From: Eledone cirrhosa
Taxonomy: Eukaryota
Length of the DNA: 64,000 nucleotides
NCBI GenBank assembly: GCA_964016885.1
Contig: OZ024745.1
Span: 73,656,001 to 73,720,000 of the forward strand
Direction of reading: 5' to 3'
The position numbers were made by a program, and so were the translations under genes. The notes beneath the pieces are model-generated. The model made no database searches, was not told the origin of the DNA, and saw only the letters and a list, made by a program, of their open reading frames with translations. Numbering within the stretch: the first letter of the stretch is position 1; each line of letters starts with the position of its first letter. Below are positions 1 to 64,000 of the stretch, in pieces.

Positions 1-245
1 TAACTATTATTCTTCTATTACCCCTAATCTACTAAATAAGGCACTAAATTACGCATTCAAACATACAGACCTAACTAGCAATGAAATGCACATTATATTA
101 TCGGCTAGGAAAACATTGATAGAATTTAATGACCAACTATGGACCAGAGCAGATAGAGATAGCAATTTTGACATTACTATAGGATCATCCGACTCAGCTC
201 AGGTAACTGACCTTGTGGGCTTATTTTTAATCAATCTTATGGATG
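1..245 (+). pseudogene. Penelope-like element (Naiad-type) reverse transcriptase fragment
   Basis: Translation FDITIGSSDSAQVTDLVGLFL is a PLE RT motif-B-like segment and matches MGSSDSAQVTDLVGIYL at 58230. Truncated by the window start and a (TA)n tract. Confidence 0.75.
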
Positions 246-599
246 TGATAAATAAAGAAGTAAAAAAATACATATATATATATATATATATAGAAAGACT
301 GAAATAGATAAAATTTAATAAAAAGTAGTGTGTCTATCTAAATATCCATAATATTAAAGATATTAATTATATTTACTAATCCTAGGTATTGATGTGATAG
401 ATAGGGGATGCGGTTAAAATAAGTAGTGAGGTTAAAGATAACTTTAGGTAAAGTGAGCTGCAAGAGGGAAATAAAATTATGAAATTCTTTGTAGTAAATA
501 TCTAATTATAGGTAAACTAAATTTTAAAAAAAAATTTTAATTAATTTTAATAATTTGTAAAATATAAGAGTGAGGTATATATTACTTAAGTTTATAGTA

Positions 600-1090
600 T
601 TTGAAGGTTTTTCTAATTCTATGATTGCATAATTAACTCCTGTCGCTTATTTAATAGGATATCATTAGATTTCATGATTTCAAATAGTTCTTGGGAGCAT
701 AACCTACACTCATATCTACTATTTTGATAAGGGGTGGCCCTTTTGAGCACTCTCCAGGTGAGGTTGTAATCAATATCCTTCTTTCTATAATTAATAATTG
801 CTTCAGCCAAGGAGGTTGTATTAGCTAATCCGGCATTTTTAAAACTATGTTTGTGGGTATTAAATCTTACTTTAAATTGGTTAGACGTAGCTCCTATATA
901 GGATTGAGTGGAGTCCTTAGTACTAATTACACATTTATAGACTCTATTATTAATAAGACAATTTCCCTTTAATGGGCAATTTCTTTTGATTCTAAAGTTA
1001 CAGCCATTCGTAAATATTGTGTCAGGAGAGTTAATTGTGTTATCTATATTGGTTCTTGACTCTGTTTTCCTATGATTTTTATCGTTAAAT
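600..1090 (-). pseudogene. Penelope-like element (Naiad-type) zinc finger + GIY-YIG endonuclease fragment
   Basis: Minus strand reads GCNFRIKRNCPLKGNCLINNRVYKC...SYIGATSNQFKVRFNTHKHSF...CRLCSQE...LNKRQEL, homologous to the 59669-60130 ORF. Confidence 0.85.
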
Positions 1091-1164
1091 TTTGATATCT
1101 TCTATATTTGGATTACATTGAGTTCTTCATACGGATTGGACACTACCGTTTATTTTGGTAGATT

Positions 1165-1270
<106 letters not shown>

Positions 1271-2060
1271 CATACATCAGGGGCAGTGGAAGCATTTCTG
1301 AATTGGGAGAGGGAGGACAAAAATATTATGTTCTGTGCTTTTTTCTAAGGAGTTAATATATCGAACTTCATATATATAAATATTGGAAAAGTAAATAACA
1401 ACAACAAGGAGTACATTTACGAAATACCATTTATTATGACTAATGTTGAGCTTTGTTATTCTAAAGTTTAACCTGCGCTCTCACAGCATCACAAGTCTTG
1501 TCTGGTGAGACTCTAGTGTAACAAGGCTTAACCATAATAAATGAACATTTAAACTCTACTTCGGTATTGAGTTTTCATTCTTACGTCTGTCAATAATTCA
1601 CGACTCTGAGGTCTTCAATAATCATCTCCAGCCCACGATTATTAATTTGTCAGATTCCCCTCTTCCCGGGTTTTATTCCACTCTCACCACTCACCGGCGA
1701 AATATTATTGTAAGTGATTCATATTGATGCAGCAGCTGGAGAATCTAATAATAATTTTTTTTTACATTAAAAAAAAAAAATTATATATGACAAAAGAAAG
1801 ACATTACAAGAAAGCCCATATTTACGAACATATACTATACAATTACTGATTTCCCAAGCCCCACCCCTCCCATTATGTTTTGTATATGTGTATATGTGGG
1901 TATGTATGAGTGTGTGTGTGTTTGCACGTATGTATGGTGTGTAGGGTTTTGGTATATGTACGTTTAGTGAACATATGTGTAATTACCTGTAGGTATGTGT
2001 GTGTGTACATTATATACGCATTCATGCGTGTATATTCATATATGTATATATAATTATATA

Positions 2061-2250
2061 GGGCGGTGGATTGGCAGTATTGGTAGAGGGTCGGACGCCA
2101 TGCTTTGCAGAAAAGAGTTACGTCCCTTTATGGTCTGAGTTCAAATCCCGCCGAGGTTAACTTTGCCTTTCATCCTTACGGGGTCGATAAAATAAAGTAC
2201 CAGTAATACATTGGGATAATTGCTGGCCTTGTGCCAAATGTAGAAACAAT
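2061..2250 (+). mobile_element. tRNA-derived SINE (family S), full length
   Basis: A-box-like TGGCAGTATTGG, B-box GTTCAAATCC, core CTTTGCCTTTCATCCTTACGGGGTCGATAAAATAAAGTACCAG, 3' end CCTTGTGCCAAATGTAGAAACAAT. TAATTATAT is duplicated on both sides. Six near-complete copies in the window. Confidence 0.9.
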
Positions 2251-2612
2251 AATTATATGTATACACACACACACACATACACATATATATATTTATATAT
2301 GTATTTGGTGTATACGTTCGTATGTGTGTGGGTATATGTGTCATGCCGGTTTACGTACGTGTGCGCGCGTGTTTATGTGTACGTGCAAGTATTGCATGGC
2401 GTGTGTTTTGCGAATGCACGTGTATGTACGTATATAGATGTATGTATGTATATATTTAATTGTTATTACTTTTATGATTTTAATGTATGGTGTGTAGTGT
2501 TTTGGTATATGTACGTTTGGTGAACATATGTGTAATTACCTGTAGGTATGTGTGTGTGTACATTATATACGCATTCATGCGTGTATATTCATATATGTAT
2601 ATATAATTATAT

Positions 2613-2802
2613 AGGACGGTGGATTGGCAGTATCGGTAGAGGGTCGGACGCCATGCTTTCCAGCATAGTTACGTCCCTTTATGATCTGAGTTCAAATGCC
2701 GCCGAGGTTGACTTTGCCTTTCATCCTTACGGGGTCGATAAAATAAAGTACCAGTAATGCACTGAGTAATTGCTGGCCTTGTGCCTAAAGTAGAAACAAT
2801 TA
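2613..2802 (+). mobile_element. tRNA-derived SINE (family S)
   Basis: Same A/B boxes, core and 3' end as 2061-2250; preceded by a copy of the first SINE's upstream flank. Confidence 0.9.
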
Positions 2803-2977
2803 TTTTATGATTTTAATAACCTCTGTCATTTTCGTTCAACTAATTTATTTACATTATTCTTATCTCCGAAGCTGAGAATCATTCGGGTTCCTAAATAAAA
2901 TATTAGTTTAATGACTCCATTTATACCATAAACGTGGCTTTGTCTTTGCGTGTAATTGTTCTCAATCCACCACATAA

Positions 2978-3185
2978 CGACGTATTATCTTCGCTTTTTT
3001 CCGTTCATTGCCAGGGAACGTCTTCACGAACCAAAGTATCGTCTTCCTGTTTTTCTTCGGTTGCAACGTTTTTCGAAATATTTACTTCTGCATTCACAAA
3101 TTGATTTTTTATTTTATTTCAGAAGACCCCGTTAAGGGAGAAAGCAGCGATTCTTTGCTTAAACTTTAATCTGTTATTTTAATAA
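2978..3185 (+). mobile_element. Dispersed repeat, probable Penelope pseudo-LTR fragment with hammerhead motif
   Basis: Closely similar inverted copy at 63622-63810. Hammerhead-like CAGAAGA-stem-GAAA-stem-UA at 3115-3166. Confidence 0.65.
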
Positions 3186-3275
3186 ATATTTGTTCTAGGA
3201 TTCTTATATATTTGATATATATTTATCCTTATCGAGCCCTCTTTGGATTTTAGTCTTCGCATTTATTATTATTAC

Positions 3276-3320
<45 letters not shown>

Positions 3321-3325
<5 letters not shown>

Positions 3326-3465
3326 TCACAAGAATCAAAGCTATGTTCAAAGCATTTATTCACTTATAATTGTTTCATCCAAACCTAGGCTTGGCGTCTT
3401 CGGAGCATTTTTCAATGTTTGTACACATGATTGACCTCCTTACCAACGCAATAGACATACAGATA
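3321..3465 (-). mobile_element. Penelope pseudo-LTR fragment with degenerate hammerhead (family of 11160-11684)
   Basis: Shares CACAAGAATCAAAGCTATGTT and the stem CCAAGCCTAGG with 11160-11300. Minus strand CCGAAGA...GAAACAATTATA at 3363-3409. Confidence 0.7.
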
Positions 3466-3540
3466 TATATGTATATATTGATGTACAGTGGATATATATC
3501 TATATCTATATCTATCTATCTATCTATATATATATATATA

Positions 3541-5298
3541 TGAATAAAGTTAGTCCTTCATCAGTGATCTTCCAACCATCATTGGTATTTCATCGCTTTA
3601 AAGACCATATACCTCCGGTTGGTGCGAGCAACGGCTAAAAAAAGTCGTTGGGACACGTAAATAAAGGGAACACGAGAGTGTAAACAATCAAAAATGGTGA
3701 AGCAACGAAAAGTGAGGAAGAAGGAGTCAAGTCCCAAATTTCCATGAATATAAGTTCGGTGAAATCGTAAACGAGAGAGAATAAAGACCATCAAACCTGG
3801 TTGGAATGTGAGCAAGGAAGGAATTCCGTACAGGTCTAACGGGAGGAAGAAGGAATCTAGTCTGTGAATTCGGTGAACATAAGTTCTGTGAAATCGTAGA
3901 CGAGAGAGAGAAAAAAAGCGAACCTGCCTGACCAAGGGTGCCAAAGAAAAGAATTACGCACAGGTCAAAGGGGAAGAAGGAGGAGGAGAGGTAGTAACAG
4001 AGATTGAGTGAGTGAAGGGTGAGGAAGAGGCTAACAGAGAGAGTGACTGTTAGAGAGGGTAAAGATACAGAGAAAGAGGAAGCAGTAAGAACGAAATAGA
4101 CGGGTCACAGCGGGGGAAAGATGTGTGTAAATATGAGAATAAACGTGCTGCGTGGTTGCTAATGGGTTACATATGAATAAAGTTAGTCCTTCATTAGTGA
4201 TCTTCCAACCATCATTGATATTTCATCGCTTTAAAGACCATATACCTCCGGTTGGTGCGAGCAACGGCTAAAAAAAGTCGTTGGGACACGTAAATAAAGG
4301 GGACACGAGAGTGTAAACAAACAAAGATGGTGAAGCAACGAAAAATGAGGAAGAAGGAGTCAAGTCCCAAATTTCCATGAATATAAGTTTGGTGAAATCG
4401 TGAACGAGAGAGAATAAAGACCATCAAACCTGGTTGGAATGTGAACAAGGAAGGAATTCCGTACAGGTCTAACGGGAGGAAGAAGGAATCTAGTCTGTGA
4501 ATTCGGTGAACATAAGTTCTGTGAAATCGTAGACGAGAGAGAGAAAAAAAGCGAACCTGCCTGACCAAGGGTGCCAAAGAAAAGAATTACGCACAGGTCA
4601 AAGGGGAAGAAGGAGGAGGAGAGGTAGTAACAGAGATTGAGTGAGTGAAGGGTGAGGAAGAGGCTAACAGAGAGAGTGACTGTTAGAGAGGGTAAAGATG
4701 CAGAGAAAGAGGAAGCAGTAAGAACGAAATAGACGGGTCACAGCGGGGGAAAAATGTGTGTAAATAAAGAGAATAAACGTGCTGCGTGGTTGCTAATGGG
4801 TTACATATGAATAAAGTTAGTCCTTCATTAGTGACCTTCCAACCATCATTGATATTTCATCGCTTTAAAGACCATATACCTCCGGTTGGTGCGAGCAACG
4901 GCTAAAAAAAGTCGTTGGGACACGTAAATAAAGGGGACACGAGAGTGTAAACAAACAAAGATGGTGAAGCAACGAAAAATGAGGAAGAAGGAGTCAAGTC
5001 CCAAATTTCCATGAATATAAGTTTGGTGAAATCGTGAACGAGAGAGAATAAAGACCATCAAACCTGGTTGGAATGTGAGCAAGGAAGGAATTCCGTACAG
5101 GTCTAACGGGAGGAAGAAGGAATCTAGTCTGTGAATTCGGTGAACATAAGTTCTGTGAAATCGTAGACGAGAGAGAAAAAAAAAAGCGAACCTGTATGTG
5201 TGTGTGACTTTAAGCGATGTAATACTAATGATGGTTGGAAGATCACTGATGAAGGACTAACTTTATTCATATGTAACCCATTAGCAACCACGAAGCAC

Positions 5299-5304
<6 letters not shown>
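3541..5304 (-). repeat. Head-to-tail array of a 633/634-bp unit (2.6 copies) with an inverted terminal piece
   Basis: Units start at 3541, 4174 and 4808; the third ends ~5194. 5209-5304 is the reverse complement of the unit junction (~4139-4233). Bounded by (TA)n on both sides; CTGATGA on the minus strand. Confidence 0.9.
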
Positions 5305-5349
<45 letters not shown>

Positions 5350-5353
<4 letters not shown>

Positions 5354-5780
5354 TTGGTAAAAGGAAAAGAAAATGCTGACAGTGAAAAATAGTTTAATTA
5401 GGAATAAGTAAAAATTAGTAATAAGTATTGGTTAGTATTCAGTTTTGGTTTAAAGTTTTTACCGGTTGCGCATTTCTAATGCTTTTCAAAAATAATTTTA
5501 AGATAGAGCGCCCGTGATGTTTGCTCTAATCTGATCACTTTTGGAAATTCTACCTGTTTTATGTGAAAAGTGGCTCCAGAAGTATTAAAATAAGTTTCGC
5601 GCCAATTCGTGTTGTAAAAATACTTGTGGTCAAAACAATTTTGATTGGTCGGTAGAGGTCACGTGAATGTTAAAAATTGATTTTGCGCCAAATGTAGGTT
5701 TGTCGAAGAGTGTCTTTTTTCGCCTGATTGAGAAGTCACTGAAAAATAAGTCTTTTAAGACAAATATGTGTGTAGTAAAG
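5350..5780 (-). mobile_element. Penelope-like 3' end / pseudo-LTR with variant hammerhead
   Basis: Homologous to the 61051-61411 foldback. Minus strand TTGAAAA-gcattagaaatgc-GCAA-CCGG-TA at ~5456-5492. Confidence 0.6.
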
Positions 5781-6084
5781 AGGTTCATTGTTGTGATAAT
5801 GGTCAGTAGGGATGTGTGTGTGAATTGCAGTCATGTTGACAGGTCAACAGTTCAGGTGCCTATTAAGACAAATATGTGTGTGTCTGTGTGTCTGTGTGTG
5901 TGTGTGTGTGTGTGTAGCCGAGTAATTCGAGGTAGAGGGATCGGTCAGTAGGAATGTGTCTGTACGTGTGTGGGGGATATTTTAATATGTTGAAAGCTAT
6001 TTTTCAGCTCTTGTCTTATACGGAGAAGTGTGTATATGTCTCTTTGTATGTTAGTGTACGTGTGTGTGTATATATGTGTGTGTG

Positions 6085-6164
<80 letters not shown>

Positions 6165-6361
6165 TGCGTGTGGGTGGACCAGTATTTTTGTGATACTGGT
6201 AAAAATGGTATATATTATTCGATATTTTCAGCAAAAACGATTCTCTCAAGAGAACCTCAAAAACATTAATAATAAAAGGTGTGGAATGATATATAGTATT
6301 GTCATAACACACATATATAATATATAGCAAGGTTTTTGAAATGAAATCGTGTGTCGAAACA

Positions 6362-7036
6362 AATATTGTTATACTTGGGGAGGGTCATATTGTTGTAATA
6401 ATATTGCCAGAAATAATAACAGAACACATTCACTGTTTGGTTGGTTTTCGCTTCTATATCTTTTATATCTCCATAGTTAATTCATTTGGTCCTCAATGTT
6501 TATCATTGACTGACCAACGGTCAAAAATACAGATATAAATACATATATATAGTCTAACAAAGTTCTTTCGTTACACATCTGCAACATCATCATTGGTATT
6601 ATTATCATGTTTTCCCTGCTGTATTGTATGTATTGTAATGTCTACGCCATTTTTATTTTTTCTATTTATTTATTTATTTTAGTCTTCATCTCTGCGCATG
6701 TGTTTGCGTGTGTGTATAGTGTTTGATGTATGCGTTCGCGTTTCGGTATATGTGTTTTGGTTATTGTATTCTATTTTAGTTTAATAGTGTGTGTTTATAT
6801 GTGGTTGTTGTTATTGTGCTCGTGTATATATTTATTTATTTATTTATTTATATTTCTCTTCAGTCAGTATTGTTTATTTGGCTGTTGTAGTTATCAGTCA
6901 GTGATAAACATTGATGGCCAAATGAATTAACTATGGAGATATAAAAGATATAGAAGCGAAAACCAACCAAACAGTGAGTGTGTTCTGTTATTATTTCTGG
7001 CAATATTATTACAACAATATGACCCTCCCCAAGTAT

Positions 7037-7116
<80 letters not shown>

Positions 7117-7165
7117 ATACTTGGGGAGGGTCATATTGTTGTAATAATATTGCCAGAAATAATAA
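6362..7165. repeat. Nested inverted repeats around a (TA)n tract
   Basis: 6362-6512 is inverted at 6895-7044; 6988-7042 is re-inverted at 7110-7165 across (TA)n. Confidence 0.85.
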
Positions 7166-7263
7166 TATATATATATGTAAAAGGTAAACAGAAATAACAA
7201 CACAATCGGTACAGTATATAGAAGGTATATATTAGGTTAACGCTTGATATAGCAGGAAGAGGG

Positions 7264-7299
7264 TCTTAACGTTTCGGACGCTAGTCCTTCATCAGAAGA
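7264..7299 (-). ncRNA. Minimal type I hammerhead ribozyme in PLE pseudo-LTR
   Basis: CTGATGA-aggac tagc gtcc-GAAACGTTA, with palindromic stem III AACGTT. The sister copy at 10918-10953 has CTAATGA (G5A, likely inactive). Confidence 0.85.
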
Positions 7300-7774
7300 A
7301 AGAATGAGAAATAAAATAGATTGAGGGAACGCGCGGGTTGGAATTGAAAAAAATATCTTTAGATAAAAATAGCAGGTCCATTCATGTTAACATCTCTTGC
7401 AAAACTGTTGGCGTTTTGTGTATGATTTGTTTTTTAGAAAAGTGGATGATGGCAGGCGTCTACCTGAAATGGGAAAAAAAAACCGTTTTGTAAAAAGAAC
7501 TATACTTGAGCACGAGCGTAAGCATGAGTTAGTGTGTGTGTGTGCGTGTGATGTGTGTTTGTGTGTGTGTGTGTGTTATTATAGGTCCGTACGAAGCTAA
7601 GAAGAAATGTGTGTGTATATGTGAGTAAAATAGTGTGTGTGCAGGTAAGTACGAAGCTATGAGCAAAAGTATGTTAATATAAAGGTGTGTATCGGCATGT
7701 ATTAGTAGTAAGAGAAGCTGCTAATGATCAAGAGAAAGCGATAAGAATCAAGGGGTGTGATAATAGACGGGGTA

Positions 7775-10630
7775 TTAGAGAAATTGGGGAGGTGAGTTGA
7801 GTCCAAGAGGGGAATAGGACCCAAGACAGTGAATCAGACTTTGTTCAGTCCTGGTGTGCGAGGCCTGTGATTCATGATGTAAAAGGACACTCAGGACTGA
7901 AACATGTAGAGAAGAATGACCAGGAGAACAGAAATGATAGGCGACAGGAGTATCCAAACCGAGTCGTATGTTCCTCAAATGTTCGGCAAAACGGTCAGAT
8001 ATATAAAAACCCACAAAGGGAACACCGGAGGGCATAGACAACGTGGGTGGAAGTGCAGGTGAAGGAATGGCGGATACGGAAAGACCCGTTAGGGCCTGTA
8101 AGAGTGGTGAGGGTGGAAATAAAGGGACATGTGTTGCAGCGGGAACGGGAACAAGGTTGAGAGCCGGGTGGAGTCGTGGGAGAGGACGAAAAAGAACTAC
8201 GAACCAAGAGGTTGCGGAGGTGTTTCGAGCGCGCTTAAAGGCAGTAATGGGTGGGTTTGGAAAAAAGTGAGAAGTGACGGGGTCAGAAGAGAGGATACGA
8301 AGGGAACGGAGAATATGTTGCCGGAGTGGTAGGGTGGTGGGGTGGTAGGGGATAGGGAAAGGAACACGGGTGTTGGGAGGGTAGGGGTGAGGTGAGACGG
8401 CTGTGGTGCGGTCTGTTTCACGGGCGCGGGTGAGAGCAGCTTGGATCAAGTTGGGGGATATCCACGCTGGATGAAGCAAGAAGCCATGCGAAGGGAATGG
8501 GTTTCGAAATCATCATCCTGGCTACAGAGTCGACGAAGACGGAGGAATTGGGAATAGACTATGGAGTGTTTGGTGTGGGTTGGATGGGAGGAGAAGTCGA
8601 GATAAGATTGGGAGTCTGTTGGTTTAATGAATATGGAAGTAGAGAGGGTGTGGTGAGAGTGATTAATAGATAGAGAGATATCTAGAAAAGCGACAGAAGA
8701 TTCGGAGACGGAGGTGGTGAAATTGAGAGCAGGATGGAAAGATTGGACAAAAGAAAGAAAACAGTCGAGCTGTTCTCGTGATAGAGAGGTGGCGCCGATA
8801 CAGTCGTCGATATAAAGACGGTATAGCTCAGGAGTCGGTCCGGCGTACTGCGAGAAGATCTGGGTTTCGACGTAGCCAACAAACAAGTTGTCATAGTTTG
8901 GACCCATTCTGGTCCCCATCGCTACCCCAGAGACCTGCTGGTAAAATTCACCCGAAAAAGAAAATCCATTAAGGGTGAGAACAAGCTCAGCCAGGCGGAG
9001 AAGATTGGTAGTGGTGGGGTAAGGGGTAGGGCGTAAATCTAAAAAATGCTGGAGAGCGCGGAGGCCGTCATCGTGAGGGATGACGGTATAGAGAGAAGTG
9101 ATGTCCAGGGTAAAGAGAAGGTTGGAGGGACCAGGAGGGGAAGGAGAAATAGTTTAAAAGTCTAAGGGCATGATTTGTATCGTGGATGTGGGAGGAGAGA
9201 TTGCCGACCAACGGGGCGAGAATGGTGTCTAAATATTCAGAAATTATCTCGGTGGGGCAGTTGCACGCAGAAACGATAGGACGGCCAGGATTATTTTGTT
9301 TGTGTATTTTGGGGAGGAAGTAGATGGTGGGTGTGCGAGGGATGTGGACAATAAGGTTGGTGGCTGTAGGGGGTAGGTGAAAGGAGGAGATGAGCTCGTG
9401 GATGGTGGAAGACATGAGTTGCTGGTAGCCAGAAGTGGGGTCGGAGGATAAAGGGCGGTAAAAAAGGGTATTGTGAAGCTGGTGGAGAGCCTCAGCCCTA
9501 TAGAGGTCAGCGCTCCAAACCACCACAGCGCCACCTTTGTCAGCGGGTTAGATGACAATGTCATCGCGACACAAAAGTTTGCGAAGAGCGGAGAGCTCAG
9601 TTCGTGTGATGTTTAAGTGACGAGAATGCTGGTGGAAACAGAACCGATTGACAGTAAGCCGGCAAGTATCGACAAAGGAGTCGAGGGTGCTGAACTGGCC
9701 AGAGCTCGGCGTCCAATGTGATTGCCGGTGACTGAGACGAGTGAAGTCATCCGTCTGTGTTGATGATGGCGTGTCGTGAAAAAAAGCTTTCAGCTTTAAT
9801 CGACTGAAGAACCCTTCAGTCTCGGCACGTGTGCGGAACTTGTCGCAGGTCGATGTGGTTGGTATAAAACGCAAACCACGGCGGAGGAGGGAGCGCTCAG
9901 CTTATGAGAGTGGTAGGTCCTGGGGTATGGCAACTCCAGTGCAGGGACGTGAGGGAGTGAAAGAGGCGGAAGCGGAGGGGTCAAGGTGGTTGGGCAAAGC
10001 GTGTGAAGATGCAGTGGTAGGTGACGGGATAGAGGGGTTAGAGGTGATATGAGTATGGGTGGTGACGGCACGCGGGGAGGGGAGGGAGTCGAGTTTATAG
10101 TTTTTTGCGGAAGTGAGGAAATTGAAAAGAAGGCGATTGAGGTAAAGGATGATTTGGATAAGGGGTTGGGCGAGGAAAGGGTGGCAAGTGGAGGAGAGAT
10201 GGAGGTAGGCCTTGGGGAGATCTCGGTCGAGAGAACGGATTTGAGCGAGAGTTAATCGAATGGTCGCCCGCATGAGTCGGTGAGAGGAGCGGATAAGGAT
10301 GGGCTCAGTTGTGGGAGCAGAGTAAGAGGTGGGGTGAAACTTGAGGCGGAAACCGCGGGGAATGAGGTGGTGATGGAGACAGCGACTTAAAAATGTGATG
10401 TGACTGTTGTATCGTGTTTTGGTGAAGATGAGGTTGGAGAGATGCAGGGAGGATTGGATGCATATAGGAGGGAGAGGTTGGAGGAAGCGCTTGAGAGTAG
10501 AATGGAGCTGGCGGAGAAAAGATTTGAGATTGGGCATATTGAAGGTACTAGGGTGGGAGTTAAAAATAGACGACTGAGAAGAATGTAGTAGAGGAAAAGT
10601 GGTAGAGAGTTGTGGAATATTTAAATGCAA
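7775..10630 (-). pseudogene. PLE ORF: RT, Cys-rich linker, GIY-YIG endonuclease; multiply frameshifted
   Basis: FFSRLKLKAFF, FLPKIHK..NPGRPIVS, MGTRMGPNY, YIDDC, FLDISL, KPTDSQSYL, YSQFLRLRRLCS, PCSRSRCNTCP, FTCTSTHVVYALRCSLCGFLYI, RFAEH, PLGLN, spread over several frames. Confidence 0.92.
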
Positions 10631-10762
10631 GAAGCAAAGAAAATTTCAAATCTACGAAAGATTTCCCGATGGAAGTTCAGGTGTACTCCGGGTTGGTATC
10701 CAGTTTCGAGGTGAAAGTCCAATCAGAAAATCCAACGAATTTTGAGAGGTCCACGTAAGCGT

Positions 10763-10833
<71 letters not shown>

Positions 10834-11159
10834 AAAGGTAAACAGAAATAACAACACAATCGGTACAGTATATGGAAGGAATACATTAGGTTAACGCTTG
10901 ATATAGCAGGAAGAGAGTCTTAACGTTTCGGACGCTAGTCCTTCATTAGAAGAAAGAATGAGAAATAAAATAGATTGAGGGGACGGGCGGGTTGGAATTG
11001 GAAAAAATGTGTTTAGATAAAAATAACAGGTCCATTCATGTTGACATCTCTTGCAAAACTGTTGGTGCTGGCGTTTTGTGTATGATTTGTTTTTCAGAAA
11101 AGTGGATGATGGCAGGCGTCTACCTGAAATTATATATATATGTATATGCATATATATAT

Positions 11160-11684
11160 AGAATACACAAGAATCAAAGCTATGTTAGAACATTTAATTG
11201 CTGACAATTGTTTCTTCCAAGCCTAGGCTTGGAGTCTTCAGAGCATTATTAGGAATGTTTATACATATAATCAGCCTCCTATTCCACTGAAGAATCATAC
11301 ATGAGGCAGATAATACAACAGCGTCTAGTAAATAAATAAAATTAAAGAGACAGTACGTGCGTTAGTCATAGTTATATGACTAACGCACGTACTGTCTCTT
11401 TAATTTTATTTATTTACTAGACGCTCTTGTATTATCTGCCTCATGTGCCTCACCAAAAGCTTTTAATTTTAATTTTGAATCTTATTGTACAATTTAACAT
11501 AATATATGTCGCATCCATCCCACATTGTTGTCCACAATACGTATCTGTATGATTCTTCAGTGGAATAGGAGGCTGATTATATATATAAACATTGCTAATG
11601 TTCCGAAGACTCCAAGCCTAGGCTTGGAAGAAATAATTGTCAGCAATTAAATGTTCTAACATAGCTTTGATTCTTGTGTATTCT
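11160..11684. mobile_element. Foldback structure derived from a PLE pseudo-LTR
   Basis: Outer arms 11160-11300 / 11546-11684; inner hairpin 11299-11370 / 11375-11446 with a GTTA loop and one mismatch. Confidence 0.85.
11197..11247 (-). ncRNA. Type I hammerhead ribozyme, canonical core
   Basis: aatgct-CTGAAGA-c tccaagcct aggcttgga a-GAAAC-AATT-GTC-agcaat. A mutated mirror copy lies on + at ~11597-11647. Confidence 0.88.
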
Positions 11685-11832
11685 GTATTACTGCTCAGTA
11701 TAACAAATGATGTTCTAACATTGAGCTATTTAGTTTACTGGTAATAAGGTAGTAATAAATTACTGACCTTACCTGTTTATAGTTGTATATAGTATAATAT
11801 ATACATAACTATAAGTAGTATCCTTAATATTA

Positions 11833-11893
<61 letters not shown>

Positions 11894-13945
11894 AGCAAAG
11901 ACAAGAAATTAAGTAGAAATAGGTCGATAGTAAAAAAGAAATGATCTATGTCCACTATCATACCACAGTTTTCAAAATCACTGTCAACGCTATCATTATC
12001 ATTACACCTTACCACCACGGTTAATATTTATCGCAGCACGATCAATAACACCATCTTCCTCACTAATCTCACCATCACTACCGAAACAATAGCAGCCAAA
12101 CCCCTTCAAAATTGCACCTCGCCGTCTTGAAAAGTGAAGGAGACCTTGGATAATGACATCTTCGGCACGTAATGACAGAAAGAATGACATAATAGTTATA
12201 GATGGGATGACCTTGATCATAGATTAGCTTTGACAGAACTGACCCGAGATTAAACAACAACGAGAAGAACAACAATAGCAACAACAATAGCAACACCAAT
12301 AGCAACATTATACTGTGAACGACGTTCTGCAATTATAAAACATCTTCCAATCATACTGTACCATCTTAACAATGTAAGGAAATATTGAATCATACAATTC
12401 AGTTGTTTGAACGTGTGTTTATATAATTAGGCTTTATCCTAACACTATTCAATTATGAACTGTATGCTATTATAGCTAGGTAAAACTTAAGTAAAAGACG
12501 ATGCTGGCTCTAGGATTTGAACTTATATTGTTGAGGTTAAGTGAAACAATCACGGCTTCAGCCAGAGCTGGAATACCTTGGATGATATGTCTGCTTACCA
12601 GAGCTAAACAACAACCACCATATTAACACCACTCTATTATTGTCTCCCCCATGAATAACATCAATACCAACACGAGCTTATGCATTCAATTTAATCGAAA
12701 TAGCTAAATATTCCCAATATCACATCATATTTTAAAAACAATGGCGGGACACATTGGAAAATGCAGTCCTAGATATAGATGAACTGTTTCAAATAAAGAA
12801 AGCATGGTTACAAAAATTAACATTATTATCATTATCCACAACGTCAATACCTTCTAATACTATCTCAATATTCAAGTCACTATCAGAAACATTAACATAA
12901 TTCGATATATTTGGATAAAACGCAAGTTTTTTGCGGATACATTTCCCAGGAAAATCCATCCCGTGTTGTACACAAGTAATTTAAATGAAGCAAGTAGAAT
13001 TAAATGCCTAAACAACGGAGCTCCTACATTGGAGAACATGATCATATATTTAAGCTGGTGGCTTAATACTGACTGCTTTAGATATTTTAGTTATTAAGAG
13101 TGGAACTCCGCCCACAGTGATAACTGCTGAGCCTTTTCGGAAACAAAATAAATAATTCAGAGCCTTACACTTAACAGTATATCAAGATATTTAAAGTTTT
13201 ACAGCATCTCTACGTGTTCTCCTTTTTGCTCCTTCTTTCTTTCTGTTTCTGTCTGTCTGTCCCTCACCTGGAGAAAGGCTTTCAATGATATTTCATATAT
13301 ACTCCATATATACATCCAAGTCATAAAACAAGAAAATAAGAATGATTAAGAAAATATAGAAACAAAAATGATTGAATTACTAGATAAAGAGAAACGAAGT
13401 AATTTGGAGAGAAAATTAACGATAGAAAGGGAAAAAGACCGGGATGGTACGTAGATGAAGAATAGAAAATTGAGAGAATAAAATTAAGAAAAAGAAACGA
13501 AAATAAAAGGAAGAAAAAGCACAAAACACAAAACCTTGTGTATATTATAAGTATATTGTTTATTAATATTTTCCTGTCAATGCTAAAAAAACCCAAAAAA
13601 ACAACAACAAACAGAGATAACATGCTCTAATCCCAAACAAAATGAAGCCGCGTCTTCTAACGTATAAATCTACATCAATTACATTGGGCCTGCCTACTAT
13701 AAAGACAGTAACACACGCCACATCACTTTTTTCAGAAGATAAGACGATGAAGATATGGAAACGTTGATAAGAGATTTATGAATTTACTGTTACAAACAAA
13801 CTGCAAAGAATTCAATCGAAAATAGACGAAAAATTCATTAAGAAGATGAAATTAGAATTTGGTCGTGTCTTCAATACATGTATGCCTATGTGTTAAAGAC
13901 CACAAGAATGCATGTGACTGTATCTATGTGGGTGTGCTCTTGTGC

Positions 13946-14051
<106 letters not shown>

Positions 14052-15744
14052 ATATGGTTATATGCATGCCTGTAAGCGTTATACTCAGAAAATGATTTTG
14101 GAATCGATTTGGGTAAATATTAATATTTCAAAATAGCTCCCATTTTGCATGGACAATTATTGCTTGATTGATTATACTCACACACGGACTTAATCAATTT
14201 TTCCCAGTATACTTGTTTGAATGTGTCTCAGTATATAAATATGTACTTAATGTATGTATTATTTAGATTTTTCGTTGGATATAATTATTTCTCGATGATG
14301 AATTTATGCAATGACGTGGCAATAGACTTTCTTGATTAAAATGTGGTGTGGAAAATTGTCTGGTATATTACTGGTATTTATTTTGTGAAACTTAAAAACA
14401 AAATGGTATTGAACCATAGCTGAAGGTTTTTCATGCAAGCAGTTTATATGCTAAATAAAGCACTGAATTATTAGTTTTTGTGTGCGAAATTGTTCCACCA
14501 TTCCCCATGGTAGAAGTGAAGAGCTAAAATATGTAATGTTCCTAATAATATATTTTAAAATGACGGTATTCAATTTGTTAAAAGAAAATATCGATCTACT
14601 ACTTTGTTAGTGCTATTGCTTAGTCATGATGTCTAGATATTCGAATTAGCTCATTCTATATATTTCTTAATGTGTTTGTAATTTAATAAACAGAGATACG
14701 TCCTCCATTTCCACGTATTAGCAAAGAAATACAGACTGAACTTTCGTTTTACATATGCTCAGCGTTTGAAACATTTTCATCAAGTAACCTTTTTTATGAG
14801 TTTTACATTAAATTAAAAGGGTTGAACTTTTATTCTGGGAATTCTTTGGATCACTTTGAAGCTTATAGGTTTGATGTTTATTTTTGAAAGATTACTAATA
14901 AAATTTGCAAAGATATAGCGGAGCTTGTATATTTATTTAGCTTTGAACTGGTAGGACTGCATATAATTTGAAGCAAATGTTTTAGTGATATACAGATAGA
15001 GTGGAAGTGACGAAATGTTAAATGTACACTATATTCTCAAAACTAGCAGTCATATACTCTAAATCACACTCTTACTATTATTTAACATAGAAAGCATCAG
15101 ACAGCGAGCTTAGACAAATCTTTACAATGTTCTTTTCATTCTTTGGAATTTGGTTTTAGAAAGATTTGGACAGTAAATAAACCTAAATATTTCACATAAA
15201 ATAGGCTTTTCAGGAACAGAAATAGATTTAATGCTGATTTAATGTTGAATTAAGATTGGAGTGAAAAGAGAAATTATTTATATTGATGTAAAGCATTTGA
15301 TGTGAGAAAGATGGTGAAAATGACGAATGATATAAGAAGAGGTAAATGAAGTATTTAGGATACGTTTGGTGCTGCAATGCAAGGGAAGGCATTCCTAAAC
15401 AATTTTAAAACTCACTATGGATTATTTCATTATTTTATCGGCTGTTTCAAAATTACTTGAACCACGTGACTATGTCTATTATATATCTACTCGCTTTACA
15501 AGAACTGCGCTGTGCTTTTGGTCAGGATGTGTAATACCAGTGTTAGGATTCATACATACGTAGTTTTAGCTTCCTCCTATAAGGTAGCCTTTCATAGGAT
15601 TTTCTTGGCTGTTTAATGATAGGGTTCACTGTCATCTTCTGTCACAATTTTCCCTGTAGCTAGAGGCACCATTTAAACTCATGGAGGATAATACAATGCA
15701 CTCAATTCAATATCCTATCATTTACACAATTCTACAACCATAGG

Positions 15745-15941
15745 CTGTTACTTTATCAATTCAGAAAAAAATGAACGGCAAAGTTGACCATGACTGGATT
15801 TTGATTCAGAGCGCAGACAGACAGAAAAAATACCACAAATCACTCCGACACTAATAACTCTGCCGATTCAATATCTTGTATAGCACTTTTGAAATAAACC
15901 GAGGTCGATAAAAAAGAACCAGTCAAGTACTGGGGTCGATT
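15745..15941. mobile_element. Old degenerate SINE remnants related to the family S core
   Basis: GGCAAAGTTGACC (minus-strand core) at ~15777-15790 and CCGAGGTCGATAAAAAAGAACCAG (plus) at ~15899. Confidence 0.5.
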
Positions 15942-17378
15942 CTTCCTCTATATCTCTTTCTCACTTCCTTTCTCTTACTCCTATCCTTCTCTGGAAGAAA
16001 TTTGCTGTACTCAGGCCAGAAAAGGAAATGGGCTCCACCAGGTCTAAACAATGCCCCTAGAAACGCCGTGTGTCAATATGGCGCCCCTGTGACTCCTTTA
16101 TGAGTTACGGGTCCATATCATACCATACAAGTGAATATAATTGTTGAACTGCTATCAATTGTACGAGGAGTTCAGTTTTAATGCAAGATTGTCGTATTCC
16201 TTTTGATAGTACAATATATAAACTGTTTGCAACACACGAGAGTTTCTAAAAGCATTTCAAGGCGCTATACTTACCTGAAGATGGCTGGCTACAGCAAGCT
16301 ACTACACTATATCTATCATACCATAGAAAATCCAATAGATTCTTCATCAACAACCCCGCCAGTAACAATATATGTGTGTGCGCGTGTGCGTGTGTAGATG
16401 CTTTGATGGCTATTCATTTATGTAAAATCATTTATTACGCCAATGGTTATTATATGAAAATGTCGTGGGAATTGTCATGGAAACATGCAGCATATTTATC
16501 ACATATTAATAGAGCTCAGCAAGAGAGAGAAAGAGGAAGAGATAGATAGATGGTTAGAGAAAGAGAGCGAGAGAGAGAGAGAGAGAGGGCGAAAGAGAGA
16601 TTGATGACTTGCAACATTATTCACATTAAAATAATAACAAAAACACCCAAATAAAGAAGAAGAAAAAACAATACAAAAGAAGAAAACACAACGATGCATT
16701 TGAGAAATATATGGGCAAGCTAACACAAAAACCAATTAGTGAAATATAAAAAGACTGCAATTTGTGAGAATACCGTAAACTAATTGGACGCAGAGGAAAA
16801 TATTAGAAAATATAATCAAATCAAGCGAAGCCGTTAAACCGTTTATTCAAAAAAAATGATAAAGCTGAAGAAATCACGTGATATGTCAAAATTTCTAGGT
16901 GTTATATAATATATACATGATTATGGTAGTCTGATGAATTCGATGATACCAATTATACGTACTACGTTCTTATGTATTAACCAGCAGAGTTACACGACTA
17001 TGCCCGGTTATTTCATGAATATAACAATATATTTTTGCACACATCACAACATTTGATGAATACAATAGAATCTCTGTGGGTTACTGCAGAACTTTACTGA
17101 ATAAGGGTTTTACAAAGAACTGTTTTCTGTGAATAAATGTTTTTCAGTTTGTCTAAGCACAGATATCAGTAGCTGTGTATTGAATAATGGATAATCTGGT
17201 TTGCACATAACACATCTAGTTCAAGTTTTTAAGAAAATGTACTTCATTTACTGTACTTCTCTTTCCCCCCTCTCTGTCACTGTCTCCCCCTTTCTCTCTC
17301 TTTCTTAGAGTCTGTATCTCTTTCTATTCGCCTTTCTCTTAGTTTTTCTTTCTCGTATACTATTACACATAATTTCTC

Positions 17379-17454
<76 letters not shown>

Positions 17455-17891
17455 CATCTCCGTATCTCTATTTTTCTATCCTCTTTCATTTTCTTTCCAA
17501 CTCTCCCTCCCTATCTCTCTCATCTTCTATTTCAATTCTTTTCTCTCTCTCACGTTCATAGTGGCTCGTCAAATAAAGATCGATAATAGATTTCCCTAGT
17601 ATGACTGCAGACCATTCCATTCGAATGATTGAAACCAGTAAAAGATCTGATTCATTTTAATTTGTATTGTCCATGTGCTTGACTGTATTTGTATAAAGCT
17701 TATAGATGTACACAGATTAATGTGTGATTATATACATACATATATAACAAAGATGGTGTGGTAAGCTACCAGGTAGACCATAACGCACCAGAGTACTCAA
17801 TACTTAGGGTAGTAGAGTGGGTAATAGGAAAAGAGTCAGGACACCGACGGCTGAGCTCCGGCCGTTTCGACAGCTAGATCCGAAAGGTTCC

Positions 17892-17976
<85 letters not shown>

Positions 17977-18276
17977 CTCTAAATATCACCAGAGACGTTA
18001 TTAATTCGATAGTGAAAAGTGTATCTAATAGAATATTTGGATAAAAGATCAACCAGTAAACTCGCGTGTCATGCGTTGAACCTGTAAGCCAGCAGTATGA
18101 CCTTCTTAATTAAATGGAAAATCGTAGAAAGATCTCGACCCTATGCAAATAGCTTTAGACGTGTCAGCTGTGTATGGCTGAAAGATGGAGCACAGTGAAA
18201 AACTACATAACTCCACAACCTGTATGGATGTGAGGGCCGATATCTGTAATCGATGCTCCCACACCCATATGTATTC

Positions 18277-18355
<79 letters not shown>

Positions 18356-18870
18356 TCTTTATATATATATATACGCACATACAGTAAAAATTGCGCACTC
18401 ACAGACACACACACACACGCACACACGCACACACACACATATATATATACATTAATTGGCAATAGCACTAAGATAGCGCTAAGCATATTAAGAGTGTATA
18501 TGAAAGCATATACCATATGTTTATATACAAAAAATATATGAGAGCCTCACCACCAAAGAAAAATATTTATTCGATATGAAATATATTTTTCCCTCTTTTG
18601 CTCTGTGAACATGTCACAGATATTTCAGTCTCTGCAGAGAATGCCGGACAGCGTGTATGTATGCATATTTGTATATTTATCATATATATGCGCTTATGTG
18701 TATATATATATATATTTATATGTACGTGCGTGTATTTGTATATGCATGTGTATATTGTTGTACGTGTATATGTGTTCGTATGTTTATGTGTACATATATA
18801 TTTATTTATATATATGCAGGCATTTGAATATCTGTATTTAGTAAGTATCTACATGTATGTATAATATATA

Positions 18871-19122
18871 CAGGGGTGGTGGAAGCATTTCTGAATTGGG
18901 GGGGGGGGGCAAATTTGGTCAATTTAGTTTATTGATTAGATTAGCAGTTATTATCAAATATCAACCAAGATATAAAAAAAACTTTCGATATGCGATAAAC
19001 ATAACATGTACATAAATTGTAGTGCATATACAAATAGATGTGTTTTGGTAGTTTGGGGAGAAAAATATTATTATTGGAGAGAGGCATGCCTCCCCACTAG
19101 CTTTCCAGTTCCACCGCCTCTG
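18871..19122. mobile_element. Putative MITE with ~14-bp terminal inverted repeats
   Basis: CAGGGGTGGTGGAA ... TTCCACCGCCTCTG, flanked by TA. The left end recurs at ~1278 (CAGGGGCAGTGGAAGCATTTCTGAATTGGG). Confidence 0.5.
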
Positions 19123-19759
19123 TATAGCATTTCGTAACACGTATAGATGTAGAAACATGTATGTGAGCACTCGAAACATACTGATCCATACTTATACTGA
19201 CATACAATCACACACACAAACATATACAGACATGCAAAATCACCTAGTTGTTGTCTAAATTCCAATTTATTTCTGTGTTAGAAACTGCCTATCTCTCTAT
19301 TGGAATGAAATTTAAAAAAATATAATAAAACGAAGCGAATTTACATACACCGCAGTTAATTTAAAATATCTATTTATTAGTCAATTGCCTCACGATTAAT
19401 ATAAGTAATATAAAAATTGTGTCTATAAAAGATTATGACTTCGATTTTGTTCCATAGTTTATCAGTCAATTGTTTTACGAATAACATTAATGGTGTGTGT
19501 ATAATAGATTGTCTTTAATTTGTTCCATAGTTAATATATCGGTGTTTTATAACGTTGTGGACGTAGACCGTAAATATTGTAGATTATAACATCCTTCAAA
19601 CAAACATTTAAATATCTATAGTTTTATCTTGAACTGCAAATGATAGAGTTTACTATATCAGGATTAAGAGGCATAAATACACTTTATCAGTGTACACTTA
19701 TACTGCTGTCTACTGTAGCATAAGTTGTCTACGTCGTGTGATGGCCTGACATATCTACT

Positions 19760-20000
19760 GGGTTAGTGTTAAGGTTATGGTTAGATTTTGTAGTTGAGGT
19801 AGACTGCACGCTGAATTGTACAGGTAAGCCGTTCGTTGAACTGTAAATGTGCAGGTAGAGCGAAGGCTAAAGTGTAAATGACTAGGTAGATCGCACGCTG
19901 AACTGTAAAGGTACAGGTGGAACGAAGACTAAAGTGTAAGTAATCAGGTAAACCGAACACTGAACTGTAAATGGTAAATGTGCAGGTAGAACTGTAGCGA
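19760..20000. repeat. Degenerate tandem repeat (CTGAACTGTAAATGTGCAGGTAG-like) after a GGTTAG-like run
   Basis: About eight imperfect ~27-bp repeats. Confidence 0.55.
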
Positions 20001-20353
20001 AATATGTCCACATGTTGACCCCCGGGTGACATTAACGGTCATTTTCTGGGTTATCTCCTTTCGGGCGTCAACATGTCTGAGATTGGACGACCTTGAAAGG
20101 TCAGCCCTTTGTTCTCAAGTCTTGGAGACAGAGGAAGCGACATAGATAAATAGCCTGCCTTAGATCAGGCCAGGCAATTCGGAGCGATTCTTGATAGAGT
20201 AAATATGTTGTTATTGTTATTGTTATTGTTGTAACTGCTATTGATATACCTTCTATCATTGTTGATGTTGCTTGTGTTACCCTAGCAATTGTTATTTTAA
20301 CTATTATTGGTGAAATATATTGCAATTGTATTTTTTAACTCTTGGAAGATGTA

Positions 20354-20550
20354 TTACGGGTGGGTGCTGAAAAGTCCTGGCTTTGGGTAAAAGAAAATAC
20401 AGAAGGATCAGTTAATTATGATTTTATTCAATATATTCTCCTCTCTGATTCACACACTTATTGCAGCGGTCCTACCTCCCATGTAAAGAAAACGGCTCTA
20501 CCCATTCGCGATACCTTTAAAACCAGGATCTTTTTAACAGGCCTCTTATA
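20354..20550. mobile_element. Mariner-derived MITE, degenerate
   Basis: Left TACGGGTGGGTGCTGAAAAGTCCTGGCTTT; the right end reverse-complements to TATAAGAGGCCTGTTAAAAAGATCCTGGTTTT. TA flanks, mariner-like TIR pattern. Confidence 0.6.
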
Positions 20551-20687
20551 TTGTAATGTATTGTATTTGTACTAATGTTGATATTGTTGTTATTGTTACA
20601 TCAATTGTGTTTTGCTGATACTGTATATATTATTGATTTGTTATATTCTTGTATTATATTATTGATATATTTTAAAGTATCATTAGT

Positions 20688-20780
20688 GGAGGTGCGTGGT
20701 TGAGTGGTTAGAGAAGTGGATTCGCAATCATGAGGTTGTGAGTTCGATTGCCGGACCGGGCGTTGCATTATGTTCTTGGA
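20688..20780 (+). mobile_element. tRNA-derived SINE head (different family)
   Basis: A box TGGTTGAGTGG and B box GTTCGATTGC with tRNA-like spacing; no convincing acceptor stem. Confidence 0.6.
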
Positions 20781-21162
20781 GTTGCGACCGATAGTGAGCA
20801 TTAGAAATTAGAAAGACCAATGGAAACATTGTTTCCTCGGTCAGATTTAACGAAAGTCAATCGACTGTCGATTACTGTCAATGCTGTAATTGTTGAGATT
20901 GTTGTAGTCTCGGCTTCCAAATAATAGGGCTAGGTGGGTGGAAAATCGATAATTTCTCTTGGTTGTCTATGTCGATTAAAAAAGCAACAACAAGCAGAAT
21001 TAGTGGTTTAGTTTACATATTGAGACCCCAGCCCATTCTAATTACTTTATAACGAATGAGATTTCTAATAATTTTTGTCATGCATAATGTTTGTTAATGT
21101 ATAAAGAAAAGTAATTGTCGGAATGCTACCACTTAAAATAAAATTTTGCCAGAGATAGATGA

Positions 21163-21562
21163 GCATCGAGGAACAATCAGCATGTTCTGAGTCATTACCC
21201 TTCATCAGGGCAGTATATCTCTCTGCTACTCGATTGAAATGTTGAAAAATGTAGTATTTTCTAAAGTATACATCGGCTGATTAGCCTCATTTGCACTCGA
21301 TCGAACATTTATGTAATCTGTTATGCTAGAGTTACATTTATGTATCAGCTATGCTAGAACGAAAAATTAAATTCTAATTTTGTTTTTAATTTTCGGCAAA
21401 ACCAGCCGTAAAATCGCTCGGTATGCAAATGAGGCGATGCAAATGAGGTGATGTTTACCTTAGAAAATACTAAATATTTTCAACAGTTCAATCGAGAAGC
21501 AGAGAGGTATACAGTTCAGATGAAGGGTAATGACTCAGAAACTTGTTGATAATTCCTCGATG
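21163..21562. mobile_element. Diverged inverted repeat carrying hammerhead remnants (PLE-derived)
   Basis: ~21163-21265 is inverted at ~21460-21562. Minus CTGATGAAGGGTAATGACTCAGAAC; plus CAGATGAAGGGTAATGACTCAGAAAC. Confidence 0.65.
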
Positions 21563-21670
21563 TTACTGTTGAACAAATGGATGGCGATAGCCATCAAAAC
21601 ACAGTATAGCTTAGTAAGGCCGTTTGCATACAAACGAATCGAATATTATTATTATTATTATTATTATTAT

Positions 21671-22984
21671 TTGAGTCTCAGTCATTGGTGTTAGTTAACT
21701 GGAAAGTTTGTTGAAATGAATATCAAGCCACTACCTGCAGCCTCAGATATTCAGGACGTATCGGAGGGTTCTTGCTGTTCCCAGCAAGCATGCCTTTTGA
21801 AGCGTTCCAAAAAGCGTGAAGGGGCCAATTTTCTTTAACAATCCCTGGAAACTTTTTGAGATAGTACCTAGTGCGCCTATGACAATCGGGACCACTTTGA
21901 CTTCATGGCAGTTCCAAATCCTTTTTACCTCCCACTTTAAGTCCTGGTATCGGTTAATTTTCTCCCTCTCCTTCACTTGCACTCTCGTGTCGAATGGGCA
22001 GGCCACATCCACAATCAGCCACGATCTTTTTTCTTTGTCCACAACCACCAGGTCAGGTCTATTGTGTTCCAGTCTCCTGTCCGTCTGTATCCTAAAATCC
22101 CACAGCACCTTCACCTGATCGTTTTCTATCACCGACTCTGACTTATGCTCATACCACTTCTCAGAATGTGGTAAATTTTTTACTTTGCATAGGTGCCAGT
22201 GGATCGCCCTGCCCATCACATCATGTCTCCAGCCCTTATAGTGAGTCTGGGCTAGGTGTTTACACTCGGATACAATGTGAGCCACAGTCTCCTCTCTCCA
22301 CAGATCCTGCACAGTGGGCTAGCCTCCTCCTTGTAAATATGGTGTTTCAACCACTTCGTTTTGAGGGCCTGCTCCTGCGCAGCCATTAACATTCCTTCTG
22401 TAGCCTTTTTAAGGTCTCCTCTTTTCAACCAGTTCCATGTTTGTGGATCTCTGAATTCAGTTTTCTCAAAGAAGGTACTATGAAGGGATTTTTCCTGAGG
22501 CTGCTCTTTCTCCTTGATGTTATTTCCTCCTTGGACATCCCCTGGTCTCTTGTCCCCTCCTTCAGTACAGTTCTGAGCATTGGCTCCTTACTATCAGTCA
22601 CGTATTTGTGTAGGTTGTTTTTCTCCATCTGAACACAGTCCCCTATGCTGATGTGACTTCTTCCACCTTCAGATCTCCTTAAGTAGAGTCTATCGACATC
22701 ACTCCTCGTGTGGAACATGTTGTAGATAGTCAATAGCTTCCTAGTCTTCCTATCCATTTCTTTTTGTTCAGCAACATTCCATCTCAGAATTCCCGCACTG
22801 TACCTAATAATAGACACAGCTCGGGAATTTACTGCACTTATGGCATTGCTACTGTTCAGATGTGACTTTAATACGCTGCTTAATCTCCGAATGTATTCAG
22901 TTCTTATCAATTCCTTCATTTTTTTGTTCTTGATGTCATCAGCCTCCAGAACACCCAAATACTTGTATCCTTCTTCAGTGTCAA
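21671..22984 (-). mobile_element. R4/Dong-type RLE LINE family A, 5'-truncated
   Basis: YKYLGVLEAD...HIVSEC...RHD...NRPDLVVVD...DVACPFD, with a frameshift. (TTA)n on both sides. Confidence 0.9.
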
Positions 22985-23035
22985 TTATTATTATTATTAT
23001 TACAGTATCGGTAATTATTATTATTATTATTATTA

Positions 23036-23210
23036 CAGTATCGGTAAGGGTCGGACGCCATGCTTTGAAGCATAGAGTTACCTCCCTTTATGATCTGAGT
23101 TCAAATCCCGCCGAGGTTAACTTTGCCTTTCATCCTTACGGGGTCGATAAAATAAAGTACCAGTAATGCACTGGAATAATTGCTGGCCTTGTGCCAAAAG
23201 TAGAAACAAT
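23036..23210 (+). mobile_element. SINE family S, slightly 5'-truncated, in (TTA)n
   Basis: B box, core and 3' end intact; ATT repeats on both sides. Confidence 0.9.
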
Positions 23211-23221
23211 TATTATTATTA

Positions 23222-25187
23222 CAGTTGCATTTATCTTGCTTTATGTTCATACGAGTTATCACCAAGTCACAGCCAGTGACCTCAAGAGACAACAAGGTCC
23301 GCCATGTTCAAGAAAGAACATACATACTCACACATGCATCTTTAGTGTTTAGACTTGTGATGTACTTATATTGACAGAATCTTCCTTAGTATATGGGCAG
23401 TTCCCATTAGTACTATCTTTTGTATTTCTCCTATACGCGTGTTTCCTGGGATTTGCGATAAGTAATCATTAGACCCCTTAGGTATCATTCCCAGAGCGCC
23501 TACAACCACTGGTATTGTTTTAGTTCTCAATTTCCACATTTTTCCAATTTCTATCTCCAGGTCCTTATACTTGCTCAATTTTTCAAATGTTTTTATAGAT
23601 ACATTCTTGTCTATTGGAACAGACATATCAATTAGCAGGCATACCCTCTTTTTAAACTCCTTCAATATTATATCAGGTCTATTTGCATCTATTTTTCGGT
23701 CTGTTTGGATGCTAAAGTTCCACAAGATTGAGATGTGATCTTTTTCAAGTATGGGAGGTGGTTGATGCTCCCACCAATTCTTTTGATGGGGCAGGTCAAA
23801 ATGCTTATACATTATCCAATGTATGTATTGTGCAGCTCTGTCATGCCTGTTTAGGTATTCGGTTGGAGCTATAGGACTGCACATTGAAATTATATGGTCA
23901 ATGGTCTCTGGTTGTTTTTTGCATACACGGCATAATGGGCTGCATCCATTTTTTATTATGTTGGCTTGGTAATTTTTTGTTGGCAGACACTGATCTTGTG
24001 CTGATATAATCAGTCCTTCAGTCCCCGATTTCAGTCCAGAGGATGCCAACCACTGATGGGTTAAAGTTTTGTCAACATCAGGATTGTTAGCTCGCTCTGG
24101 GTATTTTCCATACAGAGGCTTTTCTTGCCATTTCTTAGCCAGTTTCTGTAGCAGTTCTTTCTTTGCAGTTACTTTTACCTGCTTTGCTTTTTCTGTGTTT
24201 TCCATTTCAGCAGTAAATGGGACTTCTGAAATTTGTAGTCCATTACTGTATCTTTGTGCATCTTTTGTAATGGAATATGATCTTTTGATGCTTTCGTGTT
24301 TCAAAACGAGTTTGATCATCCAATCATGTGATTCCCTTAGATATGTAGATAATCCAATTGTTGCAGTTTTCAACGCAATGTCCAACTGGATTAACCCACG
24401 TCCTCCTTCTTTCCTAGGGAGATATATTCTATCTATATCTGCCTTAGGATGATGCATTCTGTGCATGGTTAAGAATTTTCTAATTTTTGTATCGAGCCTA
24501 CGGATCTCTGTGCTTGACCAGTTGATGACATTGTAACTGTAGGTTACTACTGGTATGGCAAGCGTGTTTATGGCATCGATCCTATTCCTTGCATTCAATT
24601 CCGTTCTTAAGATTGCTCTTACCCTACGGTAACATTCCTTCCTTATCCTTTCCCTCATTGTCGAGTGCTTGATTCCGTCTCCTTCCTCAAACACCTAGAT
24701 ATTTGTAAGTTTTTTCTTGATCAAGTTCTCTTATCACGTTCCCCCGATCAAGATTAATGTCTGAACTCTGGTGAACGTTGCTTTGGCGCATTTATCTAGT
24801 CCAAACTCCATTTTAATGTCATCACTGAACTGCTCCACAGTGGATAATAGCCCTTGCAATTGTTCATCATTTTTTGCAAATAGTTTCAGGTCATCCATGT
24901 AGAACAGGTGATTAATGGTTTTGTCATAGACTTTACATCCATGTTTTGTTTCCTTGAGCATTTTACTTAATGGTATAAGTGCGATGCAGAATAAAAGCGG
25001 TGATAAAGAGTCACCCTGAAAAATTCCACAATTAATATTAACTTCTCCAGCTTCCAGTGATTTTGTTTCACTATTCAAAAGGTGTGTCGTTTTCCATGTC
25101 TTCATACTGAATGACAAAAACCTCCTGACAACGGGGGATATTTTGAAAATCTCTAAACATTTTTCAATCCAACTGTGTGGCAAACTA
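23222..25187 (-). mobile_element. R4/Dong-type RLE LINE family B, 5'-truncated
   Basis: [47 protein letters not shown]...IDMSVP. Different 3' UTR from family A; (TTA)n flanks. Confidence 0.9.
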
Positions 25188-25430
25188 TTATTATTATTAT
25201 TATTATTATTATTGAATGCTATGGTTGACGGAGGCTCGGCTCTGTAAGGTACTGTAAATTTTGAACGCTATAACAATTGTAAATTGTTTAAAACTTAGAC
25301 CAACTTGTAGACAAAAACACCCTCCTCCTCGTGAGAGGGGTCTTTCTGCCCGTTATTTGGCCTTTCGGGGTTAAATAACTGCTTATTGGGGTTTCGTACC
25401 CAATATTTATTTTAAACAAAAAACAACAAC

Positions 25431-27504
25431 ATGGCTACGAACAAGAATTTGCATAGGTCACTCCCACTCATTCCGTCTTCTTCTTCCTCAATCATCACTA
25501 CAGCAGAGAGAAGATTGTCTCTCTCCCTCCCTTCTCTTTCGCAAGCGACGAAAGAAAAGAAAAGTCTCGTGCAAAGCGTGCAAGGTTTCTCCACGACGAC
25601 GACGACAACGACGAAACAGGTGTGCGGGAAATACGAAAACCCATTTCATTCGTCTGACGTCAGGAATAATAGCAGTAGCAGCCGTAATAACAACAGCAAC
25701 AGTGACAATGAAAACAACAGTAGCAGCCGCAACAGCATCACCAGCAGCATAAACAACAACAGCATTAGCAGCAGCAACACCAACAACAACCACAGCAACA
25801 GCGGCGGAGGCAGTAGTCGTAGTACCTGCAGCAACAACAAAAGTAACAGCAGCTCTGACGACAACAACAACAACAACAGCAGCAAAGAAAAACCAATCTC
25901 ATTTGCAGGTATTGCGAAAAACTTGGAAACAATCCTCATAACAAATGATGAATTAGAGGAAGCGAAGAAGATGGTGACAAAGAATGGACACCGAGCAATC
26001 TGCAAGGCAGCGGAAACATTTTTCGAAACCCAACAGCACTGTACGGTCACGTACCGTACAGTAAGTACAAAATCCCGTAGGGTGGAAAGAGCCACAGAGG
26101 CCCAAATACAAAAAGCCTTGGGGTCTGTGTGGCAGCGGAAAACGCACATCACCCGAGGCAAAAAATATTCCACCATAGACGTACTTTTTGCCACACCCCA
26201 GGAGGCAAAGGCCCAATCCGTAGTGACCCTAAGGAGCCAGGAAATGGTGTTGGTGCCCTCCTACTGCGGGCAAAAAATTGTGAGGGTCAAACTGACCCAC
26301 GTCCCCCCCCGGAATGGCCCCTTCTTGGCTGGCCGCGACTGTCCTCGTCGGAATCGAGGACAAAACAACTGTACTGCAAGTACAGAAAAAAGTAAGAGAA
26401 GATTGGGTCGGCACCTCCATTGAGATGCTAATCTAAACCAACCAGGAGTGCATCGAAGCTATCCCGGATGTGATAGACTTCGATAACAGCACTCAACTGC
26501 CCATAAGTGTTGAGGGCAAACGCCCGAAATGCTTTCGCTGTGGATCGAAGACTCACCTCAGGGCCTTCTGCAACGAGAAGACCCTGAGAAAGGAGAAAAC
26601 CCCCCTCCTTCCGAAACCGGCTCCACGGCTACCAGCAACAGGACAAGCGGCAACCAGGAACGATAGGTCCGTGGCACCCATACCCACGCCACGGAAATCA
26701 AAAACAGCAGCAGCAGTGGAAATATTGACAACAACAACAGCAATACCAAATGCAGCTGCAACAGAGACTCCAGTGCAAACATCACCAACAACAACAAGTG
26801 AAAGAGTGGAGCTGGTACCCCTCCCCGACCTCACAGAATCAGACATCGAGTGTGAGGTGGGAGAGGGATGGCAAAAGGTCGCAAGAAGGCACAAACGCAG
26901 AAGCAGCGCATCGTCGCCTTTGAAAAGGGAGGAAAGAAATTAGAAAAGGGTAAAGTCTACTGCAAAGAGACCCACAGCAGCAACACCACCAACACCATCA
27001 CCACCCACACTAGCACCACCATCACCACCGGCGACAACCCCACCGCCAACAACACCTTCAACACCACAAGCACCAACATCGCAAACACAACAACAAAACA
27101 CACACACCCAGCAACAACGACAAGAAAATAGCAGAACCACACCCCACCCCCAGAAAAACAAATGCACGGCAATAAACACACACAACAAGAAACTAATGAC
27201 TTACATAATTGAACACACAGACATTTCACAACAGGACTACATAATACCAGCACCAATCAAAACGCCAACTAACATAAGACTGCTAAAAATAGCACAGAAA
27301 CAATACACAAACATTAAAACGAAATTCCCCAACGCAGTTGGTGATTTCAGGGACCTAGGAGGAACCATCAATCGAAGAGTATATTCAGACATTCTCTTAG
27401 AAGAGCCGACGACCAGCCGAAGGGACGATTCAACGGTCCCTTCACCAGACGATCAAGTGAAAAGGGATGTAAAAACCATCCCTCCTCTACCAAAAGTACG
27501 GTAA
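25431..27504 (+). pseudogene. Tx1-type ORF1 (gag-like, zinc knuckle), disrupted
   Basis: CFRCGSKTHLRAFC (CX2CX4HX4C) and low-complexity N/S/T tracts; stops and frameshifts; colinear with 51599-53695. Confidence 0.8.
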
Positions 27505-27539
27505 GTGGTCTTTCCCATCTTTTCCACTCTATTTTAAAC

Positions 27540-29758
27540 ATGACCTCACTCAGAATAGGCAGCATAAATGCGCGTGGCTTGGGGTCGTCATGGAAGCAGG
27601 GTCACCTGCTCAACAACCTCAGGTCACTAAACATAGATGTAGTGGCCATCAGCGAGACCAGAATCTCCGAAGCACGGGCCTTCGCACCGATCTTCGGCGG
27701 CTACGATGTGTACGCATCTCCCAGCCGTCCTGGATCGGGTGGAGGAGTTGCTGTGCTTTTTCGGAGAGGTTTGGATCTCGCCATACGGGCCATCTTCCTG
27801 GACCCAGAGGGTAAGCTGGTGGTGCTGGATGTGACCAGCGGAGACGGGCAAGCTTTCAGGCTAGTGGCCGTCTATGCCCCGACAGGAGCAGGGCGGCCTG
27901 ATTTCTTCCGGCGTCTGGAGACCTTTCTTGGAACGTCCCGCTCTTTAGTGTTAGTGGGCGACTGGAACGGGATCTTAGATGCACGCTGGGACTGTGTGGG
28001 ATTAGCGGATAGGGGTGGAGGGTGCAAGAGCCTCACCAACCTGCTCAGGCGTTTTGAACTGTCTGACAGGTACCGATTGGATTTCCCGAATGTGCCAATG
28101 TGGACTTGGACAAACCGCATAGGGTCATCCAGATCATATCTAGATAGAGTATTTTGTAGGGAAATAGATAGGTCTAGCATAGGCTGTCCACAATTCAAGA
28201 TAGTCAGCTACACGGACCACAAATTCGTGACCTGTGTGCTTGACTTAGATAGGCTTCATAGACGAGGACCCGGCTACTGGAAGCTAAACGCGTCCTTACC
28301 AGCGCGCAAGGCCTACAGAGACCGGATTAGCGAACTAGTTAAGCGGGCGTTGACGGGGGCCATCGTCAACAACAAGTGGTGGTTTGCTCTGAAAAGAGCG
28401 ATTAGAATAGAATCGATTAGGTTTAGTAAGGCTTTAGCAATAGAGAAAAATAGAGCAGAGGGAGAACTAGTTAGAAAATTAGACGAGGCGCTTAGCAAAG
28501 GCATTGCGACCGACGTGCTTGCGGCGAAATTGGCCCTTGACCAATTCTTCAATGCAAAGCACGAAGGCTGCGTTGTCAGAGCTAGGGTGCGTGCTCTCAG
28601 ACACGAGGGGACGAAAGCCGTTCAATGGGCCCGAGTGGCGGAGGCGCGTCATGGCAACAAAGCCACGATCCGGTCTTTGGTAGACCACGACGGGCGCATG
28701 CTACTCGATCCCGGGCAAATGTGTGAAGCTTTTCAGCGACACTTCGCTCAGCTGTTCGGGGGCAGCGGGGGGCCGGGTAGAGGGATGGACTTTAGTGTCT
28801 ACCTCGACGGACTGCCGCGGCTCTCGGCCACTGAGGCGAGGTGTTGCGGTCCATCTGTTGTCAACACCCGCTACGTGGAGGGCTGGGCATGCCGTGGCTG
28901 ATGATGCGCAGGCAGGCGCTCAGGCTACGACATCTCCACCTCTTCCTCGACGGTGATCAGGTGTGGTCGCCGTTTGCTAGACGCGTTTTTCCCCAGCTCG
29001 TTTCCTTGACGGAGCTGCAGTCCTGGGTCAAGCGAAGACCGAGAGGGAGCGCCTGGAGACTGGAATGTCTTCAGGCGCTCACAGCCCTCGACCAATCGGG
29101 CAATGTGATCGGTGGAAACTCCACCTCGGCGTTCTATAGAGGATTAGTGGAGGGGAAGAGCGACGACGTACTTGGGGAAACTCTAGGCGTCGACGAAAAT
29201 CAACTAGCCAATCTCTTCGGAAGAACTTTCGGGCCAGGGCCTATGGACAACTTCCAGAAATCTCTGGCCTGGCAGTGCTACCGAGGAGCCTTGCCAGTTC
29301 GGGATAAACTCTACAGGCATGGAGGTGCCGTCAGCCGGGCATGTCCGAGATGCGCGCAGGGCGACGAAACCGTCCTGCACGCACTCGTCCAGTGTCCGAA
29401 AATTGCTGACTTGTGGGTTTATGTCGAACACCTGCTGTCGCGTTTAGGACGGATCCGGCTATCATCTGAGTCCATCGTGAGGATTGCCCCGCCCTCCTCC
29501 TTTAGCCGGGAAGGGCAGGCAGTTTTTATCTGCCTGGTGGCCATGGCGAAAGAGATAGTATGGTGGACACGTTTGAAAGGGCTGAAGACGAGTACTTACC
29601 TCTTCGGTGATGCTCTGATTGACTTTTTCAAATTTCATTTGAAAAGGAAAATCAGAGTAGAGAGGGAAGTGCTCTCTTCCCAGCATTTTGTTGAAAGATG
29701 GGTGAGAGAAGCAAGAATGGCCCGAGTGAATGGGCCTACTCTGAGTATATATCTGTAA
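27540..29758 (+). pseudogene. Tx1-type ORF2: APE endonuclease + C-terminal zinc finger, RT missing
   Basis: SINARGL, ISET, VYAP, VGDWN, SYLDR, TDH, GYWKLN; the sequence jumps at 28846-28848 to the post-RT region GGLGMP. Confidence 0.88.
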
Positions 29759-30121
29759 ATTAAAGGTGGAAAACTGGGAGAGGGCACTTGCCTTGGTGGT
29801 CAGGGTCATTGTGGCTTTTTACTGGGCTTTCCCCACAAATGTCCCTCCGAAGTCTCCCCCCTATTCGGGAATTTTTCATTGTTATTTTCATTGTTATTTT
29901 TGTTACATCCTCTGTTTTGGTTTTTTTACACGCAGAAATGCCCATTTGTACCGTCCTGCATTGTCCTGCACTGTCCTTAATGTCTACTTTATGTAAACCC
30001 TTGTGGTTAATAAAGAAATCATTATTATTATTATTGTTATTGTTATTCCTTGAATCTCAGTCATTGATGTTGGTTAACTGGAAAGTCCGTTGGATTGAAT
30101 ATCAAGCCACTACCTGCAGCC

Positions 30122-33100
30122 TCAGATATTCAGGACGTATCGGAGGGTTCTTGCCGTTCCAAGCAAGCATGCCTTTTGAAGCGTTCCAAAAAGCGTGAAG
30201 GGGCCGATTTTCTTTAACCATCCCTGGAAACCTTTGGAGATAGTCCCCAGTGCTCCTATGACAATCGGGATCACTTTGACTTCATGGCAGTTCCAAATCC
30301 TTTTCACCTCCCACTTTAGGTCCTGGTATCGGTTAATTTTCTCCCTCTCCTTCTCTTGCACTCTCGTGTCGAACGGGCAGGCCACATCCACAATCAGGCA
30401 CGATCTTTTTTCTTTGTCCACAACCACCAGGTCAGGTCTATTGTGTTCCAGTTTTTTGTCCGTCTGTATCCTAAAATCCCACAGCACCTTCACCTGACTG
30501 TTCTCCATCACCGCCTCTGGCCTATGCTCATACCATTTCTCAGAATGTGGTAGATTGTTTACTTTGCACAGGTGCCAGTGGATCACCCTGCCCATCACAT
30601 CGTGTCTCCAGCCCTTATAGTGGGTCTGGGCTAGGTGTTTACACTCGGACACAATGTGAGCCACAGTCTCCTCTCTCTCTCCACAGATCCTGCACAGTGG
30701 GCTAGCCTCCTCCTTGTAGATATGGTGCTTCAACCACTTCGTTTTGAGGGCCTGCTCCTGCGCAGCCATTAGCATTCCTTCTGTAGCCTTTTTGAGGTCT
30801 CCTCTTCTCAACCAGTTCCATGTCTGTGGATCTCTAAATTCAGTTTTCTCAAAGAAGGTACTATGAAGGGATTTTCCCTTAAGGCTGCTCTTCCTCCTTG
30901 ATGTTATTTCCTCCTTGGGTATCCCCTGGCCTACTGTCCCCTCCTTCAGTACAGCTCTGAGCATTGGCTCCTTACTATAGGTCACGTATTTGTATAGGTT
31001 GTTTTTCTCCATCTGAACACAGTCCTCTATGCTGATAAGACCTCTTCCACCCTCAGATCTCCTTAGGTAGAGTCTATCGACATCACTCCTCTTGTGGAAC
31101 ATGTTGTAGATAGTCAATAGCTTCCTAGTCTTCCTATCCATTTCTTTTTGTTCAGCAACATTCCATCTCAGGATTCCCGCACTGTACCTAATAATAGACA
31201 CAGCTCGGGAATTTACTGCGCTTATGGCATTTCTGCTGTTCAGATGTGACTTCAATACGCACCTTACTCTCCGAATGTATTCAGTTCTTAACAATTCCTT
31301 CATTTTTTTGTTCTTTATGCCATCAGCCTCCAGAACGCCCAAATACTTGTATCCTTCCTCAGAGTCAATTTCCTTTATCATCTCACCTGTTGGTATCTGG
31401 ATCCCGTTACTTCTGCTCAACCTACCCCTCCTCATCACAATGACTCCACATTTACCAATACCAAACTGCATACATATATCACTGCTGAAAATACGGACAG
31501 TGTCAACAAGCACATCCAACTCCTTCTCACTTTTCCCGAAGAGCTTAAGATCGTCCATGAAGAGGAGGTGATTGATGGTAAGCTCTCCCCTTCCCAACTT
31601 GTATCCTGCTCTCACTTTTCGCAGCATAATGGTCAAGGGCATCAGGGCAAGGACAAACAACAGAGGGGACAGGCTATCTCCCTGGAAGATACCTCTCTTG
31701 ATCTTCACGCTTCCCAAGGATACTCCAGTTGATGTCAACTCTGTCTCCCAGGACCCCATACTCCTGCCCAGCAACTGTCTGATGTTATCTGCCACCCTGA
31801 AGATCTCCAGGCTTTTGGTGATCCAGGAATGAGGCACCATGTCAAATGCCTTTCTGTAGTCTATCCATCCCATGGCAAGATCAGTGTGCCTCCTCCTGCA
31901 ATTCCCCATTACCATCTTATCAATAAGCAACTGGTCCTTTGTACCACGTGACTTCTTTCGGCATCCTTTCTGTTCGTCCGGCAACAAGTTGTTTGTGTGG
32001 AGGTGATGGTAGATTTCCTCAGACACAATGCTCGTCAACAGTTTCCACATTACGGGCAGACATGTGATAGGTCTATAGTTGGTGACATCATTACCCTTGA
32101 TTCGGTCTTTCATTATCAGAACTGTGGTACCTTTTGTCAACCACTCTGGCACCTCACCCGACACCAAGCAGTCATTGAACATGGCCGTCAGCTTCGGGTG
32201 GAGGGATGTTAAATGTTTAATCCAATACCCCTGCACACCATCTGGGCCTGGTGATTTCCAGTTGGTTAGTTTTTTGGCTTGCCCCTTAAGAGTTTCAACT
32301 GTGATACTCAAATCAGTCTGTTGCTGTGCCTGCTCACCGATCTCCCTCTGTACTGTCTCAATCCACCCCGCCTGGGCATTGTGTCTAACATCCTGCTCCC
32401 ATATTCCTCTCCAGAATGTTTTAGCTTGTTCCGCCCCAGGGATCAAGTCGTTGCCTCTTTCTTTCCCCTCAAGCTGTCCAAACAGCATCTTCTGGTTGTT
32501 GTCGAACATGCGGTTCTGTTTATACTGACTGACTCTGTTCTCGTATCGCCTGATTTTGGCACTCTTTGCTACAATGCGTTGCTTCAATTCCTCTATGATA
32601 ATATTTAGCTTTTTACTCCTAGTTTTGTATTTTATTTACAGTCTATTTTTAGTGCCTATGTTTTTTAGTGTCCCATTCAGTAGTGACTCAAGCTTTCCTA
32701 TGTCATTTCTCATTTCCCCGATTTGACCACTCAGTCGCTTCCTCCACCACGGCTCTGCTCTTTCTTGTCTGTTGTTTCCTCTCGCTTTTATACCAAGTAG
32801 TTTCCTCACCGTATTTGCTGTTGCTTTGAGGATATTGTTGCACTGGTGAAGACTCCTCGCCTCAAGGTATGGGATGACTTTGTTTACCTTAGCTGTTGTT
32901 TCTTTTAACTTTTTCCTGTCTACAAATCTTAGGTTCATAGGTCTCCCACTATCATTGTTCAACTCATCTACCACTAAATTTAGGATGTCAACCGAATCTT
33001 GTCCTAGCCCGTCAGCATTCATCCCCTCAGTGGCCGTATCTCTGTTCCAGGTATTATTTATCTCAGTATTCAGATCATTGTCTGCTTCGGGTGGTTCCTC

Positions 33101-33514
33101 CGTTCTCAGGACCTCCTCACCTTCATTTCCCGCCGGCTCGCTTGTCTGGCATACTACACCCGCCATCTCCAAGCCATTCTCTCTGCTCAGTTCCTCCAGT
33201 TCCAGCTCGCTTATCCACCCATTAGTTCTTATTACCCGAGCCTGCCCTGCCAATTTTTGTTCATCTAATTTAAATAAACCAATCTCGTTCCAGATGTTAT
33301 GCATCCGTCTCCTGTAGCCCCTCTCCTTGGGGTTACTTTTCAGGTAGCATTGCATAACAGTTCTATTCAATTCTTTCGTCCAGTTGGTTCTGGCCCCTTT
33401 CCTTCTTCTTCTTCCTCCAACATCAGCAGTATTTGGTTGACAGTCAGGTTCCTGCTGCTGAGCCAGGGGGCACCTGTTGGGTGAGAGTCTGTCACATGAC
33501 GTTCTAGTCTCCAT
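30122..33514 (-). pseudogene. RT + CCHC + restriction-like endonuclease ORF (~1130 codons) with one in-frame stop
   Basis: ORFs 32636-33514 and 30122-32587 are in the same frame; TAA at 32636-32638 is GAA in sister copies. Motifs KSPGPDG, YRPITC, DYRKAFD, QGDSLSP, FMDD, CRIC..H..C, RHD, PD..D. Confidence 0.93.
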
Positions 33515-34083
33515 TTCACCGTTATTCGAACTGTTTATGTTCGATATTTAAACACTCTTATCGAGGATTGGCGAATGTATGTTTACATAGCCATCTGTGG
33601 ATCCGCCATCCCACTTGGCCCTTGTGTGGCATTATCACCACGCTGTATACGGACACACATAAACAAACAAACACACGGGCAGAAAGGGCCCCAAAAATGA
33701 ATAAGCATAAGTTTCATTGTAATGTAGTATTCGAATGTCTGACTTAGTTTTTGTTTTTTAAGTTTTACTTTTTCCTCCCTCTTCTCTGTCCGTCCGCCTG
33801 CTTCTCTCTTCATTCTTATTTTCTTTACGTTTTTGGGGTTTCTTTTTTTGTTTTTGTTTTTCTCTGTTTTTCTCGTTTTTTACTGTTGTTGCTGTGCTGC
33901 TTTTGTTGTTTGTTTTTTCTTTTTTCTTTTGAGTCTATCTATATATTTTGATGCCTTCCTCTTTGTTAGTAGTAGGAATTCTATAATGTGGAAGTGGTAG
34001 CCAGCAGAGATTGGCGGCGTTGGCGATACTGAGACAGTGGTGGTGGTGATGTCGATACCGAGGCAGTGGTGGCGGTGATGCGA

Positions 34084-34730
34084 CCGTATTACTGTAGTGA
34101 TGGTGCTGTAGCGGTGGCAGCAGCAGTGAAGGAGTCAGGGGGTGGTGGCGGCGGTGATGGGATAGTGGTGGTAATGATGGCCGTAGTGAGCGGTGGCGGT
34201 GAAGGTGAAAATGCTGTTGTGTTTAGTGTACACAGATGATGGGGTGGGTGGTGTATCTAGTTTCTGATGTTGGTGAGTTTCGCTGTCCTATATAGTGTAG
34301 CCAGAGGAGAGGAGGGGGGGGGGGGTTCTTCTTCTTCCATTTATAGCCATTTTATTTTTTTTTTTTGGATATACAGTGTACAATATAAAGTTGAATATTT
34401 GAATATTTGAGCCGTATTACTGTAGTGATGGTGCTGTAGCGGTGGCAGCAGCAGTGAAGGAGTCAAGGGGTGGTGGCGGCGGTGATGGGATAGTGGTGGT
34501 AATGATGGCCGTAGTGAGCGGTGGCGGTGAAGGTGAAAATGCTGTTGTGTTTAGTGTACACAGATGATGGGGTGGGTGGTGTATCTAGTTTCTGGTGTTG
34601 GTGAGTTTAGCTGTCCTATATAGTGTAGCCAGGGGAGAGGAGGGGGGGGGTTCTTCTTCTTCCATTTATAGCCATTTTTTTTTGGATATACAGTGTACAA
34701 TACAAAGTTGAATATTTGAATATTTGAGCC
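34084..34730. repeat. Tandem duplication (~325 bp) inside the Dong leader
   Basis: CCGTATTACTGTAGTGATGG...GAATATTTGAGCC occurs twice head to tail with few differences. Confidence 0.9.
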
Positions 34731-34902
34731 TTATAACAATATATTTTGGGTCCGAATTTTTTTGGGGCTCAAGCCGGGTGCTTTACGTAGCATTTGTACT
34801 AAGAGTTGTTATTTCACAAATGATTTAAATATGTTAAAAATTCAAAACTTACGGGAGCGATTTCATGACCTCCGTCACCTCGTGCGTCTTCTTCCCTTAT
34901 TC

Positions 34903-34962
<60 letters not shown>

Positions 34963-35221
34963 GATATAACCCATACTTACATTTAAGTTCTATATATATA
35001 TATATATATATATATGAACACACACACACACACATATATATACCTCTAACAAAAAAACAAGGTATATATATATGTACACAAGATGCATATATTTCTATGA
35101 GTAATTTTCTCTTAGGGCACATCTGCAGAAGACTAAAGGCAACTGCTGACGCACTTAATTTTTCTTCCCCTGGCCATAACTAATGACCCACCAAGATATT
35201 GTATAAAACCTCCGAAAGAAG

Positions 35222-35256
<35 letters not shown>

Positions 35257-35258
<2 letters not shown>

Positions 35259-35444
35259 TGTTCCTACTTTTAGGCACAAGACCAGCAATTACCCAGTGCA
35301 TTACTGGTACTTTATTTTATCGACCCCGTAAGGATGAAAGGCAAAGTCAACCTCGGCGGGATTTGAACTCAGATCGTAAAGGGACGTAACTATGCTGGAA
35401 AGCATGGCGTCCGTCCCTCTACCGATACTGCCAATCCACCGCCC
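35257..35444 (-). mobile_element. SINE family S, full length
   Basis: Reverse complement of the 2061 element, with its tail in (AAT)n. Confidence 0.9.
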
Positions 35445-35445
35445 T

Positions 35446-38400
35446 TGGTGATGGTGCCACGCTAAAATCACCGGGGGTGATGAAATCAGCGATAGTTATG
35501 TAACCATACATTTACCAATCCTCGATATGAGTGCTTAAATGTCGAGCCTAAACAGTTCGAATAACGGTGAAGTGGAGACTGGAATCTCATGTGACAGACT
35601 CTTACCCAGCGGGTGTTCCCTGGCCCAGCAGCAGGGACCTGGATGTTGGAGGAAGAGGAATAAAAAAAAGGACCAGAACCAACTGGACGAAAGAATTGAA
35701 TAGAGCTGTTATGCAATGTTACCTGTAGAGTAACCCTAAGGAAAAAGGCTATAGGAAACGGATGCATAACATCTGGAACGAGATTGGTCTATTTTAATTA
35801 GATGAACAAAAACTGGCCGGGCAGGCTCGGGTAATAAGAACTAATGGGTGGATAAGCGAGCTGGAACTGGAGGAACTGAGCAGAGAGATTAGGTTGGAAA
35901 TGGAGAGTGGAGTATGCCAGGCAAACAAGCCAGTGGGAAATGAAGGTAAAGAGGTTCAGAGAACGGAGGAAGCATCCGAAGCAGACAATGATCTGAATGC
36001 TGAAATAAATAATACCTGGAACAAAGATACGGCCATTGAGGAAATGAATGCTGACGGGCTAGCACAAGATTTGGTTGATATCCTAAACTTAGTGGTAGAT
36101 GAAATCAACAATGATAGTGGGAAACCTATGAACCTAAGATTTGTAGACAGGAAAAAGTTAAAAGAAACAACAGCTAAGGTAAACAAAGTCATCCCATACC
36201 GTGAGGTGAGGAACCTTAACCAGTGGAACAATATCCTCAAAGCAACAGCAAATGCGGTGAGGAAACTACTTGGTATAAAAGCGAGAGGAAACAACAAACA
36301 AGAAAAATCAGAACCTTGGTGGAAGAAACGATTGAATGGTCAAATCAGGGAAATGAGAAATGACATTGGAAAGCTTGAGTCCCTACTGAATGGGAAACTA
36401 CAAAACATAGACACTAAAAATAGACTGGAAATAAAGTACAAAACTAGGAGGAAAAAGCTAAATATTATCATAGAGGAACTAAAACAACGCATTGTAGCAA
36501 AAATTAGGCGATACGAGAGCAGAGTCAGTCAGTATAGACAGAACCGCATGTTTGACAACAACCAGAAGATGTTGTTTGGACAGCTTGAAGGAAAAGAAAG
36601 AGGCAACGACTTGATCCCTAAGGCAGAACAAACTAAGACATTCTGGAGAGGAATATGGGAGCAGGATGTTAAATATAATGACCAGGCAGTGTGGATTGAG
36701 ACAGTACAAAAGGAGATTAGTGAACAGGCACACCAACAAACTGATTTGAGTATCACAGTTGAAACTCTTAAGGGGCAGGCCAGAAAACTAGCCAACTGGA
36801 AATCACCAGGCCCAGATGGTGTGCAGGGGTATTGGATTAAAAATATAACATCCCTCCAGCCGAAACTGACAACCATGTTCAATTACTGCTTGATATCAGG
36901 TGAGGTACCAGAGTGGTTGAAAAAAGGTACCACAGTTCTGGTAATGAAAGACCGAATCAAGGGTAATGATGTTACCAACTATAGACCTATCACATGTCTG
37001 TCCGTAATGTGGAAACTGTTGACAAGCATTATGTCTGAGGAAATCTACCATCACCTCCACACAAACAACTTGTTACCGGACGAACAGAAAGGATGCCAAA
37101 AGAAGTCCCGTGGTACAAAGGACCAGTTACTTATTGATAAGATGGTAATGAGGAATTGCAGGAGGAGACACACTGGTCTTGCCATGGGATGGATAGACTA
37201 CAAAAAGGCATTTGACATGGTACCTCATTCTTGGATAACCAAAAGCCTAGAGATCTTCAAGGTGGCAGATAACATCAGACAGTTGTTGAGTAAAAGTATG
37301 AAGTCCTGGAAAACAGAGTTAACATCGGGCGGAGAATCCTTGGGAGGCGTGAAGATCAAGAGAGGTATCTTCCAGGGAGATAGTTTGTCCCCTCTTTTGT
37401 TTGTCCTTGCTCTGATGCCCCTGACCAGTGTACTGCGAAAAGTGAGAGCAGGATACAAGTTGGGAAAGGGAGAGCTTACCATCAATCACCTCCTCTTCAT
37501 GGACGATCTTAAGCTCTTCGGAAAGAGTGAGAAGGAGTTGGATGTGCTTATTGACACTTCTTTTCAGCAATGATATATGTATGCAATTTGGTATTAGTAA
37601 GTGTGGAGTGCTTGTGATGAAGAGGGGGTAAATTGAGCAGAAGCAACGGAATCCAGGTACAAACAGGTGAGATGATAAAGGAAATTGATACTGAAGAAGG
37701 ATACAAATATTTAGGTGTTCTGGAGGCTGATGACATTAAGAACAAAACAATGAAGGAATTCATAAGATCGGAATACATTCGGAGAATAAGGAGCGTATTA
37801 AAGTCACATATGAACAGTAGGAATGCCATAAGTGCAGTAAATTCCCGAGCTGTGTCTATTATTAGGTACAGTGCGGGAATTCTGAGATGGAATGTTGCTG
37901 AACAAAAAGAAATGGATAGGAAGACTAGGAAGCTATTGATTATTTACAACATGCCCCACAAGAGGAATGATGTCGATAGACTCTACTTAAGGAGATCTGA
38001 AGGTGGAAGAGGTCATATCAGCATAGAGGACTGTGTTCAGAGGGAGAAAAACAACCTACACAAATACGTGACTGAGAGTAGGGAGCCAATGCTCAGAATT
38101 GTACTGAAGGAGAGAACAGTAGACCAGGAGATGTCCAAGGAGGGAATAACAACAAGGAGAAAGAGCAACCTTCATGAAAAATCTCTTCATAGTACCTTCT
38201 TTGAGAAAACTGAATTTAGAGATCCACAGACATGGAACTGGTTGAAAAGAGGAGACCTTAAAAAGGCTACAGAAGGAATGCTAATGGCTGCGCAAGAGCA
38301 GGCCCTCAAAACGAAGTGGCTGAAACACCATATTTACAAGGAGGAGGCTAGTCCACTGTGTAGGATCTGTGGAGAGAGAGAGGAGACTGTGGCTCACATT

Positions 38401-39005
38401 GTATCCGAGTGTAAACACCTAGCCCAGACTCACTATAAAGGCTGGAGACATGATGTGATGGGCAGGGTGATCCACTGGCACCTATGCAAAGTAAACAATT
38501 TGCCACATTCTGAGAAGTGGTATGAGCATAAGCCAGAGTCGGTGATAGAAAACGATCAGGTGAAGGTGCTGTGGGATTTTAGGATACAGACGGACAGGAG
38601 AATGGAACACAATAGACCTGACCTGGTGGTTTTGGACAAGGGAAAAAGATCGTGCCTGATTGTAGATGTAGCCTGTCCATTCGACACGAGAGTGCAAGAG
38701 AAGGAGAGGGAGAAAATTAACCAATACCAGGACATAAAGTGGGAGATAAAAACAGTTTGGAGATGCCATGAAGTCAAAGTGATCCCGATTGTCATAGGCG
38801 CACTAGGTACTATCTCAAAGAGTTTCCAAGGATGGTTAAACAAATTGGCCCCGACCCGCTTTTTGGAACACTTCAAAAGGCATGCTTGCTGGGAACAGCA
38901 AGAACCCTCCGATACGTCCTGAATATATGAGGCTGCAGGTAGTGGCTTGATATTTATTTCAACAAACTTTCTAGTTAAATAACATCAAGACTGAGACTCA
39001 AAGAA
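35446..39005 (+). mobile_element. R4/Dong-type LINE family A, leader truncated, frameshifted
   Basis: ORFs 35894-37573 and 37633-38922 are colinear with 30122-33514; same 3' UTR, followed by AAT repeats. Confidence 0.92.
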
Positions 39006-39018
39006 CAATAATAATAAT

Positions 39019-42000
39019 GATTTCTTTATTGGCCACAAGCGCTGACATCAAGAAAAACATTACAGACGGCACAGGACGGTACAGGACGGTACGATGTGGG
39101 TTTTGTGCGTGTAAATATTTGTTATTATTTATATAAGAAAGGGCGGTGGATTGGCAGTATCGGTAGAGGGTCGGACGCCATGCTTTCAAGCATAGTTACG
39201 TCCCTTTACGATGTGAGTTCAAATCCCGCCGAGGTTGACTTTGCCTTTCATCCTTACGGGGTCGATAAAATAAAGTACCAGTAATGCACTGGGTAATTGC
39301 TGGCCTTGTGCCTAAAGTAGAAACAATTATTCATATAAGAAAAGAAAAAAAAAGGACATAGAAACATATATATATATAAACAATAAAAATTAAAATTGAA
39401 ACAATGAAAAATTCCCCAATAGGGGGAAAACTTCCGAGGGTTATGCGTGGCGAAAACCACACAAAAGACCACGGCCACCCTGACCACCAGGGCAAGCGCC
39501 CTCTCTCAATTTTTCCATTTCTCAAACTACAGACTTATATTTAGAGCGGGCCCGTTCACTCGGACCATTCTCGCTACATTCACCCACCTTTCAACAAACT
39601 TGCTAGAAGACAGCACTTGCCTCTCCACCCTGAATTTCCTCTTCAAGTGAAACTTGAAAAAGTTAATCAGGGATTCGCCGAAGAGGAAAGTGTCTGTCTT
39701 TAACCCTTTAACTTTTTCCACCACAAATCTCTTTCGCCATGGCCACCAGGCAGATGAAAACCGCCTGTCCTTCCTCCTCGAAGGAAGACGGCGAGACCAT
39801 CTGCACAATGGACTCAGTCGATAACCGGATCAGTCCTACACGCGACAGCAACTGTTCGACATAGTTCCACAAGTCAGCAATGCTCGGGCACTGAACGAGT
39901 GCGTGCACGACGGTTTCGTCGCTCTGCGCGCATCTCGGACAGGCTCGGCTGACGGCACTTTCGTGCCTGTAGAGCTTATCTCGAACCGGCAACGCTCCCC
40001 GGTAGCACTGCCAGGCCAGGGATTTTTGGAAGTTATCCATAGGCCCCGGGCTGAAAGTTCTCCGGGAGAGAGCAAACAGCTGATCTTCTTCGACGCCCAG
40101 GATCTCTCCGAGAATGTCGTCGCTCTTCCCCTCCAATAGTCATCTATAGAACGCCTAGGTGGATGTTCCACCGACACTGGTGCCCAGCTGGCAGAGGGCA
40201 GTGAGCGTCTGGAGACATTCCAGTTTCCAAGCGCTATCCCTCGGTCTTTTTCTGACCCAGAACTGCAACTCCGTCAAGGAGACGAGCTGTAGGAAAACGT
40301 GCCTGGTGAACGGCGCCCACACCTGTTCACCGTCAAGGAAGCACCAGATATGTCGCAGCCTCAGCGCATGTTTGCGCATCATCAGCAAATGGCATGCCCA
40401 GCCCTCCACGCAACGGGTGTTGACAGCAGATGGATCGTCTGACCATGGGAGCGCGTCCCTTCCACAAAAAGCGGAAGAGGAGGCGCTCCATTTTGGTGAG
40501 AGTTGGGCTGGAGCAAGGGACGATGGTGAGGCGGTAGCAGATGACGGATGCGATGTACGCATTCGCCACCTCCGCCCGGCCTTTCAGGGACAGTTTCCTC
40601 TCGGCCCATTTCTGGGTGAGGGAGGCCACCCTGCTCGTCACCTTGTGCCAGTTTTTCTCCATCTGGAGGTCCGGTCCGAACCAGACCCCGAGAAATTTAA
40701 CCGGTCCGTCTGTCCAACGGCCCACGACACTGTCGGACGGCATGGACTTTCCTCCCCAGGTGCCGAGCTGCAAGCCAACCGACTTTTCCTGGTTTATCTT
40801 TGCTCCTGTCACGGCTTCGTATTCCTTGAGAGCGGTGCCGAGCATCTGGACGTGTCTGGTGCTCGACACCACCATGGTGACGTCGTCAGCGTAGGCCGAC
40901 TCGGATTTCCCGCATCCTAGTTCGCGTGGGACGCCCCTCATCGCCCCCAGTTTGTGCAGTAACGGCTCGAGAGCCAATATGTACAAGAGGGACGAGAGGT
41001 GACAACCCTGGCGGACTGAGCGCATGATGCTGAACGGCTGCGACAGATGACCGTTCACCCTCACAACTGAGCAGATGTCGCTGTACATCGCTGCGATCCA
41101 ACCCCTGAAAACGGGCCCGAAACCGGCTGCCTCGAGGACCGCCGCCAGGTACCGATGGTCGACCCTATCGAATGCTTTGGATTGATCCAAGTTGATCAGG
41201 GCCCCACCCGTGCCAGGTTCCTTAACCACCCTCTCTATGATGTATCGCATGAGGTGGAGGTTGTCGTGTATGGATCTGTCCGGAATGGCGCATGTCTGCG
41301 CCTCTCCCACCAGACCCTTGACGACAAGCGCCAATCTCGTTGCTAACACCTTGGCCAAAATCTTGAACTCTGCGTTTAGCAGGGTTATGGGCCTGAAATT
41401 ATCGATAACATCCCCCTTGTTCGGGTCTTTTCTCAGCAGCGCCACTCCTCCCCGGCTCACAAAACTCGGAATGCTCCCGTTCTGCTGCCAGTTGCAGTAG
41501 ACGTCTGCCAAGAGGTCACCGAACAAGTCTGGCATAAATGCATAAAGCTCGTAGGGCAGACCATCCAAACCTGACGATTTACCCCTTGTGCAGTTAGCCA
41601 TCGCTTCCCGTATTTCACCGGCTGTTATTGGCTTTTCGCAACACTGTGCTACGGTCGTCGAGAGCCGAGACAGTCCGTCGAGGTATGCACTGAAGTCCAT
41701 GCCCCGATCCGAGCCGCCGCTGCTCCCGAACAGTTCAGAAAGTGCTACTGAAAAGCTTCACACATCCGCTCGGGTTCGAGCATCACGCACCCGTTTTGGT
41801 CAGACAAAGACCGAATTGTGTCTTTGTTGCCACGTCGCGCCTCTGCCACCCGGGCCCATTGGACGGCTTTTCCCCCTCGTGTTTCAGAGCACGCGCTCTA
41901 GCTCTGACAACGCAGCCTTCGTGTTTTGCGTTGAAGAACTGGTCGAGTGCCAATCTCGCCGCAAGCACGTCGGTTGCGATACCTGTCCTAAACGCCTCTT

Positions 42001-43768
42001 CTAGCTTTCTGACTAGCTCTCCTTCTACTCTATTTTCCTCTATCACTACTCCTTTGCTAAACTTAATCGACTCTACTTTAATTGCCTTTTTCAGGGCGAA
42101 CCACCACCTGTTGTTGACGACCGCTCCCGTCAACGCCCGCTTAACTAATGCGCTAATCCGGTCTCTGTAGGTTTTGCCCGCCGGGAAAGACGCGTTCAGC
42201 TTCCAGTAACCAGGCCCTTGTCTATGAAGTCTGTCTATGTCGATCTCACAGATCACAAATTTGTGGTCTGTGTAGTCGACTATTTTAAATTGTGGTCAAC
42301 TTATACTAGCCTTATCTAGTTCTCTGCAGAATACCCTATCGAGATACGATCTGGATGACCCGATACGGTTTGTCCATGTCTACATTGGCACATTCGGGTG
42401 ATCCAGTCGATACCTGTCAGACAGTTCAAAACGCCTGAGCAGGTTGGTGAGGCTCTTGCACCCTCCTCCCCTATCCACTAGCCCCACACAATCCCAGCGT
42501 GCATCCAAGATACCGTTCCAGTCGCCCACTAACACTAAAGAGCGGAACGTTCCAAGAAAGGTCTCTAGACGTCTGAAGAAATCTGGCCGTCCTGCCCCTG
42601 TTGGGGCGTAGACGGCTACTAGCCTGAAAGCATTGCCTTCGCTGCCGGTCACGTCCAGCACCATCGACTTACCTTCTGGGTCTAGGAAGATGGCCCGTAT
42701 GGCGAGATCCAAGCCTCTCCGAAAAAGGACGGCAACCCCTCCCCCGATCCTGGACGGCTGGGAGATGCGTATACATCGTAGCAGCCGAAGATCGGTGCGA
42801 AGGCTTGTGCTTCGGAGATTCTGGTCTCACTGATGGCCACCACATCTATGTTTAGTGACCTGAGGTTGTTGAGCATGTGACCCTGCTTCCAAGATAACCC
42901 CAGGCCACGTGCATTTATACTGCCTATTCTGAGTACGGCCATGTTGGATGAGAAACGAGGCAAGTGAGAAAGGGTCACTTACCTTGATCGGGTGGTGAAG
43001 GGACAGTAGAACCGCCCCTTTCGCTGGTCATGGGTGTTTCCAAGAGGATGTCAGTGTATCTCCTCTTGGTAACCAACCCTCTGAAGTCTCCAAATGCGTT
43101 GGGGAATTTTTGTTTTAAAGGTTTGTAGTGTTCTATTGAGATTTCAATGATGCTTATGTTGGAGAGTTCTTGGTGTTGGTGGGGTGTAGTAGTTTTTTTC
43201 TGTGATGTCTGTGTGCTGCTTTATATATTGCATGAGTTCTTTTTTTGCCATGTTTATGGCTGTGTACTTTTTGGGGGAGGGGTGATTTTGTTGCTGTTTT
43301 CTTCTTGTTGCTGTCTGGTGTGAGTGTCTTGTTGTGTTTGCGTTGTTGGTGTTTTTGGTGATGCTGGTGGTGGTGTGGTTGTTGTTGTCAGTGGTGCTTG
43401 TGGTGGTGATGGTGGTGGTGTTGCTGCAAGTTTCCTTGCTGCCTTTACCCCTCTTTGTATGCCTTCGCTTTTGGAGGGTGAATCTAAGGGTTTTTATGTT
43501 TTTTGTTTTTTGTGACAGACCGTTTGCCACTTCACTCTCGCCTCAAACTCCATGTCGGCTTCTGTGGCGTCTGGGAGGGGTATGTGCTCCACGGATGTTG
43601 GTGGTGGTAGTGGAGCCCTCTTCAGCAATTTTGTTACTGGTGTAGCTACTTCATATGTAGCTATTGGTGTTTCCGCCACTGATAATGCTGCTTTAGTTGT
43701 CCGTGGCCTTTAGTTGACCCACTGAGATAACATTTTGGCTGTCTTCCTTCTACACTTATAGGGAGTTG
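39019..43768 (-). mobile_element. Tx1-type LINE T2 (diverged subfamily), 5'-truncated in ORF1, disrupted
   Basis: APE (42380-42978), RT FRPITLLN, DQSKAFD, SVRQGC, AYADD (40333-41700), CPRC..H..C; 3' end CTTGTGGCCAATAAAGAAATC-ATT. Confidence 0.9.
39141..39330 (+). mobile_element. SINE family S inserted in the T2 3' UTR
   Basis: Full SINE; ATATAAGAAA duplicated at 39131-39140 and 39333-39342. Confidence 0.9.
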
Positions 43769-43769
43769 C

Positions 43770-46700
43770 CTCAGCAAGCGACAACGCATCACATTACAGC
43801 ATAGGGCCCCAGTATTTAATATTAAATTTTGGATCAGAAATGATATAGTTGAAAATGAGAAAATGGCTAAGTGGACAGACAGGCAAATCATTTCACCACC
43901 AACACCACCACCGCCACCATCACCACTACCACCACTACCACGCCAAAAACTCTGGTCAAGTTGCCTCAACTTCTATTTCAACTTCAACTTCAACACCATC
44001 ACTACAGTACTACGATCACATCACCACCACCACTACCTCATTATCGCTACCGCCGCTATTCTCTCCCACTACCTCCTGCTAAGTACTACTAGCACATCAC
44101 CACCACCACCACCACCACTGCCTCATTATCGCTACCGCCGCTATTCTTTCCCACTATCTCCTGCTAAGACAGGCATCGTAGTTTTCCCACTAAATGAGGA
44201 AGGCATCAAAAGATATAAATAGACTGATTTGATGACCCGGTCAAAAAATAAAAAAATAAAAATTCAAAATCAAAACAGCACAGCAGCAACGAAAAACGTA
44301 AAGAAAAGAAAAAAGAAAAGAAAAACAAACAGACAGACAGACAAGCAAAAAAAAAAACTAAGTCAGACATTCAAACATTACATTACAAAGAAACTTATGC
44401 GGATTTTTGGGGGTTTTTACCTATTTGTTTGTTTGTTTATTTATGTTCGTCTACAGCGTGATAGTGCCACGCTAAAATCACTGAGGGTGATCAAATCACC
44501 GGAGGTGATGAAATCACCGGTGGTTATGTAACCATACATTCACCAATCCTCGATAAGAGTGTTTCAATGTCGAACCTAAACAGTTCGAATAACGGTGAAG
44601 TGGAGACTGGAATGCCATGTGACAGACTCTCACCCTGCAGGTGCTTACTGGCTCAGCAGCAGGGACCTGGCTGTCAACCAAATACTGCTGGTGTCGGAGG
44701 AAGAAGAAGAAGGAAAGGGACCAGAACCAACTGGACGAAAGAATTGAATAGAACTGTTATGCAATGTTACCTGAAAAGTAACCCCAAGGAAAAAGGCTAT
44801 AGGAAACGGATGCATAACATCTGGAACGAGATTGGCCTATTTAAATTACATGAACAAAAATTGGCCGGGCAGGCTCGAGTAATAAGAACTAATGGGTGGA
44901 TAAGCGAGCTGGAACTGGAGGAACTGAGCAGAGAGATTAGGTTGGAAATGGAGAGTGGAGTATGCCAGGCAAATGAGCCAGTGGGAAATAAAGGTGAAGA
45001 AGTTGAGAGAACGGAGGAAGCATCCGAAGCAGACAATGATCTGAATGCTGAAATAAATAATACCTGGAACAAAGATACGGCCATTGAGGAGATGAATGCT
45101 GACGGGCTAGCACAAGATTTGGTTGATATCCTAAACTTAGTGGTAGATGAAATGAAAAATGATAGTGGAAAACCTATGAACCTAAGATTTGTAGACAGGA
45201 AAAAGTTAAAAGAAACAACAGCTAAGGTAAACAAAGTCATCCCATACCTTGAGGCGAGGAGCCTCCACCAGTGCAACAATATCCTCAAAGCAACAGCAAA
45301 TGCGGTGAGGAAATTACTTGGCATAAAAGCGAGAGGAAACAACAAACAAGAAAGATCAGAACCTTGGTGGAAGAAACGACTGAATGGTCAAATCAGGGAA
45401 ATGAGAAATGACATTGGAAAGCTTGAGTCCCTACTGAATGGGAAACTACAAAACATAGACACTAAAAATAGACTGGAAATAAAGTACAAAACTAGGAGGA
45501 AAAGCTAAATATTATCATAGAGGAACTAAAGCAACGGATTGTAGCAAAGAGTGCAAAAATTAGGCGATACGAGAGCAGAGTCAGTCAGTATAGACAGAAC
45601 CGCATGTTTGACAACAGCCAGAAGATGTTGTTTGGACAGCTTGAAGGAAAAGAAAGAGGCAGAACAAACTAAGACATTCTGGATAGGAATATAGGAGCAG
45701 GATGTTAAATATAATGACCAGGCAGTGTGGATTGAGACAGTACAAAAGGAGATTAGTGAACAGGCACACCAACAAACTGATTTGAGTATCACAGTTGAAA
45801 CTCTTAAGGGGCAGGCCAAAAAACTAACCAACTGGAAATCACCAGGCCCAGATGGTTTGCAGGGGTATTGGATTAAAATTATAACATCACTCCACCCGAA
45901 ACTGACAACCATGTTCAATGACTGCTTGATGTCAGGTGATGTACCAGAGTGATTGACAAAAGGTACCACAGTTCTGGTAATGAAAGACCGAATCAAGGGT
46001 AATGATGTTACCAACTATAGACCTATCACATGTCTGTCCGTAATGTGGAAACTGTTGACAAGCATTATGTCTGAGGAAATCTACCATCACCTCCACACAA
46101 ACAACTTGTTACCGGACGAACAGAAAGGATGCCGAAAGAAGTCCCGTGGTACAAAGGACCAGTTACTTATTGATAAGATAGTAATGAGGAATTGCAAGAG
46201 GAGACACACTGGTCTTGCCATGGGATGGATAGACTACAAAAAGGCATTTGACATGGTACCTCATTCTTGGATCACCAAATGTCTAGAGAACTTCAGGGTG
46301 GCAGATAATATCAGACAGTTGTTGAGCAAAAGTATGAAGTCCTGGAAAACAGAGTTAACATCAGCTGGAAAATCCTTGGGAGGCGTGAAGATCAAGAGAG
46401 GTATCTTCCAGGGAGATAGTCTGTCCCCTCTTTTGTTTGTCCTTGCCCTGAATACATTCGGAGAGTAAGGAGCGTATTAAAGTCACATCTGAACAGTAGG
46501 AATGCCATAAGTGCAGTAAATTCCCGAGCTGTGTCTATTATTAGGTACAGTGCGGGAATTCTGAGATGGAATGTTGCTGAACAAAAAGAAATGGATAGGA
46601 AGACTAGGAATCTATTGACTATCTACAACATGTTCCACAAGAGGAGTGATGTCGATAGATTCTACTTAAGGAGATCTGAAGGTGGAAGAGGTCTTATCAG

Positions 46701-47680
46701 CATAGAGGACTATGTTCAGATGGAAAAATATAACCTACACAAATACGTGACTGATAGTAAAGAGCCAATGCTCAGAATTGTACTCAAGGAGAGGACAATA
46801 GACCAGGGGATATCCAAGGAGGAAATAACAACAAGGAGAAAGAGCAGCCTTCATGAAAAATCCCTTCATAGTACCTTCTTTGAGAAAACTGAATTCAGAG
46901 ATCCACAGACATGGAACTGGTTGAAAAGAGGAGACCTTAAAAAGGCTACAGAAGGAATGCTAATGGCTGCGCAAGAGCAGGCCCTCAAAGCGAAGTGGCT
47001 GAAACACCATATTTACGAGGAGGAGGCTAGCCCACTGTGCAGGATCTGTGGAGAGAGAGAGGAGACTGTGGCTCACATTGTATCCGAGTGTAAACACCTA
47101 GCCCAGACTCACTATAAAGGCTGGAGACATGATGTGATGGGCAGGGTGATCCACTGGCACCTATGCAAAGTGAACAATTTACCACATTCTGAGAAGTGGT
47201 ATGAGCATAAGCCAGAGTCGGTGATAGAAAACGATCAGGTGAAGGTGCTGTGGGATTTTAGGATACAGACGGACAAGAAACTGGAACACAATAGACCAGA
47301 CCTGGTGGTTTTGGACAAGGAAAAAAGATCGTGCCTGATTGTAGATGTGGCCTGCCCATTCGACACGAGAGTGCAAGAGAAGGAGAAAATTAACCGATAC
47401 CAGGACTTAAAGTGGGAGGTAAAAAGGATTTGGAACTGCCTTGAAGTGAAAGTGGTCCTGATTGTCATAGGCGCACTAGGTACTATTTCAAAAAGTTTCC
47501 AGGGATGGTTAAAGAAAATTGGCCCCGCGCCGCTTTTGGGAACACTTAAAAAGGCATGCTTGTGGGAACAGCAAGAACCCTCCGATACGTCCTGAATATC
47601 AGAGGCTGCAGGTAGTGGCTTGATATTCATTTCAACAAACTTTGCAGTTAACTAACATCAATGACTGAGACTCAAAGAAC
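43770..47680 (+). mobile_element. R4/Dong-type LINE family A with an internal RT deletion
   Basis: ORF starts MSNLNSS at 44567; several disablements; the FMDD region is lost at 46448-46451. Confidence 0.92.
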
Positions 47681-47689
47681 AATAATGAT

Positions 47690-47876
47690 AATTGTTTCTA
47701 CTTTAGGCACAAGGCCAGCAATTACTCAGTACATTACTGGTACTTTATTTTATCGACCCCGTAAGGATGAAAGGCAAAGTTTATCTCGGCGGGATTTGAA
47801 CTCAGAATGGCAAGGGTCGTAACTCTATGGGTCAAAGCATGGCGTCCAACCTTCTACCGATACTGCCAATCCACCA
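47690..47876 (-). mobile_element. SINE family S
   Basis: Reverse complement of the SINE, between AAT tracts. Confidence 0.88.
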
Positions 47877-47917
47877 CAATAATAATAATAATATTAATAA
47901 TAATAATAATAATAATA

Positions 47918-47983
47918 ATTGTTTCTACTTTAGGCACAAGGCCAGCAATCACCCAGTGCATTACTGGTACTTTATTTTATCGA
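47918..47983 (-). mobile_element. SINE family S 3' fragment fused to the T3 3' end
   Basis: Minus strand TCGATAAAATAAAGTACCAG...TAGAAACAATT directly follows the Tx1 AATAAAGAAA plus 3 nt. Confidence 0.85.
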
Positions 47984-47986
47984 TAC

Positions 47987-50900
47987 TTTCTTTATTAACC
48001 ACAATGGTTTACATAAATTAGACATTAAGGACAGTACAGGACAATACAGGACGGTATAAATGGGCATTTCTGCGTGTAAAAAACAAAAACAGAGGATGTA
48101 ACAAAAAAGAACAATGAAAAAATTCCCAAATAGGGGGGAGACATCCGAGGGACATTTGTGGAGAAAGACCATTAAAAAGCCACAGTGACCCTGACCACCA
48201 GGGCAAGTGCCCTCTCCCAGTTTTCCACCATAATTTACAGACAGATACTCAGACTAGGCCCATTCACTCGGGCCATTTTTGCTTCTCTCACCCATCTTTC
48301 AACAAAATGCTGGGAAGAGAGCACCTCCCTCTCTACCCTGATTTTCCTTTTCAAATGAAATTTGAAAAAGTTAATCAGGGCATCACCGAAGAGGTAAGTG
48401 CTCGTCTTCAGCCCTTTCAAATGTGTCCACCATATTATGTCTTTCGCCATGGCTACCAGACAGATAAAAATTGCCTGCCCTTCCCGGCTAAAAGAGAAGG
48501 GGAGGGGGGCAATCCTCACGATGGACTCAGCTGATAGCAGGTGTTCGACATAAACCCACAAGTCAGCAATGCTCGGACATTGGACGAGTGCCTGCAAGAC
48601 GGTTTCGTCGCCCTGCGCGCATCTCGGACATGCCCAGCTGACGGCACCTCCATGCCTGTAGAGGTTATCCCGAACTGGCACACCTCCTCGGTAGCACTGA
48701 GTAGCCAGGGATTTCTGGAAGTTGTCCATAGGCCCCGGCCCGAAAGTTCTTCCGAAGAGATTGGCTAGTTGATTTTCGTCGACGTCTAGAGTTTTCCCAA
48801 GTACGTCGTCACACTTCCTCTCCACTAATCCTCTATAGAACGCCGAGATGGAGTTTCTACCGATCACATTGCCGGATTGGTCGAGGGCTGTGAGCGCCTG
48901 AAGACATTCCAGTCTCCAAGCGCTCCCTTTCGGTCTTCGCTTGACCCAGGACTGCAGCTCCGTCAAGGAGACGAGCTGGGGAAAGACGTGTCTAGCAAAC
49001 GGCAACCACACCTGATCACCGTCGAGGAAGAGGTGGAGATGTCGTAGCCTGAGCGCGTGCCTGCGCATCATCAGCCACGGCATGTCCAGCCCTCCACGTA
49101 CCGGGTGTTGACAGCAGATGGACCGCCTGACCATCGGAGCGCGTCCCTTCCACAAAAAGCGAAAGAGCAAACGCTCCAGCACAGTCAGGCGGGGCTTAGG
49201 ACAAGGTACGACGGTCAGGCGGTAGTAGATGACGGACGTGATGTACGCGTTAGCCACCTCCGCTCGACCTTTCAGGGATAGCTCCCTCTCGGCCCATTTC
49301 TGGGTGAGAGAAGCCACCCTGCTCGTCACCTCGTCCCAGTTTTTGTCCGACGACCGCTGTTGGACGGCATGGACCTGCCTCTCCAGGTGCCGAGCTGCAG
49401 GCCCACTGACTTTTCCTGGTTGATCATTGCTCCTGTCACTGCTTTGTATTCTCTTAGTGTAGTACCGATCGCCTCGATGTGTTTGGCGTTCGACACCACT
49501 ACGGTGACATCGTCCGCATATGCTGACACGGATCTTCCGCATCCTAGTTCGCGCGGGACCCCCCTCAACGTCTCCAGTTTGTGCAGTAATGGCTCGAGAG
49601 TCAATACGTACAAGAGGGACGAGAGGGGACATCCTTGGCGAACCGAGCGCATGATGTTGAACGGTTCCGAAAGGTGACCGTTCACTCTCACCAGAGAGCA
49701 GATGTCGCTGTGCATGGCAGCGATCCAGCCTCTGAAGACAGGACCAAAGCCAGCCGCCCTCAGGACTGCCGCTAGGTAACGATGGTCGACCCTATCGAAA
49801 GCTTTCGACTGATCTAAATTGATCAAGGACCCACCCGTGCCAGGTTCCCTAGCTACCCTCTCTACGATGTATCGCATGAGGTGGAGGTTGTCGTGGATGG
49901 ATCAGTCGGGAATGGCGCATGTCTGAGCCTCTCCCACCACCAGACCACCAACGACAAGCACGAACCTCTTTGCTAGAACCTTGTCCAAAATCTTGAACTC
50001 TGTGTTTAGCAGAATTATGGGCCGGTAATTATCTATGTTATCCCCCTTGTTCGGACCCTTTCTCAGCAGCGACACCGCTCCTCGGCTCACACAGCTGGGA
50101 ATTCTCCCGTTCTGTTGCCAGTTACAGTAGACGTCCGCCTAGAGGCCTCCGAACAAGTCTGGAATATGTACGTAAAGTTCATAGGGTAGACCATCCAAAA
50201 CCAGGCGATTTAACCCTTGTGCAACCAGTCATTGCCTCCCGTACTTCAGCGGCTGTTATCATATTTTCGCAACACTCCGCCTCAGTCGCTGAGAGCCGCG
50301 GCACTCCGTCGAGGTAGACACTAAGTCCATCCCTCGATCTGGCCCGCCGCTGCCCCCGAACAACTGTGCGAAGTGTCGCTGAAAAGCTTCACACATTTTC
50401 CCGGGATCGAGTAACATGCACCCGTCGTGGTCCACCAAAACCGTATCGTGGCTTTGTTGCCACGACGCGCCTCCGCCACTCGGGCCCATTGAATGGCTTT
50501 CGTCCCCTCGTGTCTGAGAGCACGCCCCCTACCTCTGACAACGCAACCTTCGTGCTTTGCATTGAAGAATTGGTCAAGGGCCAATTTCGCCGCAAGTACG
50601 TCGGTCGCGATGCCTTTGCGAAGCGCCTCGTCTAATTTTTTAACTAGTTCTCCCTCTGCTCTATTTTTCTCTATAGCTAAAGCCTTACTAAGCCTAATGG
50701 ACTCTATTATAATCGCTCTTTTCAGAGCAAACCACCACTTGTTGTTGACGATGGCCCCGTCAACGCTCACTTAACTAGTTCGCTAATCCTGTCTCTGTAG
50801 GTCTTGCACGCTGGTAAGGACGCGTTTAGCTTCCAGTAGCCGGGTCCTCGTCTATGAAGCCTATCTAAGTCAAGCACACAGATCACGAATTTGTGGTCCA

Positions 50901-53900
50901 TGTAGCTGAATTGTGGACAGCCTATACTAGACCTATCTATTTCCCTACAAAATACTCTATCTAGATATGATCTGGATCACCCGATGCGGTTTGTCCAAGT
51001 CTATATTGGCACATTCGGGAAATCCAATCGGTACCTGTCAGACAGTTCAAAACGCCTGAGCAGATTGGTGAGGCTCTTGCACCCTCCTCCCATATCCGCT
51101 AATCCCACACAGTCCCAGCGTGCATCTAAGATCCTGTTCCAGTCGCCCACTAACACTAAAGGGCGGGACGTTCCTAGAAAGGTCTCCAGACGCCGGAAGA
51201 AATCAGGCCGCCCTGCTCCTGTCGGGGCATAGACGGCCACTAGCCTGAAAGCTTGCCCGTCTCCGCTGGTCACGTCCGGCACCACCAACTTACCTTCTGG
51301 GTCCAGGAAGATGGCCCGTATGGCGAGATCCAAACCTCTCCGAAAAAGCACAGCAACTCCACCCCCTGATCCAGGACTGCTGGGAGATGCGTACACATCG
51401 TAGCCGCCGAAGATCGGTGCGAAGGCCCGTGCTTCGGAGATTCTGGTCTCGCTGATGGCCACTACATCTATGTTTAGTGACCTGAGGTCGTTGAGCAGGT
51501 GGCCCTGCTTCCATGCCAACCCCAAGCCACGCGCATTTATGCTGCCTATTCTGAGTGAGGTCATGTTGAAATGGAGTGGAAAAGATGGGAAAGACCACTT
51601 ACCTTACTTCTCGTAGAGGAAGGATGGTTTCTCCATTCCTTTTCACTTGATCGTCTGGTGAAGGGACCATTGAATTCTCCCTTCGGCTGATCATCGGCTC
51701 TTCTGTGAGTATATCCCAATATACTCTCCGGTTGAGTGTCCCTCCCAGATCTCTGAAATCACCAACCGCGTTGGGGAATTTCGTTTTAATGTTTGTGTAT
51801 TGTTTCTGTGCTATTCTTACCAGTCTTATGTTCGTTGGTGTTTTGATTGGTGCTGGTATTGTGTTGTCGTGTTGTGAAATGTCTGTGTGTTCAATTATGT
51901 AAGTCATTAGTTTCTTGTTGTGTGTATTTATTGCTCTGCATTTGTTTTTCTGGGGGTGCGGGGTGGTTCTGCTATTTTCTTGTCGTTGTTGCTGGGTGTG
52001 TTTGTTTTGTTGTTGTGTTTGCGATGTTGGTGCTTGTGGTGGTGGTGTTGAAGGTGTTGTTGTTGTTTGCGGTGGGGTTGCCGCCGGTGGTGATGGTGGT
52101 GCTAGTGTGGGTGGTGATGGTGTTGGTGGTGTTGCTGCTGTTGGTCTCTTTGCAGTAGCCTTTACCCTTTTTTCATTTCTTTCCTCCCTTTTCGAAGGCG
52201 ACGATGCGTTGCTTCTGCGTTTGTGCCTTCTTGCGACCTTTTGCCATCCCTCTCCCACCTCACACTCCATGTCCGATTCTGTGAGGTCGGGGAGGGGTAC
52301 CAGGTCCACTCTTCCACTTGTTCTTGTTGGTGATGTTTGCAGTGGAGTCTCTGTTGCAGCTGCAGTTGATATTAGTGTTGTGGTTGTTAATACTCCCACT
52401 ACTGCTGCTGTTCTTGATTTTCGTGGCGTGGGTATGGGTGCCACGGACCTATCCTTCCTGCTTGCCGCTTGTCCTGTTGCTGGTAGCAGTGAGCCGGTTT
52501 CGGAAGGAGGGGGGTTTTCTCCTTTCTCAGGGTCTTCTCATTGCAGAAGGCTCTGAGGTGAGTTTTCGATCCACAGCGAAAGCATTTCGGCCGTTTGCCC
52601 GCAACACTTATGGGCAGTTGAGTGTCTATCACATCCGGGATAGCTTCGTTATCGAAGTCTATCACATCCGTTATCGAAGTTTATCACATCCGGGATAGCT
52701 TCGATGCACTTCTGGTTGGTTTAGATTAACATCTCAATGGAGGTGCCGACCCAATCTTCTCGTACTTTTTTCTGTACTTGCAGTTAAGTTGTTTTGTCCT
52801 CGATTCCGACGAGGACAGACACGGCCTAACAAGAAGAGGCCATCCGGGGGGGGACGTGGGTCAGTTTGACCCTCACAATTTTTTGCCCGCAGTAGGAGGG
52901 CACCAACACCATTTCCTCTAAGGATTGAGCCTTTGCCTCCTGGGGTGTGGCAAAAAGCACGTCCACGGTAGCATATTTCTTGCCTCGGGTGATATGCGTT
53001 TTCAGCTGCCACACAGACCCTAAGGCTTTTTGTATTTGAGCCTTTGTCGCTCTTTCAACCCTACGTGATTTTGTGCTTACTGTACGGTACGTGACCGTAC
53101 AGTGCTGTTGGGTTTCGAAAAAATTTTCGGCTGCCTTTCAGATTGCTCGGTGTCCGGTTTTCGTCACCATCTTCTTTGCTTCCTGTAATTCCTCATTTGT
53201 TATAAGGATGGTTTCCAGGTTCTTTGCGATACCTGCAAACGAGATTGGTTTTTCTTTCTTGTTGTCGTTGTCGTCAGAGCTGCTGTTACTTTTGTTGTTG
53301 CTGCTGGTACTACGACCGCCGCCGCCGCTGTTGCTGTTGTAGTTGTTGTTTTTGTTGCTGCTGTTGTTGCTGTTGCTGCTGCTGCTGTTATTACGGCTGC
53401 TACTGCTATTCTTCATGACGTCAGACGAATGAAATGGCTTTCCGTATTTACCGCACACATTTCTCGTTGTTGTCGTCGTCCTGGAGAAATGTTCCACGGT
53501 ATGCATGTGCTCTTGGTGAAAGCTATCAGAAACTATATTTTTCTTTTCCTTTAATGGCGTCACTTGCGAAAGAGGCGACACCACATTTAGAGAAGGGATG
53601 GAGAGAGACAATCTTCTCTCTGATGTAGTGACGATTGAGGAAGAAGAAGACGGAAAGAGTATGAGTGACTTGTGAAAATTCTTTTTTGTAGCCATGATTT
53701 TTTTGGTTTAAAATGAATATTAGGCACAAAACCCCAACAAGCGGTTATTTAACCCCGAAGGTCCAAATAACGGGCAGAAAGACCCCTCTGACGAGGAGGA
53801 GAGTGTTTTTATCTACAATTTGGTTAAAGTTTTAAACAATTTACAATTGTTATAGCGCTTTAAAATTACTATACCTTACAGAGCCGAGCCTCCGTCAACC

Positions 53901-53909
53901 ATGGCATTC

Positions 53910-53910
<1 letters not shown>
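47987..53910 (-). mobile_element. Tx1-type LINE T3, full length (~5.9 kb), disrupted
   Basis: ORF1 53695-51599 and ORF2 51564-48235 (APE, RT QGCPLS/YADD, zinc finger). 5' end TGAATGCCATGGTTGACGGAGG lies next to the (AAT)n tract. Confidence 0.92.
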
Positions 53911-53970
<60 letters not shown>

Positions 53971-53985
53971 GCAGTAGCCGCCGCC

Positions 53986-54041
<56 letters not shown>
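53911..54041. repeat. Compound (AAT)n/(AGT)n microsatellite closing the nest
   Basis: Direct reading. Confidence 0.95.
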
Positions 54042-54042
<1 letters not shown>

Positions 54043-54764
54043 ATTTCGTTTAATTATGCATACATTTCTATAAATAGTTGAATATCAATGACAGAAAGTG
54101 TACTGAGAACTGAGAAACCTTCAGCCAAGAAAAGCTGACAGATTAGCCATTCAGTAATTACAATTCCCTAATTTTCCAATCGAACGACCATTGATCAGTT
54201 CAATCATCTCTGACATCCACTAGTATAACTAAAAGCTGGGTAACTGTTGCCTTTTCGACTTCTCACATTTGACGTTGTATAGAAGAAGTGCTAAGAAAGA
54301 TGGCGTAGTCATCGTATTCGAATCTTAACCAATTTACAAATGAGGCTGACGTCCTTGCTTTATTTGTACAACATGCTGTTGCTAGGAAACGTTCTCCCAG
54401 TAACAGTAAAGAAAACGTAGAGTGGATACTTCAATTGTGAAATCTCTGAGATATATATATTCTTAGAAATTTATAAGATATATATTTCTAATGTTTCCTT
54501 TAGCATCCCTGGCCCTGCTTCTTACAGTAAGAAAGGTGCATTTTGACCTCATAGGTAGACAACAGTTGTTAAACAATTATTGGTTCTGAAGTAAAAGACA
54601 AATAATGTTAATGAAGATATTGAAATGATGGAAATATGTTGCCTTGAGGAGAGATAACTTAATTCTATCGTCTCTTGTGTGAATATACAATACACACACA
54701 CACATACATACAACAGTCACATGCACACATATATAGATACACACTAGCATACACACACACACGC

Positions 54765-54856
<92 letters not shown>

Positions 54857-55024
54857 TTATATATACAGTAAGTATCACATTGTGAGATAGTGATTTGAAC
54901 ATATCGTAGAAAACATTCTTACTAAGGATGTTTAAAATCTAAAAATGGCATACAAGCATCTATACTCGTCAAAATCTTCACTATTTGTTTCTTTGTTTCC
55001 TATAGAGAATGCTACACTATCATT

Positions 55025-55660
55025 ACCTATGGTGGCAAGTAGACCACTGATGATGGATGGTCCTGGCTTCTATTTCTAATTCTTTATTATATATATCATA
55101 TTTTCAACAACACAGCTCGCTATTTTTCATTCATATCTGCTTTCCCCTTCGCTGTGACCTGTCTTTTTCTCTTCCCTTACTGCTATCCTCTTTCTATCTC
55201 CCCCTTCTCTCTTCTCCTTCTTACTTTCACTCACCCCCTCTGCTAGTCACCCTCTCTCGGCTAGCCTCTTCCTCACACTTTCACTCACTCACTCTCTGCT
55301 ACTCACCGTCTCTCTTACTTCTCCATCCTCCCACACCGTACGAAATTCTTTCCTCGGTCACATTCCCACGGCCAAGATGTGTCTTTTGCCTTCTCGTCAA
55401 TATTCGCACGTTTTTTTGTTCAAAATGAATCATTGACTTGATTTTCTCATTTTTCCCTCTCTTTACGTTGCCTCACCATTCGTGTTTGTTTACCTGTCTC
55501 TCTTTCTCCACCCAACTCTTTTTATCCCAATAACTTAATTTAGTTATTGTATTGCCCTAGCCGGAGATATATGGTCTGTAATGCGAAATACCTATGATGG
55601 CTAGTAGCCCACTGATGATGGATAGTCCTGGCTTCTATTTCTAATTCTTTATTATATATA
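55025..55660 (+). repeat. 565-bp unit plus ~70-bp terminal redundancy, homologous to the 633-bp array
   Basis: CTGATGATGGAT at 55047 and 55612. Shares CGCTGTGACC, TAGCCTCTTCCTCAC, TTCACTCACTCA and CCGGAG-TATATGGTCT with the minus strand of 3541-4173. Confidence 0.8.
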
Positions 55661-56373
55661 TATATGTATGTATATATATATGTCTAATGGTAGCTAAGAT
55701 GCTTCCATAGGCGGTATGCCGGTTGAGCACTCTATGCTCTTATGGAGCAGAGTATGATAGAATGGAAAACGAAAATTCAGTGATGCATTAATTTATTGTG
55801 TGTTACAATTGTTTCCCCGGCGAACAGCTCGAGGTGCGATCTGTGTCTGGAGCGACATGACTCTGGATTCGCAGGTTCCTCGGACATGTTTATTGATTTC
55901 GGAGCATATCCTCTTTCTGGGGTTTCTGACCCTACGGGTCTATATCGTCCACCTTCATCCGCTTTGCGCATCCTTGGGTTGATCACTGGTTAGTGACATC
56001 ATCATTATTCTGACCACTGGTAGCAGCCCTTTGACCATCAGGGCGTGAGCTGTCACTCACCCATCCACTGTCCTGTCGGCAAAATTACTGCTGTGTTTGC
56101 CAGCTCACACTCCCACGCGCGCGCACACACACATGTACAGAGATACGGATAGATACATACAGAGTAGCTTGTGTGCTTACGTTCACACATGTACGCCCAG
56201 AAGCATACACACACACACACGTACACATTCGTACATATACATACATATACACGCACAGATATATATCTATACATACATACACATACATACACACATACGC
56301 ACACCTGCACATATATATATACAAACCTACCCACACTCCCACACACACACATATGTATATATATATATATATA

Positions 56374-57638
56374 TATATTAGAAAGATCGAGTATCGAAAA
56401 ATCGGCGCACGAGTTCACGATAAACGAAATTCGATATGAGCGGCAGAGGGCTCAATAATTCAGATGAATCAGAGCTATAACTATCGTTAAAATACCGTCA
56501 CATATAGAACAAGTCTACAATCAACCATACGATTTAAAATCGATAAAGGAAGATTCGGGCCAAACAGATAAAAAATATCAATAAAACAATACGTCAATAA
56601 TTTAAATGAATGTAAAATCATACCCGGACCCACTAGAAAGGTGTTAAATCTAGCTTCATGGGTTTCTGTAAATCCTTAGACTGTACTCTATCAGCTCACA
56701 TATAAATATAAAAGCCTACTAGAGTAAGTGGAACGGAGTTTACGTTATCAACGAGTTTTTTCCTGGCGGCAGAGGAGTCAACTAGCGGTGAAAAACGCAC
56801 ATGGCATTAGACAAGGGAGATGACCCCTATATCCGCGAAAACAATTCGAGTGAATGTGGAAATACACATATCGAATTAGAGTGCTCAATAGACATGTTAA
56901 AATAAAACAAAAGCTATTCATCACTCAATAGAATCGACAAAAAATGAGCAATAAAATTAACTGGTGGATAGCTATGTCCAGAGCTAAATATATTAGAAAG
57001 ATCGAGTATCGAAAAATCGGCGCACGAGTTCACGATAAACGAAATTCGATATGAGCGGCAGAGGGCTCAATAATTCAGATGAATCAGAGCTATAACTATC
57101 GTTAAAATACCGTCACATATAGAACAAGTCTACAATCAACCATACGATTTAAAATCGATAAAGGAAGATTCGGGCCAAACAGATAAAAAATATCAATAAA
57201 ACAATACGTCAATAATTTAAATGAATGTAAAATCATACCCGGACCCACTAGAAAGGTGTTAAATCTAGCTTCATGGGTTTCTGTAAATCCTTAGACTGTA
57301 CTCTATCAGCTCACATATAAATATAAAAGCCTACTAGAGTAAGTGGAACGGAGTTTACGTTATCAACGAGTTTTTTCCTGGCGGCAGAGGAGTCAACTAG
57401 CGGTGAAAAACGCACATGGCATTAGACAAGGGAGATGACCCCTATATCCGCGAAAACAATTCGAGTGAATGTGGAAATACACATATCGAATTAGAGTGCT
57501 CAATAGACATGTTAAAATAAAACAAAAGCTATTCATCACTCAATAGAATCGACAAAAAATGAGCAATAAAATTAACTGGTGGATAGCTATGTCCAGAGCT
57601 AAATATATTAGAAAGATCGAGTATCGAAAAATCGGCGC
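56374..57638. repeat. Apparently perfect tandem repeat of a 615-bp unit (2 copies + ~35 bp) within (TA)n
   Basis: GAAAGATCGAGTATCG starts at 56381, 56996 and 57611. Confidence 0.93.
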
Positions 57639-57760
57639 ATATATATATATATATTTTATATATTAAGATAAGCAGAACAAGTTAAATTCAATCAATTTTT
57701 TAAAATACATTAAAAAATATGGACATATTAACTTCATTCATTATATATATATATATATAT

Positions 57761-57871
<111 letters not shown>

Positions 57872-58125
57872 CCTTTATATATTTTTTCCTATACACGTGT
57901 GCATACATACACACACACACACACACACTGGCATATATATTCTTACACATTTGTATATATATATATACACACATCTACACACATAAAAAATATGTAAAAA
58001 AATACATTTAAGAAAAGCATATAAAGATACACACTGGGCTGTACATGAAAAAATGCACCTTGATGTACGTGCTGACAGAGTTGATATTATGTTGCCAACG
58101 TGGATTAATACACGTATAGACACCT

Positions 58126-60649
58126 CAAGCAAGGCTACATATGGGGAGGTCATGGTATTAATGTGAAGGGTATGCCCAGACCGTATATAGAAAATGCATG
58201 CAGGGTATATAGAAAAATGTATGTAGAATATGGGGTCGAGTGACTCTGCGCAGGTAACGGACCTAGTGGGAATATATCTCCTCCAAAGTCTAGCGGAGGA
58301 GATCGCAGGGATCGGCAGAGGAATATATAGAGACGACGCACTATTTACCTTCCGCACCCTAAACCCCAGCCAGCTGGAGCGTATGAGGAAGCGCATATCA
58401 CATTTTTTTAAGCAACACGGCTTATCCGTGCTGATCGATCCTAGCACTTAGACGGTGAATTTCCTTGATGTTACTCTGGAACTGAATACGGGTATACACC
58501 GACTATACCACAAGCCCAACGAAACCTGCAAAATGTGAATAGGCACTCGAACCACCCCAAGTCCGTCATAGACGCCATAGTAAATGGGGTATCCAAACGC
58601 GTATCCACCATGTCGGCTAACGCAGACGTGTTTAACCAGTACGCCGACTGTTATAATGAGGCACTGCACAGGGCCGGTTACACAGAAGCCATAGTGTACA
58701 CCCTGGGCAGGGAAGGGTCTAGCGGCGAGGCACGCGGATATGAGAATAGCAATAGTACTTCCATAGGTAGACAGTACAGGCCGGAACTAGCATCTAGGAA
58801 TAGGAGTAACAATATAGATTACCGCAAGGATGCAAGACTGACACTAAGACAGACGAAGGCACACGTGGATGGCAGACCACGCAGTACACGCAGACGGAAT
58901 CCGGCACGGACACAATACGCGACGCGGACACTAGAACAAGGGACAGGGTAAAGACAGATACGGGCGTGAAACCAGGTAGAATAAACACCCGGATCAGTAG
59001 CAATGAAATAGCCCCGACAACAGCACCAGATAGCATTAACGGGACTATCAGTAGAGCCGACAATATAGAACGGAATACTTCAGTAAGCGAACGGCGTAAC
59101 TCCGACGCACACGGTAGATATATAGATAGCCGCAACATAGGGGACGAAATAACGGGCAGACACAACCCGGGACGGACACCTGACCCAGCACATATTACCA
59201 CTACTACACACAGACGACGGAATAGGATAAGATCTAAGACCATTACATGGCTTAACGCGCCATATTTGAAGCATGTATGCAGCAATGTGCCAGGCCTCTT
59301 CTTCCGAGCGTTGGACGAGTGCTTCCCGCTGTCGAGCAGGTACCAAAGGATATTCAACCGCCACACGGTGAAGTTCTCCTTTTCTACCGCACCTAACATA
59401 GCAGACTAGATGGCCAAAACCAACGCGGTGAAGCTGTGGAAACTCGACCGTCAACAGCGGCGGGAGACTGACGGTCCCGCGGGGCACGGTAGGCCCCTTG
59501 CAGACAGGGATTCCAACTATACTCCGGTCCCTGCAGCGGCCGCCATGCCCGCGAAAGATGCTGTAATCGATTGCCAGGCGGAACTGAGTGACAGAGGGAA
59601 GCCCACCGCACCGACAGAACAACACCCAGAGAATCGGGGGAGTGCCGTAGTAGACGAAGGGCCCAGCGTTGGAAATGAGCAACCACCGAACATGCAACTG
59701 CAGAGCGGGCACACAATGCCCCCTGCAGGGAAGATGCCTAACGAAGGGTCTAGTATATAACTCTGTGGTTAATACGCACAACACCAAGCGCACCTACATC
59801 GGTGCAACATCCACGACCTTTAAATCGAGGATGTATAATCACACAAACTCTTTCAAGGACCGGAGCAAGAGACACTCCACTAAGCTGGCGGACCTAATAT
59901 GGGACTTGAAAGACAACGGCACTCCGTATGATCTCAACTGGAGTATCGTTCAACATGCAAATGCATATTCGGCTGGAAACAGGAAGTGTAGGCTATGCCT
60001 ATCCGAGGCCATGGAGATAGTCAGATTGAAGGATGATGCGGTAAACCTGAAATCGGAGATTACCATGACGTGCAGACACCAGAGAAGGTGCACATTCTCC
60101 GCATGGACTCAACCGGACAGCCCAAGCTAAACGCATGCGGGGAAGCGGACGCCGGCCCGAGCGGCGGCGCTGGTCCAAGGGATCAGACACCATACCTTGT
60201 TGACTATGTATGCCCTGTGGGGTAAGTCGACGCAACCTATGCGGCCTATCGGACTCAGCACGTCATCCTAGGTAACGACATCGCATGAGCCGGGACACGG
60301 TGGCTCAACCTCCACGGATATTCAGTCCCGTACCATAAATCAATAAGGCACTCTATCTCACCCACAGTGACATGCTCCATTGTGGCCTGTTCACGCACTC
60401 CCTGCATGTGTATCTTTTCAGTGGTATGTGCATGATCTCCATGCAATACATTTTGTAACACCCCATGTATTTTTCCATGTACAAACCAATGTGTATGTTT
60501 GTATACTTTTATTATATAATTCAGATATATGTATTTTTTTAATATATTCTGCATACATTTTTTTATATATCCTGCATGCATTTACTATATACGGTCTGGG
60601 CATAACCTTTACATTTATACAATGAACTCCCCATATGTAGCCTTGCTTG
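58126..60649 (+). mobile_element. Penelope-like element (Naiad-type), 5'-truncated, with inverted terminal repeats
   Basis: 58126-58231 is inverted at 60543-60649 around the RT-EN coding region. Confidence 0.88.
58230..60130 (+). pseudogene. Naiad-type RT (C-terminal half), linker, zinc finger and GIY-YIG
   Basis: MGSSDSAQV, IYRDD, VNFLDVTL, SNHP, ITWLNAPY...IFNRHTVKFSFS, CNCRAGTQCPLQGRC..VY..YIGAT..FKSR...CRLCLSE...CRH; stops and frameshifts. Confidence 0.9.
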
Positions 60650-60764
60650 GAAGGTGCGTCTCTCAGCAGTTTGCAGTTTGCTAGTGTGGTTCCCCACAGC
60701 AGACTGCAGAACACATACTGAGTGAGTATCCAGATCTCCACCCATCTAAGAGTGTGGACCTTAT

Positions 60765-60930
60765 GCACCCTAATTACCAGTAATGACAAGAAAGCCAAGC
60801 CAAATACATACAATAGCATCAACAAAGAGCCGAAAGAAATAACAGCCAAATTACATTTAGACGATAGAATAATGTCACTACTCAAACGTAATGTATTTAT
60901 TAGTCTTAAGGACCGTAATGACTACGTTCG
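60765..60930 (+). pseudogene. Naiad-type RT N-terminal fragment
   Basis: INKEPKEITAKLHLDDRI...VFISLKD resembles the pre-RT region of this clade. Confidence 0.6.
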
Positions 60931-60949
60931 AGGACTTCAGTGTCACTCA

Positions 60950-61017
<68 letters not shown>

Positions 61018-61050
61018 GTTAAAAGAATAGAGGTGTAACACACAAGTTAT

Positions 61051-61411
61051 TATATATTGGTAAACGGAATAGAAAATGCTGACAAATTGTTCACAGTTGA
61101 AAAATGGTTTAATTAGGAATAAAAGAGTATTAGTGATTGTATGGGTTAGTATTCAGTTGTGGTTTTAAGTTTTTAAGTTTTTACCGGTTGCGCATTTCTA
61201 AAATAATGATCAGAGCAAACAACACGGACACTCTATCTCAAAATTATTTTTGAAAAGCATTTAGAAATGCGCAACCGGTAAAAACTTAAAAACTTAAAAC
61301 CACAACTGAATACTAACCCATACAATCACTAATACTCTTTTATTCCTAATTAAACCATTTTTCAACTGTGAACAATTTGTCAGCATTTTCTATTCCGTTT
61401 ACCAATATATA
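61051..61411. repeat. Foldback with ~150-bp perfect arms, PLE pseudo-LTR derived
   Basis: 61051-61201 is the reverse complement of 61261-61411; ~59-bp loop; homologous to 5350-5540. Confidence 0.9.
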
Positions 61412-61513
61412 TATATATATATAGTAAAAAATTGAACGGGAACAAAACAGAGAGGCAGTACGAACAAAGGTTTATTAGTTTCACGCTCTTGAGAGTGGGG
61501 TGTTGGTGGGGAA

Positions 61514-61546
61514 CGACATTTCGGGCATAAGCCCTTCTTCAGGTGA
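61514..61546 (-). ncRNA. Minimal hammerhead motif in a probable PLE pseudo-LTR
   Basis: CTGAAGA-agggc ttat gccc-GAAATGTC; stem I is weak. Confidence 0.65.
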
Positions 61547-62162
61547 AAAGTGTGTGGGAAGAGAGTTCCAAGGGTGTGTAGGGGAGTGGTGGAGAGACAT
61601 ATAGAAAAAAGGGGGTGAGAGGAAACGGTACAAATGAAATTAAATATAAGAGCATGATAAAAATAAAAATAAAAATACACATGAAGTAAAACAGGTGGTG
61701 GAAAGGTGTGGGGCGTGTAGGGGTGGTGGAGGGTGGAGTGGGGAGAGGGAGACGGGGTGTCCGAGCGGGGAGGGCTGAAGGTGGTGTGTGTGTGTAGGTG
61801 TACGTGTGTGTGTGTGTGTGTGTGTGTATGTGAAAGTAAGAGTTGGGGGAAGAACGGGGTTGCATGTTCAGGAAGAGGCGTGTGTGGGGTGGGGTGTAGA
61901 TCGGAGTGTGTGTGCGTGTGTGGATAGAGGGGTGGGGGAGAGGATTCCGGAGGCTGAATGTGTAAATATGTGGTGGTACGCACGTGTGTGGTGTTTATGC
62001 GTGTTGTGGATGTAGGTGGCGTGTGGGGAAAAAACATTTTTTGGGGTGTATGTCCGTGAGTAAGTCCTTAAGGTAATTCCGTAGACGATGTGGTGGAATG
62101 CTGAGTAATATCCTTGGAGATACACATACACATACATTATACATACACATATATATATAGAG

Positions 62163-62201
<39 letters not shown>

Positions 62202-62332
62202 GATATGTATAGAAATTTCGTATTTCTAAAGAAATACGGTATGTTTACTGGGTAAACATTTAGGAAGATGTAGCTATGCAAAACACCGGGGCTAACGCTT
62301 TCTGGTGGTGTCCAACAGAAGCAAAGGGGACA

Positions 62333-62376
62333 ATCATCTATGCATTTCAGGCTTAATTAGTCTTCATCAGGACGAT
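62333..62376 (-). ncRNA. Minimal type I hammerhead ribozyme
   Basis: atcgtc-CTGATGA-agactaattaagcct-GAAA-TGCA-TA-gatgat; stem I atcgtc/gatgat; palindromic stem III ATGCAT. Confidence 0.8.
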
Positions 62377-62513
62377 ACCTCCCACGCTTGCGACTGCTGG
62401 ACTTGAGAGCAGTCGAGAATATCTCGTCTGTGTAAATGAGGTCATTAATCTCATTTGCAAATGAAGCTGCATATGTTGGCTCAACTTATAATAATAATTA
62501 AAAAAAAAAAAAA

Positions 62514-62588
<75 letters not shown>

Positions 62589-62696
62589 GTGTATGTGTGT
62601 GTGTATGATAAATGTATGTATATATGTTTATTATACTATAAGATAAAGAGAAAATACTATACATAAAGAGAAAATATCATGCAATCTTATATGATA

Positions 62697-63400
62697 CTAG
62701 CAGAATGGCCCGGCGTTGCTCGGGCATGTTTATCCCTCCTTTCTGAAACAGTACAGAGAAGTACGGAATACCTCGGCCTGGGGATGGTGTCTATATTTTG
62801 TGCTTAATCAAATAATTTTCCATTAAGATTTTTTAAAAGCATGTACTTGCGTTCCCTCTCTTTTTTGTTGTTGCTTTTGCTGCTGTTGGTGTGATAGCAG
62901 CCATTGGTCGTACTACTAACACAGTCTCGTCCTTCTTCCGCCAATCGTGTATATTCCCTTCTGCCTCGTCTACCTAAACAATGATTGTAGCACCTCCTTG
63001 TACACAATGTTCTTTGTCCTTCCGTGTCGGGCATATGCAAAGAGATTTGTCTTGCTTCCCACTCTTGAGCAGCCAACGTATAGTTGCCCGTGTGAAAAAC
63101 ATGGCTCTTCCAAAAGACGACCAGCAACAGCTAGGGTCTGACCCTGGGATTTGTTGATAGACATTGCAAAGCTGACACGGTTGGGCGAATGGTTGGTTGG
63201 TTGTCTGTTTCAAATGCTCTTGTGGTGGCAGTACGTTCAGCATCTTGCGACCGTCGAATAGCAGATTCCACTGGCGTTTCGTTTGCCCGCCTTGTTCTTT
63301 TTCTTGCCGCTTTCGCAGTATTTCGGCCAATGGAGTATCTCTTCCTTCGAGGCATGACCTAAAAGCAGGACGAAGTACACTAAGACTAACTGGTAGAGCA
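62697..63400 (-). mobile_element. Internally deleted Helitron
   Basis: 3' hairpin CCCGAGCAACGCCGGG followed by CTAG-T. PIF1 helicase end FAMSINKSQGQT...FSHGQLYVGCSRV...TKNIVYKEVL fused to a basic N-terminus MPRRKR. 5' end not located. Confidence 0.85.
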
Positions 63401-63621
63401 AGGAGTAAACTCGTCATTGATGCATGTGATTCCCGAACCGTTGACTATGTAATTGCTGGCCTTGTGCCAAAAGTAGTGGGACCTTTTGGGTGGCTTATCG
63501 GCAGTAACAATGACGATAAGCTGTCTGTGGTTTCGTGAAATAAATAAGTTTGTTTATATTTTGTTTTTGTGTATGCAAAAATATCTGTACACGAATATAT
63601 AATTATATATATATATATATA

Positions 63622-63810
63622 TTAAAATAACAGATTAAAGTTTAAGGCTTTCACCCTTAACGGGATCTTCTGAAACTAAAAAAATCAATCTGTGAACACA
63701 GAAGTAAATATTTCGAAAAACGTTGAAACCGAAGGAAAACAGGAAGACGATACTTTGGTTCGTGAAGACGTTCCGTGGCAATGAAGGGAAAATAGCGAAG
63801 ATAATACGTC
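63622..63810 (-). mobile_element. Second copy of the 2978-3185 repeat with hammerhead motif
   Basis: Minus strand agttt-CAGAAGA-tccc gttaa gggt-GAAA-gcc-TTA-aact at 63639-63678. Confidence 0.65.
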
Positions 63811-63922
63811 TGCAATGATAACAATGTTTGTCATAATGTCGTAATGCAGACATCCAGACATCCAGACATATATTATAAGGGCGCGACGTTATAGCTATGT
63901 ATCTATCTTAAAAAATCAGACT

Positions 63923-64000
<78 letters not shown>

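Follow-up and report, generated by a model that had tools for sequence, protein, structure and literature searches.

Tx1 families that target microsatellites have been described before: Kibi inserts into (TC)n, Koshi into (TTC)n and crocodilian families into (TTCC)n or (TTTC)n repeats (PMC4494074; PMC3812793). Dong, DongAg and DongBg have TAA targets (PMC3812793), and a 5′ ribozyme has been reported for the R4 lineage (PMC3774820). How such elements choose their sites is, in the words of a review of microsatellites, ‘not well understood’ (PMC3812793). Two elements can also share one target. TRAS1 and SART1 both occupy the telomeric repeats of Bombyx (PMC1919474), Keno (Tx1, APE) and Utopia (RLE) both insert into U2 snRNA genes (PMC4494074; PMC4640811), and R1 and R2 both reside in 28S rDNA (PMC1919474; PMC3774820). 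In Octopus, the L1-Tx1 and Dong-R4 classes are abundant, and they have been recently active in O. vulgaris, with 13 and 5 families (PMC13282606; PMC8967140). Target sites do not appear in the passages of these repeat papers that we cite; the first never uses the word ‘target’ in its main text, and the second has it once, in a generic sense.

We analysed a window of 64,000 nucleotides from Eledone cirrhosa (contig OZ024745.1, positions 73,656,001 to 73,720,000). Between positions 21646 and 53968 it carries five RLE LINE copies (four DongA and one DongB), three APE LINE copies (two Tx1A and one Tx1G) and five SINE pieces, in exact agreement with the census of a first-pass annotation (five Dong-type LINEs, three Tx1-type LINEs and five SINE pieces). 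We consider it probable that the region consists of two back-to-back stacks, in which Tx1-type APE LINEs and Dong-type RLE LINEs occupy one (ATT)n/(AAT)n repeat in opposite orientations, likely using different priming strands and likely leaving the repeat on both sides. The single 32-kb nest of the first-pass annotation was abandoned because the tract polarity flips across a 263-bp non-element spacer (34960–35222). To its left lies a nest of 13.3 kb (21646–34959) with TTA on the plus strand, Dong copies on the minus strand and Tx1 and SINE copies on the plus strand. To its right lies a nest of 18.7 kb (35225–53968) of opposite polarity, with TAA and Dong on the plus strand and Tx1 and SINE on the minus strand.

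The left nest begins with a (TTA)8 tract (21646–21669) and a 5′-truncated DongA copy of which the 3′ 1.3 kb remains (21670–22983, minus). An (ATT) tract interrupted by a duplicated 11-bp SINE fragment (22984–23035) leads to a slightly 5′-truncated tRNA-type SINE followed by (ATT)4–5 (23036–23209, plus). A copy of the second RLE family, DongB, is truncated within its RT (23222–25186, minus), and a (TTA)8 tract (25188–25213) runs from this 5′ break to the 5′ end of a Tx1A copy (25214–30021, plus). The latter retains an intact 5′ end, an ORF1 with a CCHC knuckle, an APE domain and zf-RVT, lacks its RT through an internal deletion at 28848, and ends in an AATAAA signal and an ATT tract. A full-length DongA copy (30047–34897, minus), with a single in-frame stop near 32636 and a 337-bp internal duplication in its 5′ region, and a (TTA)19 tract (34903–34959) complete the nest.

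At the left edge of the right nest, a (TAA)11 tract (35225–35257) adjoins a full-length SINE (35258–35446, minus), whose 5′ end meets a 5′-truncated DongA copy (35447–39004, plus) without a tract. This DongA copy shares a (TAA)3 tail tract (39009–39017) with a 5′-truncated copy of the second APE family, Tx1G (39018–43767, minus), which has 77–80% DNA identity to Tx1A. Within the Tx1G 3′ UTR, and antiparallel to it, lies a tract-free SINE with its own duplication of ~17 bp (39141–39326, plus). Another DongA copy, without its 5′ end and with an internal deletion at 46450 (43769–47676, plus), stands head-to-head with Tx1G, again tract-free. It is followed by a near full-length SINE (47690–47875, minus), an interrupted (AAT) tract separating two SINEs (47878–47918), and a SINE 3′ fragment (47919–47983, minus) fused directly to the 3′ end of a Tx1A copy that is full length with broken ORFs (47984–53909, minus). 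An (AAT)20 tract beside (GTA)19 adjoins the 5′ end of this copy and forms the right edge (53910–53970).

The first-pass annotation describes TAA tracts between most of the elements. Ten of the 16 junctions in the window carry a tract of at least three units, one has a degenerate tract (47677–47691) and five (35446, 39140, 39327, 43768 and 47984) have none. As only four tracts of at least three TAA or TTA units occur in the ~32 kb of the window outside the nests, the pattern within them is far beyond chance. Wherever a tract adjoins an element, the sense-strand end is (AAT)n for Dong and (ATT)n for Tx1 and SINE, as the first-pass strand rule has it; the exception is the tract-free SINE at 39141–39326. 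No empty allele could be made out in public reads from a related or the same organism: comparison with 34880–35280 gave one contig across the spacer, ending inside the tract, and comparison with 20300–35400 was swamped by repeat contigs. Outside the nests, a gene scan of 77 of the 163 open frames of at least 62 aa returned only two sub-threshold, low-complexity Pfam matches; the safe-harbour role that the first-pass annotation assigns to the array is hypothetical. In size the locus is unexceptional and ordinary for this genome, in which other stacks reach 32 and 41 kb, one of them with an exact tandem duplication.

The Dong copies have a single ORF with an RT followed by CCHC and PD-(D/E)xK nuclease motifs, which are visible in the translations. 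Their best solved-structure matches are R2 proteins, a second match covers the nuclease motif, and it is this architecture, together with the target, that suggests the R4/Dong label. At the Dong 5′ end, no Rfam ribozyme match was found at E ≤ 1, and a home-made descriptor for an HDV-like ribozyme, used without a positive control, was negative. DongA 5′ ends have (AAT)3 within 15 nt in 28 of 30 cases and (ATT)3 in 0 of 30. We also counted fetched element ends adjoining tracts of at least four units, at loci picked through such elements. The 5′-facing ends lie beside AAT in 94/94 Dong cases, beside ATT in 146/147 Tx1 cases and beside ATT in 44/44 SINE cases, and 84 of the 86 Dong 3′ ends that adjoin tracts do so with sense-strand (TAA)n. 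Orientation within tracts is not random, and the antiparallel placement of Tx1 and Dong in one repeat, first proposed from the window, extends beyond it.

The Tx1 copies in the window match the Pfam models Exo_endo_phos, RVT_1 and zf-RVT; ORF1 carries a CCHC knuckle. Family member L034 has an intact ORF2 of 1,139 aa. This is the two-ORF layout of the L1 group and Tx1 clade, with APE, RT and a C-terminal zinc-binding domain in ORF2. In phmmer searches the family scores 308 bits against YTX2_XENLA (Xenopus Tx1L) and 173–174 bits against human L1 ORF2p, which places it nearer to the Xenopus element than to the L1 of mammals. A FastTree phylogeny of 67 RTs, which includes few named references and no mammalian L1, groups the octopod clade (support 1.0) with vertebrate Tx1 at 0.885, outside the clade that holds Xenopus Tx1L (0.988). 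Given this position, the octopod (ATT)n target was probably gained separately from the vertebrate Tx1 targets.

Genome-wide, 2,373 of 2,459 full-length Tx1A 5′ ends (96.5%) lie directly 3′ of ATTATTATT, that is (ATT)3, in one phase, and a Tx1A subfamily with a different 5′ half has the identical ATT|G junction. Of the 6,984 Tx1A 3′ ends in the genome, flanks were sampled from the first 80 on one contig (C1), taken in position order. Six of the 31 truncations called by script were reassigned by hand (five had an intact 5′ end and one, ambiguous, was dropped), leaving 54 copies with intact 5′ ends and 25 truly 5′-truncated; this sample supersedes a more permissive tally of 11 truncated copies, in which the tract was clear in 8, weak in 1 and absent in 2. 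An upstream tract is present in 53/54 intact copies and in 11/25 truncated copies with many different break points, against a background of 1.2–1.5% by the same rule. The strength of the difference between full-length and truncated copies (P = 4.5e-8, full-length higher) means that part of the full-length figure may reflect repeat carried on the RNA. The 14 truncated copies without a tract comprise six that show no more than a short word of the ATTAT type (a single tandem duplicate supplies two of the six), two beside (CTT)n, five with nothing and one with a reverse (AAT) tract. On the 3′ side, at least three pure ATT units follow 48/54 intact and 18/25 truncated copies of the sample, and poly(A) was found at 0/80 of its 3′ ends. 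Some Tx1A copies have only 0–2 ATT units there, so a long tract is not an obligatory tail.

Both the full-length and the truncated 5′ ends thus exceed the level of more than 20% of flanks of one type that has been used as a mark of target-specific insertion (PMC4494074). The first-pass annotation had Tx1 converge on the TAA/ATT repeat and regenerate its target; genome-wide, 5′ flanks prove far from random, ATT is not a mere tail, and full-length copies do have tracts on both sides. Its claim of sequence-specific targeting is upheld as a tract association but not as strict endonuclease specificity, given the share of truncated copies with a 5′ tract. Our search of published papers, with Repbase and Dfam entries outside its scope, found no ATT-targeting Tx1 family, and (ATT)n is apparently an undescribed target for the Tx1 group.

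The SINE is 186 bp long, non-coding and represented by 142,156 3′ ends genome-wide, of which 18,046 continue with (ATT)3. A 5′ tract was seen by eye in 0/30 young full-length copies. Duplications of 8–20 bp flank 22/30 copies in one set and 20/30 in another, and 19 of the 20 found among 30 unselected copies start with ATTAT. The SINE is therefore not tract-specific and uses this five-base word, and we reject it as the third TAA-anchored class of the first-pass annotation. Its tail resembles that of Tx1 over a 20-nt match with 15 identities (shuffle P = 0.02 for Tx1A and 0.04 for Tx1G; 0.10 for DongB), a likeness that is weak alone; the common target word and orientation support a SINE–Tx1 pairing. 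The head of the SINE has no Rfam tRNA match and includes, by eye, what we take to be a B-box-like word.

The stack model builds on the orientation rule, the tracts on both sides of full-length copies, the lack of poly(A), and the mixed ages and families within each stack. By the strand rule of TPRT, the Tx1 protein would nick at an ATAAT word in the strand that reads AAT, and an RNA ending in a few AUU units would pair with the freed 3′ end. Tracts would be favoured as dense arrays of this word, and Dong would act in mirror fashion on the strand that reads ATT. Each insertion would likely leave repeat on both sides and so offer a landing site for the next copy. The SINE likely borrows the Tx1-type protein, with a single ATTAT word sufficing; it would enter tracts in the orientation of Tx1 and land mostly elsewhere. 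Stacks would be built up for the most part by one insertion after another, with an occasional tandem duplication.

Other explanations differ in what they take to choose the site. A strictly (TAA)n-specific Tx1 endonuclease might act alone, with tract-less truncated ends due to target deletion or later loss. The single phase of full-length 5′ ends fits this account, as do the specificity common to Tx1A, its 5′-swapped subfamily and Tx1G, all members of a single RT clade (0.93), and the position beside broken Dong copies of three of the five truncations that have nothing at the 5′ side. Several truncated copies (L297, L313 and L314), however, sit SINE-like at a single ATTAT word with a tract on neither side, and we give the account somewhat less than an even chance. 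Alternatively, a loosely specific APE would nick AT-rich sites, and only nicks that pair with the RNA tail would be extended. The tail would be read through from the donor tract, so that the target is inherited with it, and upstream repeat on full-length RNA may guide the 5′ joint. The account agrees with the stack model in everything but the means of site choice, and we regard it as rather doubtful. It would explain why 5′ tracts are far commoner in full-length than in truncated Tx1 copies, and why a neighbouring sister family with the same 3′ signal has an (ATCT)n tail and an (ATCT)n target. It would also suit the SINEs nearest the window copy at 39141, whose duplications start with AGTAT in 17/22 cases against 0/20 among unselected SINEs, although only 973/142,156 SINE ends continue with AGTAT. 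That lineage could, however, depend on another helper LINE, and 30 SINEs chosen solely by an AGTAT end are mixed, with a duplication in 7/30 and no diagnostic column relative to unselected copies. Moreover, the ATT and ATCT families diverge more in their endonucleases (60% identity) than in their RTs (72%), and published work reports that the site follows the endonuclease when parts of TRAS1 and SART1 are swapped and that the Tx1L endonuclease is sequence-specific (PMC1919474). We offer only tentatively, as an unlikely extension, that a landing site inherited through the RNA tail can be retargeted when a single base of the tail changes (ATTAT to AGTAT in the SINE lineage) or when read-through supplies another repeat (ATT and ATCT in the sister LINEs). 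An APE LINE could thereby switch microsatellite without a prior endonuclease change, while sharing its tracts antiparallel with an RLE LINE.

It is improbable that unequal crossing-over or tandem duplication on repeated elements accounts for most of the growth of stacks, with targeting confined to starting them. A stack on contig C1 does contain an exact tandem duplication of a Tx1 and DongB unit, whose DongB piece is identical at 812/812 positions, so insertion is not the sole route of growth. Runs of three to five full-length copies on the same strand at 6-kb spacing point the same way. The 13 pieces of the window are unlike one another in family, break points and sequence, and no long copies there are more than ~95% alike, for which reason tandem duplication was dropped as the origin of this stack. 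Far less probable still is that ATT is merely a tail or the element’s own 5′ end, with random insertion and passive accumulation. More than half of the truncated copies do lack a 5′ tract, as this would predict; the remainder have unrelated break points and tracts far above background (~1.4%), the unrelated 5′ halves of two subfamilies are both joined to tracts, and the orientation is nearly uniform. The enrichment among truncated copies led us to reject this reading, with the proviso that their tracts are not untemplated additions.

The stack model accounts for recurring LINE stacks of 13–41 kb in this genome, which is relevant to assembly and repeat annotation. For the Tx1 group, (ATT)n is an apparently undescribed target, and the family that uses it is young, with full-length copies in the thousands and ORF2s that are intact. 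The ATT family, its (ATCT)n sister and the SINE with a shifted word offer natural material for testing whether site choice lies with the endonuclease or with RNA–DNA pairing.

Microsatellite targeting by Tx1 and the convergence of APE and RLE elements on one target are principles already known; the repeat itself seems new for a Tx1-type LINE. Like Kibi, Koshi and the crocodilian families, the octopod element is an APE LINE of the L1/Tx1 group specific to a microsatellite; unlike them, it targets (ATT)n, and its sister family occupies (ATCT)n. The Dong copies share their single ORF, domain order and sense-strand (TAA)n flanks with Dong, DongAg and DongBg and differ in nothing essential, except that here the tracts are shared with an APE LINE. 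Both repeat classes are also present in Octopus. TRAS1 and SART1 lie in opposite orientations in telomeric repeats, and here too two LINE families enter one simple repeat, apparently from opposite strands. Those two are both R1-clade APE elements at telomeres, whereas the present pair combines one RLE and one APE element in thousands of interstitial tracts. As with Keno and Utopia or R1 and R2, APE and RLE elements converge on one multicopy target; in those cases the targets are genes, and here the target is a microsatellite that flanks the insert on either side.

In the window (G000:C5:73656001-73720000), self-comparison, translations and Pfam resolve positions 21646-53968 into 13 pieces, five of RLE LINEs, three of APE LINEs and five of a 186-bp, putatively tRNA-type SINE, the same numbers as in the first-pass annotation. 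That annotation had described a single nest; the pieces instead form two nests, mirror images of each other, parted by a 263-bp spacer. In the left nest (21646-34959) the plus strand reads TTA, with Dong on the minus strand and Tx1 and SINE on the plus strand, and the right nest (35225-53968) mirrors this arrangement. Among the 16 junctions in the window, 10 carry a tract of at least three units, one is degenerate and five are without tract. One SINE (39141-39326) lies antiparallel within a Tx1 3′ UTR and has its own duplication. As the long copies are 77-94% identical in pairwise comparison and differ in their break points, the stack arose by separate insertions. Every LINE copy in it is truncated, deleted or stop-bearing.

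Several neighbouring features were also noted. A short inverted repeat (21638-21645 and 34958-34966) borders the left nest, which looks as if it had been opened within a palindrome of 12 bp whose core reads ATATT. Two self-inverted elements of about 400 bp, at 21164-21562 (80 bp left of the nest) and 61051-61411, are likely MITEs. A 655-bp tandem duplication (99.8% identity) occupies 56370-57639, and a broken RT element with a weak RVT_1 match lies at 7775-9153 on the minus strand; from the appearance of its C-terminus it is likely Penelope-like.

The RLE elements find their best matches among R2 proteins and contain CCHC and PD-(D/E)xK motifs; these features and the TAA target fit Dong. The APE element has an ORF1 with a CCHC knuckle and an ORF2 of 1,139 aa, which matches Xenopus Tx1L ORF2 at 308 bits and human L1 at 173-174 bits. 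A 67-RT tree places it with vertebrate Tx1 (support 0.885), yet outside the vertebrate clade; its nearest named relative by RT is from Argonauta hians (72%), which points to an octopod as the likely host. Judged by sequence, the element appears to be a Tx1 in the broad sense.

Genome-wide, 2,373 of 2,459 full-length Tx1 5′ ends lie directly after ATTATTATT, in a single phase. The same junction was found in 30/30 best-scoring loci, the window's own copy among them, and in 30/30 position-ordered loci. Because full-length ends might carry the repeat themselves, truncated copies were examined via their 3′ ends, and the 5′ junction was located for each of the first 80 of 6,984 3′ ends of the Tx1A family, on another contig (C1). 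A script classed 49 copies as full (tract at 48 of them) and 31 as truncated (tract at 12 of them, one reversed). Hand checking showed six of these 31 to be rearranged internally: five have an intact 5′ end next to a tract, and the sixth was dropped. After this correction an upstream tract is present at 53 of the 54 full copies and at 11 of the 25 truncated ones, against a background of 1.2-1.5% by the same rule. Tx1 targets the tract, as had been proposed. The 14 tract-less truncated copies comprise six with a short ATTAT-type word, two beside (CTT)n, five with nothing and one reversed. On the 3′ side, at least three pure ATT units follow 48/54 full and 18/25 truncated copies (0-2 units in 13/79), and poly(A) was seen in none of the 80. 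In a second Tx1A subfamily (L283 and about 30 further loci in the range L279-L358) the 5′ half is swapped: the 5′ UTR and ORF1 are unrelated, and the ORF2 is shared from about reference position 2256 onwards. Its 5′ junction is the same.

(AAT)3 lies within 15 nt of 28/30 5′ ends of the DongA family, and (ATT)3 at none of the 30. Among all fetched ends abutting a tract of at least four units, 5′-facing ends show AAT for 94/94 Dong copies and ATT for 146/147 Tx1 and 44/44 SINE copies, confirming that Dong runs antiparallel to the other two; 3′ ends obey this rule in 84/86, 137/139 and 50/51 cases, respectively. Since the loci were chosen through such elements, these counts give direction, not frequency.

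The standing of the SINE as a tract-anchored class was overstated: of its 142,156 3′ ends, only 18,046 run on into (ATT)3, a share about two to six times that of ATTAT words in tracts (background 1.9-5.5%, from three small sets). Unselected copies have 8-20-bp duplications, starting with ATTAT in 19/20. Among ATT-tailed copies, 14/20 by eye bear a tract on the 5′ side too, so these inserted into tracts. The last 20 nt weakly resemble the Tx1 end (p 0.02-0.04), and a Tx1-type helper likely serves the SINE. In a young lineage (L112-L140), the one closest to the SINE at 39141, duplications start with AGTAT, not ATTAT, in 17/22. Only 973 SINE ends continue with AGTAT, and copies picked by that ending alone are mixed, with a duplication in 7/30 and no diagnostic columns. 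At locus L216, a 45-bp SINE head fragment forms a tandem array of at least 12 units.

The window locus, whose uniqueness was overstated, is not very special in this 3.0-Gb animal genome. C1 carries a 32.2-kb stack of one polarity (55423451-55455645; L361-L363) with five full-length Tx1A copies, and a 41-kb stack (55510312-55551576) in which the polarity flips. In the former, a unit of Tx1 and DongB, a second Dong family, is exactly duplicated, its 812-bp DongB piece without mismatch; tandem duplication therefore also lengthens stacks. Just right of the window (G000:C5:73.72-73.74 Mb; L376:520-6436, L377:300-6900), stacked sister Tx1-type LINEs have (ATCT)n on both sides; their endonuclease is 60% and their RT 72% identical to those of the ATT family, and the 3′ signal is the same. 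Some distant loci have a Dong break point or upstream SINE pair in common (L307/L322/L347; L036/L335; L324/L330), which could reflect short non-autonomous Dong elements, hot spots of microhomology or 5′ flanks that were carried along. Another repeat family with an ATT tail, often directly upstream of Tx1 or SINE (L043, L177, L209, L216, L319, L321), may seed tracts.

Which element occupies which place, and in which direction, is directly established. In target-primed reverse transcription, the AAT-reading strand serves as primer for an RNA that ends in AUU units, and the ATT-reading strand for one that ends in UAA units; by this rule Tx1 and Dong would nick opposite strands of the repeat. Landing within a tract would leave repeat on either side, and with two new targets per insertion stacks would grow. 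The site could be picked by endonuclease preference, which published swaps favour (PMC1919474), or by RNA pairing, favoured by the gap between full and truncated Tx1A copies in 5′ tract and by the word shift of the SINE. Probably both contribute.

In the accessible portions of the papers cited here, TAA is given as a target for Dong only (PMC3812793), in a source that files Dong under APE elements, versus the R4 lineage in PMC3774820. The microsatellite targets published there for Tx1 are TC, TTC, TTCC and TTTC (PMC4494074), and the Octopus repeat papers describe active L1-Tx1 and Dong-R4 with targets not given (PMC13282606, PMC8967140). No ATT-targeting Tx1 came up in searches of the openly accessible literature, which excludes Repbase, Dfam, subscription journals and the PMC4494074 supplement. 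The element is of a known kind and its ATT target is likely new; the Tx1/Dong tract system is well supported as real and genome-wide. Two LINEs converging on one target are already known from TRAS1/SART1, from R1/R2 and from Keno/Utopia (PMC4640811, PMC4494074).
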